Assembly: GCA_964187785.1 (NCBI GenBank)
Contig: OZ076409.1
Location: 47,556,001-47,620,000, forward strand
DNA from: Amphiscolops sp. MND2022
Taxonomy: Eukaryota
Direction: 5' to 3'
Length of the DNA: 64,000 nt
Shown here: positions 1-64,000 of the stretch, one piece after another
How positions within the stretch are numbered: the first letter of the stretch is position 1
Layout: each line of letters starts with the position of its first letter
Notes under the pieces: generated by a model
The model's database searches: none
What the model was told of the DNA's origin: nothing
Seen by the model: only the letters and a program-made list of their open reading frames with translations
Position numbers and translations under genes: made by a program

Positions 1-1064
1 ATCAATTGAAAAATTCAGTTTCTTACATCCTGGCCCCAAATCTTAGTGTAGGTTCATCAAAATTTTCAAGAAATCATGTTTCTATTGACATCGACAACGA
101 TTCCGTCGACTCGTTTTGCATTTGCGAATGATTCGTTTTGCACTTCGAGAATCTTGCCTTCAATTACACTTCCAACAAAGATTGCTTCGTAAAAGAATTT
201 TCGCATTTTCAACCGTGTTTGTTTAATAGCTTATCATTTCAAATGCCCCAACGTGGATTTTTTAGGTTGCAGATTTTTTTCTCTATTGAATGAAACTGTT
301 TGATATGGTTGAAAAGACAAAATTGTTTCTAACTTGCTGTTTCGGTATTCGACAATATCAGAAGCGTTCCCGAGTCTACAGCATTTGATCAAAATGGAAG
401 ATTTTTCATGCTCACGAAAATTCCTATTTCAATATTTAAAAAATGCCAAAAAGCTGAAAACAGTTTAGCTACCACTTAAAAACGAAAGCTGTGAAAATCA
501 CAGTGTTAAAACATTTGAAGAACGATTTTAGCTTTAACACAATTGCAAAAATGAAACCGCTTGATAGTTTCGTGGTTTTTCAAGTTGTTACTCTGAGAAA
601 TACCATATTATCCTTAGGAAAAATCAACAATTTATATCCCAGACATGCAATTTATTGTGCATTTCCCTGAATTCGTCAAACAAAGTTTTCATTCCAAGAA
701 GTCATCTGAAAGACCAAAAATCACAGAATAAGAGAGAAAAAAGATGATAGATGATAAAAGATGTTCTAAAACAACCAAAAATCTTTCTTCAGCAAATTCG
801 GGTTCAATCCAACGCATTCTCTACATGTCAGAGCATGTCCTGGTCTACAATTAGACGGAATTTTGAGGAAACACGTTTTCCTGAACTGCCGCCAAAATTT
901 TAAAATAAAAAAATTGATCAAATGAAATAGTGCTGAAAAAACCCAAAAAGTCACGATTTTTGTTCAACGTTCACAGATAAGACAAGGGTTTAGGGTTTGT
1001 TTGAATGGCGATGGAGTGGTACAAAAATTTCCGGCAACAAGTACCAGATTTGATGGCAAAGTAC

Positions 1065-1890
1065 AACAAGAAGGGAACTTATCAAGTCGGCGCTATACCT
1101 AAACCTCAAAAAGTTTTTGAAAGTCACACAGTGACGAAAAAAAATCGAAAGGGGGGACCCTTCAGTCTCGCCCGGTTTTGTAGGTTACCTTATGTAAAAA
1201 ATGGAAGGGGGACCCTTTGCACTAAGTTTGCCTTGGCCGGACATGGCCTGAGTCTGAGTAGTTTTAGTAGCTTCGAAGGTGCTTTTCGTGTTCGGAAAAC
1301 GCTTCAGAAGTTCGGATATAGCTTGCTGGAACAAACGGGAGCGCTTGTATTTGAACGCCCTCCTGCGCCTTGGTAAATCCTCCTAGCCAATCCTCCTATC
1401 CTAGAAGCTCGGATATAACGTCAAAAATTCGGATAGTATTGAAAAAAAATCATTTGTAGGAATAAATTGGGGAAACCAAAATTCAGACGAAAAACGAGAA
1501 TTTTGAAACAGTTTCATTGTGCCGAAAAAGTAAAAAGGGGCAACATTTGGGGTTTTTCCCATCCATTGTGTTGCGAAACATCAAAAGTTGAATGGGGGAC
1601 CTTTGGAGACAAAAAAGTTCGAAAAAAGTCTCAGTGCTGAAAAAATTGAAATCGGGGACCATGTAGTCACTTCCGATTTTTATGGTTACGTTAAAAAATA
1701 AAAAAATAATAGAGGAGACCCTTTGCATTAACGTTTGCAACAGATGCGTTTACCAGGCATTCGTTATGCTGAACAAACTGAACAAAAATCGATTTCGTCT
1801 CAAAATTCGACATTCGAATCGGTCTCAAGAAAACTAAACGAGTGACTGTAATAGTTGTGCTCTTTTATTATATAAAAGCGCCGACTGAAA
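1065..1890 (-). mobile_element. DINE-1/HINE-like (non-autonomous Helentron-type) repeat copy
   Basis: AAGTCGGCGCT at ~1084 and AGCGCCGACTGAAA at ~1877-1890 form subterminal inverted repeats. The interior GGGGGACCCTTT / AAAAAGTCTCAGTGCTGAAAA modules are shared with other copies in the window. Confidence 0.55.
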
Positions 1891-2715
1891 TACCAGACGG
1901 AAACGGCCCAAAGACACAATTTTTTTCAGAAGACGTCTCGTAGTGCCCAAAAAGGAGGTTTAGACTTTCGGCCGAAAACTCTTGATAAAGTCAAGGCGGT
2001 TTACACTGTTGAAATGAATGATTTTTCGGTAAACTTCACACAGTGCCTAGAAAAGGCCTGTTCCACAATCTTTGAGAAAATCACCAGTCGGCAGTATCAA
2101 AATATCGAAAAGGTCACACGAAGACTGGGAAATTTTTTTTCAGAGCACTTCAAAACATTAGAGCATTCTTTTTTAAAATGTTTTTGATGCGTCCGTAAGT
2201 CGCATAATACCAAAAAACCTAAAGTGGCCCTATGTGCTCGCAAAATGCTTTGTTTTTGCTGAAAACTGAAGAAGAGCCTGTCAGTTTAGGAAAGGTCAGA
2301 AAAATGTTGCAAAAGTCAAAGAACTTGAACAGGAAATTTTTTGCCTCCCCTTCATTTTGGCAGGCAATAAAAACTTTCGCTAAAGTGCGAGTTTCGAACC
2401 ATCGTTTTCCTGCTTTTCAGAACTCGTCTCAAACTTTCTCGGAAATCATGCAACATTTAGGCCAGGTGGCAGTTCTTAAGGTAACTATCCAAGTTACTAT
2501 AAGAACAAAACGATGATAGAAGTCTGTCATTTCGCCGATTGTTTCAAAAACTCTTCGAATTGCGTCCACTGAAAATAGCACCATCGAAAACAAAGTACAT
2601 ATACAGGAAACACGAGATGAAGCAGGCAGCCAGGCGAGAATTAGAAACCACGAATGGAACAGAACCCAGCTGAAATTGGTCGAAAGTTCTATTCATTTCA
2701 ACTCACGTAAATTTT

Positions 2716-3874
2716 TTATTTTCTTCGGATCTCGACTCGACGTTTCTTCGCAGCTCGCGCTCCATCGATTTCCACCAGTTTTTTCTTCATTTCTAATTTT
2801 CGGAGAAGTACTTGCTTTGTATTAGATGACTTTGAACTAACTGTTTTTCTGTCGCTATTCGAAGGTGTTTTGTTTGACTCCTTACACATCTTTGCGTGTA
2901 GCGATATTACATCAATGACAGAGTGATTCACTTAAAAAGGATTCCGAAATACGGTAACAAATTGTTCTTCACCGAACATTTCTCTAGTTTCAATGTCACT
3001 CAACTGGTTGATAGACTCAGGGCTTCTTATTGGCGCGAAGTGATTTTGGGTGGATGCAGAAAATCTAGCTGAGCGTGCTGCGGGTGGTGGCAACTTAACA
3101 TTTTCCGTCTGGTTAGTTGTCAAAAGTTGTTTCGGATGCGCGAAACGCTCAAATAGAACATATTGTGGCGCGGTCATGTTCATTTGCATTATAACTGATA
3201 TAGATTTTGCGACAAAGTGACTCACCAAGGAACCATCTCTTGCTACTATCAGCTGCACCATCTTAGTCGCCAGGTGAGGTAGTTGTGTCGTGTGTGACAG
3301 TGCATCTGGTTGTGGCTGGGTCTGCTGACCAGCACTCTCCTTACTATCTCGTTCCTATTATTTGCCACTTCGGTGCAGTGTTTGCTTTGATCCAACTACG
3401 AACGAACGAACGTTCTCAAACGGATCGCGTTGGATCAGTATCGGAGAGGCGCTTAGAAACTTGTCTTTGCCCAACTACTCCATACTCGAGCTTTTTGAAG
3501 TTTTTTTTGGCGATACGTCTGGCCATCGCTCTTCCTTCGTCGAAATAAGCAACTTCGAGTATTTCTCTTAGTTTATCCATTCTTTTAGTTTTTTGTTTGG
3601 CAGCTAAATATTCATCCATTTTGACCTGCTTTTTGTTTACTTCTTGTTGTAGGAGAGGTGCTTGTTTTGTATTAGATGACGTTGAACTATTGGTTGTTCT
3701 GATGCCCTTCGAAGTTGGTCTGTCTGAACCGTTACCCTTTTCTTCGGGTAGCGATGTCACATCGCTGACAGGGTGTTGCACTTTAGAGGGATTCCGTATT
3801 ACGGCACGTATTACATTGACATGTTTTCGGGGAGTAGCTTCACAGCTCCCTAAATGCTGTTCTTTCCACTCCAA
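2716..3874 (-). pseudogene. Decayed ORF fragments with a diverged internal duplication, possibly a retrotransposon gag N-terminus
   Basis: ORFs 2716..2931 and 3416..3874 share SSxSSNTKQ...KK. DNA at ~2811-2955 resembles ~3660-3805. Family not identified. Confidence 0.25.
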
Positions 3875-4190
3875 TCCGTTCTTCCACGAGCAAAAAGACC
3901 TTCTTAATGGTGCAATTTGTGATAAAACGAAGTGTTTTCACAAGGTTTCAACGAAATCTCAATTCTAACAACGAAATCAGCTCTCAATACAGGTTTCTTT
4001 GTTCCTTTCTAACAATTCTTTTTATTCATTTGAACTGACGATTTCATCTCGGTAAAACTTTCGTTTTCTATTCCTCTACTTTTTATTCTTTTCTATTCCT
4101 CTTCTACTATTCCTCTTCTTTTTCAACAGTGATTCATCCCACTTATCTTTCCTTTCTTGAAAGTTCAAGACCTCTTTCACCTGGCCTTCG

Positions 4191-4844
4191 TTTTTAGTCG
4201 GCGCTTCATGAAGTGAAACGCGACTATTATAGTGGCTTTTCTTTTTTTTTCAATCCACACGAACTGACCAAAATAGTTCTTCAAAAGTTCTACAAATATT
4301 ATTGCACCAAATTGCACTATTTGGTCTAGCGAACTGAACCAAACCAAAAAAGTTTTTCCTGTTTTCCCGCGTAACATACCATACCCGGCAAGACCAAAGG
4401 GTCCCCCCTTCCAATTTTTGTTGGCACTATGAGACTTGTTTTCCGAAAAAATTTTCCCCCAAAGGGTCCCCCTTCAATTTTTTGCTGTTTTGCGACAGAA
4501 TGGATGTTGGAGAATCCCAAAGGTTCCCCCCTTTCAGTTTTTTTCCGAATATAAAAATTTTTCCCCCATCAATTTTTTGATGTTTTGCGACAAAACCCCT
4601 TCAACTGCGACAAAAATGTTGACAATTTCGGAAGTGTCCCCCTTTCAGCACGCCAGGGGCTCGCGCTAGCGGTCCCCGGCGCGCCACTCGGTCCATTTTT
4701 TTGGGTATGTAATTTTTCGAAATTTTTTTTTCGTAAAATTTTCGATTTTCGAGTACTGTAAAAGAGAATACTTGACACTTGGAAGTCTTTTTGCTCTTTT
4801 TGAGCCTTGGACATGGCGCCGACTTGGGCCGGTCCCGGCTTTTT
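4191..4844 (+). mobile_element. DINE-1/HINE-like (non-autonomous Helentron-type) repeat copy
   Basis: 5' TTTTT-AGTCGGCGCT followed by a partial inverted copy (ACGCGACT). 3' GGCGCCGACT followed by a short GC hairpin (GGGCCGGTCCCGGC) and a T-run. No TSD seen. Confidence 0.65.
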
Positions 4845-5319
4845 CAAACTCCAGTTTGAGCGTTTGACCAGATTGTAGGAACTATTTCTTCACCAAGACG
4901 TGTTTTTTCCCATCTGATGGTTGAGTCTAGCCCATTCGGCAGGAGAACTGCAAGGCTCTTAGTTGCCACGTTTTGGGTGTGCCGCTCAGCAGGTATTGCA
5001 AACACTGTTGCTTTCGAAGATGTGAATTTCTTTCATATTTCGTTCCCACTGTGGTTTGCCAATAGAACACATTGTCAATACGTTTGGTATCGATTCGCTA
5101 AGCTTCAACCGTTTTTTGAACTAGCCCAAAACCCAGTGTACACTCCCTAACCAGTTGAGCCCAGATTTTCCACTTCGAACACGTATTTCATTGGGTTGAT
5201 GAAGTAACCCAACCTGAGAGGATATTGTATACGCAAGTGTCCAAGTACTCCGGAATCAGATAAAACGAAAATACTTGGATTTTGCGCTTTTCGCTGAACT
5301 TATCTTCGTGTCAGGTGGT

Positions 5320-6800
5320 ATGGCAAGATGCCGCCTGCGATAGAAACCACTACCAAGTATCCTCAGATAGGGAAAAGTCTGTGATTCCTCCAGCAGTAAG
5401 TATCGTTCTTCGTACTGTTGTGGTGCTCGTATACTATTTATGTACATTTTTTATAAACCAGTGCAACTCGCTGATTTGAGTTAAAATCTAATTTGAAATG
5501 ATTTTGACGTCCTGTATTTCAATGCAGGAAACGATCCATCTCCTGGAGGCACGCTAAAAAAGACCGGAAATCTAGCATGTTTGACGCTTGGTCCGTTCTA
5601 GTTATTATCCAAACATATGCGCTCGTTTTTGTAGCCAGACGGACTACATCTCCATTGCGTTCGTTTGCACGCGCTGCTGCTCATGTAAAATAGTATCAAG
5701 TAATATTCAGTGTATTATATATAACATGTAGTAAACCCTTGACCTGTAAGGCCTGCCGCTTTTACTCCTTGCATTTTTTGATGACTCAATGCTTTTTGTA
5801 GTTCAAGCCAACGGTCATGTCTTCATGACGTCTTTTTGATGAATAATTTTTTAATAACGTGACATTCGTCGTTAATTTTTTCATGCGTTGTACCCTCTTA
5901 TTAGCCGATCCTGTAAAGCCATAGAAACATTGAATTCAGAACACTTTCATGATACACTCAAAGTATTGTGAAACTGATCTTACTTCTACCTAATTATTTT
6001 CCATTTTAACCGAATCAATATCACTCCTTAAACAGCATTCATTATTTGTGATGCATTCTACTAGAAAACGGAAAGTTAGAGAAAAGCGCTTTCGGCAATC
6101 AGATGCAGTGTCCGACTCAGGAATTGAGAACGTAATGATTGGAAACTTTCTAGAAAACTAATTTGAGAACGAATCAGTAGACAGAACAAGCCGGGACCGG
6201 CCCAAGTCGGCGCCATATCCAAGGCTCAAAAATAGCAAGATTTTTCATCCATTTTGTCGCAAAACAGCAAAAAAATTGAAGGTGGGACCCTTTGGAGAAA
6301 TTTTTTCCGCAAAAAAAGTCTCGCAGTGCCGAAAAAAAAGAAAGGGGAGACCCTTTGGACTCGCCGGGTATGGTATGTTACGCGGGAAAAAAGTGCAAAA
6401 AAATAGTGCAATTTGGTGCAATAATATTTTGTAGAACTTTTAAGAACTATTTTGGTCAGTTCGTGTGGATTGAAAAAAAATATAATAGTCGCGTTTCACT
6501 TCATGAAGCGCCGACTAAAAACCGAAGTACGCTTGAAGTGAGATATATGAAGGAGTACTATACAAAAGTTGACGAGTCGGTGATGAAGTCTAACAGCAGA
6601 GAAAACAGTGAAAGGATAGCTGAAACAGGTAGATTACTAAACATTAGCTGAGCTCAGAATAATAATGGCATTTATCCGGTTCCGGATCGAGGGAATTTTT
6701 AAGAGGTCAATCGGACGTGATGTCAAACGACTAAGCGCACTGATTGTCGACGAGCGTATTTAAAAAGAAATTTTCTTATACTTTAGGCAGGGCAGCGACG
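5320..6800 (+). mobile_element. Decayed LTR of the A/C-related gypsy group, interrupted by a HINE-like repeat
   Basis: Starts with ...GATGCCGCCTGCGATAGAAAC, like the other LTR starts. A gag-N-like remnant (NSRENSE...) at ~6070-6185 resumes at ~6523. Boundaries approximate. Confidence 0.45.
6185..6521 (-). mobile_element. DINE-1/HINE-like repeat copy
   Basis: ACAAGCCGGGACCGGCCCAAGTCGGCGCC ... TAGTCGCGTTTCACTTCATGAAGCGCCGACTAAAA, the reverse complement of the termini of the 4191-4844 copy. Confidence 0.65.
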
Positions 6801-7174
6801 TGGGCCGCTCACGATTTGTTTTTTTTTTCAGTTCTGCTAGAAATGAAGAGACTCAATGGCTCTTTTCTCGTTGTATTCATTGTTCGGTATGGCGTTTTCT
6901 GTTGAGTGTTGCTGATAATATCGATGAACTCAATTTTTCTGCTTTTCACTGACTGTGTTTGAAATAACAAGCCGGGAAGGCCCCAAGTTGGCGCCATATT
7001 TAAGGCTCAAAAATAGCAAAAAGACTTCAAAGTGTCAAGTACTTTCTTCTACAGTACTCGAATGAGGGAAAAATTTCCATTTTTTTCCGAAATTTTTTTG
7101 AAGTCTCCGGTAAGTCGCATAGTGCCGAAAAATGTGAGAAGGGGGCCCTTTGGGATTTTTTGAACTTCCATTCT

Positions 7175-9329
7175 TGTCGCAGGCTGCCGCCTGCAATGGA
7201 ACAATCATCACGACATCAGCTGACGGACAAAACATCGCACCCGGAACGCTTCCTACATTTTAATGTTAAAACTAAAAATTAACCAATCACAGTGCAGTAT
7301 AGCTAGTATTATCTCTCAGTAATACATTATTTGGCCGGTTATGGCCGCTTGCATTAATCTAACTACTGTGCTCGCACACGCTGGTCCAATGGCCGGTTCC
7401 GGCCTATTTAGCTTTCATCAAGTAATATGTGCTATTTAATCAGTAGTGCTGTGTATTTTCTTGGAAAGTACTTGAAGCTGTCTTAATACGTCAGATGCAA
7501 TGATTAAAGGTGTTAGAAGAATTGCTAATTGTTTTAATTATAGTTGCTATTGATAAAATCCTGTACCAGAAACGTCACTTGAGCACGCGGCCTTGTCCAA
7601 TCAAATTACTCCATTTGCTACGCAGTTAATACTTCCATTCATTAATGGCCGAATAAGGCTTGTGGACATAACGTTGCTACTGTTAATAAATATTCAGTCA
7701 AACGGCCGGTTACGGCCATTTCACATAAAGCACATTTGTGATGCTAATTGTTCTCACACTTAACTAGGATTCACGTGCTTGTATTCTTAGGCTAAATAAC
7801 CCCTCTAGTGCAGTATTACCTAACTATATCCCAAACTTAGCTCTTTCAGACGGTTAAGGCTGTTTGACCAGTATTTAATATTGATTACTTAGTACGGGGC
7901 AATTAGCCTATTCAGGCCACATTGTGTAAAGCGCTGTACACATTTTTGATTGATTGGCCGTATATGGCCACTTGACATTATATTAAGATTGGTAATGCAG
8001 GACAAATGGCAAATGGCCGGTTTAGGCTATTTTGCTTATTGTCATTAGAGATGCTTTTAAGCATGAATGAGTTTGTTTTACAGTCATGTAAGATTATATT
8101 TATGTACTTGAAGATGTTAATGAGCTTTTTAAATCCAATTAGTGCAATAATAACGACCAGTAGTAGCAATCCGAATACCCGTCACCTGTCCTATTCCGGC
8201 CTTCGCTATTGGCCAGCTTCCAAGTCCAATGGCCGTATCGGGACATATTACTATATTATGTTCATTTCTATTGCATGAAACTGTGTCTTTGTTTTGTTGA
8301 TTCTACGCACGTGTGTAGGCACGTGCCGCTAAATAGTTTACATTCCTCTCACTGTAAACAATTTGAAAGTATTAGTTTTTGATGTTTGGTCAAAGTGTTG
8401 TTTGCCTAATATAATAAGGCTAAATTCCTCCGCTTCCCTTTGATGATAGTATTTGCAGTTAGAAAATGCATTTGAGTGCATTCCATATTTTATGTAAACT
8501 TTAAATGATGTTGCTGCGAATGAACTAGGTATGTTTGTCCTTTGACCCTAACGGGACAAATTCCTAAAGAGCTTTGATGTAGTTGGCGCCGCTAAAAACG
8601 AATGAATGTTAGTGGTCACCCGCCATAGTCATGTGCCCTTTATGGAATCTGTAAATAGATTGTTATGCAAGGAATTTGAGTGTCACCCTCTCAGGGGTAT
8701 ATATATTAGTATTTTTCCCAAGAGGGACACAATTGTATTTTGCTTCTCCAAGTTTAGTTTGACATACCTGTTTACGATACAACGTACAAAATCCTAATTT
8801 CCCAACAAGATAATTCACTATTTTCGCTCGGACTTTCCTCAATGCATATTCAAAGAAAGAGGAGAAAGCTTAGACAGGAATCTTGCTAGAAGGCCCGAAA
8901 GTGCCATTAGCAATAACTTTGGAAATGACTATGAAAACATGTACTCAAGTCTACGAGTTGTCAGTACAGGGATAAATGCCGATTACGGCCAGAATTCAGT
9001 CGGAACTAGTTCTAATGCTGAGATTAACGGGTTGTTGAGCGAGTTGAACTCGAGGTTATCTAGAGAAGTGAATGGTATGATGAGTAGTGTCAATACCCAG
9101 ATCCACAGGGCAATTAGTGATGCAATTGATAGTCAAATATTGCCTCAGATTCAAACTGCCCTATATTCCGGATCGGGCCATTTGACACAAAATAGATGGA
9201 ACCTTCCGTCCGAGAGACCGGAAATTAATCCCGAAGAAAACTGCTCTAATAAAACTAGGAAAAACTCAAGAAGTGAGCAATTCCGTGATCGTCCACTTGA
9301 CGGAACCACAAATGCTAGTGCCTACGACA
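7175..9329 (+). mobile_element. Solo LTR (2155 bp) with 5-bp TSD ATTCT
   Basis: Termini TGTCGCAGGC...GCCTACGACA (inverted, 9/10). ATTCT at 7170-7174 and 9330-9334. Confidence 0.9.
8939..9329 (+). pseudogene. LTR-encoded gag N-terminal segment
   Basis: ELNSRLSREVNGMMSSVNTQIHRAISDAIDSQILPQIQ is homologous to ORFs 11267..11827 and 55545..55997. The frame is open to the LTR end with no stop inside the LTR. Confidence 0.7.
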
Positions 9330-9649
9330 ATTCTGTTGCAAAATAGATAAACATTGAAGGGGGACGCTTTGGAGGCATCAAAAAAAATTGCAAAAAAAGT
9401 CTCACAAAGCCGAAATAATATGCACAAAAAAATTTTGGTGAAGGACGAGACTCGAACCCACGTCTTTCTGCTTGGTAGACCTCAAAAACTCAAAATTAAC
9501 CTCTATGCCAAGTGCCAGTAGAGGCAATGTGGCAGTTAGTGTTAGTGGGAACCAGCTTATAAAGTTTATAAAATCTGTCACTTCGTTCGTCCTAAAAAAG
9601 AAAAAAAGAAAAGTCACTGCTAGCTTGGTACCCGGGGACTGTTTCAGTT

Positions 9650-10700
9650 TTGGCCTTTTTCCTCAAAAATAGGTCAATTCTTCGGACGTTTGGAGATCTG
9701 AGTTGAAATTTACCAGGTTTCATAAAAGCAGAATCTGAACCCTCATATTTGTTTTTTGCTATCAGTTCCGATAGAACATTTGTTTCTGCATCTTTTGGCT
9801 CACTATTGGCAGTTGCTATACGGAAGGTTTTCGATTTTAGTTGATGTCCGTGATTAAATTTTTTTTCTCCATTGTGCTCAGCGCAAAATGGTAGACTTTT
9901 TGGATTCACGTTGTTTTTAGTTGAAAGCACATTCGTGTTTTTGTTTCACAATTGGGCTGTCTTTTCTCAACAGTTACCGTAGGCGATGTGTTTTGCTACT
10001 GATGGTTTCACGATTTTGAACAAAACTGTTGCTTGCAACAAAATTTACCTCTTTTTGTCTTCGCGTGAGTTAGTGCATTCAGTATCCTTGTTGTGTTGAT
10101 CATTTCCTTTCCTCTTTCTGTTTCATTCTGTCTGCGGCAATAGTGCGTGCGATCAATTTTTTCAAAACTTGTTCTGTCTTTTCTCTCCTTGCATAGTTTT
10201 TCACCGTTTTCTGTTTCATTTACCGTTTTTCTCCTGCTTTACCTAATAACTTTCATGATATTATCAAATCAGGCCATTTTTGGCAACCTAGTGTTCCATT
10301 TACTTTTTTGACGATAGAGCGGATGTCCATTGAATCGTTGAAACTTCTTTTTGAATGTGTAGCACCCGTTTGTTTTGTCTGAGTTCTTGTGAAGCATCAG
10401 TGGTTGCTGACTTCGTATGCTAGTCCTGTTCAGTCGTAGGCAATTTTTGACATCGACTCGTGAGAGTTTTTCGCTCGCATTAGGGTGGTTAAGCCATTGG
10501 TCAATATACTTATCCTTCAACTTCATTTAGTTCTGTTTCGTCGAATGCTGTTTCCACTGACATTTCCATCGTAATAGTGACTACTGCCTCAGAACAGCCT
10601 CCTCTTGTTCTTTTCCGTTCAAAATTTTGTACCAAGGACTGCCTCAATTTACTACAAACAAGTTTGAAAAAAAGTAATTTCGACCGGTCCCGGTTGTTAG
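9650..10700 (-). pseudogene. Highly decayed retroelement gag-like relic (possibly BEL/Pao)
   Basis: KKFQRFNGHPLY weakly resembles the LPxFxGDPLxW gag motif. Many stops. Confidence 0.2.
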
Positions 10701-10746
10701 CGCATGTGTCTTGGAATGATGGCAGGACCTGGGGAGTAAGTGTAAA

Positions 10747-11314
10747 TGTCGCAGGCGGCTGCCTGCGATAGAAATTGGTGATATGTGTCATACAACTACC
10801 ACAGAGAGTTCCGAGATACCGCCCCCTTGACTGACTGGTCACAACACCATTGTGAAACTCAAAAACTTTCATTTATTGGAACTGAATTTTAAAATTTCAC
10901 GCTTTGTACAAAGCTACAGGACTTTTCCATCCTAGATTAAATTCATCGCATCGCAAGAGAATGAAAATAGGAACATTAAAGCTATAAATGAAATGCCCAG
11001 ACATGATACTGTTGGAATCCACGGAAATCTCAGCTAATGAAATAAGTATGCGGACTTCTCAAGAAATGGATTCCCTATTGAAAACACTTCTCACTTTAAC
11101 AAGTCCATAAGTTCTGCAATCAGTGAAAGAGTTATCCCTGAGATACATAATATTATGGGTTCGCTGTCTTCAGGACAGAAAGACACTGAGTTCGGAGCGT
11201 CTGTTAATTAGCAAGATACTACCGAAAAAATATCTTGCTTAAATCTAAAAATGACAAAGAAGAATTCTAGACCTGTCTTTGATCTTCGGGACACTGGTGT
11301 CCTAAGTCCTTACT
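10747..11314 (+). mobile_element. Internally deleted solo LTR
   Basis: Starts TGTCGCAGGCGGCTGCCTGCGA. Ends with a gag-N remnant (SAISERVIPEI...DLRDTG) at ...CCTTACT. Flanks GTAAA (10742-10746) and GTAGA (11315-11319) are a 4/5 TSD. Confidence 0.7.
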
Positions 11315-11361
11315 GTAGATATGTTGAATTGCGAGCTGGACCAAAAATTTTACACTCTTGC

Positions 11362-11900
11362 TGTAAGAACTACAACCTGTGGTGTCTCTCAAATCTCCTA
11401 CGGACCTTGAGTCCTTCTTCGCGATCTTTATTTTAGGCCCTGGTGTGTTTTCCCTGTTCTCTTGACCATTAGGAGACATACAGGCCTCAGTGTCCCTGTG
11501 ACCTGTGGATGACATTGAGTTAACAATACTTTGAAACTCTGGAACAACTCTCTCAGCTATTGCAGTGGTAATAGCCCTGTTTATTTGATTATAAATCATG
11601 GACATCATTGAGTCACTTTCCTGAGACAACCTTAGATTAAACTCGTTAGAGAAAGTCTCAAAGGACTGTCTGACATCATTTTGCCTCAAAGAGTCATTTT
11701 CATATATAAATTCTCTGTACTCATTTCCATGGTACGTATTTGTATTTGCGTTCTCATGGGCTGATGACTGATCAATAGCATCAGTTAGTTCTCTTTCAAT
11801 GCGATTGTTATTCTCATTTCCCAACATTACGTCTAGGTATCAAAATCGGACATCATGTCCATCTCTCTAGATTTCCTGGGTTTTACCTTTTGTCTTCTTG
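11362..11900 (-). pseudogene. LTR-encoded gag N-terminal segment (element A)
   Basis: ORF 11267..11827 (NLRLSQESDSMMSMIYNQINRAITTAIAERVVPE) is homologous to the other LTR ORFs and is open to the LTR end. Confidence 0.7.
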
Positions 11901-12866
11901 TTGAAGGGATTAGAAATTGTTACAAGAGAAAAAAAATTATCTTTGGCTTGCAAATTTTGTGTGATATTACTGAGTAACTTTAACATGTAGGATCAATCAA
12001 AACTTTGTCCCCGGGACCAATTGTCCCGGCTATAAATATTAGATTCTACATGACAACCAATATTTCAACTGTCATATTCTAAAAATAGCCTTGAGGGCTT
12101 TCTAAATATAGTAACAGCTATAAATAGCAACAGTGACATCATTATGATGTAAGCAACTTCAAAGAACATTCCCGACGGTCAGCAGACTGATGATATGGCG
12201 GGAAGCCCGTAGGCCTACAAGACTGAGCAACAGCATACATATACAAAGTAAAGCAAAATACATGCATTTCAACACTTCATAAGATCACATGTGATGTATT
12301 AGTAACGCGCTATATTTCGTCAATAAAAGGTCTTTTGGAACTAAATGTCTATTTTTTGAACAATTAATGGTTTCTCTAGTATCCAAGTAGTAGCGCTTGT
12401 TAGTTGCGCCTTTAATTTGAAAGTGAACTCCGTGTCCAGTCGACATAATAGTACTCGCTTTTTTGTTGACAGGCGGCACATGGCCGTCTAGTCCATTGAT
12501 CAAAGCACCCCGTGATGTATTGAACAAAAACACCGGTATTAGAATACTGCACTCTGATTGTCTGATAGCTTATTCGGACTCGTTGTCCAAGGCGACAGGC
12601 AAGGAAACATTTGAACGCGTTTCCTATACCCGTACGCCTTGGTGTCCAATTTACTAACAACGTATAATTAGCGCCAGTATTACGTAATACTAAATCACGT
12701 TTTAAATGATATTTTGTATTAAAATATAAGAGCTACATGACTTCTACGGTATAAATACAGTTTTCTATTTGAAAGTTCTTATTTAAGGGGATTGTGTTGG
12801 GTTGAGCCTTCTGGTAATCGTGGCAGGTAGAGTATAGATTACCATCACTGGCGGACGCCTGGGACA
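11362..12866 (-). repeat. 3' LTR of element A
   Basis: On -, starts TGTCCCAGGC right after PPT AGGGGGAG and ends ...TTCTTACA. Terminal sequence aligns with 57181-57277 (CTGGTAATC...ATTxCxTCACxGGCGGxxGCCTGxGACA) and shares CATTTGAACGCGTTTCC. Confidence 0.8.
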
Positions 12867-13615
12867 CTCCCCCTGGGATTAACATGAAGCAGCCTTCTTT
12901 CGTCCCTTCTAAGAACGCCAGTCTTCTTGCATTGAATTGCTCTGGAGATTCCCCCAAATGGCTGTTTTGTGTAGGTAATCAATTACCGCTTCGTCCTGGA
13001 TCTGTTTGACTGATTTTCCACAAATTAGGCAGTTTGTGCAGCCCATGATGTAAGAGTTGTCATCGCCGCTAGGTTCTTTAAAGTGGATACCACTTGGACA
13101 TTGCTGATTGTTATTTGTAGTTGTCTCTGCCACTGCTCTGCAGTCACCTGTTGGGTACTTGTCCACAGCGGGGGTGACAATGGTGTATCCACCATCGGGA
13201 TCAATTGGCTACAAATATTGATTGGGTGTTCGTTTCTCAATCTCGGGTCCCTTGCTACTGGCCCTCTCCCCATTCCTAAGTCAAAATATCCGGCGTTGAA
13301 CATAGGTCCGGGGATGTACGAGAGCCTGGAATTCTCCGCATAATTTTCTTCCTGCTTGCTTGAGCATGAGGGTACTGGGATGCTCTCAGAGGCTGCCGGG
13401 AGCTCCATCTGCGTTTCTACACACTGTGCTAGCATGGCCACCTTATCATCGTCGGACAAACTGTCCAGATCGTCTACTGACGCACTGCTTGCACTTTCCA
13501 TCTCGTCCTCGCTGGATATATAGATTATCCCGTCTCCAGGGGCCGCTCCTGGAAAGTCTTCTGGGTAGTACTCAGGGGACTCCAGGTCGAAGTGACTTGA
13601 CAAGAACTTGTCCAT
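12733..13615 (-). pseudogene. Accessory sense ORF3 (SIM-like IIYISSEDE, CxxCxxCGK), frameshifted, C-terminus inside LTR
   Basis: ORFs 13025..13615, 12909..13166 and 12733..12957 join by frameshifts. Homologous to 32131-32795 (B) and 40920-41945 (C). Confidence 0.75.
12867..12874 (-). promoter_or_regulatory. Polypurine tract of element A
   Basis: AGGGGGAG on - immediately 5' of the LTR TG. Confidence 0.7.
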
Positions 13616-14916
13616 AATTATATTCTTAGCAATTTTGGAAAAGATTTATCAATTTTGAGTTTTTGGTTTTGAGAAAGCAACTGATCGCCGAGAAAGACAC
13701 TGAAACAATGGCGATCTTCCCCTACGCCAACTTGCGGGAGTTTCGTTTCAGTTTCCCGGGGTTTCGCGTTTCCCCCGATGGATAAATTTTCAATAACATA
13801 ATTCCTTCTTTATAAAATCTTTTAACTAGTCGCTCTGTCTTCTTTGATAATGCCGATCATGGTCTTGCTGGCTTACATCAACTCTGTCAACGCAACGCTT
13901 CCATATTAAGAGCGTCGCTTTAAGTGTTTATTAACACTCATCTAGCACTTGAGGGTTTCAAGAGGATGAATATATGGCAGTCCGCCACACCGTCCACCAC
14001 CAATCTGATCAGCCAATAGGAATGCAGCCTAACTCCCTCCAAGTTAAAATGGCTCCTCAAGGTCGTAAATCCATATAAGGAATAATGTAAAATGACCTTG
14101 AAACTAAAAAAAAAATAATAAAATCATGAAATAATTTATAAAAAGGTAAAGTTTCGAATTAAATAAATAGATGTAGATATCGCTGGCAGAGGCTATCCAC
14201 ATAAAGGCGTAAATTGTAAATAACTTTAAATTTGACTCCAAACTGTATAAGCACGAACTCCAATTTCGACATCTTGTCACATTACCGATTCAACTTCTAA
14301 TTCTTTACATTCAATTCCGCATCGTATTATTCTTTCTTCTTATCCAGTATTTAATCACTGTCGTATATACCATCATCAGTGTTTGTTCGATAATTAGTCA
14401 ATAAGTCTTTCATTGTTTTTATTTATATTCTTCTTTACCATCATCTTCTTCTTGGGACTCCAATTGCCCTCACTCGTGTGGGTTTTCTAGGATTTTACCG
14501 GACAATCGACATCCAGTCCCTTTCTTGGCATCCCCAGCTAGCTTAAATTTTCGTTCTTCCCCCAACGAGACAGATCGTCAGTCAAATTCTGGGAACACTC
14601 TGGTTGCTCCAGACAATTGTGCCCAAATTCCAAACATCTATATTGCAGCAAATTCCTTTCACAGACTTTTTGTCTTCTTTGCAACATCTGGATTAATTCT
14701 GATTGCTTCACAGTACCAAGTAAGTTGATGTTCTTCTGAGTTCGAACAAGAATTAGGCTTGATTAGGGCTCTAATCACTTTCGTAGACTTCCTGTCCAAG
14801 TAACACAAGTGTTCACAAGTGTTCAAACGAATCTACTTCCAGAAGATTTTCTAACGCGGTAAATGGACTCTAATTCAGGAAAGTTCCCGCTTGATCTTTT
14901 CTCTTTTTATTTAGAC

Positions 14917-17900
14917 ATGTCGTCAGAGAATATAACAGAAGAGAACACCTCATAGCTTCCTAGTACAGCAGAAAACGAACAGCCATCAAATCCAGCTTTG
15001 AATGCAATTACAGCAACACAAGCTAGCAATCAAGAAGCCTCTGGAACTAGTCGTGAAGCACCACTCCCAGTCCTTCCACAGAAGAAAATGTTAGTGCCTA
15101 TGTCGAACGGACACTGCAAGAATTAGGCCAACATCCAGAGGGGCGTTTCCTTTCGGCTCCAAAAGCTGAGAAGGAAATCCAACCGTTGGCACCAGGGGTC
15201 CCAAAAGCATCTGTGTCCGATGTAGTTATCGAGGCCTTCACTAGAATGGAAAGCATCCCGGATGATGAAATGGACATCGACAAACCTGATGATGAAATGA
15301 GTGAGACAAGCCGTTTCAAGCTCAAAGCAGACTTCTTTCAAACTGACACAAGCGAGGTCGAGGACTTGTACGATAGCGTAGGCGCAGACACTACGACCAA
15401 CAAGCCTACCCTGATAGCTCCAACGGTCGTTGATCCAAATGCACCGAGCCACGAAGACCCAGGTGGGGTCCAATTGGATGATATTGCCAGTGTAGTAACG
15501 AGGGCGCGCCTCCCAAAGGACACTTCTGCTCTCACCGTCCCAGGACGAGCCTTGCTCAAAAAATACTTTTCTGAAGCACCACCAGTTCGTTTGCCCATTG
15601 CCCATCGGACATTGGCCCTCAGTGAATCTCAAGTTCACACCTTGATGAAAGTCGTCTCGGACGAGGCCGATGCTTCGTCCCTCCGTACAGTTCAGGCATT
15701 GGTCAGCGAAACTTTGAAGGCGGGAGGACGGTTGTACAGCGGAGGACTCGTCCCTAGTGGAACTCGCCCAACGCGCAGCATTTCTGAGAGTTCTGGAGAG
15801 GACCTTAGCCGAGGAGGTCACACCACGGACGATTACTCCAGTGGGGCCCTCAGCTCTTATGATGAGTTTTTCGCGAGATTTTTAGGCAAGTCAAGCTACC
15901 CCTAGTGCCCGCCAGTGATCAGCCTTCGACGTCTGTCCCGACTAGGCCAGAAGGAATAGCACTAGTCCTGGGTTCACTGCTTCTGACTGTCCGCCACTGG
16001 CTCAGTTGCGTCCGACTCCAGAGGGGCCAAGTACCCCAAGGCCAGTTTGTAAGCGGAGGAGGATGGCTGGATCCACAGGCAAAGTCATAAAGGGGGCCAA
16101 TTTTGAGGGTATCAAACGGACCAGGACCTTCGTGACCGGACCCCTTGATCCCGAACAAAACAGGCATCAGTTCTATTGCCAAATATTCAAGGCCAACATA
16201 TCAATCTTTTCGAAGGGGGCACGCGAGATTGCCAGACACTATCAGTCCGAATCACACCTTCGCAAAGATCAACGTTGAAGATTTGAACATCTACGAAGTG
16301 TCGACAAAGTCACTAGGCAAATCAGACCGTGGCAAAGGTGAAGTCCGTGGCAAAGACGGACGGGTCTTAACTGCACTAGAAATGGAGAAAGAAAAGCCAT
16401 TATTTGAGAACGCCGTTTTAGTGGACATTGGGGACAAACACCTGTTCTACAATGACTACATAGCTGGAGGTACTTCATCATTTAGTTTTGAAGAAACCAG
16501 ACTCTGCACACAGTCTTCCTTAATCGGGTACTTTGTTCCTCGAGGTGGTGACGTCCTCGTCTTGCAGGCTTTGTGGAACCAAGTGAGCATTGCGGCCAAC
16601 CACAAAGAACCTTTCTCACCTCTTGACTGGGGAGCAACAACATTGACTGTAAATATCTACTTCCTTTGAAATGTAGACTCTTAGGTACCACATTCTTTTA
16701 TTGACACAATTAGTCCCTTTTGGTTCTAGACTATCTTCCACCACGACTTCCTCTGTGGCATGAGTGACATTGCACATCACGTTAACAACTCTGGCAAGTA
16801 CTCCCTCGAATTCGAGTCTGTGGACATGCAATGCGTGGTCTCTATTCGCTTCTGGAAAGGGGACCACCTGTCCACAGTCCGTCTCTTGCGTTACCGCCTT
16901 GCTAGTGAACATGCCGCAGGAATGTTGACTGCCGTAGCCCGAATTTTCTCTTTCTTGTCAGTACAGCCACAGATAGTCAGTGTGTCAGGGTGTCCTTCCG
17001 AGCTGATTCCAGTATTGGAGCAGTCTAAGCTCTTGACCAAGGGAATACAATACCCTTTCCGATTTGCCTAAAATTATGCATCAGCGCTGGGGAAGTGTCT
17101 TCGGGGGCATCAACTTCTTTTCCCAGCTTCGTTTCCTGATCACGATCCTGGATGGCTGTCAGGACCAAGTCTGGGCCACTCAGTCGCCAGAACTCAGCAA
17201 GGTAAATATAGACTTGTCCTCCTATGGGGGGAATGACTAGATGGTCACAATTTTGTTTTGATTCTTCCGTTTTGGCAATCTCAACTTGCAAGCTGGAAAT
17301 CACGTCCACACTCGCAATCTTATCAGAGTTTCTAGCTGACTGGAAGGCCGTGCGAGATTTCATGACGCGTATTGCTCCTACACAAGAGAACCAAGGTGTA
17401 CGGCATAGGCCCCAGAGTCAGGAGTGGAACATCATCGGGGATGAATTCTTTCATTTTAAATTTGAAGTCTTTGGCCGAATTGCCCGTGATTGTTAGTATT
17501 TTCCAACTGGTATAAACAAGTACAAATGTTAGCATGTGCTCATATATAAGTAGTTCTTGAATTGTGTTAGTAGGATTGAAGGTCAATGTGTCATGCGCTG
17601 GCATAATTTAAATGGTATTGTTATCTTTACAGACATCAAGTGCTTTGAGGGCAGTCTCTCACGACGAAAGGAATCCAGTTTCGTCACATATCGGGAATTA
17701 CGGCATTTCATTCGGAAACTGTGCTACCAATCCTTACTACCCAAACATTCGCCGGGTGAATCAGATTGGGCAAGGTTGTCCGCCTTGCAAGGACAAACCC
17801 TCACACAGCTCTCCAGTCGGGATTTCCTCCATCGGCTCAAGTTGAATGAGATCTAGATGCTGCTTGTCGGATTCGTGCTTAACAAGAAATCGATGATCAA

Positions 17901-18781
17901 CAGAGCGTGCATACAGACTTTGAGGCCGCTGTAGAGTCGATCAAGGAAGAATTCGTTGTTGAAGCACGAAATTATCTGGTCTTCCTGCTCGAGCGATTTC
18001 TAGTTGACATCACCTTCAATTCTGACATGGTCAATGGCATGAGTTGTTTCGACCCTGTGGTTCTTATATCAGTGCCATACGAGCAGGCTGCTCTATAATT
18101 CTCAACACTCTACTATTCTTTTAGTCTCCGCGAGTGGATGGTCAATACTCCTGAGGTCGAGGCCCGGGACGAGTACCTCGAGTTTCTGGACTTCTTCCGC
18201 AATAAGAGGACTTCCGAGATGCCCCTGAGACCTTTACTGACATGATCGAATTGCTTTCCCCTATTCCTGAGCTGAGATCTTGCAAACATCTCTTCTTTCT
18301 TTTTCAGCTAAGCTGTCTCTGTCTGACTTCGCAACTTCCCACTTTGCCTGCTTTTAGATTTCAAGGGGTAGACAGCAGTGATCATCGTTGTCGAAAGTCC
18401 GACGTCATCCTCCCTGCCCATTCGTATCTTTCCCATGTAGTTGGGTCAGTTGCAGTGTGTACCGCCGAAGCCTGGCTGGACAAATATCGAGAACTTGAAT
18501 CTAGCTTCGCTGAAGGGAATGTTGCTGGTAACCCCTGGGTCCATATAAATAGTTTCGGTGAACTCAACCTCCAAAAGGCTCTCATTTCTGCCCGAAAGGC
18601 TTTACGAGAGAAGCCACGATCCTCAAGTCGATCTCCCGCCTCATCAGTATCCAGCACTGGGGGGCGCCCAGGCAATCGGTGTCCGAGTAAGAACAAGAAA
18701 GGAGTGAAATTTGGAACTACCTCCTTTTCTGATACGCCCGCACCTAATGAAGCCTTGCTGCCAGGAAGCAGTGAAGACTAA
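14917..18781 (+). pseudogene. Antisense spliced accessory gene: acidic/disordered N-terminus, BED-like Zn finger, hAT-transposase-like body
   Basis: ATG after TTTAG|AC. FYCQIFKANISIFSKGAREIARHYQSESH; YSLEFESVDMQCVVSIRFW; EEFVVEARNYLVFLLERF...NGMSCFDP. Intron 16649-16729 joins ORF 16145 in frame to ORF 16760. Homologs in B and C. Confidence 0.8.
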
Positions 18782-19006
18782 ATGTACATAGTGTACATTT
18801 GTTTGGTAGCTGAATGATTTTGTATTCATTATGATATCTATGTCTCCTTTGTTTGTTTTATATTTTGACGTTATCTGTTGTATTTCTAGGCCGTCTGGCC
18901 TATTCGACATTGTCTTCGTTTGTGTATAGTCAGTAAAGTCCAGTAAAGAATAGTAAGTCAGTTTGTCAGTCTACAAGACTAACTGGACGCTAATTTACAT
19001 ATCTTG

Positions 19007-22000
19007 CTAGTATCTGTTTTCTTCAATAAAGTTGGGGTTGGGGTTAAGTCGAAGAACTTATTTCCCTCCTCTAAGGCTAGAAGTTTCTTCATTTTTTTCA
19101 TTTTCCAATATTCCGGGCACGGTTATATCTGCGCCTCCATTTGAAGCAATTTCCGTGTTTTCTAAATCATTAGTGACGTCTTTTTCATTTTGAGTCCCAT
19201 TAGTCGGTTCATTCAGTGGTGACGACAGGCCTCGGCTATTATCTGGCTGCGTTCGTATTTCATTCTCGTTGACGTCATCTTCGTTCATTCGTTCGTTGCA
19301 GCTTTCATTCTCGCTTGCGCTGCTGCGTTAATTCTCGATGACGTAATGGTCCAAGCTGTCTTTCTCGTTATCGGTCGGCCGGCATGCATGTGGCCACGTC
19401 AGTCCAATCTTCTTTTCTCGGTTCAAACAATTCGTATTCAAAGTCCACTTCCCATGAGATAGAGTACAAGTCGTCTTGTGGTATTACTATCTCATTGTCG
19501 GGTTGTAATTTTTCGCCATCATATTTGTCCTCTAAGGGGGCATTCGGTACAAATTTTTTATATCTAATACGATGAAGTGTTTGCGTTTTGTTTGTATTTA
19601 ATCGACGCACCATGTAATTGTCGCTGGACAGTACTTTTTTAACGACAAACGGGCCAATCCACCTGTATTCCCTGATTCGGATTTTTGATGCTTGACTATC
19701 CGGTTTAGTTTGTAGGACAAAACAGTATTCCTTGTCTCTCAGCGGAGCAGCTTTGGCCTTCCGGTCGTAATAGTTCTTGTATTTCGAATAGGACTGCATT
19801 AATTTCTTTTTGGTTTGATCAATGAGGATTTGTGTCCTCTGTTGTACTTCTTCCGCAAATTCCGTAGTTGGCAAGAAATTTTTATTGGGATTGTTTCCCA
19901 ATTTATGATCAAGGATGTTGAAGGGAATTCGGCCATGGAAGACTTTACTACGCTCACATCCAATACTGGAATGGTATGTAGTATTATAGTTGAGCACAGA
20001 CAATGGCAGGTATTTGTGCCATTGTCGTCGATATTCCCCTGAGGCCATTTTCAAATTGGTCTTCAGTGAGGCGTGCGTCCTTTCAAGCTTGCCCATTGTT
20101 TGCGGGTGCTTTGTAGTGGCGCATTTAAGTGTTATTCCCAAGATTTGAGTTGATTCAGCTATGATGGTCGATGTAAATGCGGACCTTTGTCCGTAATGTG
20201 AGTTGTCGGTAAATATGAATGTTTGTCATGATGTCTAATATCACATTGGCTACATTTGTTGCTGTCGCTTCACTTAGAAAGTAGGCAAATAGGTATCTTG
20301 ATAAGACATCAATGGCTTTCATTTTCTATCTGGTATCCGCTGCTGGTTGGTAGATTTGGTAATCAATCAATTAGCATGGCATCTTCAGGACCGAAGTCCC
20401 ATTCTGGCAAATTTACCAATTCAGGTGTAATGGTATTATTAGGGACTCTCTTGTCTCTGGCACACGTTTCACAGCCTTCGGCCCATTTCTTGACATGTTT
20501 TGCTATGCCAGGGTAGTCGTATGTTTGGTGAATTTCCTGTAGCATTTTAGAAGTGCCTGGATGTCGATGTGCCCTGCCATGTATTGCATGCATTAATTCT
20601 TTCAGCAGATGTTTGGGTAGTAAAATCTGGTGGTATTTGATTTGTTCTGTTTCATCGTAATACTGTCTTGTCACAATTTCGTCCTTGAGGACTATTCGGT
20701 CCAAATCATTCAAGTAATGTTTATATCGGATGCCCTGTTTTAGGATTTCTTCAGAGTATTCTTCGTTCTGAATTTTTGCTTTCAGCTGAAGCAAGATCGG
20801 ATCTTTGGATTGTTCTAACAGTATTTGGTTTGTTCTGCGTAGTTTCTGAGTGAAACTGGTAATTCGTCTATTACATTCTCAGAAATGGCATCGATTTGGA
20901 TGACGGTCTCCGCGACCTTGAGTCCTGCTTTTGATTGCCTTTTCTTTTCCCAAATTTGTTCTTCTGTTTCATTGTCTTCTTCGGTAAAAAACACTTGCTC
21001 TTCAGACACGCCGGCTGATTGGATATTGACTCCAATAGGTTTTGTTTCAACGTCTGCGCGTATTTTCAGGACCAACTTTTCAGTGGGATCCATTTCCATA
21101 CGGGACAGGTAGTCCGCTGCTGTATTGTTCTTGCCTGGAATATGAGCTATAGTGAAATTGAACTGAATGACAAAACCGCAAGCATTCGATAGTGGCGGTG
21201 GTATTATCTTGTGACCGATTTGTTATCCGCAAGGACAATTACTGGTTTGGGTGTTCCCCAGAGTATATGTCCGAATTCTGTGAAGGCGCATTATATGGCT
21301 AGGAATTTCTTCGCATGTATTGACATTTTAGGCTGGGAAGGAATAAAAGTTTCCGAGCCATAGGCAATAGGCGCATAGGATTTTTTGACTGAAGTATTTT
21401 TCTGGTTTGGATCGTCTTCGGTAAGAATAGCATATCCTGCTGCTATGAAGCTGGCATCTGTCATCAGGACTAGTTGTCGATTTGGCAGTGGCTGCCTCAG
21501 AGCTAGCTGGCTGCATCGATCCAAATCTCTATTGATTTCATTGAATTGTTCGACCAATTCTGTTGTTACTAAGACCTTCTTGTCCTTCTTAAGTAGTTGA
21601 AAGAAAGGAACCAGTTTTTCTGACATTCTCGTTATAGAGTTTCTGTAATAGTTGAAGAATACAAAGTATCGTTGCAAGGCTTTTTTGGATTGTGGGAATT
21701 TCGTTTTTTTCCTAGGAAAATGGTATTGCTTTCTTTTTGAGGCTTTACGCCCTCAGTGGTGATTGTGCTCCCTAGGAAGTCAATTTCAGTTGCTCCAAAA
21801 TGACATTTGTGCATGATCTATTTTGATCCTGCCTCCCTGATGCTTTCAAACGTTGCTCAGAGGTTTTTGATCAAATGTTCGGCATCGTTTGTCGCTATGC
21901 CAATATCGTCGACATATTGTGCGCACTGGTTGACCTTGATAACACGGTCCAAGTATTCTCTCATGAAACTGGAGAAGGCCAACAGGGCTCGACTGAGTCC

Positions 22001-22306
22001 TTGTGCCAATCTTCTGTAAGCGAATGTTCTGCTGGCAATGTTGAAGGCCAGCATTTCAATGGACCTTTGGTCCGCCATCTGAAGGCAGTGATACGCCTGC
22101 GAACAGTTTACGAAAAAGCTTTTTCACGGCCATGTGTTGCGCGGCGTCCGTCAGGGTACTGACTGGATGGTTGTTATTGATGTAGTCATCACAGATTAGG
22201 TTATTGATCTTCCTGAGGTCAACCAGCAGTCGTAGTTTTCCAATGGTCTTCTTTTGCGCAAAAATAGTACTGGCGTACTTTGAGAATGGTAATGTAGTTA
22301 TACCAC
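19007..22306 (-). pseudogene. pol: Gypsy pol (RT, RNase H, integrase), frameshifted
   Basis: LRLLVDLRKIN, CAQYVDDIGIA (RT). LMTDASFIAAGYAIL (RNase H). HGRAHRHPG...CETC (IN Zn finger). HPQTMGKLERTH (IN core). WIGPF (GPY/F). Confidence 0.95.
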
Positions 22307-24955
22307 GGAGCTACTACAGCTTTTCAACGAAATCAACAGAGACATTGACAAGTGCAGTCAATTGGCTTTCAAGCAGCCACTGCCGAACAAACAACTAGTC
22401 CTAATGACTAATGCTAGCTTTACAGCAGCCGGGTATGCCATTCTCGCCGGCGACCCAAATCAGAAAGACACTTCAGTCGAAAAAACACAAGTCCTATCGC
22501 ATATGGCTCTAAGGTTTCCACGCCATCACTACTCAATATTTCAATATACGCCAAAGGATTCTTAGCTATCTACTACGCATTCAAAGAATTTGGACATATC
22601 TTCTGGGGAACTCCCAAACTGATCACTATCCTTACGGACAACAAATCGGTAACTAGGTTTTTCCAGACGAAAATAAACGACTGGAACGCCTGTGACTAGA
22701 AACAATCTGGAACTCTTGTGACTACGTAATAAAATTCAACTTTGTCATAGCACATATTCCAGGGAAAAACAAAACCGCAGCCGACTACCTAACTTGCATG
22801 GAAATGGACCACAAGGAGAAACTAATCCTGAAAATACCCGAAGATATTGAAACTCAGCCCATTGAGGTAAATCTTCAATCGGCAGGTGTATCAGAAGAGG
22901 AACAAGTCTTCTTCTCTTCTTCACTGAAGACGATCACGAAACAGAAGTGCAAAATGGGAGCGTAAAAACCTAGTCGAAACAACCCAATCGACCAAGAAGT
23001 CGTAGTCAAAATTGATGCAATATCTGAAAATAAAGTTGACGAAATCACTAATTTTACCCGGAAATTACGTAGAACGAATCGAATTCTGCTTGAGCAATCC
23101 AAAGATCCTATATTAATACAACTCGAAGCCAAAAATCAGAACGAAGACTACTCTGAAGAAATTCTACAAAAAATTGTTCGATATTATCACTACTTCAACA
23201 ATTTGGACCGAATAAACCACAAGTCACCCGCTAATACTTTGATGAAACTGGGCAATCAGATATCACCAAATACTCTTACCGAAACACCTGCTAAGAGAGC
23301 TTTTACATGCGTTACATGGAACCGCTCACAAACATTCTGGCATATTCAAAATGTTGCAGGGAATTCTCCAGAAAAAACATTACCCCGGAATAGCTAATCA
23401 TGTAAAAAGATAGGTAGAAGGAGGCGAAATTTGTGCAAACTATTAACGTGTTCCAAATATCTCAATAACACCTGAACTGCAATATTTGAACGAATGGGAC
23501 CTTGAACAAGAGGACGCAATGCGAATCGACTTCTTACCGAACCTACCAAAAAGTGGAGGCAACCAAACGGTGATGACGACTATGGATGTTTTCTCAAGAA
23601 ACCTGTTTGCCTACCCGTTAGTTGAGACCACCGCCTCAAACACGGCAAAGTACCTAATCAACCTGATGACAAAACATGCATATTTGCCGACACCGCTCAT
23701 CACTGATAAAAGAACCGCATTTACGACAAAAATTTTTGCAGAAATAACGCGAAATCTTGGAATCACGCTAAAGTCGATGCCGCAAACAATTGGCAAGCTT
23801 GAGAGGACTCACGCTTCAATAAAAACGAATTTGAAAATAGCTTCAGGGGAATATCACCGCCATTGGCAAAAATACTTGCCAATTACAATACTACCTACCA
23901 TTCCAATAATGGCTGTGAGCCGAGCAAAATCTTTATGGACGAATTCCCTACAATGTCCTAGATCATAAACATGGAAATAATCCCAATAAAAATTTCTTGC
24001 CCACGACGGAATTTGCAAGAATTACAACAGCGAACGCAAATTCTCATTGATAAAACGAAGCAACTTTTTCTGCAGTTATACTTGAAATACAAAGAATTTT
24101 ATGACCGCAAAGCCAAGGCAGCCCCTCGGAACGAAAAAGAGTTTTGTTTTATTTTGCAGCCTCAAGCAGATAACCAAGGATCAAAAATACCGTTGAAAGA
24201 GTACCGTTTGATTGGTTCTTTTCGAATTGAAAAAGTGTTACCTAACGACAAATAGATTTTGCGGCGTGTAAAAACAAATAAAACACAATTACTACATCGA
24301 ATCAGACTGAATAATTTTGTCCCAAGACACCCTTAGAGGACCAATATTCCGAAGAGAAACTACAACCTGATGACGAAAAAATCGTTCCGCAAGATGACTT
24401 ATACACCATTACAAGGGAAGCCGATTTTGACTACCAAGTCTTCGAGCCGAGACAAGACCATAATCCGAATGGAGCAGCGCAAGCACCAGAGAACAATGCA
24501 ACCAGCGCAACTAGTGATTACGTCATTTATGTTAATGCAGATGACAACGCGGTAAGGCCGAGACCGGCCATCAGCCGAGACGGCATACTCTCACGAAATG
24601 CAAATGACGTCACCGAAGGAAATGACCGGAGCAATATGAATGAACACGAAGTAACGCCGCGTGCGGCCACTAGCCGAGACCACCTAATCTTACACGATGA
24701 AGATGACATCAAAGAAAGGCCGAACACAGCCACTAGCCGAGATAACCGAATTATTGGCAACATGCCTATTGACTCATGAAACGATTTAGATGATGGTATT
24801 AGTAATTCTCCTAAAAGAGGGGAGGATAATCGCGTGCCCGGAACATCGGATGATGAAAGAATGAAAACTCAAATGAAACATCTAGCTCCAGAGGAGGGAG
24901 ATACAACCTTTGGTCTAACTCCACCCCCATCTTCACTGATGAATACAGATTTCAG
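22307..24955 (+). pseudogene. pol: Gypsy pol fragment (RNase H, integrase)
   Basis: KQPLPNKQLVLMTNASFTAAGYAIL; MRIDFLPNLPKSGG...MDVFSR; ITDKRTAFT; QTIGKLERTHAS; C-terminal GGRYNL as in A. Confidence 0.9.
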
Positions 24956-25121
24956 TCAGAAACGCTAAAATTAGTTCCTTTACTCTAATTTCCCGAAAAG
25001 ACATGTTTTTTCACTGGAACTTATCTGACTTACTATTCTGATAGACCGACTGTCTAAATACAGAAACAAATAATATAAAACAGAAATTCACAAAATGGAG
25101 AGTCTAGATAGCAAATGTACT

Positions 25122-28100
25122 CTATGTACATTTAGTCGTTAGAGCTACTTTCACGAAGTCTTGCACAGTCTTTGAGAGCTCACCTTGGGGAATATCACCA
25201 AAGTAGACTAACTTTCGAGCCTTCCACGGGGCCCAAATGAGTTTCTTCCAACAGAGGTTGACACAGAGGAAGATCGAGAAGCTGTACTGACTTCCAGGAC
25301 AGGAACCCTTGAGACCCTTGAAAGAAGCGGGCAGAGTTTTTAAAATTGAAGAACTTCCGAAGGTGTCCACATGAGACCATAGGTCTCCCGATAATAGCCC
25401 TGAGTTGAAATGTAACTCTAGTTCTTCATATTTAACCAACGCAGACTCAGAAGTACAGACTGCAATGGCAACAGGACAATTAGACAAATAAGATTGAGCA
25501 GGCAATATGACAATTGAAAGATGGCAATGTTGGCTCGAAGTATCTACATGCTGGAATTAGACGGCGGGAAGTTTTTTGTGGCTCTCAGTAATGCAAAGAC
25601 AACACAAACGATACAGGTGAAAATGTTTGAAGCAGCTACGCAGAGCTGGCATTGAAGTCAAAAGATCGAGAACATCAGGAATAGTGCCGGCTGCGTTCTT
25701 GATACCGGAATAGGCGATACTCAAGTATTCAACGAATTCGAAGTACTCGTCCCTGTAGTCGCTCAACGAGGCCTCAGACACCCAACCTTGAAGCCGGAAG
25801 CTGTCATAGAGGGCGTTAAAGCAGAAAGAGAATTGGTCTAGAGCTAGGGAAAGCAGCACGTATGGATCGAAACAAGCCATGCCGTGGACAAGATCAGCGT
25901 TGAAGTGGATGTCTTGCAACAGTGATTCCAATAGTGACACAATGTAATCGCGGGCCTTCACAAGAAAGCTCTCCTTCTCAGCTGCGTCAACCTCTTCCAA
26001 ATCAGGTGGCCCAGTATTCTTGTCGGAGTACGAGCGGCGGACCTAAGAACCTCAGGCTGCCTCGAAATCTGTTTTGAGCTTGAGCCGATGAGCAAAGTCC
26101 CGAGAGATTGTCTGGCCACAGATGAAGCAACCCAGTCCAGCTAACGTCGTCACTGATGAATTTGAGTAAATTGGCACGACAACATAGCTTTCTCACAAAT
26201 CGGCAGTACTGTCCGTAGATGAAGAAAGTAGCGTCTCGTCGACCAGCCAGGGTGCGGTCGAATTCTTTTGCATCTAAAGATGACGTGCAAACAAAGTAAT
26301 ATCAAATTTGAAGAGGTTGTCGTGGAACAATGTGGGACACTTCAGCCATAAGGCCGAAAAGGGCCTTCAGAGGAGAGAAGATCAAAGAACTCACAAAGTG
26401 TATAAAAGAAAGCAACTCAAAATCTCGAACTAGGAATTAGAGGAATTCCAGCTTGACTGTGAAGAGATCGTCCATAATGATAGTCCATTCAAGTTTCTGT
26501 GGCTGAAAAAGAAACAATTAACTTATGATGGGATTCCATAGAAATAACCGATTTACCCAAACGGAACGACTGTCGAATCGGCCCTACAAGATGAAGTTCA
26601 AGAATAAATTTTGGAATGATTACCTTCTTCTTAACTCCTTGCATCAATTGTGTGGGGGCTATCTTTATTATGTGATGCTGAATGGATTGCCACTAATCCC
26701 CATTTCTGCACAAAAAGAAGGTATCCGCTTGAGCTCTAGCTTACTGTTGTCAACAGCCTACAACGAGAAAGGGTGGATCAATACCCAAATAATTAGTGTA
26801 CATTTGTAAAAGGCCAAAGAAGTCTGCTTGAAGAAAGAGAACTTAATTAGCTAGTTTAACGAACAGGAAAGCAAACCTTGGTGAGTTCAGGGGACTGCGG
26901 AGCCCAGGGCTGGCTCAAACAACCACTCAGGAAGGCAACCAGATAGTTAATCTGAGAGAAGGTGTCTATTAGCCCACAGACGTAACAGGTCTCCAGGACG
27001 TTGGGGTGCACAAACTCCTGCAGGGAGTAGACACCGAAAATAAAGGGGTACTGGATCCCATGATCGTACAGTCTGGATGTTTCTAAAGATTGAAACAACA
27101 TTGAGTAGCAGCTGGAAATGCTGACGAGGTTGGGCTTCAACGGCACAAAGGAAAGGAGGCAAGAGATGGCTCCCAAGTAACTTCCTGGATAAGACTCATC
27201 CGACAGTGTCGGTGGAGCTCAACTCGGACGAGGGAGTCCTCTCTCCAGTATCCGATAGACATACATCTGGACATGCCCTGGTTGGTGAAGTCGATAGAGT
27301 ACATATTAGACTTAGTGAAGTGACGGGCTATGTCTTCGAGACCACGTATGAAATAAAACAAGACAAATTTATATGTGCAGTATGAAACCGGAACTGTCGA
27401 GACGGCCACTGGGGCAAACGTACTCATATAAAGAAGACAACTCACCGTGAAACTAGCCAACACTCACTCGAAAAACGAAAACAGAGCGTGATGGTTCGTG
27501 AACATGCCAACTTTGGTCCAGAGACTTTGCAGTAATCATAAATTCCCGTCTCGAGGCACGAACACTCCAATGGAGATCAGAGTGCTACTCCTCAGTTCGT
27601 CTGGGTTGGTGATGCCGCATAGACTAGCCATGTAATCATCATAAAAGGGAAAGCGATCCCCTGCATCATCAAATGGTACTTCTAGGAAGCGTGGCTTCTC
27701 CCCTTCAAGTTCTTTGGCCGTCAGGACGTATCCGTCTTTTCCTCTGACTTGTTGAGTGGTGATCCCAGTAACCCCATCAGTTTCTTGTAAGTGGACAAAT
27801 CTCCACTTCTGGTCCTTTCGAAGGTGTCCTTCAGTTTTGTAGTGCCTTAGGATCTCCCGAGCACCTATTGAGTATATAGACATATTGGTCTTGCAGAGCA
27901 TACAATAAAAATTTGTATTTATTGTGGATGGGGTCAAGGGGGGAAACGGAGGTCCTTGTCCATTCTTCATCACCTTTCCTGGCCTGCTCAGTAACTTCCG
28001 TCTCTTCCGTGGGGGCTAGGGCCAGTGTCGGCAGTTACTCCAACCCGTCCAAGAGTAGACAGTGGCTGGTAGTCAGTGGGGCTGTATCCAGTTCCTGATG

Positions 28101-31100
28101 CTGGCGTGACATTCCTAATGTCGGCCGAAGTGGTCGGCTGTCCTGCTTGTCTTTCCACAACTCTGAATAGGGGATCAGTCTCGTTGGCAGTCTCAGCCCC
28201 TGATATTGAGCCAAGGTTGTAGGGTCCTTGTCTGAATTGAAGACCCCGGTGTTGTAATCATCAGTGGTGTTCCCCCTCCATGCTGGTCTTGTCACCAAAA
28301 CTTTCAGTGTAAGTTCGGGCCGATGTGGCACAACGCTGTTGGTATCCCTCGCGCATATCTCGGGGAGCCCCTGTGTAGAATGGAGTAACAAGGACTTGAT
28401 ATGATAGGAGGAAGTCACCAACTCCTCAGCGATGGTCCTGAAAATGGCATGCATTTCTTCTTCATTAAGACAAATAGTTGGATGTCCAACTGGTAGTTTT
28501 AAGAGACGGATCTCGCTGAAATACTTCTTTGTGATTGCTTTTTCCCTTTCCAGTCAATTGTGTATCGGCCAAGGATCCCTCTCAGCGTCACTGTCTTCAG
28601 ATTCACTGTGGAAGTTGCCTTTGTACTCAGTGATGCTGCAGGACATTACAGTGTCAAAAGTGGGTTAACACGCTTTTGTGCTATCAAGTAACCGAAATCC
28701 ACTGACGCATTATTAAACATGAATTTCAATGATTTTCAATGGATTCCGCTGTAGCCTGTTTTTGATTCCACTGACATATCTAGCTAATGGACAAAAATGC
28801 GTAGCCAAAAAGTTCGCTGAAAAGTGCAGTGGAATCCACTTCGACTTACAGTGCATTCCACTTTGGCTTGCACCCACTTCCACTTTGGCGTGCAGTCGAT
28901 TCCACTTTTCAACTTTTGGAATTGACTGCAAAACGAGTGGAATTGACTGTAAGCCAAAATGGAATTCACAACACGGTGAGAAACGTTCGTAATCCACTTA
29001 AATCATGTAACATTTAAACCATGATAAATTAGTTTTGAACGCTCAAATCCTGTGAAAATGTGTTGATTATGTGAAAGCTGAATATTTTGAATGTATCTCA
29101 AACGAACACGTGAAATAACACAAGAATGAAACAAGAATAAAAATTTGAAACTTCTTCTTTCGAATTTTTCATGTTGGTTTGCTTTAATGTATCTCTCAAA
29201 CTAACACGTGGATAACCACGTTATTGGAAGACTTTCAACTTTTTTCCTTTGTCAAAGAATAGGGAAATTGGGGGTGAACAAAGATTGTATCTCAATTATA
29301 AACTGTTCCTCTGGAAATACATTTAAAATTGAAGGATTTTGGTTTGTATTCAAGTCTTTTTGTTATGTTTATTACCGTCGACTTCGGCTAATCGAATACT
29401 GGCGGGACCGGTGAAAAATATTCGATTCAGCGAAATATTCGATTAAACGAAACCATGCTAGTACACGGGATATTCTACCTTCTGAGCAGCTCGGTTTTTA
29501 TTACATTACCCCATCGCCAAACAACTTTTCCAGGAACGTGAAGATTCCCAGCCGAAATTTGGCTGATGTAATTGTCGGAACACTCCGTTTATAAAACAAT
29601 CATCTTTTCGTTGTTGTGTATTCAATTGTGCAATACTTTCGCTTGAATTTCACCTGCGATTTTGTATTTAAAAATTGATTGCCACAGATACAATTTTTTC
29701 TCAAAATACGGAAACAAAACACCGTGAATAACAAATTCAGTGAACCCTTGCAACGTCTTTCTCACCGAAATCCGGATGAGGGTTTTATTGAGAACAATAA
29801 GCTGTTTTTCATTCATCATTCAACTTGTTATTCAATTTGATCTTTTGGTATCCACCATGAAGTAATTGAAAAATGAAAACCAATTATACCTAAAGTACAC
29901 GCAAGAGCTGAGTGTGAATTTTTGTAGAGTGGTGGTAGAATTGATAAGGTCTCCGTTGCGGTCAGCTTGGAAGTATGCTTGACGGGACTGGAACTAAAAA
30001 ACGATATCCACTATGAGGTAGATGAAAAATGAAACCTGATTATACCTAAAGTACACGCAAGAGCTGTCTGTGAAATTTTGATGTCCACTATGATTCAATC
30101 GAAGAATTAAAAAATGAAGCGGTAAGGTGGTGCGAGTATCAGAATAACTTGATTGACATAATTCTATAGTAATAAATTTGAACTAAATGAAGAAATTCAG
30201 AACCTTTTTTGTTACACTTGCTGATTCTGAAAATGTTTCTCATTCGCAAAAGTGAACACGCGAAGGAAGAACTTTTCAGCACTGAAGTTCATGAACTCTG
30301 ATTCTATTTGATTGTTGATATTTTTTGAATGTTGATATTTAAAGAATTCAGTGAATTCCACTAAAAAACTGCAGTGGAGTACACTACAGCCAATGGTGGG
30401 TTCCACTGCGGCCATCGGCGGAATCCACGGCAGCGTTCAGTGGAATCCACGGCAGTGTTAAGTGGAATCCACTGCAAGATCCGAATGTTTAAGGTATTTG
30501 ATAGTGGAATCCAATGCTTTACAGCGGAATTCGCTGTGAAGAAATCTGCAAGAAAGTGGAAACGACTGCAGCGTAACAGAATTTGTAGGTGGATTACGAG
30601 GCACGCTTTCCAAAACTGCCGTCCAGCAAAACAAAATCCACTGCAAAAATTTTAGACCCATTTTTGGCACTGTAATGGATCAATAGTCATATCGGTCGAT
30701 GCAGGTGGAAAGGCTCCAACGCCCGAATTGTCAAATAGCTCCTCGACATTACTGGTATTTGCATACAGCGCTTTTGTTTCTGTGCAAGGAAAAACTTCCT
30801 TCCCGGTAGATGTCCCTGGCAGGTCTTCTCGAGAATCTTGAAGCACAGTAATAGGATCTGAGACGGATACCCTATGGAAAATGGAATTTTTGGAACAGCT
30901 GATTACTGTGGATCCAGTTGGTGGCGGGAAGGCCTTGACGGTCTCAGTTTCGAGAGGTGCCATGGAAGAGACAGTTCTCTCGATAAAAGCAGGGAAGCTC
31001 TCATCGGTGGACTTGCTACTATGTGAATCCTCTGAAGAAGGCCGATTAGGGACGGTTGGTTCTGGTATTTCTTCAAGTACTTCTCTCTCTCTCTCTTGAT

Positions 31101-31150
31101 CATTGGGGTCATCACATGAATGAGTCTGGCAAATCCTTCTTTCTTGACAT
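25122..31150 (-). pseudogene. Antisense spliced accessory gene of element B, interrupted by a TIR element
   Basis: TTTAG|ACATG start at 31150. FYCMLCKTNMSIYSIGAREILRHYKTEGHLRKDQKW; YSIDFTNQGMSRCMSIGYW; ESFLVKARDYIVSLLES...GMACFDP. Intron 26623-26503 (GT..AG). Confidence 0.8.
28649..30672. mobile_element. Non-autonomous TIR DNA transposon (Tc1/mariner-like, TA TSD)
   Basis: TA|CAGTGTCAAAAGTGGGT ... ACCCATTTTTGGCACTG|TA (17-bp TIR, 2 mismatches). Subterminal GTGGAATCCAC-type repeats at both ends. Splits the B antisense ORF. Confidence 0.8.
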
Positions 31151-31380
31151 GTCTAAACAGATGGAAATGAAATTTTGCGAGAATCTTCCTGAAAAATGAA
31201 TTCAAAAACCGCAGATAAAATTTTCCGGAAGTGAAATGAAAACACAGAGTGTTACGACTTTTTAACAAAAGAAACAAGAAGTTTGTGAACGAGATGAAGG
31301 GCCTTGATCAAGCTCATTCCCGTTCAAAATGAAAAGACCAAATAGCTTATCTATGGTTGCTCAACAAATGTAGGATGAGA

Positions 31381-31384
<4 letters not shown>

Positions 31385-31419
<35 letters not shown>
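31385..31419 (+). repeat. (GA)n microsatellite
   Basis: About 17 GA units in the divergent intergenic region of B. Confidence 0.95.
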
Positions 31420-31421
<2 letters not shown>

Positions 31422-32130
31422 GTGGTCAGTTCTAGTTGACCAATCTCACTGCTGAAAGGGACTTGTTGGACCGAGTAGGATAATGGGTTCCAGGGAATTA
31501 ATAGAAGAATTGAAGCAAAGCGCGACAACAGAAGATTTCTGGAGTTCGTGGCAAACTGGATTTGCTGTCAAACTTTTGTACAATTATGGATATTGTTTTG
31601 TGGGTGGAATCTGCCAGAAAAATCCACAGAATTTATATTCTTTGAAAGGTTTGTTTAACCATGGATTGATTATTTTAACTATTTTTTTTACTCATTTCCA
31701 TCTTTGGACTTTCTTTCTTAATCCGCCATTTTAGAATGTCAGCTGAATGGGAGATTCCATTGGCTACCTCGGCTGGAGACCGCGCGTGGCCTGAAGTTTT
31801 ACCTAACACCTCTTGAGAGTCTCACACGGCAACCAAGAGATGATAGACACTAAGATGATAAACTGAAGTGGCAATCAAGAGATGATTAAGTCGTTGAAGG
31901 CATCTTGCCGTGTGAGGCAAATGAAAGTAAAGGAGAAGTAAACACGGCGGCTAATTGGAATCTTCAAGAGTGTTTTGAAGAATTTTCCTTTATGAACGAT
32001 CGCCGGGAATAGCAAAACCCCGGGAAACGAATAACGAGTCACAAAGAAGTTTTGAAAAGTTTCAGAACAAAAAATCATCATTCTTCCTTTCAGAATCTAC
32101 AAATTCAGTCGGTTCACTTAAAATCAAAAT

Positions 32131-32795
32131 TTGGAACAGCCCAAACCTAATCTTATTTACAAAATTGCGAAAAAACTTGTAAAAACTAGATACATAGTTG
32201 AGCGATTCCCACAAGACTTTCAAGGCGCCGCACCTGAAGGAATAGAAATAGTATGCCTGTCTAGCGATGAAGAAGAAGAAATGGACGACCTAAGTATTAC
32301 GTACGTCTTGGACCTGCAAGTATCATCAGAAGATAAAGAAATCGATGACGAGATTACGATGATGGCGCAGTGTGTAGAACTGGAACTATCAGCGCCCTTT
32401 TCTGTCCAAGGGCCATCAACAACCAAACCTAACAAAGGTAATTTGTTGAGAGCGGCAGTAGAATACAACACGCCTAAAAGGAAGCACAACACACGGCTAG
32501 CACTAGATTAGTCCTTCGTTTCACTACGAATAGGAAATCGCCCCAGACGCCCAGATGATCGCATTAGGAATATCCACCCAAATAAATTATGCAGTGGGAT
32601 AATTCAAATGGTGGACACTACTTTATCGCCACCCCCGAGTATAGAGGGCCTAGTTACGAATCAATTTCAGTGGAGGTCGGATATGTAGAGCCACTGCAGA
32701 CCGTAGACGCGATAATGAACCACTTCCAAGGAATGGAACTTGACGGATATGGCCCATTAGCAAACTGCTCCGATTGCGTGGTTTGCGGAAAATCC
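32131..32795 (+). pseudogene. Accessory sense ORF3 of element B, 3'-truncated
   Basis: FPQDFQGAAPEGIEIVCLSSDEEE, MMAQCVE and CSDCVVCGKS match A's YPEDFPGAAPGDGIIYISSEDE, MLAQCVE and CTNCLICGKS. Confidence 0.75.
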
Positions 32796-34142
32796 AAAAT
32801 GCGAATTTTGTCGCAAAAATGTCGCAAAATTTTGTCGAAAATGTCGCAAAAATAGCACGTTTTTGGCTATTTCTCAGCAACCACTGGTGGGAATCACTCG
32901 CGGTTTTCTGCGTTTGCAACGTTTCACTTTATACTAACAGAAAATAGGCAAGCAAAACCTGGCAGGATCCAAATAACGTCTCTCAAAAAATTTTCATGTT
33001 ACACCTTTTGCACTCTGGGAACAATATGAAAAATACGTATTTTCCCTAGGAGATTTTTGTTTTTCGGTTCCCAGATGATCATGATTGTTCTAAATGTAAC
33101 CTATTAAGGTGTATAATTTTTATTCAGGGGACTGGGGTTGTTTCAATTATTAGTTTTGATGTTATAACGCAGGTCTATGGGGTCCTCTACTCAGGTCTAT
33201 GTATATCAAAGAAAATCAAGGGTTAAAGTTTCAAGTTTTTTTGGGGGATGCTAAAAATTGTCTTGGCAGTAGTGTTTCATACTACCAGACTCGGGAACAT
33301 AGTTTTTGGGTTGATCTAAAAGCTTGGGAACAAATGCCCAAGGCTTCGCCCTCACTAATTTTGCTCTTTTAGGCCAAAATTGATGTTTTTTTTTCAACAA
33401 AAATCGCTAAATTTTTCAATGTTTCAACAATTTAGCCAAACAAATTTTTCTGTTCCCGACCTAACAGGTCTAACGGAACGTTTTTATTGTATTCACATTG
33501 GTCGTACCCTCTTCTGAGAAATTTTGGCTTTTGAGAGTAGTCAAGTTGAAAATCGAGCTATTACAGGTGTTATAGCTAGCTCGCTATATTTTTTCAAAAA
33601 ACAATCGGAATACCCAGTGGGTATTTTTGTCAGTTCTTACTAATGAGATTACGTCTGGGAATAGGCTTTTAAAGCCACAAAAACAAAACGGGAGATTGTA
33701 ACCCAGCCGATTTGCTGCAATCAATGGGGTGAGGGAAGTAGTGTTGTACAGTTCGTCTCCACTTCGTCACCGCTGATGGGGTATGGACTGTCACTCTGCT
33801 TGTTCCCCGTCCCAGTGCATTGCAAATAGACTGAAATAGAACCCTTTAAAACAAAATCCGGTTAAGCCGGATGGTTAATCTCGGTAAACAGAAACGAAGT
33901 CAAAACAGTACTTTGCCGAAAATCAGTTATTTCTCATTCCAGACCTCGGAAACATGCAGGAAACGCAGGAATTCAGCTATTAGAAAGCCTACAAGGCTTG
34001 ACTAAGGCAATAAAAATAATCTAGGACTCTCCAGAAAAAATTCCTAGATCCGGACCCTCTGGGGCCGGAAAGCGGAAGTTGCTCCTACTTGTACGCAAAA
34101 TGAAAAATATCCCTCTGTGGTCGCCGTAAAAACTATTCCAGA

Positions 34143-34884
34143 TGTAACCACCGGCTAGCGACGCACATCTAGGAAGAGGGACAATGCCTAGGGTGCTCAA
34201 ACAGGAGACCGTTGTCTTACTACATCCCTAGGCACTAGTTTTTGATCCCAAAATGGTTTCCAAGGGGGACTTTTCTATCGTCCGAGGAGGCTTCTCTAGT
34301 TAGAGCTCCGAGGCGACGTGCCGGCACTCTCAAAGTCCGGACACGCTCCACAAGCCTGTAAAAATGAATCCTAGGTTCCTAACATACATTGTTGCCACCT
34401 CCTACATACTTCCGAGGTCCAAAAAGGTGTCTAACGGAAATACATTGTATTTGGGGAATAAGTTCTAAAATACAGATCTAGTAGATCAAACATCATCGAA
34501 ATACTCGGTAAATGGTATTAAGGCACAGGGATAAGCCCATTAACATTACAGTTTAGGGTCGGTTGTCAGTCTGGCCTCTGGCAGCATTCCTCATCTTCGG
34601 GGCACAACGGTTTCATTTGGCACTTTTCTGCCGAAACCCTTCTTTTTGCTGTCAGCTGGCACAATTCCTGATTCTCTCACCTTCTGGGTGATGACATCTC
34701 TGACATCCACGTTCCTGGTTGGGGGTTTGGTCCTCTGGGCGGTGTTTTACCTTTTTTTGCTTCCTGTACGGTTTTCGTACCTGCCGGGTCGGCCATCTTG
34801 AATGTGCTTGTTTGATACCGCACATTTCGAATTTTTGATCGAAATTTTCAAAAACTTCTGCAACGTCCCTTGCCTGACGTTACA
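34143..34884. repeat. Putative solo LTR (second family, TGTAAC...GTTACA)
   Basis: Inverted 6-bp termini. Colinear with 38014-38710 (e.g. AGAGCTCCGxGGCGACGTGCCGGCACxCTCAAAGTCCGGACACG). No clean TSD. Confidence 0.55.
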
Positions 34885-37851
34885 AGTAAAATAATAGGAG
34901 CTTTCTAGTATGGCCCACACAAAATTACATATTAAAATATAATACACTTCATGTTGAGTAAACTAAAGTTTGTTGTGGCTGTTCTGACTGAGCGTCTACA
35001 CGTTCTAATTTGGGAGAACTCCTCCGAGGGTTGGAATTATCTCCTTCTAGCAGAATTTGATAGTAATTGACGTCACAGGCGGTAGCCTCTGACAGATAGT
35101 AATAACAGTAGTTCAATTCGTAAGCGGTTCAGTTGGTAATATCAGTAGTTATTCATTGATTCGAACAATATGCCATGCCTGCAACATTCATTTGCTCTCT
35201 TTAGTTTTTCAATACCATAGCTGGTTGAAAATGGCCCAAGCTTCTCCGTTTTGGACACTATATCCCATGATTACACTTCTGTATTCACTGTATTCAACAA
35301 GTCTTTGTTATCTTTACCTGAAACTGCTATCTGTGTTCAAAATCCACAAGTGGGTTTTGGCATGAATTGGTTAGTCAAATGAACCACCAAAACTTTTTAT
35401 GCCAATTTCGCAAAGGAGACTGAAATATTTAAGATGTAGAAAATTTTAAAGGAAGCAGACTTCTTTTTTATTCATGGTGCACACTTTTGAAAGAGGGCGT
35501 TACTTGAAAAAAAGAGTTTTTGAGGAATTTTCAAACGAGGGATGAAATACCTCTCGGATTGCACTTCAAAGCTTCCCAATAAAAAAGGCCTTCTTCACTG
35601 AACTACTTGAATGACTGGAGAAAGTACCTTGCAGAGAATTTATGAAAAGCAATTAGATACCAATTCATGTTTAATTTACGTCAGTTCTTTTTCAGCACTT
35701 TCTTTGAATCTTAAAAATGTGGGCGATATAAAAGGTAACCAGTTTTTAAAAGCTATTGTTAATTAATGTTCCAAACTTTTGCCAAGCGGTTTTGGTCAAT
35801 TTTCTTATTCTAATCAGCTAATTGAAGAACATTTAGATTCGGATTGAATTCACAAGACAAAACAGATGAAAATGGAAACGATTTTGACACTTCCACAGAA
35901 CACTCTTTTCTGATAATAATAATAAAACTGATCTTGCATTAACTTTGGAGATGTTTATTTATTCTCAACCTGGCAAATACTTCTCTGGCTTACTGAAATC
36001 TTTTAATTTTCAATTGCACACTCAATTTCCTGTAAATAAAAGTTGGTTTAAAAGTGATATGAAGCCACAGTTTTGAAATTTTCAAGTTTCTTTCTTCACA
36101 GACAATTTAATATTTTGATGGTTTTACAGAAAACTCGAACGAACTGGGATCAATCCGAGTCGGAATCCTGTTTGAGGCAATGAAAGCTCGAAGTTAAGAA
36201 ACGTCGGCCAATAAAACTTGAGAGCTGTTTCTAAGCAAAATTTGGGGAACATTGGATTTTCTGGTTGAAACTAAGACTCTTTGGTCTTACCTAGCTGTCT
36301 TGCTTCTATCGCAAGGTCCCATAAAATAGAATTGAAAGTATGGTGTCGATTCGATGCATCGAAATGCTTAGTTTGCAACTTGATGTTAAAAAAAAAACAA
36401 AACAGCTTGATGTGAGTATTTTTAATGGACATTTTCCATGAAAAAACTTCGCGGCTCTAACAGTGACCCAATTCGATTTTTGGCTGTAATCTTAGGCTGT
36501 AAGAGTCCGTCTTTAGTTTTTTTCATCAAAAGTTCCTTCTGCTTTTCTTGAAATTTTCAATTCGGGGAAAACCATTTTAAGATTTTCAAAACAGCCTTTC
36601 AAGTTATTTGAGACTTATTTGCGGGCCAGGATTTGAGAAGTCTTCTCTGAAAGAAATTGCTGGTAGAGTAGAAAAAATTAGTTCCAAAGAGCTTCTTTGC
36701 CATTTTGAACCTGAATAATTCAGTTCAAAAACAAATTTTCACCTGTTGAAGCGTTCTCTAATACCATTAAAATTTTGCTCCCATGTTTTCAAACCGAAAT
36801 TTTCAGCAGCGCTTTTTCTCCAAATTTGCGCTGTTCCAATTTTATACCCAAATTATATAGAAGTTATTCCACAAAATTCAACTACCACAAAATTAAGTTC
36901 GTAGGATAATTATACACTGAGATATGTGAAAAAGTGCATCGAAATGACACCGAACTGACCCCAAAATCCCAAATGTTACAAAACTTACCTTTGTTTGGCC
37001 ATTTATCAGCCTTATTTTGCTGTTTTTGATGCTTACAACAGAGATTCAAGAAGAAACAATTCTCTATCTGACCCGTTTGAAAAACCAAAAGAAAAAGAAA
37101 TCTAATGCATTTTGTTCTAAAAATGCAAAAACGTCCTCGAGAATTTCTCAGATAAACGACAAATCTACGTGATCTCTGTAGAACTTTTGACAGGTTTTTT
37201 ACAAATGAACTCATCTACAAACTTCATAAACGAAACATTGACGTTCTCAGGATTAAATGTAGAAACCTTTGAATAATTAAAAACATTATTTTGTATCATA
37301 TTTTGTAACAATATTCGTATCAGAATTTGCTGTTTAGAATACTCTCGTAGAGTGGGATATGGAGTTTTCTGAAGATATTGTGCCATTTTCGAATTTTTTG
37401 TGGGTACGAGTTTCCACAGTGTCTAAACAAAAAACTCTAGAGAAACTTTTGAAAAAGGGATAGAATGAACCAAGAAATGTCAAAATTTTGAAATTTTTAC
37501 GCTGGTTAAAATCGGGCTTTGAAAATACTCCGTAGTTGCAATTTTTCGAGGCAAAAAGTTTCAGCTTCTCAGCGGACGTCTTGTTAGATGGACGATTGAG
37601 TAAATTGAAGTAGTGAGCGGTTCATTTTGTTCTGATTACACAAAAATTACACAAACGCTTTGTTTTAAGATAGAGGTTTAAAAACCTGTTTTTTGGTGAG
37701 GAACATTTTTTCTTTTTCTAGCTTCAAACTGAACTGTCCACTTTTTATGATGCTTGCCCAGTTTAACTGCTTCGTTGAGCAAGTCTCCATAGCATCTATC
37801 AAGTGTTCACACTGTTTACGAAGCTTGGCTATACCAAATGACACTGTTTGA

Positions 37852-39029
37852 TTTTTTAGTCGGCGCTTCATGAAATGAAACGCGACTATACTCGAACTGA
37901 CCAAAAAACACGAACTTAACCAAAAAAGTTGTTCCTTTTTTGAAGCACGACATACAATACAGGGCGAGACTAAAGGGCCCTCCAGTTTTTTTTCGGCATT
38001 GTGAGACTCTTTTTGTAACGTCAAGCTAACAGCTACATTCTAGAACCGGGACAATGCCCAGGTTGCCTTAACAAGAGACCAGTGTCTTATAACAACCTAA
38101 ACATCAGTTTTTGGTCCCGAAAGGTCTCAGTAGGGACTTTTCTAAGACGTCGTGGAGACTCCTCATTTTAGAGCTCCGTGGCGACGTGCCGGCACACTCA
38201 AAGTCCGGACACGTCCCACAAGCACGTAAAAACGTATCCTAAGGTTCCTGCGTGTACCTACACACCTCCGAGGTCCAAAACAGGGTCTTCAGTTACAGTA
38301 CATTAATTTGCAGAATCATGTAAACAACAGGTATAAAGTGGATCTAGTAGATCCAGCACCATCATTAATCTGCAAATTTCCATTAATAACAAACAAGAAA
38401 TAAACAAGAAACTGCATATTTGGCTTATTCATCTAGTTTTTCGGGTTTCTGGGATAAGCCATCGATGGGTTCTATGCCTTTTTCTTGTCTTCAGAGGCAT
38501 TGTTCCCGGTGAGACGACACAAACTGCTACTTTCGGTCCTCTGAAAGTCCTTCTGGTAATTTACTCTTCGCTGTCGGGGATCTGTGTGTCTTTTTTGTGT
38601 GTCCTTTTTTGTCTCTCTTTGTGATTTCAAAGACCTGCAAGGTCGGCCATATTGACTCGCACACTTTCTGCTTCTTGAACGAAATTTTGCAACGTTTGCT
38701 GGACGTTACACCTCAAAAATATATATTTTTTCACCAAACGGTATGCTTTCAACTTTTTTTGATGTTTTACAACTGAAGGGATGTTGAAAAAGCCCAAATG
38801 ATCACCTTTCTGTTTTTTGGCACTGTGAGACTTTTTTAAAAAACCTTCAATGATTTCAAAGGCTCCTTTCATGTTTTTGGTGTTTTGCAAGAGATAAGCT
38901 AAAAAATCCACTAGCCCGACCCGTCAATTCGGCCCAACTTTTGGGTTTTTTGGGTACTGTAACAGACAATATTTGACAATTTCAAGTTATTTTGCTATTT
39001 TTGAGCCTTAGATATGGCGCCGCCTTGTT
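37852..39029 (+). mobile_element. DINE-1/HINE-like repeat copy carrying an LTR insertion
   Basis: TTTTTTAGTCGGCGCTTCATGAAATGAAACGCGACT at the start and TTGAGCCTTAGATATGGCGCCG at the end. Confidence 0.55.
38014..38710. repeat. Putative solo LTR (second family, TGTAAC...GTTACA)
   Basis: Termini TGTAACGTC...GACGTTACA (9-bp inverted). Homologous to 34143-34884. Confidence 0.6.
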
Positions 39030-39517
39030 GACCTTAGATATGTTAGGTTTGTTGGTGTTTGCTGTTACATAAAAGCCTTTGCTTCCATGAAAAAGACAAA
39101 AAATTCCATGTTACCGAAATCACACAAAAGTATTTTGGTCTCATGCAGTTTAGAAGGTCGGAAAAGGTGAGAAACTCAAACGGTGTTTTTGATCTCTTTT
39201 TGTATTCTTGAGACCATTGGCTAGCCAGCAGATTGTAAACATTGGCATGAAGAAAGGGAAGGAAAAAATAAACTCCTTAGTTTTTATTTTACGTGAAGTA
39301 CATACTGAAATATACAGTCATCTTTGTGATCTTTTCATAATCACCTGTACCCAAAAAATTGATGAAAAACGACTGGCATCGTTGTGATATTCAGCTTCAC
39401 TCAAAATAATCATGAAGAACGACCAGTCAGTAACTGGAATTACCAGTCACCATTGCTATTCTTTCAAATTGCATTTCAGTTGAACATTAACCATTTCGGT
39501 TGTCATGCATTAGTCCT

Positions 39518-40965
39518 TGTGATAATCCTCCTCATCGGATTCTTCGTTAAAGATAACTGTTGCATTTAGGGTTGTATCATTTTGTTATATAGGTTTAGCT
39601 GGATGCCTTAATTCTCTCACTTCTGAAGCTTTGAGGGGGATTTCTTCGTTTTTAGAGTCTAGACTTTCATTATCAGATGCGTTAACTCCCATAGGCATTT
39701 TACCTCCGGATCCCGATGGGTGCATATTTCCAATTTCATTCATCTCTGATCTAGGATTGATTGCCATAGATGTGCCTTTACTAGTTTTTATTTCCATCAG
39801 AATCGCATCTAATTTGCTCTCCATTTCCTCTCGAATCTTAGTGATTCTGTCGTTGCTTTTCTGTTCAAAAATCTCGGTCCATGCTTGGATTTCATTACTG
39901 ACTTGGCTAGGTTCAGCTAGTGTGGGTCTCAAATCAGCTTCACCTAAACATTCTTGACTTTGCAAATTAACATTAGTTAAAGTTTCATTACCTTGTCTTG
40001 AGTTTCAACACGTGTTTCACTTGTTTCTCTCTCCGGGACGGAGTCTCTAACCTTCTGGACCTTCGATTCCTCCTGTTTCCCATTTTGCTCAGGAGGAAAA
40101 TTGGGTTGAAGTGCAGAAAGAATTTGAATTTTTTTCGTCAATGTTGTGAAAACAATTCGGGTGAAACAAGGAGTTATCAAGGAAACCGCTTTTACAGTGA
40201 GTTTGGTTTACTGTTTCGAAGCAACTGTCTTTGATACTAGTTATATTTCAACTGAAGTATACTGCACTTTTTTAAATGAAAAAAATCATAAAGCATGACA
40301 CTCAATTTTAGGGCTGTCAGTGATTCAAAAGTGCTATAAATAGACTAACATCAGGGTGACGTAAGTCTATTTATAACTTACAAATAGTGATTGCATGACT
40401 TCCCATAATCTAACTGTACGAAAGCAACAAGTCCCTGGAAAACCGTAGGAAGCCGCATATACGTCATCCAATTTTCCGCATAGTGACGTATGATCAACTC
40501 TTATTAAAAGCACCGAAAATGCATGTTATAAGCACAAATGCACAGTGTGACGCATATACGTCACTCGGATTACCGCATAATGACGCATACTCATCAACAC
40601 TAAACTCACATATTAACGTGTTATTGACAATCTGTTCACAATATTAGTTCAAAGATAGCATCAAACCATTCTAAATCCAAAGTTTGATATTGCATATGAT
40701 CAATCATGTCAACAAAAGATGAAAGCATCAATGTTTAGGCACTTGTTAAATTATGAGCGTTGCACTATTAAGACTAATATCTTTCATGACTTTTCCGAAA
40801 CACGAACTGAAAACTAAAGCAACATGAAAAGTAAAAACAGAGAAGTTTCGGAATGTTTAAGAGTTTCAGGTCTTTAAGTTGCTCGTCTTTCCTTTTGGAG
40901 ATGATGTACTGTTGTCGTTTAGGGTTGTTGCCCAACAACTCCAGCACAGCTGTGGGGTTGTGACA
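39518..40965 (-). repeat. 3' LTR of element C (contains a gag-N copy from ATG 40083)
   Basis: Long direct repeat with 52063-53311. MGNRRNRRSRRLETP... begins at 40083 on -. Confidence 0.9.
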
Positions 40966-41945
40966 GTCCTGCACTTTTAAACGAGAATAGTGCAGCTTCA
41001 AAACCATCAATGAATGCATGGGATCATACACCGCGGTCCCTCACTGTCTCGGCATCGTAGGCGGTTGCTATTAGATACTCTCCCAAAATTTCCAATGCTA
41101 TTTGGTCATAGCATTTTCCGCATCAATCGCAGAAGCCTGCCACATTTGGCATCACAGTGGGGAACAATCTGTGCATTTGTCTCTCACTGGGCGGGATAAG
41201 TAACAAATTAGTGCTGTGTCCCACATGGAAGGGGAAGTTGAGTAGTTGATGATTGTTTGTGACGGGGGTTTGCTGAGGCATATCAATCCTTCCCCCAATT
41301 GGATGTATTTGTATCATCAATGGGGCGTTGTTGTAGATCACCATATTATCTGCCCATTGTGGGTTCACATTGGTAGGGATTATCATTTCTTGTTGGTTGT
41401 AGTTACTAGGGTATTTTGTTTGCTGATGATTGTTAAAGCATTGGGTTGTGGCATCTGGAAGTTACTTGCATTAGCCTCGAAATTTGGTGGGTAGGGTTCG
41501 ATTGGCCTGTTCACAGGTACACTTCTTTATAAATTGTCACGTGGCGTTGGTAAAATAGCTGCCGTCGGCCTCCCATAGCTGTTTGTTGGACCCCTGCCCT
41601 GTGCGGAGACTCCCACGGTGACATTGGAGAATCCTCTAGTTCAGTGTCAATGAACGAGGTTGATGCGGATCCGTAATTATATTGATCTTCTTCCATCAAA
41701 TCCACTAACTGGTGCTCAATTCGGGTCCCAGGGATGTCAAAAATCTCGTCTTCCTGAGATGGTCTCGTTGGGGCGGGGAACAGAGAAGCTGTTGCCGCTC
41801 CCACGAGGGCAGTCATTACATCTGATCGAGGGCCACCAGGTATAAATCGATCATCTATCTCTGACAGATCTCCCGGATGAACAATGAACTCATCTCCCGA
41901 GTCACTTGAGACGTCGATTATCGCGGGGGACAAAGATGGTAGCAT
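40920..41945 (-). pseudogene. Accessory sense ORF3 of element C
   Basis: IIDVSSDSGDE near the N-terminus. Hand translation of 41150-40920 gives FCD*CGKCYDQIALEILGEYLIATAYDAETVRDRGV*SHAFIDGFEAALFSFKSAGLSQPHSC, which aligns with A's CLICGKSVKQIQDEAVIDYLHKTA..ESPEQFNARRLAFLEG...GGVSQASAS. Confidence 0.7.
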
Positions 41946-42899
41946 TAATTCTTCCTCGAGATTGAATTATAGGTTATCCCTTGGTTGTGTATGGTTAAAT
42001 AGTTTCAAGAGAATGAAATTTATGAGTTTCGCCTATTCGAGGCTATTTCGATTCAGATTGAGGTTCGCTTCAGCTGAGTTACTGCTTCTGAATTTGTTGT
42101 AAGACCTTATGGCGATTGTATTTTCTGCTCCTGTTGTTTTCGGAAATTCCCGCGGAAAAATTGGGTGTCATGGGTTTTACCTCACCTACCTTCCTTATAT
42201 AGGGTTTGAGGGGTTACAGTCCGATAATTCAAAGAGATGCGATTGATCCGCTTCCGTCAACGAGGAGTAAAAAATTCAGTTACAAGTGTTTCTCTCGGAT
42301 TCATCTTGAAACATTAATCCTCTTGCTGCTCTTCACTTCCTTGAATCGATGTTTTAAAAGATTTACCAACACTTTTCTTCCTAATTAGGAAGGTAAACTA
42401 AGTTTACAATATAACTTTCACTCATGAGATTTTGAACAGGGTTTATTCATTCAAAATTACTTGACTACGTTTGAGGAAATAAATGAAATATTGCAAAAAA
42501 TTCTAATTACACAAACCAAATATTCAAACATAAACTTGTCTTTCCAGTTCATTTATGACCTCACCAGTCCTGCACTTAAAAAGTGCGCTAGGGACCTGTA
42601 ATTAGCAATTCATATCATACATTAGTTTCATAAGGAGCATCAAAAAATATACTTTTGAACCTCAGGAAATCATAATTCCCGGCGAATTTGGGTTTTATCA
42701 ATAAACACATAGGTGTATTTTCATGCTTCTAATGATGGTTATCTAATAGTTTACCATTTTGCTAAAACAAGTCCGCCTCAATCACATGTATTGCACATCT
42801 CGCCACGTAGTTATGTTTGACTTCGAGCTGGCAAGAATGAATTTTATTACGTTATCTCTTCATTGACTATTTCTTTCTTCACTGTCCACTGGTGTAATA

Positions 42900-43055
42900 A
42901 ATTCCGCATAGTACCGCATACTCAGCATCTTGTAATTCCGCATGACGCCGTATACTCGGCACTCGTAATTCCGCATGATGCCATATACTCGGAACTCGTA
43001 ATTCCGCACAATGCCGCATATTACTATATCTGGAATCTATTTTTCCGCATAATGT
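42900..43055 (+). repeat. ~33-bp tandem repeat (about 4 copies) rich in CCGCAT
   Basis: Unit approximately GTAATTCCGCATGAYGCCRTATACTCGGMACTC. Confidence 0.85.
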
Positions 43056-44001
43056 CATTTATTGAACTTGTAATATTGTGTAAAAACTGCATACTCTCTT
43101 CGTTCACTCTTGCTTGTAATGAGAATGGGTGATGAGTCATTTGTTTGTGTCAATTATGCAATCTTTCACTCTGGCAGAAGTGATTGACATTTAATCGACC
43201 AATCAGATTTGAGAACCACTCTATTTTCGTGTACGATATCTGTCACATTTTGCTCTTTTGCCTGTACTTGTACGCCACGCCTTTTCAATTTCATTCATAT
43301 TATTTTTGAAGGAGTATAGTCATAGTCCGTTTCTTTAACAATTATCTCTTGGAACTTACGCCCCTGATTTCTTCCAATCACGCATCAAATTTGTATTACC
43401 TTTATCCTGGATTGGATCACCGCTTACCAAATTTAAATTGTCGGTCTCCTTTACTTGGGATGAATTCTTCCAGTCGGAGAAAATCACGGAAGGACCAGAT
43501 TTCGAGACGAGTGCCAGGATCGTGGGGGTACAAATTTCCTACTGAGACTTCTCCAGGTTGGTTCAACTTTTGTTTTAAGTTTTAATTTGTAGTGAAATTT
43601 GTTTTGATTGTGAGATCATCATGCGGAGCTGGCCAGCCTTGGCAAAATGGAGTGACTAGTTCGCGTTAGTTAGGTTGTTTGATTTAGTGTGGAAGTAAAT
43701 TTGCCACACATTGATTTTTTGAAGCGCAAGTAACTTTGCAGTTTTTCACCGCGTCCGTTTTCAAAACTTATTTCGAGGCTACTTCCTGTAATTTTTTTGC
43801 ACTTGCTTCCGCTTTAAGCCTTTGAAGTTGTTTTAGTTGAACTTGGAGCGACTCAGACGTCACCAGCACGGTCACTGACAAAAGTTTACACGCCTCTACA
43901 AGCTGTTTCCCCCAACAAATCAGAATCTTCCCGAAATTTTACCAGTTCAGGAAACTTCCACAGGAAGTAATGAAGGAATAGAGCGAGTTCTTGCTACCAG
44001 T

Positions 44002-47000
44002 TTGGATGAGTCTGCGGGATCGGGACAACTTCCAATCCAAGATACCACCAATGGTTCTCTAGAGATCCCAACTGAGGAAATTGAATTGTCTGATAAGACT
44101 GTTACTGTGACGGAGGACAACAATCAGACTTTGTTGACTACCCCTGCACCTAACGTTGGAGAACAAACACAAGATATTTTTACCACTAACTCTACTCGCT
44201 TTACTGAATTCATGAAGATGGTCCAAGGGGATACCACTTCTAGTCCAAAACTGAATAAGCCTGATGTTTATCAACCTCTCAATTCTTCTGCCGGAGAAAA
44301 TCCAATCACTAACCCGACGGAAGAGGAAAATAAGGAAGACAATGTGGAGCTGCTTGACTCCAATGAGAGTAACCCTAATACTTCACCTGTCGGCGACTGT
44401 ATTGATTCCGAAGCAGAACCAGTGCAACTAGTCACTGTCACCCGACAAGAAGTTTTGGCACTTTCAAGCGTGTTGGACAACATTCCACGGACTGCCTTAG
44501 TGAGAGGGGACCTTGAAGTTTCAGACAATATTACCCTTACTGTTGTCGGACAAGTGGAGAATCCGCCGGTTCAAGATATGCAAAGTACTAGTCAAGGTGA
44601 ATCAACTGAACACCCTCCTGTTGGTTTGCGCCCGCAATCCAGTTCTGAAGAATTTCCATTGGCTCGAGGAAAAAAGCGAAGGCCTAAGTTTTCGCTAACC
44701 ACGGCCATGTTGAATAAACATCCAGTCGTACCTTACTTCGCCACTGGACCACTCGACAGAAGCAAGAATCCATACAAATGGTGGTGTCGAGTTTGCAAAA
44801 TAGAGCTGTCCCTCATGAGCAGAGGGGTTTTGGAGTTATTATCTTTCCCATTACAAAACTGAGGCTCATTTGACTAAAGAACATAGGATCCGCTTGGAGA
44901 CTCCTGGATTACCTCTATCCGACCAGGAGGAGAATGAATTGCGCGGGATAAGACTGCAAGAGGCAAAACGAAGAGCTAGAGAAGCACATCCCATTTTTTC
45001 CCAATTAGGTGGATGCCGGTTATTAGTTGGGCAGGAGCAGTTGCCAGAATTCAGCTCTGCTACCAGTCCTAGCGATAATGTTCTGGCTCAAATCTGTATT
45101 CTTGAGAACGGGTTCCGCAATGGTGGACGTGTAGAGGTCCTGCTGGGTCTCTGGGAGGATATGACACGGTTGTCCCCAAGTAGCAGCGCCCAAATTACTA
45201 CTTACAAGTGGAGCAAGCATCGCATCTATGTAAGTATTTTTCTGCTCCACTCTTAATCTACTCATGTTTAAGTTTCACAATTTTACCTTTTGTTTAGGCT
45301 ATCGTCACGTATATGTTCAGAGAAGTAATGCACTCCTGTGTCGTGACTACTGAAACAGCTGGAATTTGTTCTTTATCTTATGAGAGCTCCCTTACTAGAA
45401 ACTTCCTTTTCCTGAGTTTTTGGTCAGGAAACGTCTATTACCAAGTTTGTCTTGGATCCGGACCCCGTGGGTTACTGTTACCCAAAAAGCTTCTTTCTTT
45501 GCTCTCATCTTACTTCAGTTCATCAGAGAATCCACTATCTTGCCTTTGTCTTGTTAAATTTGACGAAAGATTAGCAACTTGCCTTAATCGATCGCTACAT
45601 GAAAAAGATCGTCCCATGGTTATCAACTGGTTTGGTTTCCACTGAGTTAGAGAAATGCCTTGCCATGCCAACATCCTGAACCCTTGAGCGACACAATTTC
45701 AGGACGATAATGGATTTTTTGCTCATGAAATTGAGAACAGCGCTGGATCAGGAATGGTTACAGTCGATTCCTGTGTTGCATTAGGTACATTTTTTTGTTT
45801 CACTCTATTCGCAATATGCTGATGATTATTAATATCCTGACTTCTTTCTTTTCAGTGCGTAACACACTTGACATACACTCTAAAGGAGGCTTCATCCAAC
45901 ATTGCCCTTTTAACTGCACATTGGGACAGGGTGTTGAATCATCTAAATCGAGTTTCCCGTTTGCCAACCTTCCGATACCACATGCGTGAGGTAATATTTC
46001 GCTTTAGGCGTCTTCCGAAGTCATTATCAATTCATCGATTAACCATTTCACTTTTAGCCCAGTTTTCTAGACGAGTGTTTCCGGCTTGATACCGCATACT
46101 TGGCCTGGCTTTTCGTCATCCGCTGGGTCTTGGACCACTGTTAGTATCCTTTTATCTTCCAGTTTTCACATATCTTGGCTTGCTAGTCCATTCCACTTGA
46201 TCCCGTTGTGCACTCATATCAATCATATCGTTTTTCATTGTAGTTTCACTTTTATATAGGTGTGGCTTGTGCTTTTAATTAGGTCTCGCTTCTTTGAAAG
46301 CCAATACATTGGAACCGCAGGATGGCGTATGTACGTCACCCTTTTTCCGTATGATACCGCATATGCGGCGTCCTTGTTTCCGCAGGATGCCGCATATTTG
46401 GGTGATAGGTAGATTGTAAAATAGCCAAAACCGTAGTATGCCGCATATTCTTTTTGTATATTCCGTGCTATACCGCATAGTGAGGTTATTGACACCCTGT
46501 CTAGGCAAGGCCTGTGATTTTTACTTTGCCGTTTTGAGTGGTTTTGTTATTTGTGTTTCAAAAAACTCATCATTTTCTGAAGTACAAACTGGATATGAAG
46601 CTGGGTTTCGCCTGTTTAACCAGTTTGCGGTGTTTGTTCACTCCGAGCTCCAAAGCATACTTCCAGATAATTTTCTCGGCAGTGTCTCTGACTGCGACAG
46701 CTATCTGGAGCTTGACTTAACTCAACCTGATCTTCCTTTCAAAAGTTGCGACGAGTTCACTTTGAATACTGATTTCCATGATTTAGTGACTTCAAGCAAG
46801 CTATCAAGACCCAGCAATTTTATCGAGCAGTCAATTGCCTTTTATAATGCGTTCTGTCAGATTCTATTGCAGCATAAGATCGCGACTTCAGATTTAATCA
46901 GAGGTTTATCCAGTTTTGATTCTGCTATGATGCTCAATGGTGAGGAGAAAAATTATCTGCCTGCAATTGAAATGCTGATAACTTATTTTGCCACACACAG

Positions 47001-47480
47001 CTGGATTACAGCTAGTGACAAGACAAAAGCTGTGAGCCAATAAAAATCCTTGGTTACAAATTTTCGTTCAAGTCATGATGATTGGTTTGGATTCCTTTGT
47101 TCCTGTTATTAATTCATTGTCGGCCAGAGCTTTATTGGGTATTTTAGTACTTCTGTCTCTGTTTACCACCAGAAGCAAAGATCACCAGTCAGTTTGTTGT
47201 ACCTATGCCGGAACTAGGACCCCACGAAGAGGTGTTTCACTCGTGTATTGCTAGTATTCAGATGGCTTACAAAAGTGTCCCGAACGTGTCAAGCCTCTTT
47301 CAAGACCCCCACTCGCTCAGTCAGGTGTTTCGTCTTATTGGACGAGGACGCGATTTACTAGACAATCGCAAATTTTCCTTTTGGAATTTCCTAAAAGGTA
47401 GCAGGCCAAGGCGTGTCAGGTTCCAGTCTAAATTGGAAAATGCGTATAAGAGTGCAGTTGTAGGGAGAGAAGAAGATCCT
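44002..47480 (+). pseudogene. Antisense spliced accessory gene of element C
   Basis: Acidic N-terminus, then FATGPLDRSKNPYKWWCRVCKIELSLMSRGVLELL; ICSLSYESS...FLSFWSG; FYNAFCQILLQHKI..SDLIRGLSSFD. Introns 45230-45297, 45785-45855 and 45991-46057 (GT..AG). Start position approximate. Confidence 0.8.
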
Positions 47481-50400
47481 TCCCATTCCGGACAAATAAG
47501 GTGTTCTGTCCATTGGAGATCATTGTTTATGCGTTTTGTTTGGATGCAGAGTTGGCAATTACTAACCCAATTTTGATGTATTTTGCCATACAAGGGTAGT
47601 AATATTTTTGTCGCGCTTCTTGAATCATTTTGGTCATTCCTGGGTGGTTTGAGTTATGACCATGTAAGGCCTAGCGAAATTCGTCTAGGAGTTGAATTGG
47701 TAGAAGGATTTGGTAATGAGCTATGCTTCCAATGTCTGTGTAGTATTTCCTTGTGAGAACTTCCTGTTTAATCTCTATTCTGGTTATGTTTTGAAAGTAG
47801 TGCTGATATCGGTAATCTGATGCCAGTTCATTTTCGTCAAAAGTGTTTCCTTCTATTTTTGCTCTCAGGTTTCTAAGGACTATGTCGTTGTTCTGATCAA
47901 GGCGGATTCTTGCATTGTCTCTGAATTACCCTGATGATACTGAGATCAACCATGATGTGGGTTTGTGAAATTGTTCTAGTTCGGAGATGGCATTTTCTAA
48001 GTCATTGTGTGTATCGTTTTGGGCTTGATTTCGAACGTTTTGTTTTCCTTCCCATTATTGATTTCAACAAATTCATCATCTGGAAGAACATAGATCTGTT
48101 CTTCTTTACAATGTCGGATGATTGACAATTCACATCGATCGCTTCCGTGTGAATATCATTGCGAATAGTCATTTCCGGTTTTTCGGTTGGATCGACTTCC
48201 GTTCTATATAAGAAGTCGGCAGCGGTGTTCATTGATCCAGCAACATGGGCGATCACGAAATTGTATTGTAAGACATAATCGCAGGCAGTCCAGAGTGCTG
48301 GAGGGATCATTTTTGTTTGGAAAAATTGGTTAACAGAACGATTGTCTGTGAACACGATTACTGGGAAGGTACTACCCCACATGAGGTGTCCAAATTTAAC
48401 AAATGCAAAATTTATGGAAAAAAATTCCTTTGCATAAATTGACATTTTTGTCTGTGTTGGATTGAATAGTTTTGAACAAAACGCTATGGGTGCATATGTT
48501 TTTCGTTTGGATTAGAGTTTCTGGTTTGGGTTGTCTACAATCATGATAGCATATCCTGCTGCTGTGAAACTTGCATCGGACATGACTATAAGTTGCTTGT
48601 TTTTCAATGGTTGTTTTAATGCTAACTGGCAAGAATTTTCTAGAAGTTTGTTGAGGTTTGTGAAGTCTTCTACCAAATTTGTCGGTACATTGAATTTGGA
48701 AGTTTCTTTGGGGAGTTTGAAGAACGGAGAGAGCCGTTCCGGAAGGCGTGGTATATAGTTTCGGTAATAGTTTAAAAATCCTATATACCTCTGTAACACC
48801 TTTTTTGATTCGGAAAAGCGAAGTTTTGAAAACAAATCCTTCACTTTGTCGGCTTCAGGGGTGACTCTTTGTGGTGTGATTGTACGTCCCAGAAAGTCGA
48901 CACTTGTTTGACTCCGAAGTGGTATTTTGACATGGAGAGTTTCAGCCCTGCGTATGCATTCAAAAACAGTTTTGATATTTGTACACAATTGTTTTGTGTC
49001 ATTTGCCGCTATGCCAATGTCCGCTTGGGCACGTTGGTCCGCTTTAATTGCTCTGTCCAGGTACTCTCTCATAAAACTCGAAAATGCAGAAAGTGATCTG
49101 CTGAGACCTTGGGCCAGACGATGATAAGCAAATGTTCGGCTTGCAAATTAAAGGCGAGCATTTGAAGTGATTAAATATCTGCCATTTGAAGGCAGTGGTG
49201 AGAATGGGAGCAATCCAGTTTGCAGAAAAGTTTTTTCCCTGCCATATGTTGGGCTGCATCCGATAGGGTGGATTCCGGATGGTTGTTATTGACATAGTCT
49301 TCAGTGATGAGGTTGTTGACTTTCCGTATGTCGACGAGGAGTCTGAGGCGCCCGTTGGATTTGCGTTGTGCAAAAATTGGCTGGCATTTTCGAAAAGTGG
49401 TAAGGTTGTGATGATACCGTACTTGTGTAGAAGGGCAAGTTCTACGGAGATATCATCCTTGAGTTTAATAAGATATGGCAGACTTTAGCTGTAAGCAGGT
49501 CTGTCATCGTTTGGGGTTAGTTTCACTTTAAATTCACAATTTATGCCAATGTCAAACCGGTGTCTGGCAAAAACATCGTGAAATTCAATGAGGATTTCTT
49601 CAATTGCTCGCTGTTCGTCTGGGCTGCGTGTTGTGTCGGTCCAGACGAAACTTGGAAGAAATTCTTTTCTGGAAGTTGTATTATCATGTGGGTTTATTTT
49701 CTCGAGTTCTTTGAGTTCGAGGAGTTCGTTGCAGATACGTTCCTAAATTGGAGTGTAGGTTGCTGGATCACCTGGTTCTTCAGGGGTATGGAACCAGTAT
49801 GTGTCCTGTTCTGAGTTTGATTTGGGGACTTTTAGGAGTTCATTCAGGTAGACTTCCGTTGTTTCCTCATGTTGATTCATGAAGGACAGTAACGCTGGGT
49901 CTACTGGCTGTATGCGTTTGATTTGCTCCGATGTCAGTATCTTGAAATCCGCTAAATGGTTATCAAGGGTTATTGTATATGGTAAATCAGAAAAAATAAT
50001 CCGATAGCATTGTTGTTGACGGTACTGAGTGATGCAGTGATGAAAATGCTATCATGGGTTTCAAACTGATGTGATGGGGTGACTATTCCAGTTCCGTCAT
50101 AATCCATCAGATAGGGCATTTTGCTTGCAATGGCGAGAGTGTCGCCTGGTTGTATGGTATATGTATCTTCAGCAAACAATGGTGTTGCTTGTCGTGTTGA
50201 TGTTTGAGTGTCAGGTTTGAGCTGCATTTAAAGATAGGGGAAGGTTGTGATTCCTTGGGTGACATCAAAAACTGCGTTGTTCCTGCGAAGGAAACACAAT
50301 CCGATTAACGGGTTTGGTAATTTTTCATGATGATGAAATTTTATTTCAAGATGAAATCAGCCACTTCAAATTCAAGTTGAACTGGGCCAATTGGGATTTC

Positions 50401-50700
50401 TAGTTGTCCATTGGCCACCTTAATTTGAAAGTTTGGTGGAGGACCAGTTTCTTTTATTGCTTCAATTGCTAGCGACTTGATATTTTTGAGGTTTTGCTCG
50501 GAGATTGCTCCGGTATCAATAAGACCATCAAGTGTGAGTTTTTCGAAGTCCATTGGGATGTAGTACATGTGGCGTTTTCTCTTCAATGTCAAAGAGGTTG
50601 AAATTGGGAGATATGACAAATTTCGTTCTTCGTCAAATTGTATATGTTCAGAGATGGTTGTTTTCATCATCGCAAGAAGATTTTAATGGGAGTTTTGTGG
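47481..50700 (-). pseudogene. pol: Gypsy pol (protease, RT, RNase H, IN Zn finger only)
   Basis: LDGLIDTGA (PR). MREYLDRAIKADQ...DFLGRTIT (RT). VMSDASFTAAGYAI and IVFTDNRSV (RNase H). NWVSNCQLCIQTK (IN Zn finger), truncated at LICPEW. Confidence 0.93.
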
Positions 50701-50949
50701 TGAATATCTGAGTTTGAGTTGGTTTTGGGGTGGGTTGGTTGTTTTCTGAAGTAGTTGTCTGGTGCGTCTTGAAGAAGTTCGTATAGTTCTTCGAGTGAAG
50801 TTGCCAGTGTTGATTGTTGAAAATTTTGTGTCGTTGAGACGGTGTCATAAGCTGGTATTTTTGTGGGTTTTGGGCTCAGATGATGCTGCCAGTCATCAGC
50901 TGAGTTTGGTTTTTGTGGTGATTGTGTGTAAAGGCATGGCGTTTCTAGT

Positions 50950-52630
50950 TTAAATCCTTCGATGAAGACTGCTGGTTTCGTTCTATTCTTGGTCCGATTG
51001 GCTTTTTAGCTCGCTTGTAATCTTCAATAACTTTTTTTGTGCTTCAGTTATTTTCCATTTTGGTGGTCTATTATCCATATTGGCACCAAAAAACAATCTT
51101 GTTCATTATGGCCCGGGGTTTTGCAACTGGGACATTTAGGTGCATCCGGGTCTTCTTCTAGTTTTCGCCGTTTGGCTAATTTACTGCAGTCGGTCATCAT
51201 GTAGCTGGCATCTTTGCAGTAACGACATTGGTCATTTTTGAGTGTTTTGCTGGGTACTGTTTTCGGAGTTTGTTTTTTGGTTTTGTCATTTTGTTTTCTG
51301 TTGGGTTTTCGGTGTTTTGTTCCTTTTCGGTAACGGTCATTTGAGTTTTGACACCGGCTTCGTCTGCCTATAGACCATTGAGTTCCATCTCTCTTTCAAG
51401 ATGTTTGACAATTTGGTCATATGAGCCGTTTTCCAGATAGGCTTGGTTGATGGATTTTTTGGGATGCGGTGGCATTTTAGCATAGAGTAGATTCTCTATC
51501 ATATGCTGTGCACTGTCATCGAAAGCTTTTTCGGCGTTTTCCTGCAAATCTTCAAGAAAATTGGGTAGTTTTTGATTTTCTGGGTCAAATGTTAGTCGAT
51601 CAAATCTATGTTTTGCCGAAGCGCTTGCTTCTGGTTTCACATACTTCCGGCGGAAGACTTTTAGGATTACTTCCAGTGTTGTTGTGGGTGTTCTTTGGAT
51701 GGTTTTGAAGATTTTTAGCGCCAGTCCTCTGAGATGTGCATGAAAGTGGTTAATCTTCATTTCTTCTGTCATATTTGGCTGCATTTTGAGGGTTGTGTGG
51801 AATAAATCCTCAAAATATTCAAATTTTTCATTCTTCTCGTTTTTTCCATTGAATGTGATTGTGATTTTAGGGTGAAAACGTGATTGTTGTAAGTTTTTAT
51901 TTGCTAGTTTTTCTATGGCCTGGGCAGTTTGGTTGACCGTGTCAAGTGGTTTTTTCATGGATGTGGAAGTGTTGCGGTCTGCGTGGGATCCTAAAGTATC
52001 CTTTAGAAGCTGGGTGTTTTGAGAGCTTTGTCAATGGAGTGGTCTGTTGGCGCCTGTCACCATGTGTAAATCCTCCTCATTGGATTCTTCGTTAAAGATA
52101 ACTGTTGCATCTAGGGTTGTATCATTTTGTTGTAGAGGTTTATCTGGATGCCTTAATTCTCTCATTTCTGAAGCTTTGAGGGGGATATCTTCGTTTTCAG
52201 AGTCTAGACTTTCATTATCAGATGCGTTAACTCAAATAGACCTCTTACCTCCTGATCCCGATGGTTGCATATTTCCCATTTCATTCATCTCTGATCGAGG
52301 ATTGATTGTCATAGATGTGCCTTTACTAGTTTTTATTTCCATCAGAATCGCATCTAATTTGTTCTCCAATTCCCCTCGCATTTTAGTGATTCTATCGGTG
52401 CTTTTCTGTTCAAAAATCTCGGTTCAGGTTTGGATTTCATTACTGACTTGGCTAGGTTCAACTAGTCTGGGTCCCAAATCAACTTCACCTAATTTTTCTT
52501 GTTTTTGCAAATTAACATTAGTTAAAGTTTCATCACCTTGGCTAGGAGTTTCAACACATATTTCACTTGTTTCTCTCTCCGGGGACGGAGTCTCTAACCT
52601 TCTGGATCTTCGATTCCTCCTGTTTCCTAT
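50950..52630 (-). pseudogene. gag: gag of element C, starting inside the 5' LTR
   Basis: One frame (with isolated stops) runs from the LTR (NRRNRRSRR) through EEDLHMVTGANRPLH*QSS into FNGKNEKNEKFEYFEDLF...HLRGLAL (capsid-like). Degenerate CxxC knuckles at ~51230-51090. Confidence 0.85.
52045..52062 (-). promoter_or_regulatory. Putative primer-binding site of element C
   Basis: TGGTGACAGGCGCC immediately after the 5' LTR end (...TTTACACA). Primer tRNA not identified. Confidence 0.55.
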
Positions 52631-53311
52631 TTTGCTCAAGAGGAAAATTGGGTTGAAGTGCAGAAAGAGTTTGAATTTGTTCGTCATTGTTGTGAAAACA
52701 ATTCGGGTGAAACAAGGAGTTATCAAGGAAACTGCTTTTGCAGTGTTTTGGTTTACTGTTTCAAAGCAACTGTCTTTGATACCAGGTATATATCATATGA
52801 CGCATATACGTCATCCAGTGTTCCGCATAGTGACGTATGATCAACTCTTATTAAAAGCACCGAAAATGCATGTTATAAGCACAAATGCACAGTGTGACGC
52901 ATATACGTCACTCGGATTACCGCATAATGACGCATACTATCAACACTAAACTCACATATTAACGTGTCATTGACAATCTGTTCACAATATTAGTTCAAAG
53001 ATAGCATCAAACCATTCTAAATCCAAAGTTTGATATTGCATATGATCAATCATGTCAACAAAAGATGAAAGCATCAATGTTTAGGCACTTGTTAAATTAT
53101 GAGCGTTGCACTATTAAGACTAAAATCTTACATGACTTTTCCGAAACACGAACTGAAAACTAAAGCAACATGAAAAGTAAAAATAGAGAAGTTTCGGAAT
53201 GTTTAAGAGTTTCAGGTCTTTAAGTTGCTCGTCTTTCCTTTTGGAGATGATGTACTGTTCTCGTTTAGGGTTGTTGCCCAACAGCTCCAGCACAACTGTG
53301 GGGTTGTGACA
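52063..53311 (-). repeat. 5' LTR of element C
   Basis: Direct repeat of 39518-40965, about 200 bp shorter in the middle. Confidence 0.9.
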
Positions 53312-53482
53312 GTCCTTATCACAAAGAAATCCTTCAATGTACTGTAGTAACCAATACATATTCACATATACATTCACACACGGGTGCATATATCTGGTTA
53401 ACATAACGACATATAAGTACAGTCATTCATGACTAACTCCATTAACGCTCAAATGCGCAATACCACAAATTGTGTACTTTCA

Positions 53483-53732
53483 GGTGCCTGGACAATACGC
53501 CCAAAGACAATACGCCCAAAGACAATACGCCCAAGGACATTACGCCCAAAGACAATACGCCCAAAGCGGACATTACGCCCAAAGCGGACTATACGCCCAA
53601 AGCGGACACCACGCCCAATAATTATACATACAACAGTCTTTCAAATTTTTGGACGTAATGTCAACTTTGGGCGAAATGTCCCTGGGCGTAATGTCCTTGG
53701 GCGTATTGTTCTTTGGCGTTAGGTTCTACAAC
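53483..53732. mobile_element. MITE-like element with inverted arrays of 15/18-bp repeats
   Basis: Seven (GC)GGACAATACGCCCAAA-type units on the left, 4-5 inverted TTGGGCGTAATGTCC units on the right, GG...CC ends. Confidence 0.6.
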
Positions 53733-54072
53733 CCATCAGTCCTAGAACCGTACTTTCACACCAGCAAAATGAGACACTATGAGTGGTTGATGCAGTCACG
53801 TGACACAAATTTGTGTCGAAGCTTGCTTTTACTGAGCCAACGACATAATATTTTGTACCATTACGCCAGCCAGTTGCTTTCATCATTATTGATTTTCTGT
53901 AAACCAACTCTGAAACAAAGGTATTGTAAAGCTTCAATTGCCCCTTTTTTACACCACAAACGTTCGTATCACCAATTTTCAGGAGAACTGCAAAATGAGC
54001 GAATACTACGATGATCATTCCGAGAGTCTTCCCGATATCTTAGCGAATTAACGAGTCCGGTTAAGGCACTTA

Positions 54073-54203
54073 CGAGAGAAGGTTACCCCTAACAAAAAAG
54101 GAAGAGAGCGACGTGAACACGTTGAGTACTGAGACATCTTGTCTCAGTACTCAACGTGTTCACGTCGCTCTCTTCCTTTTTTGTTAAGGGTAACCTTCTC
54201 TCG
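54073..54203. repeat. Near-perfect palindrome (64-bp arms, 3-nt loop)
   Basis: 54073-54136 is the reverse complement of 54140-54203 with one mismatch. Confidence 0.95.
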
Positions 54204-54944
54204 GATGATCCAGTTATTCTGACAATTGGACTCCAGCTGGTTACTGTAGAAGTTGGACATTATTTCAGAAAGTACAAACTAAAATGCACCATGATTTGCA
54301 GTCTTCTCGAAAAACACCTTTGCACTTCATGAGTGGTAATGGTTCCAGGTGTTTTTGTTGAGACCCGATCAGGCATTACAAAAGACCAAAATTTCATAAA
54401 ATACAAACTACAAACTGTAGCATCTGCACCTTTCTCAAAACTCTAACGGAAAATCATTAATCACGTATAGCTGTTGTAGTTTGTAAAGCTGTAAAACGCG
54501 GGCAGATCCAACACCTCTACACAACACGGATTGTAGATATGAAAGTTATAAAAAACACGAGAGACTCTTTACATCAAGTTTACCAAACTTGATCCATTCA
54601 TTCAAGTCACGAACTGCAGTGTTGAACTAGTTACAAAATAGTAAGTATTCCGTCTCGATTTCGAATCTGCTTCGTAAACTGTCACTCGCCCCATCATTTT
54701 GACCACCATCGTCGACAAATCAGATCTTAAATTGTTTTGCCGGAATGAAAGTGAATAAAAAATGGCCACTGAGACACAGAATACCCTTGCTTCTTGTTCG
54801 ATCTGAATGACCTTATGTTTTAGCCATAGCAGCTTCCAAAAAACCTCGACGAATGCATGCATTAACTGAAATACTTCCGTGAAAAAGTTCATTACGGGGC
54901 CAAAGTGGGAAACACGTGAACTACAACGATTTCGTTGTAGTAAT

Positions 54945-55185
54945 TTTTGAATTCTTGAACTAATGGTAATACATACAAATTTCAAGAATCGAGAAAAGCT
55001 AAGCGAAAGCAAGTTGGGATTTTTCTCGATTCTTGAATTAAATATAATGCATAGCATGCAAGAATCGAGAAAAGTTTCAAGAACCGAGAAAAACAGCTTC
55101 TTGAAACTTTCTCGATTCTTGAATTTTACGTTGATTCTTAAAATTTATATGAATTCTTGAAAATTATATGTCAATTCTTCAAAAC
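54945..55185. repeat. Cluster of direct and inverted TCAAGAATCGAGAAA motifs
   Basis: Motif occurs in both orientations about 5 times. Resembles DNA-transposon subterminal repeats. Termini not found. Confidence 0.5.
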
Positions 55186-55552
55186 TTTCCATTCCTGGTT
55201 ACGAAACCTGCACTAAACCATTTTAAAATGATTGCACAAAAAGAGGAACATTACGATACATATGCCGCAACGAACTAGCGAGATCTTGCTAGTTCGCTTA
55301 ACAGCCAATAAAAACGCTTTCTAATTTCAGGTTTTGAAAGAGCAAAGGGTAGTCACTTTGAGATTTCTTGGCAAAATTCATTTTTTTCTAAAATTTATAA
55401 CCGAAATTTTTACCATCATATTTAATAAAAGCGTAGCGTTTTGTGAGCACATAGGGCCCTTTACGGTTCTTCGGTACTATGCGACAATTTTAGAAAAAAC
55501 ACATTCTTTGGTTTTTAGAAAAGATTTTAGTTCCGGTTTCTAGTTCACAAGG

Positions 55553-57277
55553 TATCGAGAGTGTTCTCTAGGTTTTCATTCTCATTGTAACCTCTAGGAA
55601 ACCCATCTCTTGAACTGCTCCTGAATCTACGGTCCAAGGCTTCTTCAGATCTACAACCCGGTCTTCTGGCCGGAACTTCCCACCTTCTCTCATTGACCTG
55701 TTCGTGTCCGGATCTCAACGTATCTTGAGTTTGGGGGAAGATTTGTTCGTTTATTGCCTCGTTTGTGGCTCTTTGTATCTGCGAGCTCACGCTACTCATA
55801 AGATCACACATTTCTTGGTTTAATTCTCCTGACAATCTGTTGATTCCACTGCTGAAATCAATTTCTATCAAATATGGGCCATTTTGGGAATAGCCCCTAA
55901 TCTCACCTTCCCGGGAGTTGCAGTGAGAATTAGTATCTTTATTTATCAAGGAGATATAACTAGGACTATTGGGCCTTCTGACAGAATTACCTTTCACTTT
56001 CGTCTTTTTCTAGGTGGTTTTCACCCAACATTATGTCACGTTTTTCAATATAAGATAACATATCTGTTCCTCTATATTTCCTAGCTTTCCTTTGCTTTCT
56101 TGTAGTAGGCATCAAAAAAACCCGATTGTATATAGTGAGTTATTTTAATCGGAAAACATAAATTGGAAACAGTTCAAACAGTCACAAGTTTTGTGATCGT
56201 TGTCTCCGCTCGGGGAGTAGAGAGTATATATACTCCCGTCTACATGATACTCACATTTTTTTTTTACAAATTTGAACAAGTAGGACTCCATACCAATTTT
56301 TACATTTTATGAGAACATCATAGAGTTCAATGGCCAATTCCTAAACCAGATCTTGATCGGACCATTTGACCAGTGTCAAAGCAACAAAGGAACGTGATTG
56401 TTTATATCACATGACGTCTCAAATATCGTCTTGAATGAAGCAGCAAACACCAATAGGCGGCAAAACACATCAAACAGTCATTACACTCTAAGAATCACAG
56501 AAATATAAACATCCTTCTGTGAGCACGTGCCTGCACCCGCAGGCTGATGAATATTTCATTTGAACTGCAACAATTTCACACGTTAAGCTCCTGGAATATC
56601 ATGACCAGAAAGGGCCTTTAGAGCAGTCCTGGTTTTTACAGCTCAACCAGAGTAGGATTAAATTCATATACTTTACATATGTGACAACAACAAACAACAG
56701 ACTATTACTTACAAATATTGTTTATCAAAATGTATGGAAAGGAACAAATCAAGCACTTCTTAGTTAACGTTACATTATTACTGACTAAATAAGGCACTCT
56801 GAATAATTAAAAGGTATCGGCCGAAACCAGCTGTTTGACGTAAGTACTTTAGTAGCAGCCTTGTTTGGTCAAATGGCGCTAGTCGGCATTGTGAAGTAAT
56901 ACTGCAAAGTAATACAATATATACATCCTGCATTCTGATTGGTTGACTGTTTGTAGCAAGCTACGACGCCGAGAAAGGACGTTTGCGCATTTGAACGCGT
57001 TTCCTTTACATTGTACTGTAGCTCTTTATGTTGCATTCAATTTCCGCGTTACAATCACATCCAAATCAATCATCAAACAATTGTTAACAGACTAATACTC
57101 TAAAATCTAGTTTTAACAAGTTGTGAATCTAACCGCGTGTACTATATTAAGGCAAACAGTTTTGGTGTCTAATAACAAACGTTTTAGTTCAATAAATGGG
57201 GAGAGTCCCCGGTGCAGTTTCCTGGTAATCTGCGGAGGTTGTATATCTGATTCCGTCACGGGCGGCAGCCTGCGACA
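55553..57277 (-). mobile_element. Solo LTR of the A-related group with gag-N ORF
   Basis: On -, starts TGTCGCAGGCTGCCGCC. ORF 55545..55997 (INRLSGELNQEM...SSVSSQIQRA) runs to the LTR end. Flanks CAAGG / TAAGA match only 3/5. Confidence 0.75.
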
Positions 57278-57490
57278 TAAGAGTGACTATTTTTAGTCAT
57301 ATGTGACTGATGAGAGTTTTTCAAAATAGTGAAGAAGTGCTACACCTTCCTTCGACACTGTACCACTTTTTTTGGTTAGGCTATAACATTGTGAAGTCCA
57401 AGATACTGAAACACTTCAACAAGTTTTCTACACTTCAAGTTCAACTTCTCTTAATCATTAAAATAACAAGCCAATTCTAACTCAAGGTAA

Positions 57491-57965
57491 AACAACCCGG
57501 GAACGGCCCAATTCGGCGCTATATCTAAGGCTCAAAAAAAGCAAAAAGACTTCAAAGTTTAAAGGGTTCTCGTCTACAGTAGCCGCATGAGGAAAAAAAC
57601 TTTTTTGAATTTTTTGAATTATTTCTTGGTCTTCGGTAAGTCGCATAGTGCCGAAAAATGTAAAAGGGGGCCCTTGGGGATGTTTTGAATATCCATTCTT
57701 TAGCCAAAAAAAAATTTAAGGGGACACTATGGAGACATTTTCAAAGTTTGCGAAAAAAAACTTTGGTCATGGGCGGGACTCGAACGCACGTCCCTCAAAA
57801 AAAGCCTAATTAACCTCTATGTCACGCGCCAGTGGAAGTAGTGTGGCAGTTAGTGTTAGTGCAAGTCAGCTTATAAAGCCTATAAAATCTGTCAGTTCGT
57901 TGGTCTTAAAACAAGAAAAGTCACAGCAATAGTCTGCGTTTTCTACGGAAAGCACCAACTAAAAA
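57491..57965 (-). mobile_element. DINE-1/HINE-like repeat copy
   Basis: ACAACCCGGGAACGGCCCAATTCGGCGCT...AAGCACCAACTAAAA. Colinear with the 6966-9625 copy minus its LTR insertion. Confidence 0.6.
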
Positions 57966-58309
57966 ACATCTTTTTTTAAAAAAAACGAAAATTCATTGAA
58001 GTTTACAGTGCCGGAAAATAACGAAAGGGGCACCCATAAAACTCAAAAGCCGTTTTTCCCAAGTCGAAACATCAAAAACAATTTTAAAAAGAGATTTTTC
58101 GAAAAATTATTACCGGAAGGAAGTTTTTCTTACTTTTTTCCACAATTATCGGAAAACTATCAACAGTTCCACAGGATCAAATTATAAATGTTTTGTACAT
58201 GCAAAAACAAACATTTTCGTGAAAATTTTTATCGAAAGACACTTTATCTACTTAACAGCGACAAAATTACCCGAAATATCATAAAACCCTAACGTTGAAA
58301 CAAAAGTCA

Positions 58310-58844
58310 TTTTTAGTCGGCGCCTTTTCCCTCAAGGAAAAAAGCCCGACTATTACAGTGGGTAGTTTTTTTTCTTTTTCAGCCTACAATCTCACTCTGA
58401 ATGGTCCATTTTTACAATTTGTTCATCTGTTCTGTTGTTCATCTTCGACTAAATTTCTGAAGCCGGAGAGCGGGGGTTCGATTCTCGCACTAAACCATAA
58501 TATTTTTATGCTTCCAAAAGTACAGCAGGTGAGACCAAAGGGTCCCCCCTTTGGGTTTTTTTTCAGCACTATGCGACTTTTTTTTCGAAAATTTTCGGAT
58601 TCTATCAAAGGGTAACCCCTTGCATTTTTTTAAAGTTTTCGGTTTGTAAAAGCGTTTAATGAGCCTGAATAGGCTCTTTTTGAGTTTTTCGGCATTGTGC
58701 GACTTTCTAAAAAAAATACTTTTTTCGAAAAAAAAAATCAAAAGTTTTTTTTTGAAAAAAAATTTCCAAATGTTTCCAATAGTTGTTCTTTGAATATTTT
58801 TGAGCCTTAGATTTGGCGCCGACTTGAGACGATCCCGTCTTGTT
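58310..58844 (+). mobile_element. DINE-1/HINE-like repeat copy
   Basis: TTTTTAGTCGGCGCC ... GGCGCCGACTTGAGACGATCCCGTCTTGTT. Confidence 0.6.
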
Positions 58845-59199
58845 CATTTTTCCGAAAAGACCTCTTCTTTCTGAAAAACTCAAATGGAAATTGTCTAAGT
58901 CCGTTAAACGTTTTTTTCCCAAAAATTTTCATGAAATTGAGAGGGGACCATTTGACTGGAAACTTCGTATCGAAAAAACCACTGACGAAAAATTCTCAAT
59001 TTTCCAGAGGAAACTGTGGTTGTTCCATATGTGTTGCAAAAAATACCATCAGTGCCAGAGGACCAAAAATAACAGTAAGAGGTCATCCTTAGGACTTGAA
59101 AAATGATTATCTTTACCGGATACTTCAAAAAATTAAAAAGAAAATGACAAATTTTCCAAAAACGCGATTTTTTTTACAAAAAACTTGTTTTAAACATGT

Positions 59200-62100
59200 G
59201 GTAGTTCGTATTATGCCAAAAAACAATGTAACCTAATTCGAAAAACTAACAGCTGGTACGAAACATACGAATGAGAATGGAGCATCTACAGAATTGAAAA
59301 GATCATTAGAACATTCGACAAAGGTACTTGACAACGACATTGAAAAAACAGTAATGACAAAGAACTAATAGTTTACACCGTGTCCTCCATCTCAGTAATG
59401 CTGGCAAACAATAACATCATAAAAGCAACAAAGAGACGAAAAGTGAAACAGTGGTACCAGGATGTGAATAAGAAGAAAATAAACCTCCACTACACATCCG
59501 ATTTACAAAATAAACTAAAGGTGCAATCACACATTACCAAGAGAGTTGATGGAACGCCACTACTCAGGAAAGACTGGATAAAGAACGCCAAACTATGCAT
59601 AGGAATCAACCGGTTGGACGAGAACAGTCAATCGGAGAAGCAGCGAGTCATCAGCAAAACTCCGGAACTACTCCAAAACAACACCAGTATAAGAGAAGCC
59701 GGTCTGAATGTACAACCTAGGAAGATTTATTATCCCGTAAAACAAAAGCAAGAGACAAATCCTTATATATTTATCAATTGATGTTGAAAAAGAGAGAGAG
59801 AGAGCTACAATTTTTTGTAGACACTTGGTACGGATAAAACATGTCGACGAAGATTGTTCCGTCTCCCTGGAAGTAACACGGAGGAAAAAATTCTCAGTGG
59901 AAAGTGCTTCAGACTTGCGGAAACCATACAATAATTTGCATCAGACCACTTATGCCGAATAGAGAAGAACTGCTGATTTGATCTTCGGAGAAAAAATATG
60001 ACTCAAGATATCGAAACGACACGTAGAGATGGAAAAGGAGACTTCAATGACATTGAGGAAACGTTAACGAAAGAGCAGTGCTGAGCGATTTTACGCGAGA
60101 GCAGCGTCAACATCGTGGCAACCGACGCAATCCCAACTTGCCTCAGAATAACCTCGTGGCAGAAGCAGTTTAATGTAGAAAAGAAAACATCTTTCGGGAG
60201 TCGAGTCTTAAACGACAATGAAAGGAAAATATTCAATTAGAGAAAAGATATAGACTAGATATAAAAAAGATAAAGCAGTGGTTTCGGTGTTAGAAAGTTT
60301 TTGAATTTGATTTATACGGATTTTGACTTCTACGAAAAAAACCTGTTTTCTACATCTCGACCACCGAATAGTTCATCCTTCGAATTAAAGGTAGGCATGA
60401 CTAACCAGTATATAAAGCGGGTAGTATTTTGAAATTCACTGATTTTGGTTAGTAGAAATCCTGTCGAGGAAGCCACTGCCTAAAACATTTATGATCAGCA
60501 ATTCGTAAATATTAGTTTCTGGTAATAAGTCAAAATAATTTTAAATACAAGAGAACATTTGAGAACCAGTCGCAAAATGAGCGAGAAACCACAGCCTCAC
60601 ACGAACCGAAAACCATTAACCAATTAAAATACAATAGGACGTTCGTGGAAACCCGAAGCGTGAACAGCAGTTCTGATCAACTGGAAAATAATCGTAGAAA
60701 AAATCAAACACGTGATTTGCTGCCATCGTACAAAACTTTTTTCGTCTCGAACAAAAAAATGAATGGAAACATCCACTGAGGTGAGACTACCAAGATTATG
60801 GAGATAACACGGTGAAACCATTAGAGTTCCGAGTCGTTTCGGGGTGGGAGATGATTCGACATTTCGCGACCTGGCATGTTGCGACGGAGATATGACCAGA
60901 GTTCTACACAAAAAAATTGGTTCCCCGAAAAGTCAAACAACTGAAGTCGGAAAGAAATCGCCAGGGTAAATGGGGAGCTCCTCGACAAAGCGATTGGGCT
61001 GTTGGCCGTTTGAAGAATCTCAGGCAGAAGTAGAAGAGCCACATACAAAAGAAGAGCCGATTGATTCGGGACGCAAAGGTGAAAACGAAATGATGCGAAA
61101 AACCATTTTTTTAAAGAGGATCTATGGACCTACAATACCGAAGGCAATGAAGCACACCATGTGCAAATCAACACAGTATCATGAAAACTGCTGGAGAGCA
61201 AAACCCCGACAGAACAATGCATTAAGAGAGCGGAATATGACTTCATTTTAGAAGTAAAAACATTGGCCGCCAAGTCAGCCACGGATGCAGAACTCAAAAG
61301 AGTCACAAATGCATAAAAAAGAGGGGACTGCCAAACCGCAGGTTCAAAATGTTTGGCTTTCTCCATAACTTTTACGATTATGCAATTTACAGGAAAAAGC
61401 TGTTAGGATTTCATGTCCCTGTGAGGCAAGTTTTTAAAATCATCAACATTCCTTTTTGGTACTTGGTAACTGAAGGTCGGGTCTCCCGCAGTTTCTTCAC
61501 AACTTGCTGAGCACACATTATTTGTCATCATTGAATGTGAGGGGCCTCGTCTGTTTGAGAGCATCCCAGCGGTTCACTAGTTTTGCTCCCGTCATATAAA
61601 TTCAGTATATGGTCATTGGTGAAAAACTTGTAGATCATCCGAAACAAAAACGTACTGATTTTTGTGAACAAACTTCAATTGACGGAAAGTATTAAACCGG
61701 ACAAAGGCGTTCATTCCGAGAAATTATTTGATGTCTGCAAATCACCGATTATATAAACAGAAGATTGTACTACAAGATTACATATCACATCGGGTGCGTA
61801 AAGCGAGCCATACAAACAATGAAAAACCTTAATTTTCACGACTTTAGAACATGATATCTGCCTAACCGAATGTGTAAAACAGTATATTGAACCAAATGCA
61901 ATTTACAATAAACACGGGCCTGAAAACGCAACTTTAAATGCACCACGGTATAAAACCACAAACCGAATTAGCAAACCTAAATGAAATCATTTCTAATTGT
62001 TGTGAACTGTCTGTTACAGCGGAAAGGGAGACAAAAAGACCGATCTATTTGTCCCAGAAAAGCAACTGGGAGTTGTCCAACTACATCAATATGGCCCAAA

Positions 62101-62650
62101 CAAACCGGACGAGGAAACACTTAACGAAAAGTCTCCCAAAAAGAAAGTTTCAATTGGTCGATATCCTTTCATTGGCGATATCCTATCACATAAGAAAACC
62201 CTAGAAGTGCGACTCCACTAAAAATTTACCAATTCGCTGTATGCAGGGTCGGCCATACCAAAACTACCGCTACCAGGAATGTCATTAACCTAAAATTTAT
62301 TTCTGGTCCATTTACATTAACGAACGAAAGAAGAAAAGTCAGAGGTATCATCAAACCAAAGAATAGACATTGCTTGGGAGGGTTGGATGGTAAATACAGT
62401 TGAATGAGATCTTGCGAAACATTTTGATTGGTAAATTGCAAATCATTCTGAATGAAACAGACGAAGCTGATTCAGACACGAGAAGCGAGGTAAGCGAGAT
62501 TCAGAAGGAGGAAGATAGTGATTTTGAGAATGACAACACCTCAGGAAGGAACAGCTCTAACCCGATCTGGACAAACTCGAGATAGGTATCCAATCAACCC
62601 ACCAACGGTCAACTAAATACCGTCAAGAGCAACGAAACAAAATATGTAAA
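59200..62650 (+). pseudogene. Highly degenerate gypsy pol relic
   Basis: PLLRKDW...ELLQNNTSIRE...YPVKQK (PR-RT linker-like). LNDNERKYSI-like RNase H segment at ~60210. Integrase-like remnants at ~61500-61980. Many stops and frameshifts. Confidence 0.5.
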
Positions 62651-63067
62651 CCGAAAAACAAAATACTAGGCACTCCCGTCGTGAAAGTGAAAAGATGGAT
62701 AGGTACTGGAGGGTTACACAAGAACCTTTTGTGAAAGAAATAAAGTTAATGAGTGTTCACATGAGAACGTTAGAGATGCCGAAAATACATGTCCGAACCA
62801 ATGTCGAAACCCGCCGATTTTGTACGGGAGCAGAACCCTACGCCGAGGCATCAATGATGTAGTATGAAGAAATGTAATAGAGCGATTGAAATGACGCAAT
62901 CTATTTCTGAACAACTACTGGTATAAAGTGTATCAAGTTTGAAATTGCCTTGCTTCATTGCGAAAGCCTTTGTTAAAACGAGACAGTCTATTAATCTAAA
63001 TTCATCGTTCATCAATTCACATCCATTCCTTCAATTCGTTTTACATTCATTGAGTTCCACGTCAACG

Positions 63068-63080
63068 TGGCGCTGCGAGC
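63068..63080 (+). promoter_or_regulatory. PBS (tRNA-Ser-like)
   Basis: TGGCGCTGCGAGC just upstream of gag resembles the complement of eukaryotic tRNA-Ser 3' ends. Confidence 0.6.
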
Positions 63081-63115
63081 TGAAAATTCAGCGCATTCTT
63101 CATCATCATCTTCAC

Positions 63116-64000
63116 ATCTCGTCGGGTTACCAGTATTCTGGAGTATTCTGGAGCGATGCGGTCGCAAACCCTCCGATGGATTGAAACAAGTGGTTTGACC
63201 TTTTTCAAGTAGCTATAATGGCCAAATACTCCATATCCATTACGGAATTGACCAGAAATGTGGATCAGCAAAACCCCAGGGTTCGCGCTCTTCTCGGGGA
63301 TCTCGACGAGGATCCTGCAAACAAAAAAGTATTTAGTATCCTATACCTGTCATTAGGCGAACCCGCAAGAAAACAGTTCATGGATAAATATCCACACAGA
63401 GCACTGTGGGATTTAAAAGCCCAAGAATTGATAAACCTTTGCATCGAGTGTTTTCGGAAAAAGAGAAATAGAACGCTCGATAGACACCGACTCTTTTCAC
63501 GATATCAACAACAAGGAGAATCTCTGTTTCAATTTTGGCACGCCCTAAATGGGCTTGCGGCATTGTGCGACTTCGGGGAAATAACACCCACCCTGCTCCT
63601 GGACATGTTTATACTTCACATGAACAATAAAAAGGTGCAAGAAAAATTGTGCACTGAGCCTAAGGAACCTGACCAAGCATTAGAGTTCGCCCTTGCTTTT
63701 GGTGAAGGAATACAACGGCAAAAAGCCTATGGCGCACAAGCACCTGAATCAACAAAAACAGCTATAAAAAGTGAACCGGTCTAAGCCGTGGAGAAGACTA
63801 ACCCCAGGGAGTATTATAGATGTGGGGCAGCTAACTTCACCATGGATCACGTCAACTTCTGCATGGCCACCAACCACCGTTGTAAATTTTGTCAGCTGAT
63901 TGGGCATTTAGAGAAGTGTTGCAATAAAAAATTTCCCCAGCGGCAGAAAGAGATATTGCAACGACTGAAGAGCCGGGACAACAAAAAAGGAATGCGAAGA
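63116..64000 (+). pseudogene. gag: Gypsy (Mag-like) gag with two Zn knuckles, running off the window end
   Basis: RHRLFSRYQQQGESLFQF...LAALCDFG...DMFILHM. After the stop at 63784: YRCGAANFTMDHVNFC and CKFCQLIGHLEKCC. In-frame stops present. Confidence 0.85.

Follow-up and report, generated by a model that had tools for sequence, protein, structure and literature searches.

A Ty3/gypsy retrotransposon lineage of Amphiscolops with an exchangeable antisense gene, most likely derived from a hAT-like transposase

The window analysed here, a stretch of 64,000 nt from Amphiscolops sp. MND2022 (GCA_964187785.1, OZ076409.1:47,556,001-47,620,000, forward strand), contains three LTR retrotransposon copies, A, B and C, in which two further genes lie beyond pol, one of them antisense to it. 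The locus raises the question of what this two-gene module is, where its antisense gene came from and what role that gene plays in the element.

Three decayed elements and their family

The 3' LTR of element A (TGT...ACA; 11362-12866, minus strand) matches the LTRs of the intact relatives L045 and L051 at 71-75%. It includes the first gag codons and the end of ORF3, and a polypurine tract adjoins it (about 12867-12877). The decayed ORF3 (12733-13615, minus strand), with the SIM-like motif IIYISSEDE and a CxxC, extends into this LTR. Beyond ORF3 lie a spacer (13616-14916) with a probable 5'-UTR intron, a decayed hAT-transposase-like antisense gene (14917-18781, plus strand; coding exons at about 14917-16648, 16730-17201, about 17274-17491 and 17633-18781) and pol (19007-22302, minus strand; part of RT, RNase H and integrase). 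Element A breaks off within RT at 22302, exactly where element B starts, in inverted orientation, inside RNase H. The 5'-truncated pol of B (22302-24955, plus strand; part of RNase H, and integrase) is followed by a decayed antisense gene (25125-31152, minus strand) and a decayed, 3'-truncated ORF3 (32122-32795, plus strand; SIM-like IVCLSSDEEE, CxxC); neither LTR nor gag of B was found within the window. Exon 1 of the B antisense gene is split by a later insertion (28647-30674), a TA-flanked element of about 2 kb with inverted ends of about 17 bp and GTGGAATCCAC arrays. These arrays were considered as motifs of the module and rejected, being part of the later insertion and outside the module.

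Element C (39518-53311) is flanked on both sides by the target site duplication (TSD) GTCCT (39513-39517 and 53312-53316). Its TGT...ACA LTRs (3' LTR at 39518-40965 and 5' LTR at 52063-53311, both minus strand) are 94.5% identical (1177 of 1245 aligned positions), with 201 nt deleted from the 5' LTR as compared with the 3' LTR. The gag gene (50945-52631, minus strand) begins about 190 codons inside the 5' LTR, reads through the primer-binding site (TGGTGACAGG..., 52051-52062, minus strand), which is complementary to the 3' end of the host tRNA-Leu(CAG), and ends at a TTTAAAC slippery site. The pol gene (47481-50950, minus strand) contains protease, a dUTPase-like segment, RT, RNase H and the start of integrase; a deletion of about 1.7 kb at 47481 took out the core of integrase together with the last part of the decayed antisense gene (43850-47481, plus strand, start approximate). 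The decayed ORF3 (40930-41985, minus strand, ends approximate; SIM-like IIDVSSDSGDE) is separated from the antisense gene by a spacer (41986-43850). CCGCAT is repeated in tandem within this spacer (42900-43020), and a further array lies in intron 4 of the antisense gene (about 46315-46450).

Stops and frameshifts are present in all three copies. The antisense genes of A and B match exon by exon (31-55% by tblastn), as ORF3 of A matches ORF3 of B. The antisense gene of C is far more distant, the zinc finger and other motifs still being common to all, and the C-type ORF3 has the same C-terminal domain. The two-gene module that the preliminary description had placed between pol and the 3' LTR was found in A, B and C in the orientations claimed. 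Its flanking by LTRs holds for C, with two LTRs and a TSD, whereas A retains the 3' LTR alone and B no LTR. Likewise, the antisense gene lies tail-to-tail with pol in A, B and the intact relatives, but not in C, owing to the deletion at 47481.

A, B and C are decayed members of a recently active lineage, and the layout also occurs outside the window. The lineage belongs to the Ty3/gypsy (Metaviridae) LTR retrotransposons by its domain order, TG...CA LTRs, TSD, primer-binding site and polypurine tract. Pfam domains in pol follow the order RVT_1, RT_RNaseH, Integrase_H2C2 and rve, and the best PDB match is Ty3 Gag-Pol (E 9e-46); no family name appeared among the 120 pol matches listed. The family, which is spread widely through the 1-Gb genome, is young and highly abundant; a first look gave candidate copies in the thousands. 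Paired LTRs (97-100% identical) and a 5-bp TSD were found in 13 of the 18 other copies fetched, L046 among them, with no shared target sequence evident among the TSDs.

When 146 pol matches were examined (4 of 44 unmatched pol matches were left out), the antisense gene was found downstream on the opposite strand at no fewer than 144, and the module was also present in both distant subfamilies checked. Recurrence on this scale excludes chance. An independent recent insertion was rejected as well: nearly all copies examined carry the module, and exact inverted matches at its edges do not exceed 10 nt in four of four copies. A search of published papers gave no described family that matches it.

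Structure and probable origin of the accessory genes

The antisense gene has GT-AG introns at positions conserved across the A, B and C types, and in one copy five exons give a closed frame of 1,195 codons. Four protein sequences without intron 1 (P0002 and the distant relatives P0058, P0067 and P0143) were considered as cDNA and rejected; they reach into intron 2 and are genomic variants, and they support the in-frame exon 1/2 junction. The gene is under purifying selection, with dN/dS values of 0.04, 0.05 and 0.06 in three diverged unsaturated pairs and 0.20 in one young pair, saturated pairs giving no value. ORF3 is likewise under selection; with dN/dS well below 1, the accessory genes do not evolve neutrally. 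The predicted antisense protein has a long disordered N-terminus, a basic NLS-like segment (PPRKKRK) and a zinc-finger region, well conserved within clades, in which a CxxC and one His are invariant and a second His nearly so.

Judged by its sequence, ORF3 is an orphan; it has a CxxC and SIM-like motifs. The latter, which are short, occur in 10 of the 12 ORF3 sequences that include the N-terminus. Pfam gave no match for ORF3, env included, and the ESM Atlas no usable one. ORF3 as env was rejected, since the maximum 19-residue hydropathy is 0.87-1.61 in 14 of 14 sequences and no transmembrane helix was found; in errantiviruses and other env-bearing gypsy elements, the sense ORF3 has a signal peptide and a transmembrane anchor. 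The host SUMO-like gene is split by an intron.

Several comparisons, each weak by itself, suggest that the antisense gene is most likely derived from a hAT-like transposase. An RNase H fold is seen in the structure model of exon 2. Both antisense models have a collinear match in Hermes transposase (8edg_A), residues 141-265 against the exon-2 model (Z 6.2, rmsd 5.2, 115 aligned) and 367-609 against the other (Z 5.2, rmsd 6.3, 174 aligned), VIA Z-scores being in the range of common folds. HHalign against a 56-sequence DUF4371 hAT alignment gave three collinear matches (E 0.029, 0.0013 and 0.031; reversed and shuffled controls, E at least 0.11); on its own, the alignment of exon 2 did not hit the hAT strands (E 0.12). 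The zinc finger had weak matches (Spin-doc zinc finger, E 0.11 in Pfam; HHalign, E 0.029). Among the 10 ESM Atlas matches listed for the antisense protein, all were hAT-related or unnamed, with a top score of 0.85, which we regard as a lead only.

Other searches were negative. Foldseek gave nothing at E <= 0.001 for the antisense models, Pfam found no significant family and no hAT domain in the antisense protein, and PDB sequence searches with the accessory proteins returned nothing useful. HMMs built from the antisense exons failed to pick up the hAT ORFs of the host; PF14291 had no match in the host genome, nor did the control. Viral and metagenome contigs yielded no relatives, nor was a longer homologue of exon 5 found.

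It is worth noting that the likeness could be read as convergence of common folds, the gene encoding an unrelated zinc-finger and RNase H-fold protein such as a nuclease or RNA-binding suppressor. For exon 2, the scores of Argonaute, Pelota and integrases equal or exceed that of Hermes, and no sequence-level match is significant. However, Hermes is the sole entry listed for both halves, in the correct order and with the longest alignments, the HHalign matches are collinear and the language-model search concurs. We consider this convergence quite improbable.

Whatever its source, the predicted protein does not resemble an active hAT transposase with a D, D, E triad. At the position of the first RNase H catalytic D, the commonest residues in 46 rows are E (21) and T (10), with no D among them; the strand of the second D reads S-G-C (46 sequences); the ERSFS motif is absent and no conserved glutamate is found at its position. 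Nor do the copies show the terminal inverted repeats of an active hAT transposon, exact inverted matches reaching 10 nt at most in four of four. The gene probably began as a DNA-transposon insertion, long since domesticated.

Cassette exchange and the spacer

A feature beyond the preliminary description is that the antisense gene is swapped whole between subfamilies. Antisense genes just 45-80% identical occur in elements whose pol and LTR are about 85-100% identical, and the integrase remains 95-100% identical while the antisense gene swaps. In the pairs L012/L015 and L046/L052, dS is 1.3-1.7 for the antisense gene against 0.01-0.08 for pol. All three markers were available for 38 of 51 elements, and these comprised 5 types of pol, 15 of the antisense gene and 10 of ORF3, the contrast of 15 with 5 being inflated by the short, conserved pol marker (the pol tail).

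Both accessory genes reassort independently. One ORF3 type was found with seven antisense types, and in 46 of 97 pairs with antisense genes at least 95% identical, ORF3 is less than 85% identical. A lock-and-key pairing of the two was therefore largely rejected; the module travels with the retrotransposon, but not as a fixed gene pair. The divergent layout, selection on both genes and the many deep alleles might suggest a toxin-antidote pair, an addiction or drive system that favours its carriers. The reassortment counts speak against it, as does the lack of any toxin-like domain in the accessory genes, and we regard such a pair as highly improbable.

The exchange itself could be neutral modular recombination in which whole-gene swaps alone survive, with no arms race needed; this bears on the cause of swapping, not on the function of the antisense gene. 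ORF3 and pol segments recombine too (L046/L052, L024), and breakpoints lie in conserved flanks (L043 was left out of the recombination trees). On the other hand, the 15 antisense against 5 pol-tail types, even if inflated as noted, and the saturated silent divergence on near-identical backbones are not readily explained in this way. We regard neutral exchange as less likely than not.

In element A, the spacer between ORF3 and the antisense gene contains a conserved promoter-like block with CCAAT, AAAATGGC and CCATATAAGG. When the antisense gene is exchanged, the putative core promoter does not move with it but remains on the backbone. In C-type elements CCGCAT arrays occur in the spacer (six of six) and intron 4 (five of six), with few copies in exons or pol; no motif arrays were found in A- or B-type elements (7 copies in one survey, 9 in another). 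Since CCGCAT is identical across six diverged C-type subfamilies, its reader could be a host factor.

Proposed function and comparison with known systems

These facts suggest a self-regulating or anti-silencing role for the antisense gene. We tentatively favour, at somewhat less than an even chance, the reading that the captured dead transposase is a nuclear DNA-binding regulator, probably anti-silencing by analogy with VANC or TnpA. The catalytic residues have been lost, and the protein would have retained a nuclear signal, zinc finger and transposase scaffold. The conserved motifs point to a bidirectional spacer promoter that would drive the antisense gene opposite ORF3. The protein would most likely bind short sites in the non-coding DNA of the element and sustain its transcription in the face of host silencing, which is what VANC and TnpA achieve in plant DNA transposons. 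ORF3, disordered and with SIM-like motifs, would probably act on SUMO-dependent silencing; this is the weakest step. Template switching between co-packaged RNAs could move the whole antisense gene among backbones, on which long-diverged versions would then be retained; the mosaicism is observed, and its selective cause is presumed. The introns, located on the strand opposite the genomic RNA, would for that reason remain unspliced before reverse transcription and survive each round, as follows from retrotransposon biology.

A stronger version, in which the lineage took over a DNA transposase to its own benefit and the dead hAT protein recognising element DNA and a SIM-bearing ORF3 blocking SUMO-dependent silencing form a two-gene counter-silencing unit, its recognition cassettes traded in an arms race with the host, seems to us rather unlikely. 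If true, it would place a VANC-like system inside a retrotransposon and give an antisense accessory ORF a traceable origin.

There are two other interpretations of the role. The dead transposase, the antisense RNA or both might be a self-repressor limiting copy number or confining expression to certain cells, divergent cassettes evading the repression exerted by resident relatives. A transcript of the antisense gene would be complementary to the genomic RNA, the gene converging on pol within 168-264 nt; the silent divergence (dS 1.3-1.7) would abolish RNA pairing between subfamilies, and antisense regulation has been discussed for plant elements (PMC7264820). However, the strong protein-level constraint implies that the protein itself matters, and abundance in the thousands of young candidates fits poorly with repression. 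We judge self-repression unlikely. Alternatively, the protein might be an integration or nuclear-import cofactor, attached to the DNA of the LTR or the element within the pre-integration complex and anchoring it on chromatin. The transposase scaffold, the NLS-like segment and CCGCAT copies within C-type LTRs would fit, and the same role has been proposed for plant antisense ORFs (PMC7264820). Yet the TSDs share no evident target sequence, and the gene swaps freely beside a near-identical integrase with no sign of co-evolution; a cofactor is distinctly improbable.

The regulator reading can be set against the known systems. In plant Retand/Tat elements (TRP28/PF04195; Grande gene23, RIRE2) and fungal Boty, nearly all active copies likewise carry an ORF that lies antisense between the end of pol and the 3' LTR, and its own promoter, proposed nuclear or DNA-binding role and family-specific tandem repeats have probable counterparts here (PMC11963269, PMC7264820). 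The differences are a product of about 1,200 residues that is hAT-like, conserved introns, a second divergent gene and cassette exchange; TRP28 (PF04195) had no Pfam match in the antisense protein. The origin and function of such ORFs are stated as open: the proteins have no known origin and lack similarity to other transposable elements, and a nested-transposon origin was judged unsupported for lack of similarity (PMC7264820, PMC11963269). The present lineage would be a case where that origin can be traced, and in it introns persist inside a retroelement. Backbones and cassettes are naturally combined in hundreds of its young copies, which makes the effect of each cassette on expression and silencing readable from host sequencing.

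The domains of the antisense product appear to follow the same succession as in hAT transposases (Hermes; DUF4371/ZMYM1-type) and the domesticated ZBED1 and FAM200/GTF2IRD2: first a zinc finger, then a helical domain, an RNase H core with its helical insertion, and a C-terminal domain. In contrast to these, the gene lacks the DDE triad and terminal inverted repeats, has a long disordered N-terminus and resides within an LTR element, not among the host genes. In bdelloid Vesta, Juno and TelKA, planarian Burro, Cer1 CERV of C. elegans and errantiviruses with env, extra ORFs also follow pol, and a dUTPase-like segment lies between protease and RT, as here; the available portions of the accounts describe env, GDSL, DEDDy or similar products and mention no antisense gene (PMC5408684, PMC6431247).

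According to the accessible parts of the reports, VANDAL/VANC and Spm/TnpA likewise have an intron-bearing accessory gene, TnpA being transposase-derived (10.64898/2026.08.24.746577; PMC5735166), and catalytically dead transposases repeatedly serve as regulators (10.64898/2026.08.24.746577). VANC targets are located in introns and upstream regions (PMC5735166, in the text available), an arrangement that the motif arrays resemble here in the C type only. The conserved zinc finger and backbone-bound promoter mean that family-specific DNA recognition fits less well than for VANC. VANC and TnpA sit in plant DNA transposons, their source, as far as those texts describe it, being the element's own transposase or unknown, whereas here a class I element bears a probably class II-derived gene, with anti-silencing proposed by analogy. 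If that proposal is true, sequence-specific counter-defence extends from plant DNA transposons to a retrotransposon.

Elements A, B and C and their accessory module

Self-comparison of the window revealed three decayed gypsy elements. Element A (11362-22302, minus strand) is cut inside the RT. Element B (22302-~32800, plus strand) lacks both gag and LTR and was later interrupted by a TA-flanked insertion. Element C (39518-53311, minus strand) retains both LTRs and the TSD GTCCT, with about 1.7 kb missing at 47481. The preliminary description had reported a gene on the opposite strand past pol, a 1-2-kb spacer and a sense ORF3 in each element, and had placed this module of C between two LTRs with a TSD. 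Both statements were borne out; the LTR pair of C is 94.5% identical (1177/1245 positions), and two LTRs with a TSD were found in the window for C only, not for A or B.

Several other features were seen in the window. The ~2-kb insertion in B (28647-30674) has imperfect inverted ends of ~17 bp and, subterminally, arrays of GTGGAATCCAC; it is probably a non-autonomous Tc1/mariner-like element. A and B meet in an inverted junction within pol at 22302, where both are truncated, possibly by rearrangement between two related copies. The TSD of C (39513-39517, 53312-53316) recurs as the five bases that adjoin its 3' LTR on the inner side (40966-40970), probably by coincidence, since intact C-type relatives have other TSDs. 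Immediately outside C (53490-53719, 54073-54203) there is a tandem array of 15-bp units, for which an inverted partner exists, together with a nearly perfect 64-bp hairpin. Short repeats scattered over 1000-9600, 37900-39030 and 55400-58850, with inverted copies among them, are probably remnants of a non-autonomous DNA transposon. A putative repeat is represented by three short coding-like fragments related to one another (9035-9337, 11089-11385, 55548-56009; tblastn 34-39%), which flank element A and occur elsewhere.

The family was then followed in the 1.07-Gb host assembly, which includes the window. Antisense-gene protein queries from B, C and A gave at least 150 matches each; first-look candidates ran into the thousands, and many matches were open over 450-830 codons. 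Eighteen copies were fetched for their long antisense frames. Their outer stretches match directly as LTRs in 15, with no such match in three; in 13 the LTR pair is 97-100% identical with TGT...ACA ends, and a 5-bp TSD is present. Most copies are ~15-16.5 kb long. The PBS is complementary to host tRNA-Leu(CAG). Several hundred tRNA-Leu-like 3' ends of the matching type stand in tandem at ~296-bp spacing on one host contig (G000:C8, from 35,595,871). The first ~190 codons of gag lie within the LTR, and gag terminates at AAAAAAC or TTTAAAC in 9/9 copies checked, which suggests a -1 frameshift. The pol order is PR, dUTPase-like, RT, RH, IN; the dUTPase-like segment lies at pol residues ~80-160 of copy L015 (Pfam E 0.011), and PF00692 matched two database relatives, P0179 and P0210. 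The pol relatives listed were all without names.

Linkage of the module was examined at 150 loci among the matches listed, chosen by integrase tail alone, a sample biased toward B relatives. At 106 loci the matches listed already included an antisense zinc-finger match 3.2-5.8 kb downstream, on the strand opposite the integrase tail; no such match fell on the integrase strand. Of the remaining 44, 40 were fetched; 6.5-8 kb of reading gave the antisense gene in 38 and ORF3 in 34. The antisense gene thus lies downstream of pol at 144 of the 146 loci examined. The two exceptions are L141 (G000:C9:20040473-20046972), where a deletion has removed both accessory genes and left the pol tail abutting the LTR, and a short stretch inside a tandem pol duplication. 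With outside relatives as queries, integrase likewise converges on an antisense gene in two far more distant subfamilies. No TIR was found at the module edges in 4/4 copies. The layout is real and general to the lineage, and the module is carried vertically with the element, as had been proposed.

Structure and probable origin of the antisense gene

The introns of the antisense gene are predicted. For intron 1, GT and AG fall at an identical codon boundary in 18/18 copies, and the last-exon acceptor is conserved in all 15 copies where it was located. In L015 five predicted exons close a frame of 1,195 codons, and relatives outside this genome without intron 1 have the same two exons joined in frame. 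The L046 subfamily has an in-frame, stop-free intron 1 of 84 nt, giving an open frame of 827 codons; in the L046 copy gag is fused to a shortened pol. At L174 (G000:C3:27214461-27222460) tandem amplification with rearrangement has produced several copies of the last exon around an assembly gap.

The gene does not evolve neutrally. Three diverged pairs gave Nei-Gojobori dN/dS values of 0.04, 0.05 and 0.06, and a single young pair gave 0.20; silent sites were saturated in the remaining pairs. The values for integrase were 0.02-0.15.

About 400 residues of the protein are of low complexity. Besides these it has a basic segment resembling an NLS, a C2H2 finger, an alpha/beta domain and an extended helical region. 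Four weak lines of evidence suggest that it probably derives from a hAT transposase. ESM Atlas rows included clusters of DUF4371, ZBED5/FAM200, ZBED1 and DUF659; the top score, 0.85, was under the 0.9 line. The predicted structure of exon 2 has an RNase H fold. Among 48,161 chains compared, Hermes transposase matches both predicted models collinearly and over the greatest aligned length (residues 141-265, Z 6.2, rank 16; residues 367-609, Z 5.2, rank 4). HHalign against 56 DUF4371-type hATs gave collinear matches at the finger (E 0.029), the first catalytic strands (0.0013) and the C-terminal helices (0.031), with controls at E >= 0.11. Several searches were null: Foldseek, Pfam and HMMER gave nothing significant, and HHalign with the exon-2 alignment alone missed the hAT strands. 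We consider it rather improbable that the protein is of non-hAT descent. Since the catalytic positions are not conserved, it is not an active transposase.

Profile searching gave 1,039 clusters at 50% identity, and the ten looked up were all unnamed. Relatives exist outside this genome, because two of these have only 24-35% identity to anything here. Several host hAT families have transposase frames that stay open over 600-700 aa (L095-L108), and some of their copies score identically; the antisense gene has no close relative among them.

Cassette exchange and spacer motifs

The antisense gene is exchanged as a cassette between element backbones, a feature absent from the preliminary description. 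In copy pairs such as L012/L015, L018/L027, L040/L049 and L058/L061, LTR, ORF3 and pol are mostly 88-100% identical and the antisense gene 44-81%; identity falls in mid-spacer and is regained near the pol stop. Among 59 pairs with matching flanks, nine had cassette identity below 85%. At 90% identity, 38 elements with all markers comprised 5 pol-tail, 15 antisense and 10 ORF3 types in 20 combinations, counts that overstate the contrast between pol and antisense gene because the pol marker is short and conserved. The silent-site contrast is independent of this bias: in L012/L015, dS is 1.3 for the cassette versus 0.011 for integrase. Exon-1 and exon-5 types always agree, and the gene therefore moves whole. 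FastTree trees of short segments were concordant on the deep split of C from A/B and discordant within clades.

A block of CCAAT, AAAATGGC and CCATATAAGG is common to A- and B-type spacers; it goes with the backbone, not with the swapped gene. C-type elements have CCGCAT arrays, with 5-8 copies per spacer (6/6) and 4-6 in intron 4 (5/6 copies), compared with 0.16 per kb elsewhere in the window; no comparable array was found in A- and B-type elements. The motif arrays bound by VANC lie within introns and upstream DNA (PMC5735166).

ORF3, possible role and known systems

Most of ORF3 (260-380 aa) is of low complexity. Its C-terminal domain, CxxCG...Y...ET...R.RAF.DG, is conserved and extends into the 3' LTR. 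Hydropathy gave no transmembrane segment, and no homologues were found in Pfam, PDB sequences or ESM Atlas. Ten of the 12 sequences extending to the N-terminus have hydrophobic-then-acidic motifs (such as IIYISSDE and IIDVSSDS), which we take to be putative SUMO-interacting motifs. SUMO reportedly has a role in piRNA-guided silencing (10.1101/533091). A two-exon SUMO-like host gene was seen at L189 2572-3321. ORF3 dN/dS was 0.05-0.35 in most measurable pairs, and 0.49 and 0.65 in two young pairs. The module is under selection; that it acts as a toxin-antidote pair seems very improbable.

Our tentative reading, given slightly less than even weight, is that a hAT gene was captured in antisense orientation inside the element, which would be why its introns persist. 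The gene may be transcribed from the spacer, and its product would be a nuclear DNA-binding protein that helps to keep the element expressed. That the antisense gene instead represses its own element seems unlikely, and that the protein assists integration as a cofactor appears quite doubtful.

The suggestion that such a module might be undescribed has stood. The literature covered, which omits most subscription papers, yielded no LTR element whose antisense gene is transposase-derived and contains introns; Repbase, Dfam or GyDB may hold an unannotated entry. Plant Retand elements typically have antisense ORFs, which are also present in fungal Boty, with origin and function stated as unknown (PMC11963269, PMC7264820, 10.1101/2021.04.13.439636); rotifer and planarian gypsy elements have extra ORFs and dUTPase (PMC5408684, PMC6431247); and a genome paper reports LTR abundance alone (PMC9911081). 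TnpA is transposase-derived, and DDE is often lost in domesticated transposases (10.64898/2026.08.24.746577); the whole words LTR, retrotransposon and gypsy are absent from that text. Compared with known LTR retrotransposons with additional ORFs, the present elements are unusual in the probable class II origin of the antisense gene, its retained introns and its exchange as a cassette.

Follow-up and report, generated by a model that had tools for sequence, protein, structure and literature searches.

ORF3, a sense-strand gene located between pol and the 3' long terminal repeat (LTR) of Ty3/Gypsy retrotransposons in the window (the whole 64-kb stretch of DNA analyzed here), is a conserved gene with many intact copies, and its reading frame continues through the polypurine tract (PPT) into the U3 region of the LTR. 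In the searches made, its products are a protein family without a Pfam or PDB match. The N terminus contains a motif that resembles a phosphorylated SUMO-interacting motif (SIM), and our tentative reading, which is quite possible, is that the ORF3 product acts as a nuclear SUMO-docking regulator that keeps its own element transcribed.

The window is repeat-rich eukaryotic DNA containing several LTR retrotransposons, all of them decayed. The elements designated A, B, and C are Ty3/Gypsy LTR retrotransposons, as seen in the order of their domains and in their LTRs, PPT, primer-binding site (PBS), and duplications. The RNase H-integrase part of pol in the 5'-truncated element A (19371 to 22300, minus strand) matches Pfam RT_RNaseH and then Integrase_H2C2, while element C has a weak Ty3_capsid match (E 0.0096) followed by RT/RNase H. 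The structural matches of a reverse transcriptase (RT) piece are foamy virus RT and Ty3 RT. Element C possesses an LTR pair (5' LTR, 52063 to 53311; 3' LTR, 39518 to 40965; both minus strand), a PBS-like TGG after the 5' LTR, and a flanking 5-bp duplication, AGGAC. The five bases preceding its 3' LTR (40966 to 40970) are the same as this target-site duplication (53312 to 53316 and 39513 to 39517). The two LTRs of C are 98% identical over the first 517 bp and 91% identical over the remainder, a step that suggests partial gene conversion. The 3' LTR of A spans 11383 to 12866 (minus strand), and its far end (11383), placed without a target-site duplication as a check, is tentative. Elements A and B, each 5' truncated in pol, meet head to head at 22300, and their junction is a large inverted repeat with 69% identity over 2.2 kb.

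The LTRs are long (1.2 to 2.2 kb), and their 3' part codes for a gag-like N-terminal stretch of about 200 amino acids (52063 to 52700, 39518 to 40100, 11383 to 11839, and 55548 to 56200 on the minus strand; 8798 to 9329 on the plus strand). Since the start of the LTR codes for the tail of ORF3, the LTR is coding at both ends. In element C, the gag frame encloses both the end of the LTR and the PBS-like TGG. The window also contains dispersed short non-LTR repeats with inverted arms that are similar to MITEs (4186 to 7175, 37900 to 39030, and 57480 to 58970), another such repeat pair (34168 to 34380 and 38039 to 38249), and, at its end (63185 to 63781, plus strand), a gag-like ORF that belongs to another retroelement family and has no Pfam match.

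The layout is common to all three elements: pol is followed by remnants of a long antisense ORF, ORF2, and then by the sense-strand ORF3. The ORF2 remnants of A lie head to head with ORF3 (15057 to 18800, plus strand; extent approximate), and those of B and C are found at 25100 to 31150 (minus strand) and 43879 to 47573 (plus strand), respectively. ORF2 contains a CxxC...HxxxxxH motif that by eye resembles a BED finger, and the ORF2 pieces compared with Pfam had no match; it is possibly a larger uncharacterized gene of these elements. ORF2 and ORF3 diverge with approximately 1.4 kb between them, and short blocks are common to the regions upstream of ORF3 in A, B, and L001, from which we infer an internal promoter or a spliced RNA. 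Just 5' of the ORF3 start, the residues KIAKK or KIAKN are read in frame (13616 to 13645, minus strand; 32160 to 32190, plus strand; and just upstream of the ORF3 start in L001). This stretch recurs with different third positions and could represent either an unrecognized extension of the N terminus or a signal in the RNA.

Every ORF3 copy in the window is broken. ORF3 of A (12781 to 13615, minus strand) is homologous to intact relatives of 278 to 279 amino acids and is 71 to 86% identical to one of them (P0008) in three pieces, with frameshifts near 13170 and near 12955. The SIM-like motif, CxxCGK, and GVSQ of A each lie in a different frame, and therefore the continuous ORF3 frame is drawn from the intact relatives only. 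The frame of A reads on past the family stop to 12733, which the first-pass annotation took as the end of the gene; the relatives stop at the codon matching 12781, making that end about 16 codons too long. The SIM-like motif of A, IIYISSEDE (13502 to 13528, minus strand), consists of a hydrophobic core and Ser-Ser-acid in a CK2-type context. It is followed by DTPLSPP (13169 to 13189, minus strand), an example of a conserved [DE][ST]PxSP motif, and by the CxxCGK knuckle (13014 to 13031, minus strand), behind which a helix hairpin is predicted. ORF3 of B (32194 to 32795, plus strand; 59% identity to P0157 over 154 amino acids) has an in-frame stop near 32510 and a frameshift near 32640 and ends directly after CGKS, with unrelated sequence beyond. 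ORF3 of C (40919 to 41981, minus strand) belongs to a distant branch whose intact members have about 340 to 360 amino acids; its start is broken, and it contains frameshifts near 41600 and 41440 as well as in-frame stops. The SIM-like motifs IVCLSSDEEE of B (32248 to 32277, plus strand) and IIDVSSDSGDE of C (41921 to 41889, minus strand) were found where the first-pass annotation had placed them, as was that of A. The CxxCGK that it described after the motif is present in A (from 13031) and B (32775, plus strand), while that of C is interrupted by a stop at 41131.

Intact relatives of ORF3 are numerous. The N-terminal piece of A had 85 matches among 181 candidates, and ORF3 clusters of 138, 128, 163, 66, and 39 members, some of them partial, were recovered. 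A profile search returned 423 representatives at the 50% level (E<=0.001; the best 150 of the 423 inspected), and a broader profile returned 147 among 5250 candidates (the best 120 of the 147 inspected). The piece from C found 15 proteins among 389 candidates, the full-length ones having 338 to 363 amino acids, and the homology between the C branch and the A/B group extends over 69 C-terminal columns only (probability 98.8). A set of 162 of 474 proteins, each with a Met start, the knuckle, the tail Cys, and 165 or more residues upstream, was kept as intact, the other 312 being partial or broken, and was placed in 36 groups at 70% identity. Intact proteins have 250 to 290 amino acids outside of the distant branch. 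No Pfam family was reached at cut-off by three ORF3 pieces or seven intact proteins. Among the relatives listed, none has been named, and they come from ENA assemblies and once from JGI. Some subfamilies are found on contigs of 1 to 4 kb, and two loci from metagenomes (2 of 197 pattern matches) have the same ORF3/LTR junction, which suggests that ORF3 elements may be present in other hosts. Viral contigs yielded no copy (0 of 33).

The ORF3 frame crosses the PPT and the start of the LTR at one and the same codon wherever DNA was seen. In A the PPT (12867 to 12874, minus strand) codes for Gly-Gly-Val of ORF3, and the frame reads G-V-S-Q with the LTR TG at 12866, while in C it reads G-L-S-Q with the TG at 40965; the Gly-Val/Leu preceding the LTR-coded residues SQAAAC is coded by the PPT. 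The shared crossing codon had been noticed previously, and it is borne out in that the A and C junctions occupy the same alignment column, and the 64 columns between the first Cys and the tail contain no gaps. The solo LTR at 7175 (7175 to 9329, plus strand; 5-bp duplication ATTCT) begins with SQAAAC, as had been reported, and its first 28 codons correspond to the ORF3 tail up to the family stop position. SQAAAC is also read at the start of a shortened LTR (10747 to 10830, plus strand), where the tail has one in-frame stop, and SQAAAR is read at an LTR start at 57277 (57191 to 57277, minus strand), where a 28-codon tail is followed by a stop. The 5' LTR of C carries the same ORF3 tail. Beyond the LTR start, the tail has 27 to 30 residues in 30 of the 36 groups, 11 to 14 residues in five groups (three from the C branch), and 58 residues in one group. 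The overlap with U3 is therefore about 90 nt, as measured from the stop position in relatives, rather than the 130 bp or so given by the first-pass annotation; in C it is about 45 nt (14 codons), and in A the first 90 nt or so of the 3' LTR are the ORF3 tail.

The U3 part of ORF3 shows a codon pattern. Among four LTRs of the window, mismatches at the first, second, and third codon positions number 64/56/107 over codons 1 to 27 (permutation p=5e-5) and 56/56/93 over codons 7 to 27 (p=1e-4), and beyond the stop they are 110/113/114 (p=0.42); the comparison is ungapped, includes one LTR with an in-frame stop, and covers an after-stop part that barely aligns. When the LTRs were compared with gaps, 2 of 18 segments past the stop had p<0.05 versus 4 of 6 inside the coding part. 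The codon-level conservation sought in U3 is thus seen as an excess of third-position mismatches within the ORF3 codons and none beyond the stop, where the control is weak because the sequence barely aligns and has scattered weak similarity. The first 17 nt are letter-for-letter identical in four of six LTRs, and for this reason the SQAAAC block is by itself weak evidence of selection on the protein. Integrase specificity has been located in the terminal 8 to 15 bp (PMC3601003, as far as that account extends), and the fixed 17 nt appear to be conserved as DNA too, as expected of an integrase end. The SQAAAC block would thus be doubly constrained, as DNA and probably as protein. It is likely that the overlap persists because the PPT and the integrase end are fixed as DNA and the protein tail is built upon both.

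The SIM-like motif is conserved in most of the family. A strict form, with V, I, or L at no fewer than three of four core positions followed by Ser-Ser-acid, is found in each of the three window copies as well as in 131 of the 162 intact proteins and is absent from 31, a proportion to be read with a bias toward motif-bearing relatives since the initial searches were seeded with the N terminus. It is the majority form in 23 of the 36 groups, where about one is expected from shuffled sequences; the groups are related, and the counts are a measure of conservation and not of independent origins. The strict motif is not rare by itself (14 matches when the window is translated in six frames, including 3 in the ORF3 copies), and its weight therefore comes from its conservation. 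Five DNA copies use different codons beneath the motif, indicating that the constraint acts on the protein. The Ser-Ser is invariant in all 25 rows of a balanced alignment, and in the C branch the motif sits at this same position near the N terminus, though that region is unalignable. In a tree of C-terminal halves (37 rows), nine groups without the strict core form one branch (support 100/99), and four further scattered rows also do not have it. This branch, which includes a 46-member cluster, keeps Ser-Ser-acid, and in several of its members an L-V-S-L stretch lies three residues upstream and may be the core in a shifted position. Ser-Ser-acid is more conserved than the hydrophobic core, and the core-less clade counts against an essential SIM. 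The SIM-like motif described in the first-pass annotation is conserved across proteins of approximately 25 to 50% identity, and its strict core is lacking in one nine-group clade. The motif, including its CK2 context, fits the SIM definition given in PMC12751080, which describes SIMs as loose motifs in the part consulted. A psi-K-x-E site of any kind occurs in 4 of 21 proteins, and none is conserved.

The ORF3 protein is predicted to be disordered and acidic at its N terminus, to contain the [ST]PxSP motif and a CxxC knuckle accompanied by a helix hairpin, and to have no membrane segment. The N-terminal 75 residues have a net charge of -7 to -19 in 21 proteins. In the AlphaFold2 (AF2) model, pLDDT is about 52 to 56 over residues 1 to 50 and 89 to 98 over residues 201 to 240. 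Residues 1 to 54, which include the motif region, have low pLDDT and no secondary structure; an amphipathic helix is predicted at 55 to 71 and a confident hairpin (15 plus 18 residues) at 202 to 241 behind the knuckle. The chain is otherwise mostly of low confidence (pTM 0.32 at full length and 0.38 for the C-terminal 159 residues). The [DE][ST]PxSP motif occurs in 150 of the 162 intact proteins, the C branch included. The S-P-x-S-P spacing is that of the RNA polymerase II CTD heptad, making the motif a candidate site for CTD-like docking or mimicry. The best 19-residue hydropathy is 0.82 to 1.61 in 21 proteins of 260 to 363 amino acids, and 1.6 is the threshold for a transmembrane segment; 20 of the 21 have no segment of that strength, and the value of 1.61 is borderline. 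Invariant positions in the 25-row alignment are the two knuckle Cys, a single His and a single Cys upstream, and the Cys coded in U3. The CxxC-hairpin domain may bind zinc, with the invariant His and the U3-coded Cys as candidate further ligands; a homodimer with zinc, modeled without an alignment, scored 0.19.

Fold searches used low-confidence models, and their negative results do not imply that the ORF3 fold is new. The best E value in BFVD was 0.18, Foldseek against the PDB gave no match at E<=0.001, and the weak Foldseek rows include several RNA polymerase chains of about 65 amino acids (RPB10/RpoN-like; E 2.4 to 9.9, rmsd 9 to 11). VIA-align reached at best Z 5.2 (rmsd 2.6, 45 residues aligned) with generic hairpins only, the other parts being barely covered. 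The ESM Atlas returned no usable feature match for P0079 or P0177, and its structure rows had TM<=0.30 on a poor model. Neither a clear nuclear localization signal nor a DNA-binding fold was seen (models with pTM 0.32 to 0.38). Mimicry of histone H2B was considered and rejected, as the weak matches (E 0.017 to 1.4) vanish with a broader profile, and a histone fold with a long central helix was also rejected, the model having a 15 plus 18 residue hairpin instead. The N-terminal helix was also compared by eye with LxCxE and BC-box motifs, and both readings were discarded, the Cys and the spacing being variable.

The acidic arm, phospho-SIM-like motif, proline-directed phosphosite pair, and Cys/His domain place ORF3 nearer to viral nuclear regulators than to envelope or fusion proteins. 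In the tentative reading, ORF3 would be made from a subgenomic RNA, either from an internal promoter between ORF2 and ORF3 or by splicing, and its product would be located in the nucleus as an adaptor. There it is predicted to dock on SUMO through the CK2-type phospho-SIM, and this docking would hold the element's own promoter in an active state in spite of SUMO-dependent silencing, with activation as the presumed net effect. In Drosophila, piRNA-guided silencing of transposons depends on SUMO, as described in bioRxiv 533091. The link between SUMO and silencing is drawn from flies, worms, and mammals; the host of the ORF3 elements is presumably an animal. The phospho-SIM of the cytomegalovirus (CMV) transactivator IE2 supports transactivation and is enhanced by CK2, according to the part of bioRxiv 655282 consulted. 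A more specific version, which is unlikely, is that ORF3 is a SUMO reader that neutralizes SUMO-dependent chromatin silencing of its own element with a zinc domain completed by the Cys of the integrase end. One DNA stretch would then be primer, attachment site, and metal ligand together.

A nuclear regulator could also act independently of SUMO, as an acidic transactivator similar to Tas or Tax or as a self-repressor, with the motif serving as a CK2 site or acidic activation region. The better conservation of Ser-Ser-acid than of the hydrophobic core, the whole clade without the strict core, the strongly acidic N terminus, and the predicted amphipathic helix at 55 to 71 all fit such a protein, but a kinase site would not need V, I, or L to occupy three of the four core positions, as is the case in 23 of 36 groups and again in the C branch, whose N terminus does not align, and the upstream L-V-S-L may be a shifted core; we regard this explanation as rather improbable. 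Another candidate role for ORF3 is that of a cofactor of replication or integration that joins the particle or the preintegration complex, tethers it to (possibly SUMOylated) chromatin, and guides nuclear entry or target choice with no role in transcription. ORF3 is intact in many high-copy subfamilies and has a small adaptor-like build of short motifs and one small domain, but it is encoded separately, beyond an antisense ORF, and has no evident route into particles, and no nucleic-acid-binding fold was seen in the models, leaving the cofactor improbable too. Several short conserved motifs in disorder and a nef-like position would suit an adaptor like Nef, Vif, or ICP0 that redirects or degrades a host defense protein, with the SIM and SPxSP as docking or degron-like sites. 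The Cys/His set of ORF3 resembles the zinc sites of viral adaptors, and the N terminus of Nef is Met-Gly. Such an adaptor is quite unlikely for ORF3, in which there is no RING and one CxxC only, the BC-box-like Cys varies by eye across subfamilies, and the aligned intact proteins do not have an N-terminal Met-Gly.

The position of ORF3 upstream of the 3' LTR is that of env, which would be expected of a protein that, by acting like an envelope or by fusing cells, lets the element spread between cells. The hydropathy values given above (20 of 21 proteins below transmembrane strength, one borderline at 1.61), the acidic N terminus, the lack of a signal peptide by eye, and the absence of the hallmarks of sORF2 and FAST proteins make that role very improbable. 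Hardly any probability attaches to the view that ORF3 is a chance frame coding for no functional protein, its conserved tail being a DNA constraint of the PPT and integrase end. In its favor, none of the three copies in the window is intact and 17 nt are shared exactly by four of six LTRs, in agreement with the terminal location of integrase specificity described in PMC3601003. It is contradicted by the many intact copies across 25 to 50% identity with a fixed stop and by the third-position excess over codons 7 to 27 (p=1e-4), which lies outside of the fixed end.

The phospho-SIM-like motif in a conserved Gypsy gene makes ORF3 a concrete candidate for anti-silencing. A 2019 review lists three transposon-encoded anti-silencing mechanisms, all from plants, in the part consulted (PMC6719617), and the SUMO-reader interpretation, if true, would provide an anti-silencing factor outside of plants. 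Even without a link to SUMO, ORF3 is a family unmatched in Pfam and the PDB with a retrovirus-style overlap of gene and U3 in a Gypsy lineage. The layout of an antisense ORF2, a sense ORF3, and LTRs coding at both ends recalls complex retroviruses. A literature search found no account of ORF3, nor of a Gypsy ORF that contains a SIM or extends into U3; its coverage was incomplete and did not extend to repeat databases, and an earlier description is possible.

The overlap had been likened to nef and sag, and the likeness is one of position in U3 only. No match to Nef or Sag was found in Pfam at cut-off or by Foldseek at E<=0.001 with low-confidence models. HIV-1 nef and mouse mammary tumor virus (MMTV) sag/rem are, as described in PMC12789967, accessory genes before the 3' LTR with a frame into U3. 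ORF3 differs from nef and sag in having a Ty3/Gypsy host element with no env seen and 14 to 30 codons in U3, whereas MMTV sag lies wholly within U3. ORF3 has no Met-Gly start, no membrane segment, and no sequence similarity found to Nef or Sag, the latter having a type II membrane segment (PMC12789967, in part). The foamy virus genes tas and bel-2 are regulatory genes that directly precede the 3' LTR and are served by an internal promoter, according to PMC7828637, and ORF3 likely needs a similar subgenomic RNA. No homology was found between them, and for ORF3 both the promoter and transactivation are presumed. CMV IE2, ICP0, K-bZIP, and LANA share with ORF3 a hydrophobic core, CK2-type serines, and acid (PMC12751080 and bioRxiv 655282, as far as these describe them), but they are unrelated, and binding and function have been measured for IE2, whereas the ORF3 SIM is predicted from sequence.

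Among transposons, sORF1 and sORF2 of the Drosophila MDG1 group are also accessory ORFs of animal Gypsy-type elements, sORF1 being nuclear and of unknown function (PMC11952523, as far as described there). Unlike ORF3, they are located upstream of gag and have about 110 and 70 amino acids (PMC11952523). In the same account sORF2 is a membrane fusogen, often myristoylated, and no LTR overlap is described for either within the part consulted (PMC11952523). The plant Retand, Grande, and RIRE2 elements (TRP28) have, like the elements with ORF2, a long region from pol to the 3' LTR with conserved antisense ORFs, for which a regulatory role has been proposed (PMC11963269). They are a plant lineage, and no sense ORF into U3 is described in the portion of PMC11963269 consulted; TRP28 had no Pfam match among the pieces and proteins compared here. 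Foamy virus tas/bel-2, MDG1 sORF1, the Retand antisense ORFs, and VANC of the VANDAL DNA transposons appear to be analogues of the ORFs studied here, none homologous as far as compared. VANC acts in plant DNA transposons on DNA methylation through sequence motifs, unlike ORF3, and no homology with it was seen (PMC6719617, in part). As a transposon-encoded accessory protein opposing host silencing, as described in PMC6719617, VANC may by analogy serve as the functional model for the anti-silencing reading of ORF3.

Follow-up and report, generated by a model that had tools for sequence, protein, structure and literature searches.

A Ty3/Gypsy LTR retrotransposon of Amphiscolops sp. MND2022 carries, on the opposite strand and between its pol and 3′ LTR, a spliced gene that very probably descends from a hAT transposase. 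The position and exon structure of this gene can be traced in its relatives, and it is under purifying selection and present in all sampled relatives. It has been swapped as a cassette between elements and has lost the catalytic residues of its putative ancestor. The balance of probability lies, by a modest measure, with a hAT-derived product that does not cut and that probably binds the DNA of its own element through a zinc finger, acting as an accessory regulator.

The window is the 64,000-nucleotide stretch OZ076409.1 47,556,001-47,620,000 (assembly GCA_964187785.1; genome 1.07 Gb). It contains three copies of the gene (A, B and C), each opposite a Gypsy pol in which Pfam recognizes RT-RNase H and integrase (Table 1). 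Nested insertions are frequent within the window. Copy A is a decayed spliced gene of four coding exons, one of them 217 nt long. It has accumulated at least five frame changes and several stops, its acceptor at 17273-17274 reads TG instead of AG, and it is a dead copy. Its host, element A, retains the 3′ LTR, the polypurine tract, a remnant of a further ORF (ORF3) and a cut-off pol; element B starts where this pol ends (22301) and runs in the opposite direction. Copies A and B share 31-56% similarity over 13 tblastn pieces with E down to 1e-32, far above chance. The first-pass annotation described a zinc finger, a YSLEFE-like strand and a CFDP segment in the same order in A, B and C. Their place and order hold in all three copies, whereas the last motif is not uniform: C reads FDS where A and B read FDP.

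Table 1. Features of the antisense gene copies and their host elements in the window.
Feature	Position	Strand	Remarks
3′ LTR, element A	11363-12866	-	TG...CA; polypurine tract 12867-12877
ORF3 remnant, element A	12781-13636	-	further sense-strand ORF
Conserved non-coding stretch, ORF3 to antisense gene	13898-14460	.	73% identical to a young copy
Copy A, antisense gene	14917-18781	+	ATG at 14917; stop ends 18781
Coding exon 1, copy A	14917-16648	+	three frame changes and stops
C-x2-C-x16-H-x5-H zinc finger, copy A	16177-16257	+	second Cys is Phe here
Exon 2, copy A	16730-17201	+	472 nt here, 486 nt in intact relatives; YSLEFE at 16799
Exon 3+4, copy A	17275-17491	+	135+82 nt; intron between them in other families
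Last exon, copy A	17633-18781	+	CFDP at 18045-18056; two frame changes and stops
pol, element A (RT part, RNase H, integrase)	19010-22301	-	broken; ends inside RT at element B
pol, element B	22302-24952	+	
Copy B, antisense gene	25191-28541	-	YSIDFT at 27301, CFDP near 25870
ORF3 remnant, element B	32155-32840	+	
LTR piece, element C	39515-40970		
Copy C, antisense gene, second clade	43879-47480	+	finger near 44780, CSLSYE at 45367
pol, element C	47572-50673	-	
LTR piece, element C	52060-53316		

Intact relatives reveal the structure of the gene. A genome search with exon 1 returned 4362 candidates, of which 150 were scored, many with long open frames. Parsing of the coding part from exon 1 on resolved five exons in 29 of 47 loci, with up to four introns within the coding region. 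Exons 3 and 4 measure 135 and 82 nt in every parsed locus and exon 2 measures 486 nt in 27 of them; 26 have no stop, and the loci fall into two clades that are about 24% identical. Junctions are GT-AG with two exceptions. A three-exon model was rejected when a phase mismatch at intron 2 revealed the exons of 135 and 82 nt. Intron 3 is absent from the group of copy A, intron 1 from five database proteins (P0102, P0140, P0152, P0220 and P0131), and the genome also holds a wholly intronless clade of 880-927 codons. Because these proteins and the intronless clade are continuous where junctions are predicted, they support the exon model independently of RNA data. Exon 1, an intact open frame of 615 codons in young relatives, encodes about 400 low-complexity codons rich in Ser, Thr, Pro and Glu, a basic KRRR-type stretch, the zinc finger and a helical segment. 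Exon 2 has predicted RNase H-like strands and helices, without catalytic aspartates or CxxH. The profile alignment places exons 3 and 4 at the beginning of the hAT insertion domain; the helical last exon aligns with the remainder of that domain and the C-terminal region.

Young copies display the complete host element, in the order 5′ LTR, gag, pol, antisense gene, sense ORF3 and 3′ LTR. Eleven whole elements span 12.6-16.9 kb with LTRs that are 98-100% alike, and a 5-bp target duplication is visible in eight of them. Their LTRs begin and end with TG...CA, a PBS and a PPT are present, and the pol of one locus (L044) reads PR-dUTPase-RT-RH-INT with gag upstream. By these LTR, PBS and PPT features and by its pol domain order, the host is a Ty3/Gypsy LTR retrotransposon. 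ORF3 extends over about 290-370 codons with CxxC in young copies and matched no Pfam family. The conserved stretch between ORF3 and the antisense gene contains CCAAT, TATA-like and donor-like words, and these promoter-like words weakly suggest that it may be the promoter region.

The first-pass annotation also proposed that a retrotransposon had domesticated the gene, and the observations support this. Integrase lies on the other strand in 66 of 67 loci selected by the gene, and the last exon is present in 30 of 30 loci selected by integrase, these being the nearest relatives of copy A only. The gene is under strong purifying selection, with a median dN/dS of 0.057 (0.045-0.072) over the 9 of 231 pairs, not independent of one another, that have dS of 0.1-1.5. 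The corresponding value for integrase is 0.027 over 22 pairs, likewise not independent. A dN/dS of about 0.06 means that the protein itself is selected, not RNA alone. Three deep clades of the gene parallel three integrase clades (Spearman 0.81). At the tips of the trees the antisense gene is exchanged as a cassette between near-identical backbones. For instance, loci L031 and L121 have integrases that are 98% identical and cargoes that are 56% identical. Two such swapped elements are 93-96% identical throughout, save for the interval between a point about 400 bp ahead of exon 1 and the stop of pol, and their LTRs are 93% identical. Cassettes only 56% alike in backbones with such similar LTRs mean that tight co-evolution of protein and LTR is not seen.

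These observations bear on whether the gene could be a nested hAT transposon, either a passenger or a still active nuclease. Nested insertions are common in the window, which speaks for such an origin, yet the idea is largely refuted and highly improbable. The cassette ends of four out of four elements share no inverted repeat and show only unshared chance matches of 10-12 nt. The presence of the gene in all 30 integrase-selected loci, the strong purifying selection, the agreement of its deep clades with those of integrase and the variable catalytic columns described below all speak against it.

The evidence for hAT ancestry comes from profile comparison. The reference set comprised 120 metagenome loci (L180-L299) that were fetched by a hAT motif and chosen for likeness to the family, a choice that weighs against the match. 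Its hAT subgroup is marked by a C-x2-C-x16-H-x5-H finger and the motif PHSNAxxERxFS, and five of its six long proteins reach the PF05699 cut-off. Against this subgroup, hhalign aligned the antisense-gene family over 555 collinear columns with a probability of 94.7% and an E of 5.6e-8. The match strengthened as alignments deepened, from 83.5 to 94.7% and from an E of 8e-6 to 6e-8. It persisted without the finger (E 1.7e-4 to 7e-4; 5.4e-4 with the deepest alignment) and in exons 3-5 alone (5e-5 to 4e-4; deepest 6.3e-5). Exon 2 alone was not significant, and the no-finger E weakened to 0.023 with 18 sequences comprising intronless and database proteins only. The controls were reversed profiles, block shuffles and hAT sets from the same genome. 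Reversed profiles gave E above 0.2 (above 0.4 with the deepest alignment), and none of 107 block shuffles reached the no-finger score (42.4, against a shuffle maximum of 27.0). Profile-profile comparison with four shallow own-genome hAT sets was not significant. The finger by itself matched the subgroup finger at 93.9% (E 1.6e-7); its C-x2-C-x16-H-x5-H spacing does not vary among the relatives compared (17 of 17 and 32 of 32) and recurs in 11 of 13 reference hAT fingers.

Other searches were less productive. The first-pass annotation had put forward zf-BED and PF05699 as a check, and here the proteins of the gene do not match: Pfam returned no hAT, BED, DUF659, DUF4371 or PF04195 match above noise, the best zf-BED E being 0.045 in one of 59 proteins. 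Sequence searches of the PDB gave no match, and word-based homologue searches recovered only the family itself. The family profile run against 1934 ORFs from own-genome hAT loci reached a best E of 0.037, in fingers only. A DUF4371 search of the genome found nothing, and an exact hAT-motif pattern is absent from the genome and from viral contigs. A metagenome scan found no member of the antisense-gene family. A search over 1.84 billion entries at E 0.001 yielded 1089 matches, and the 30 examined among the best 150 are family members. The ESM Atlas gave no usable match for the last exon and a lead to DUF659 (0.76), which is a lead only.

The fold was also modelled. AlphaFold places the strands and helices of the finger plus exon 2 in an RNase H-like order at a mean pLDDT of 49, and exon 2 is accordingly predicted to fold like RNase H. 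Foldseek found nothing for this model at E 0.001 (best E 0.002), with Hermes at ranks 4, 5, 9 and 10 and also among the longest alignments. In VIA, this low-confidence model scored Z 5-6.5, tied over many RNase H-like folds; 93 of 998 chains reached Z 5 or more, mostly RNase H-like, and Hermes 2bw3 (Z 5.5, rmsd 3.4, 103 residues) is tied with others. The model of the last exon consists of helices with no clear fold match, and Hermes is not among the matches listed. Comparison with Hermes, a route suggested at the outset, gave no significant structure match.

An origin outside the hATs would combine a U1/matrin-like C2H2 finger with an RNase H-like domain from another source, such as a host gene or another DDE superfamily, the hAT likeness being chance or remote. 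The Pfam finger matches, which are weak C2H2 hits below the cut-off, the tied structure matches and the non-significant profile of exon 2 alone speak for it. Such an origin is nonetheless improbable given a collinear match of about 550 columns in hAT order that retains significance when the finger is removed or when only exons 3-5 are compared, a finger spacing identical to the hAT reference and the Atlas lead to DUF659. Descent from a hAT transposase, as originally surmised, is supported with moderate to good strength by the full-length collinear match to one hAT subgroup, the equal finger spacing and the predicted RNase H-like fold.

The catalytic apparatus of this putative ancestor has not been conserved. 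In hATs, both Asp residues, CxxH and a Trp are needed for cutting and hairpin formation, according to the available text of PMC4763223. Of 32 full-length family members, one has Asp and 16 have Glu in the first Asp column, and two candidate columns for the second hold Asp in two and none. Glu occurs in at most five of 32 in the region of the third position, with none conserved nearby. Collinear columns, partly chosen by eye, show no conserved Cys/His or Trp in place of CxxH and the hairpin Trp. In the reference hATs, the two Asp are found in 21 of 22 and 24 of 24 sequences, and CxxH and Trp in 24 of 24, 23 of 25 and 21 of 24; conservation of both Asp, CxxH and Trp across the set is 88-100%. 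The profile alignment is ambiguous near the fourth strand. Since none of the acidic columns in exon 2 is conserved to 85%, catalytic loss is concluded irrespective of the register. The first-pass annotation had suspected loss of the catalytic Asp, and that loss now extends to both Asp, the Glu, CxxH and the hairpin Trp. Judged by its sequence, the protein is built like a hAT transposase and is not a working member of that family.

What selection maintains is the finger, the basic stretch before it and the fold, and a role as a sequence-specific DNA-binding regulator, already suggested in the first annotation, is plausible. Short repeats point to possible binding sites. All 20 of 20 copy-C clade loci contain CCGCATA at 4-18 copies per 10 kb, compared with about 1 in shuffled sequence and 0.45 in other loci, and the copies cluster in the LTR, the promoter region and intron 4. 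CAGCATA is instead found 14-29 times in three families whose finger loop is different (LKTKG). Such repeats are absent from the copy A clade, from the intronless clade and from two of five further clade-C-like loci. The motif was found after the fact and the pattern is partial, and with that qualification the repeats favour binding to the DNA of the element itself. BED fingers of Hermes bind short subterminal repeats in transposon ends, as described in the accessible part of PMC10368747.

A hAT gene would once have landed backwards downstream of pol. Because the gene lies backwards, its introns would have remained unspliced in the genomic RNA and been copied in every round of retrotransposition. 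The antisense gene would be transcribed from its own promoter beside ORF3, and the protein would enter the nucleus and attach to short repeats located in the LTR and in internal non-coding sequence, by analogy with the binding of hAT BED fingers to subterminal repeats. The extended N-terminal region of the protein, acidic and of low complexity, might then promote transcription of the element or protect it against silencing. The youth and abundance of the families, together with the length, acidity and apparent disorder of the N-terminus, favour a positive regulator or an anti-silencing factor. A more specific version is possible, if tentative: the disarmed hAT may serve as a spliced, antisense, exchangeable specificity module that recognizes element-spread repeats in the LTR, promoter and intron, with finger and repeats changing together and cassettes being traded. 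If so, a class I element would have acquired a recognition system of class II, with which it could regulate itself or choose targets.

The same origin is compatible with two other roles. In one, the finger would bind host DNA or chromatin and recruit the element's integrase, with cassettes setting the target preference. A hAT-like DNA-binding architecture without catalysis would suit such a tether, and divergent cassettes behind near-identical integrases are what a swappable specificity module would produce. The eight target duplications share no common motif, however, and the candidate-site repeats are located inside the element, which makes this role unlikely. In the other, the product would be a self-limiting or competition factor that represses its own element, rival elements or resident hATs, the last by occupying their ends or poisoning their multimers; alternatively, antisense RNA would regulate. 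The gene lies antisense over the 3′ end, the genome is rich in hAT elements (at least 150 PF05699 and at least 139 DUF659 matches), and the available text of PMC7264820 considers regulation by antisense RNA in plant elements. Yet the dN/dS of 0.06 shows that the protein is selected too, a search of the genome with one exact pattern, a weak test, did not find the closest hAT subgroup, and the families are very young and abundant. Repression of this kind is quite unlikely, a shade more so than the tether.

Antisense genes in this place are known from plants. In Ty3/Gypsy elements, Retand TRP28/PF04195, maize Grande gene23 and rice RIRE2 lie as antisense ORFs between pol and the 3′ LTR (PMC7264820, PMC11963269, available text). 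They resemble the gene described here in position, orientation, presence in nearly all copies and pol-like conservation, and an own promoter and a nuclear DNA-binding role have been proposed for them. According to the accessible part of PMC7264820, their origin and function are unknown and they are without similarity to other TEs, and the word intron does not occur in that of PMC11963269. The gene described here, by contrast, does not match PF04195, has up to four coding introns and a traceable full-length hAT-like architecture, and resides in an element of non-plant type with PR-dUTPase-RT-RH-INT.

Another parallel is found in other accessory genes. The Plant Mobile Domain (PMD) is common to Gypsy elements, MULEs and host silencing genes, with an anti-silencing role suggested (PMC5418596, in part). 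Rotifer LTR elements carry extra ORF3s and a dUTPase between PR and RT (PMC5408684, in part), a pol position also seen in planarian elements (PMC6431247, in part). These cases share the exchange of accessory genes between element classes, and the rotifer dUTPase is placed as here. Neither PMD nor the rotifer ORF3s are a transposase body, and the word transposase does not occur in the available text of PMC5408684.

Comparison with transposases of the hAT superfamily such as Hermes and Kat1 points to a common layout, in which a finger is followed by a helical segment, by RNase H strands, by a helical insertion and by the C-terminal region (PMC10368747, PMC4763223, available text). Unlike them, the antisense gene does not conserve DDE, CxxH or the hairpin Trp, has no terminal inverted repeats, has some 65 additional residues behind the finger as well as an extended N-terminus of low complexity, and moves only inside a retrotransposon. 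A literature search, with subscription journals and Repbase outside its range, turned up no account of an LTR element that harbours a spliced, disarmed hAT gene. The additional genes that LTR retrotransposons carry antisense have long been puzzling, and here the origin of one appears traceable to a transposase of the other transposon class. Its surviving parts, the finger and a candidate 7-base site, predict a testable function. The gene also illustrates that a retrotransposon can keep a multi-intron gene under selection for a long time by carrying it backwards, can drop such introns in some branches and can exchange the gene as a cassette. Host-domesticated hATs, including the ZBED family and DAYSLEEPER, are DNA-binding regulators, often without catalysis. 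Here, unlike those cases, the domesticating host is itself a transposon, and the gene exists in many copies that are swapped between families.

The antisense gene, a spliced hAT-like gene lying opposite pol in these Ty3/Gypsy elements, stands back to back with a conserved sense-strand frame, ORF3, which is located between it and the 3′ LTR and extends into the LTR. ORF3 is 290-370 codons long, with an acidic N-terminus and a CxxC close to its end, and has no family match in Pfam. The gag start also lies within the LTR, and approximately the first 185 gag codons recur in the 3′ LTR. dUTPase is encoded in pol, in the order protease, dUTPase, RT (L044:1687-6786, a locus of the same genome).

Coordinates of ORF3 and of the gag start in the window and in related loci
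Feature	Location	Strand	Description
ORF3 (sense strand)	window 12781-13636	-	conserved ORF
ORF3 (sense strand)	window 32155-32840	+	conserved ORF
ORF3 (sense strand)	window 40922-42029	-	conserved ORF
ORF3 (sense strand)	L122:368-1252		conserved ORF
gag start	window 11363-11913	-	LTR-overlapping
gag start	L033:8173-8886		LTR-overlapping

The element bearing copy A of the antisense gene has an LTR end (window 11363-12866) of one family type and cargo (14917-18781) of another, a mismatch that is an additional sign of cassette exchange. Elements A and B adjoin head to head at window 22301/22302 with zero spacer, both truncated within pol at this shared boundary. Elsewhere in the genome, L043-L044 (G000:C2:68144346-68155145) carries an internal tandem duplication of 5.4 kb, 99.7% identical, that takes in the antisense gene's final exons as well as integrase.

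An entire clade of the antisense gene (L341:3897-6536, L347, L350-L352) is devoid of coding introns and of the long N-terminal tail. These introns were either lost or never present; their loss would require recombination with a reverse-transcribed spliced copy. DUF659-type hAT elements with long open frames are numerous in the genome (L148, L152, L167, L300-L329).

MITE-like inverted-repeat elements and palindromes at window 4186-6527, 53497-53727 and 54073-54203 are unrelated to the antisense-gene finding. Upstream of copy B, at window 28890-29000, are short repeats of the GTGGAAT type, and element B holds nine copies of AGTGGAAT. The GTGGAAT-type repeats are possibly the counterpart of CCGCATA, the motif repeated in the LTR, promoter region and intron 4 of elements in the clade of copy C.
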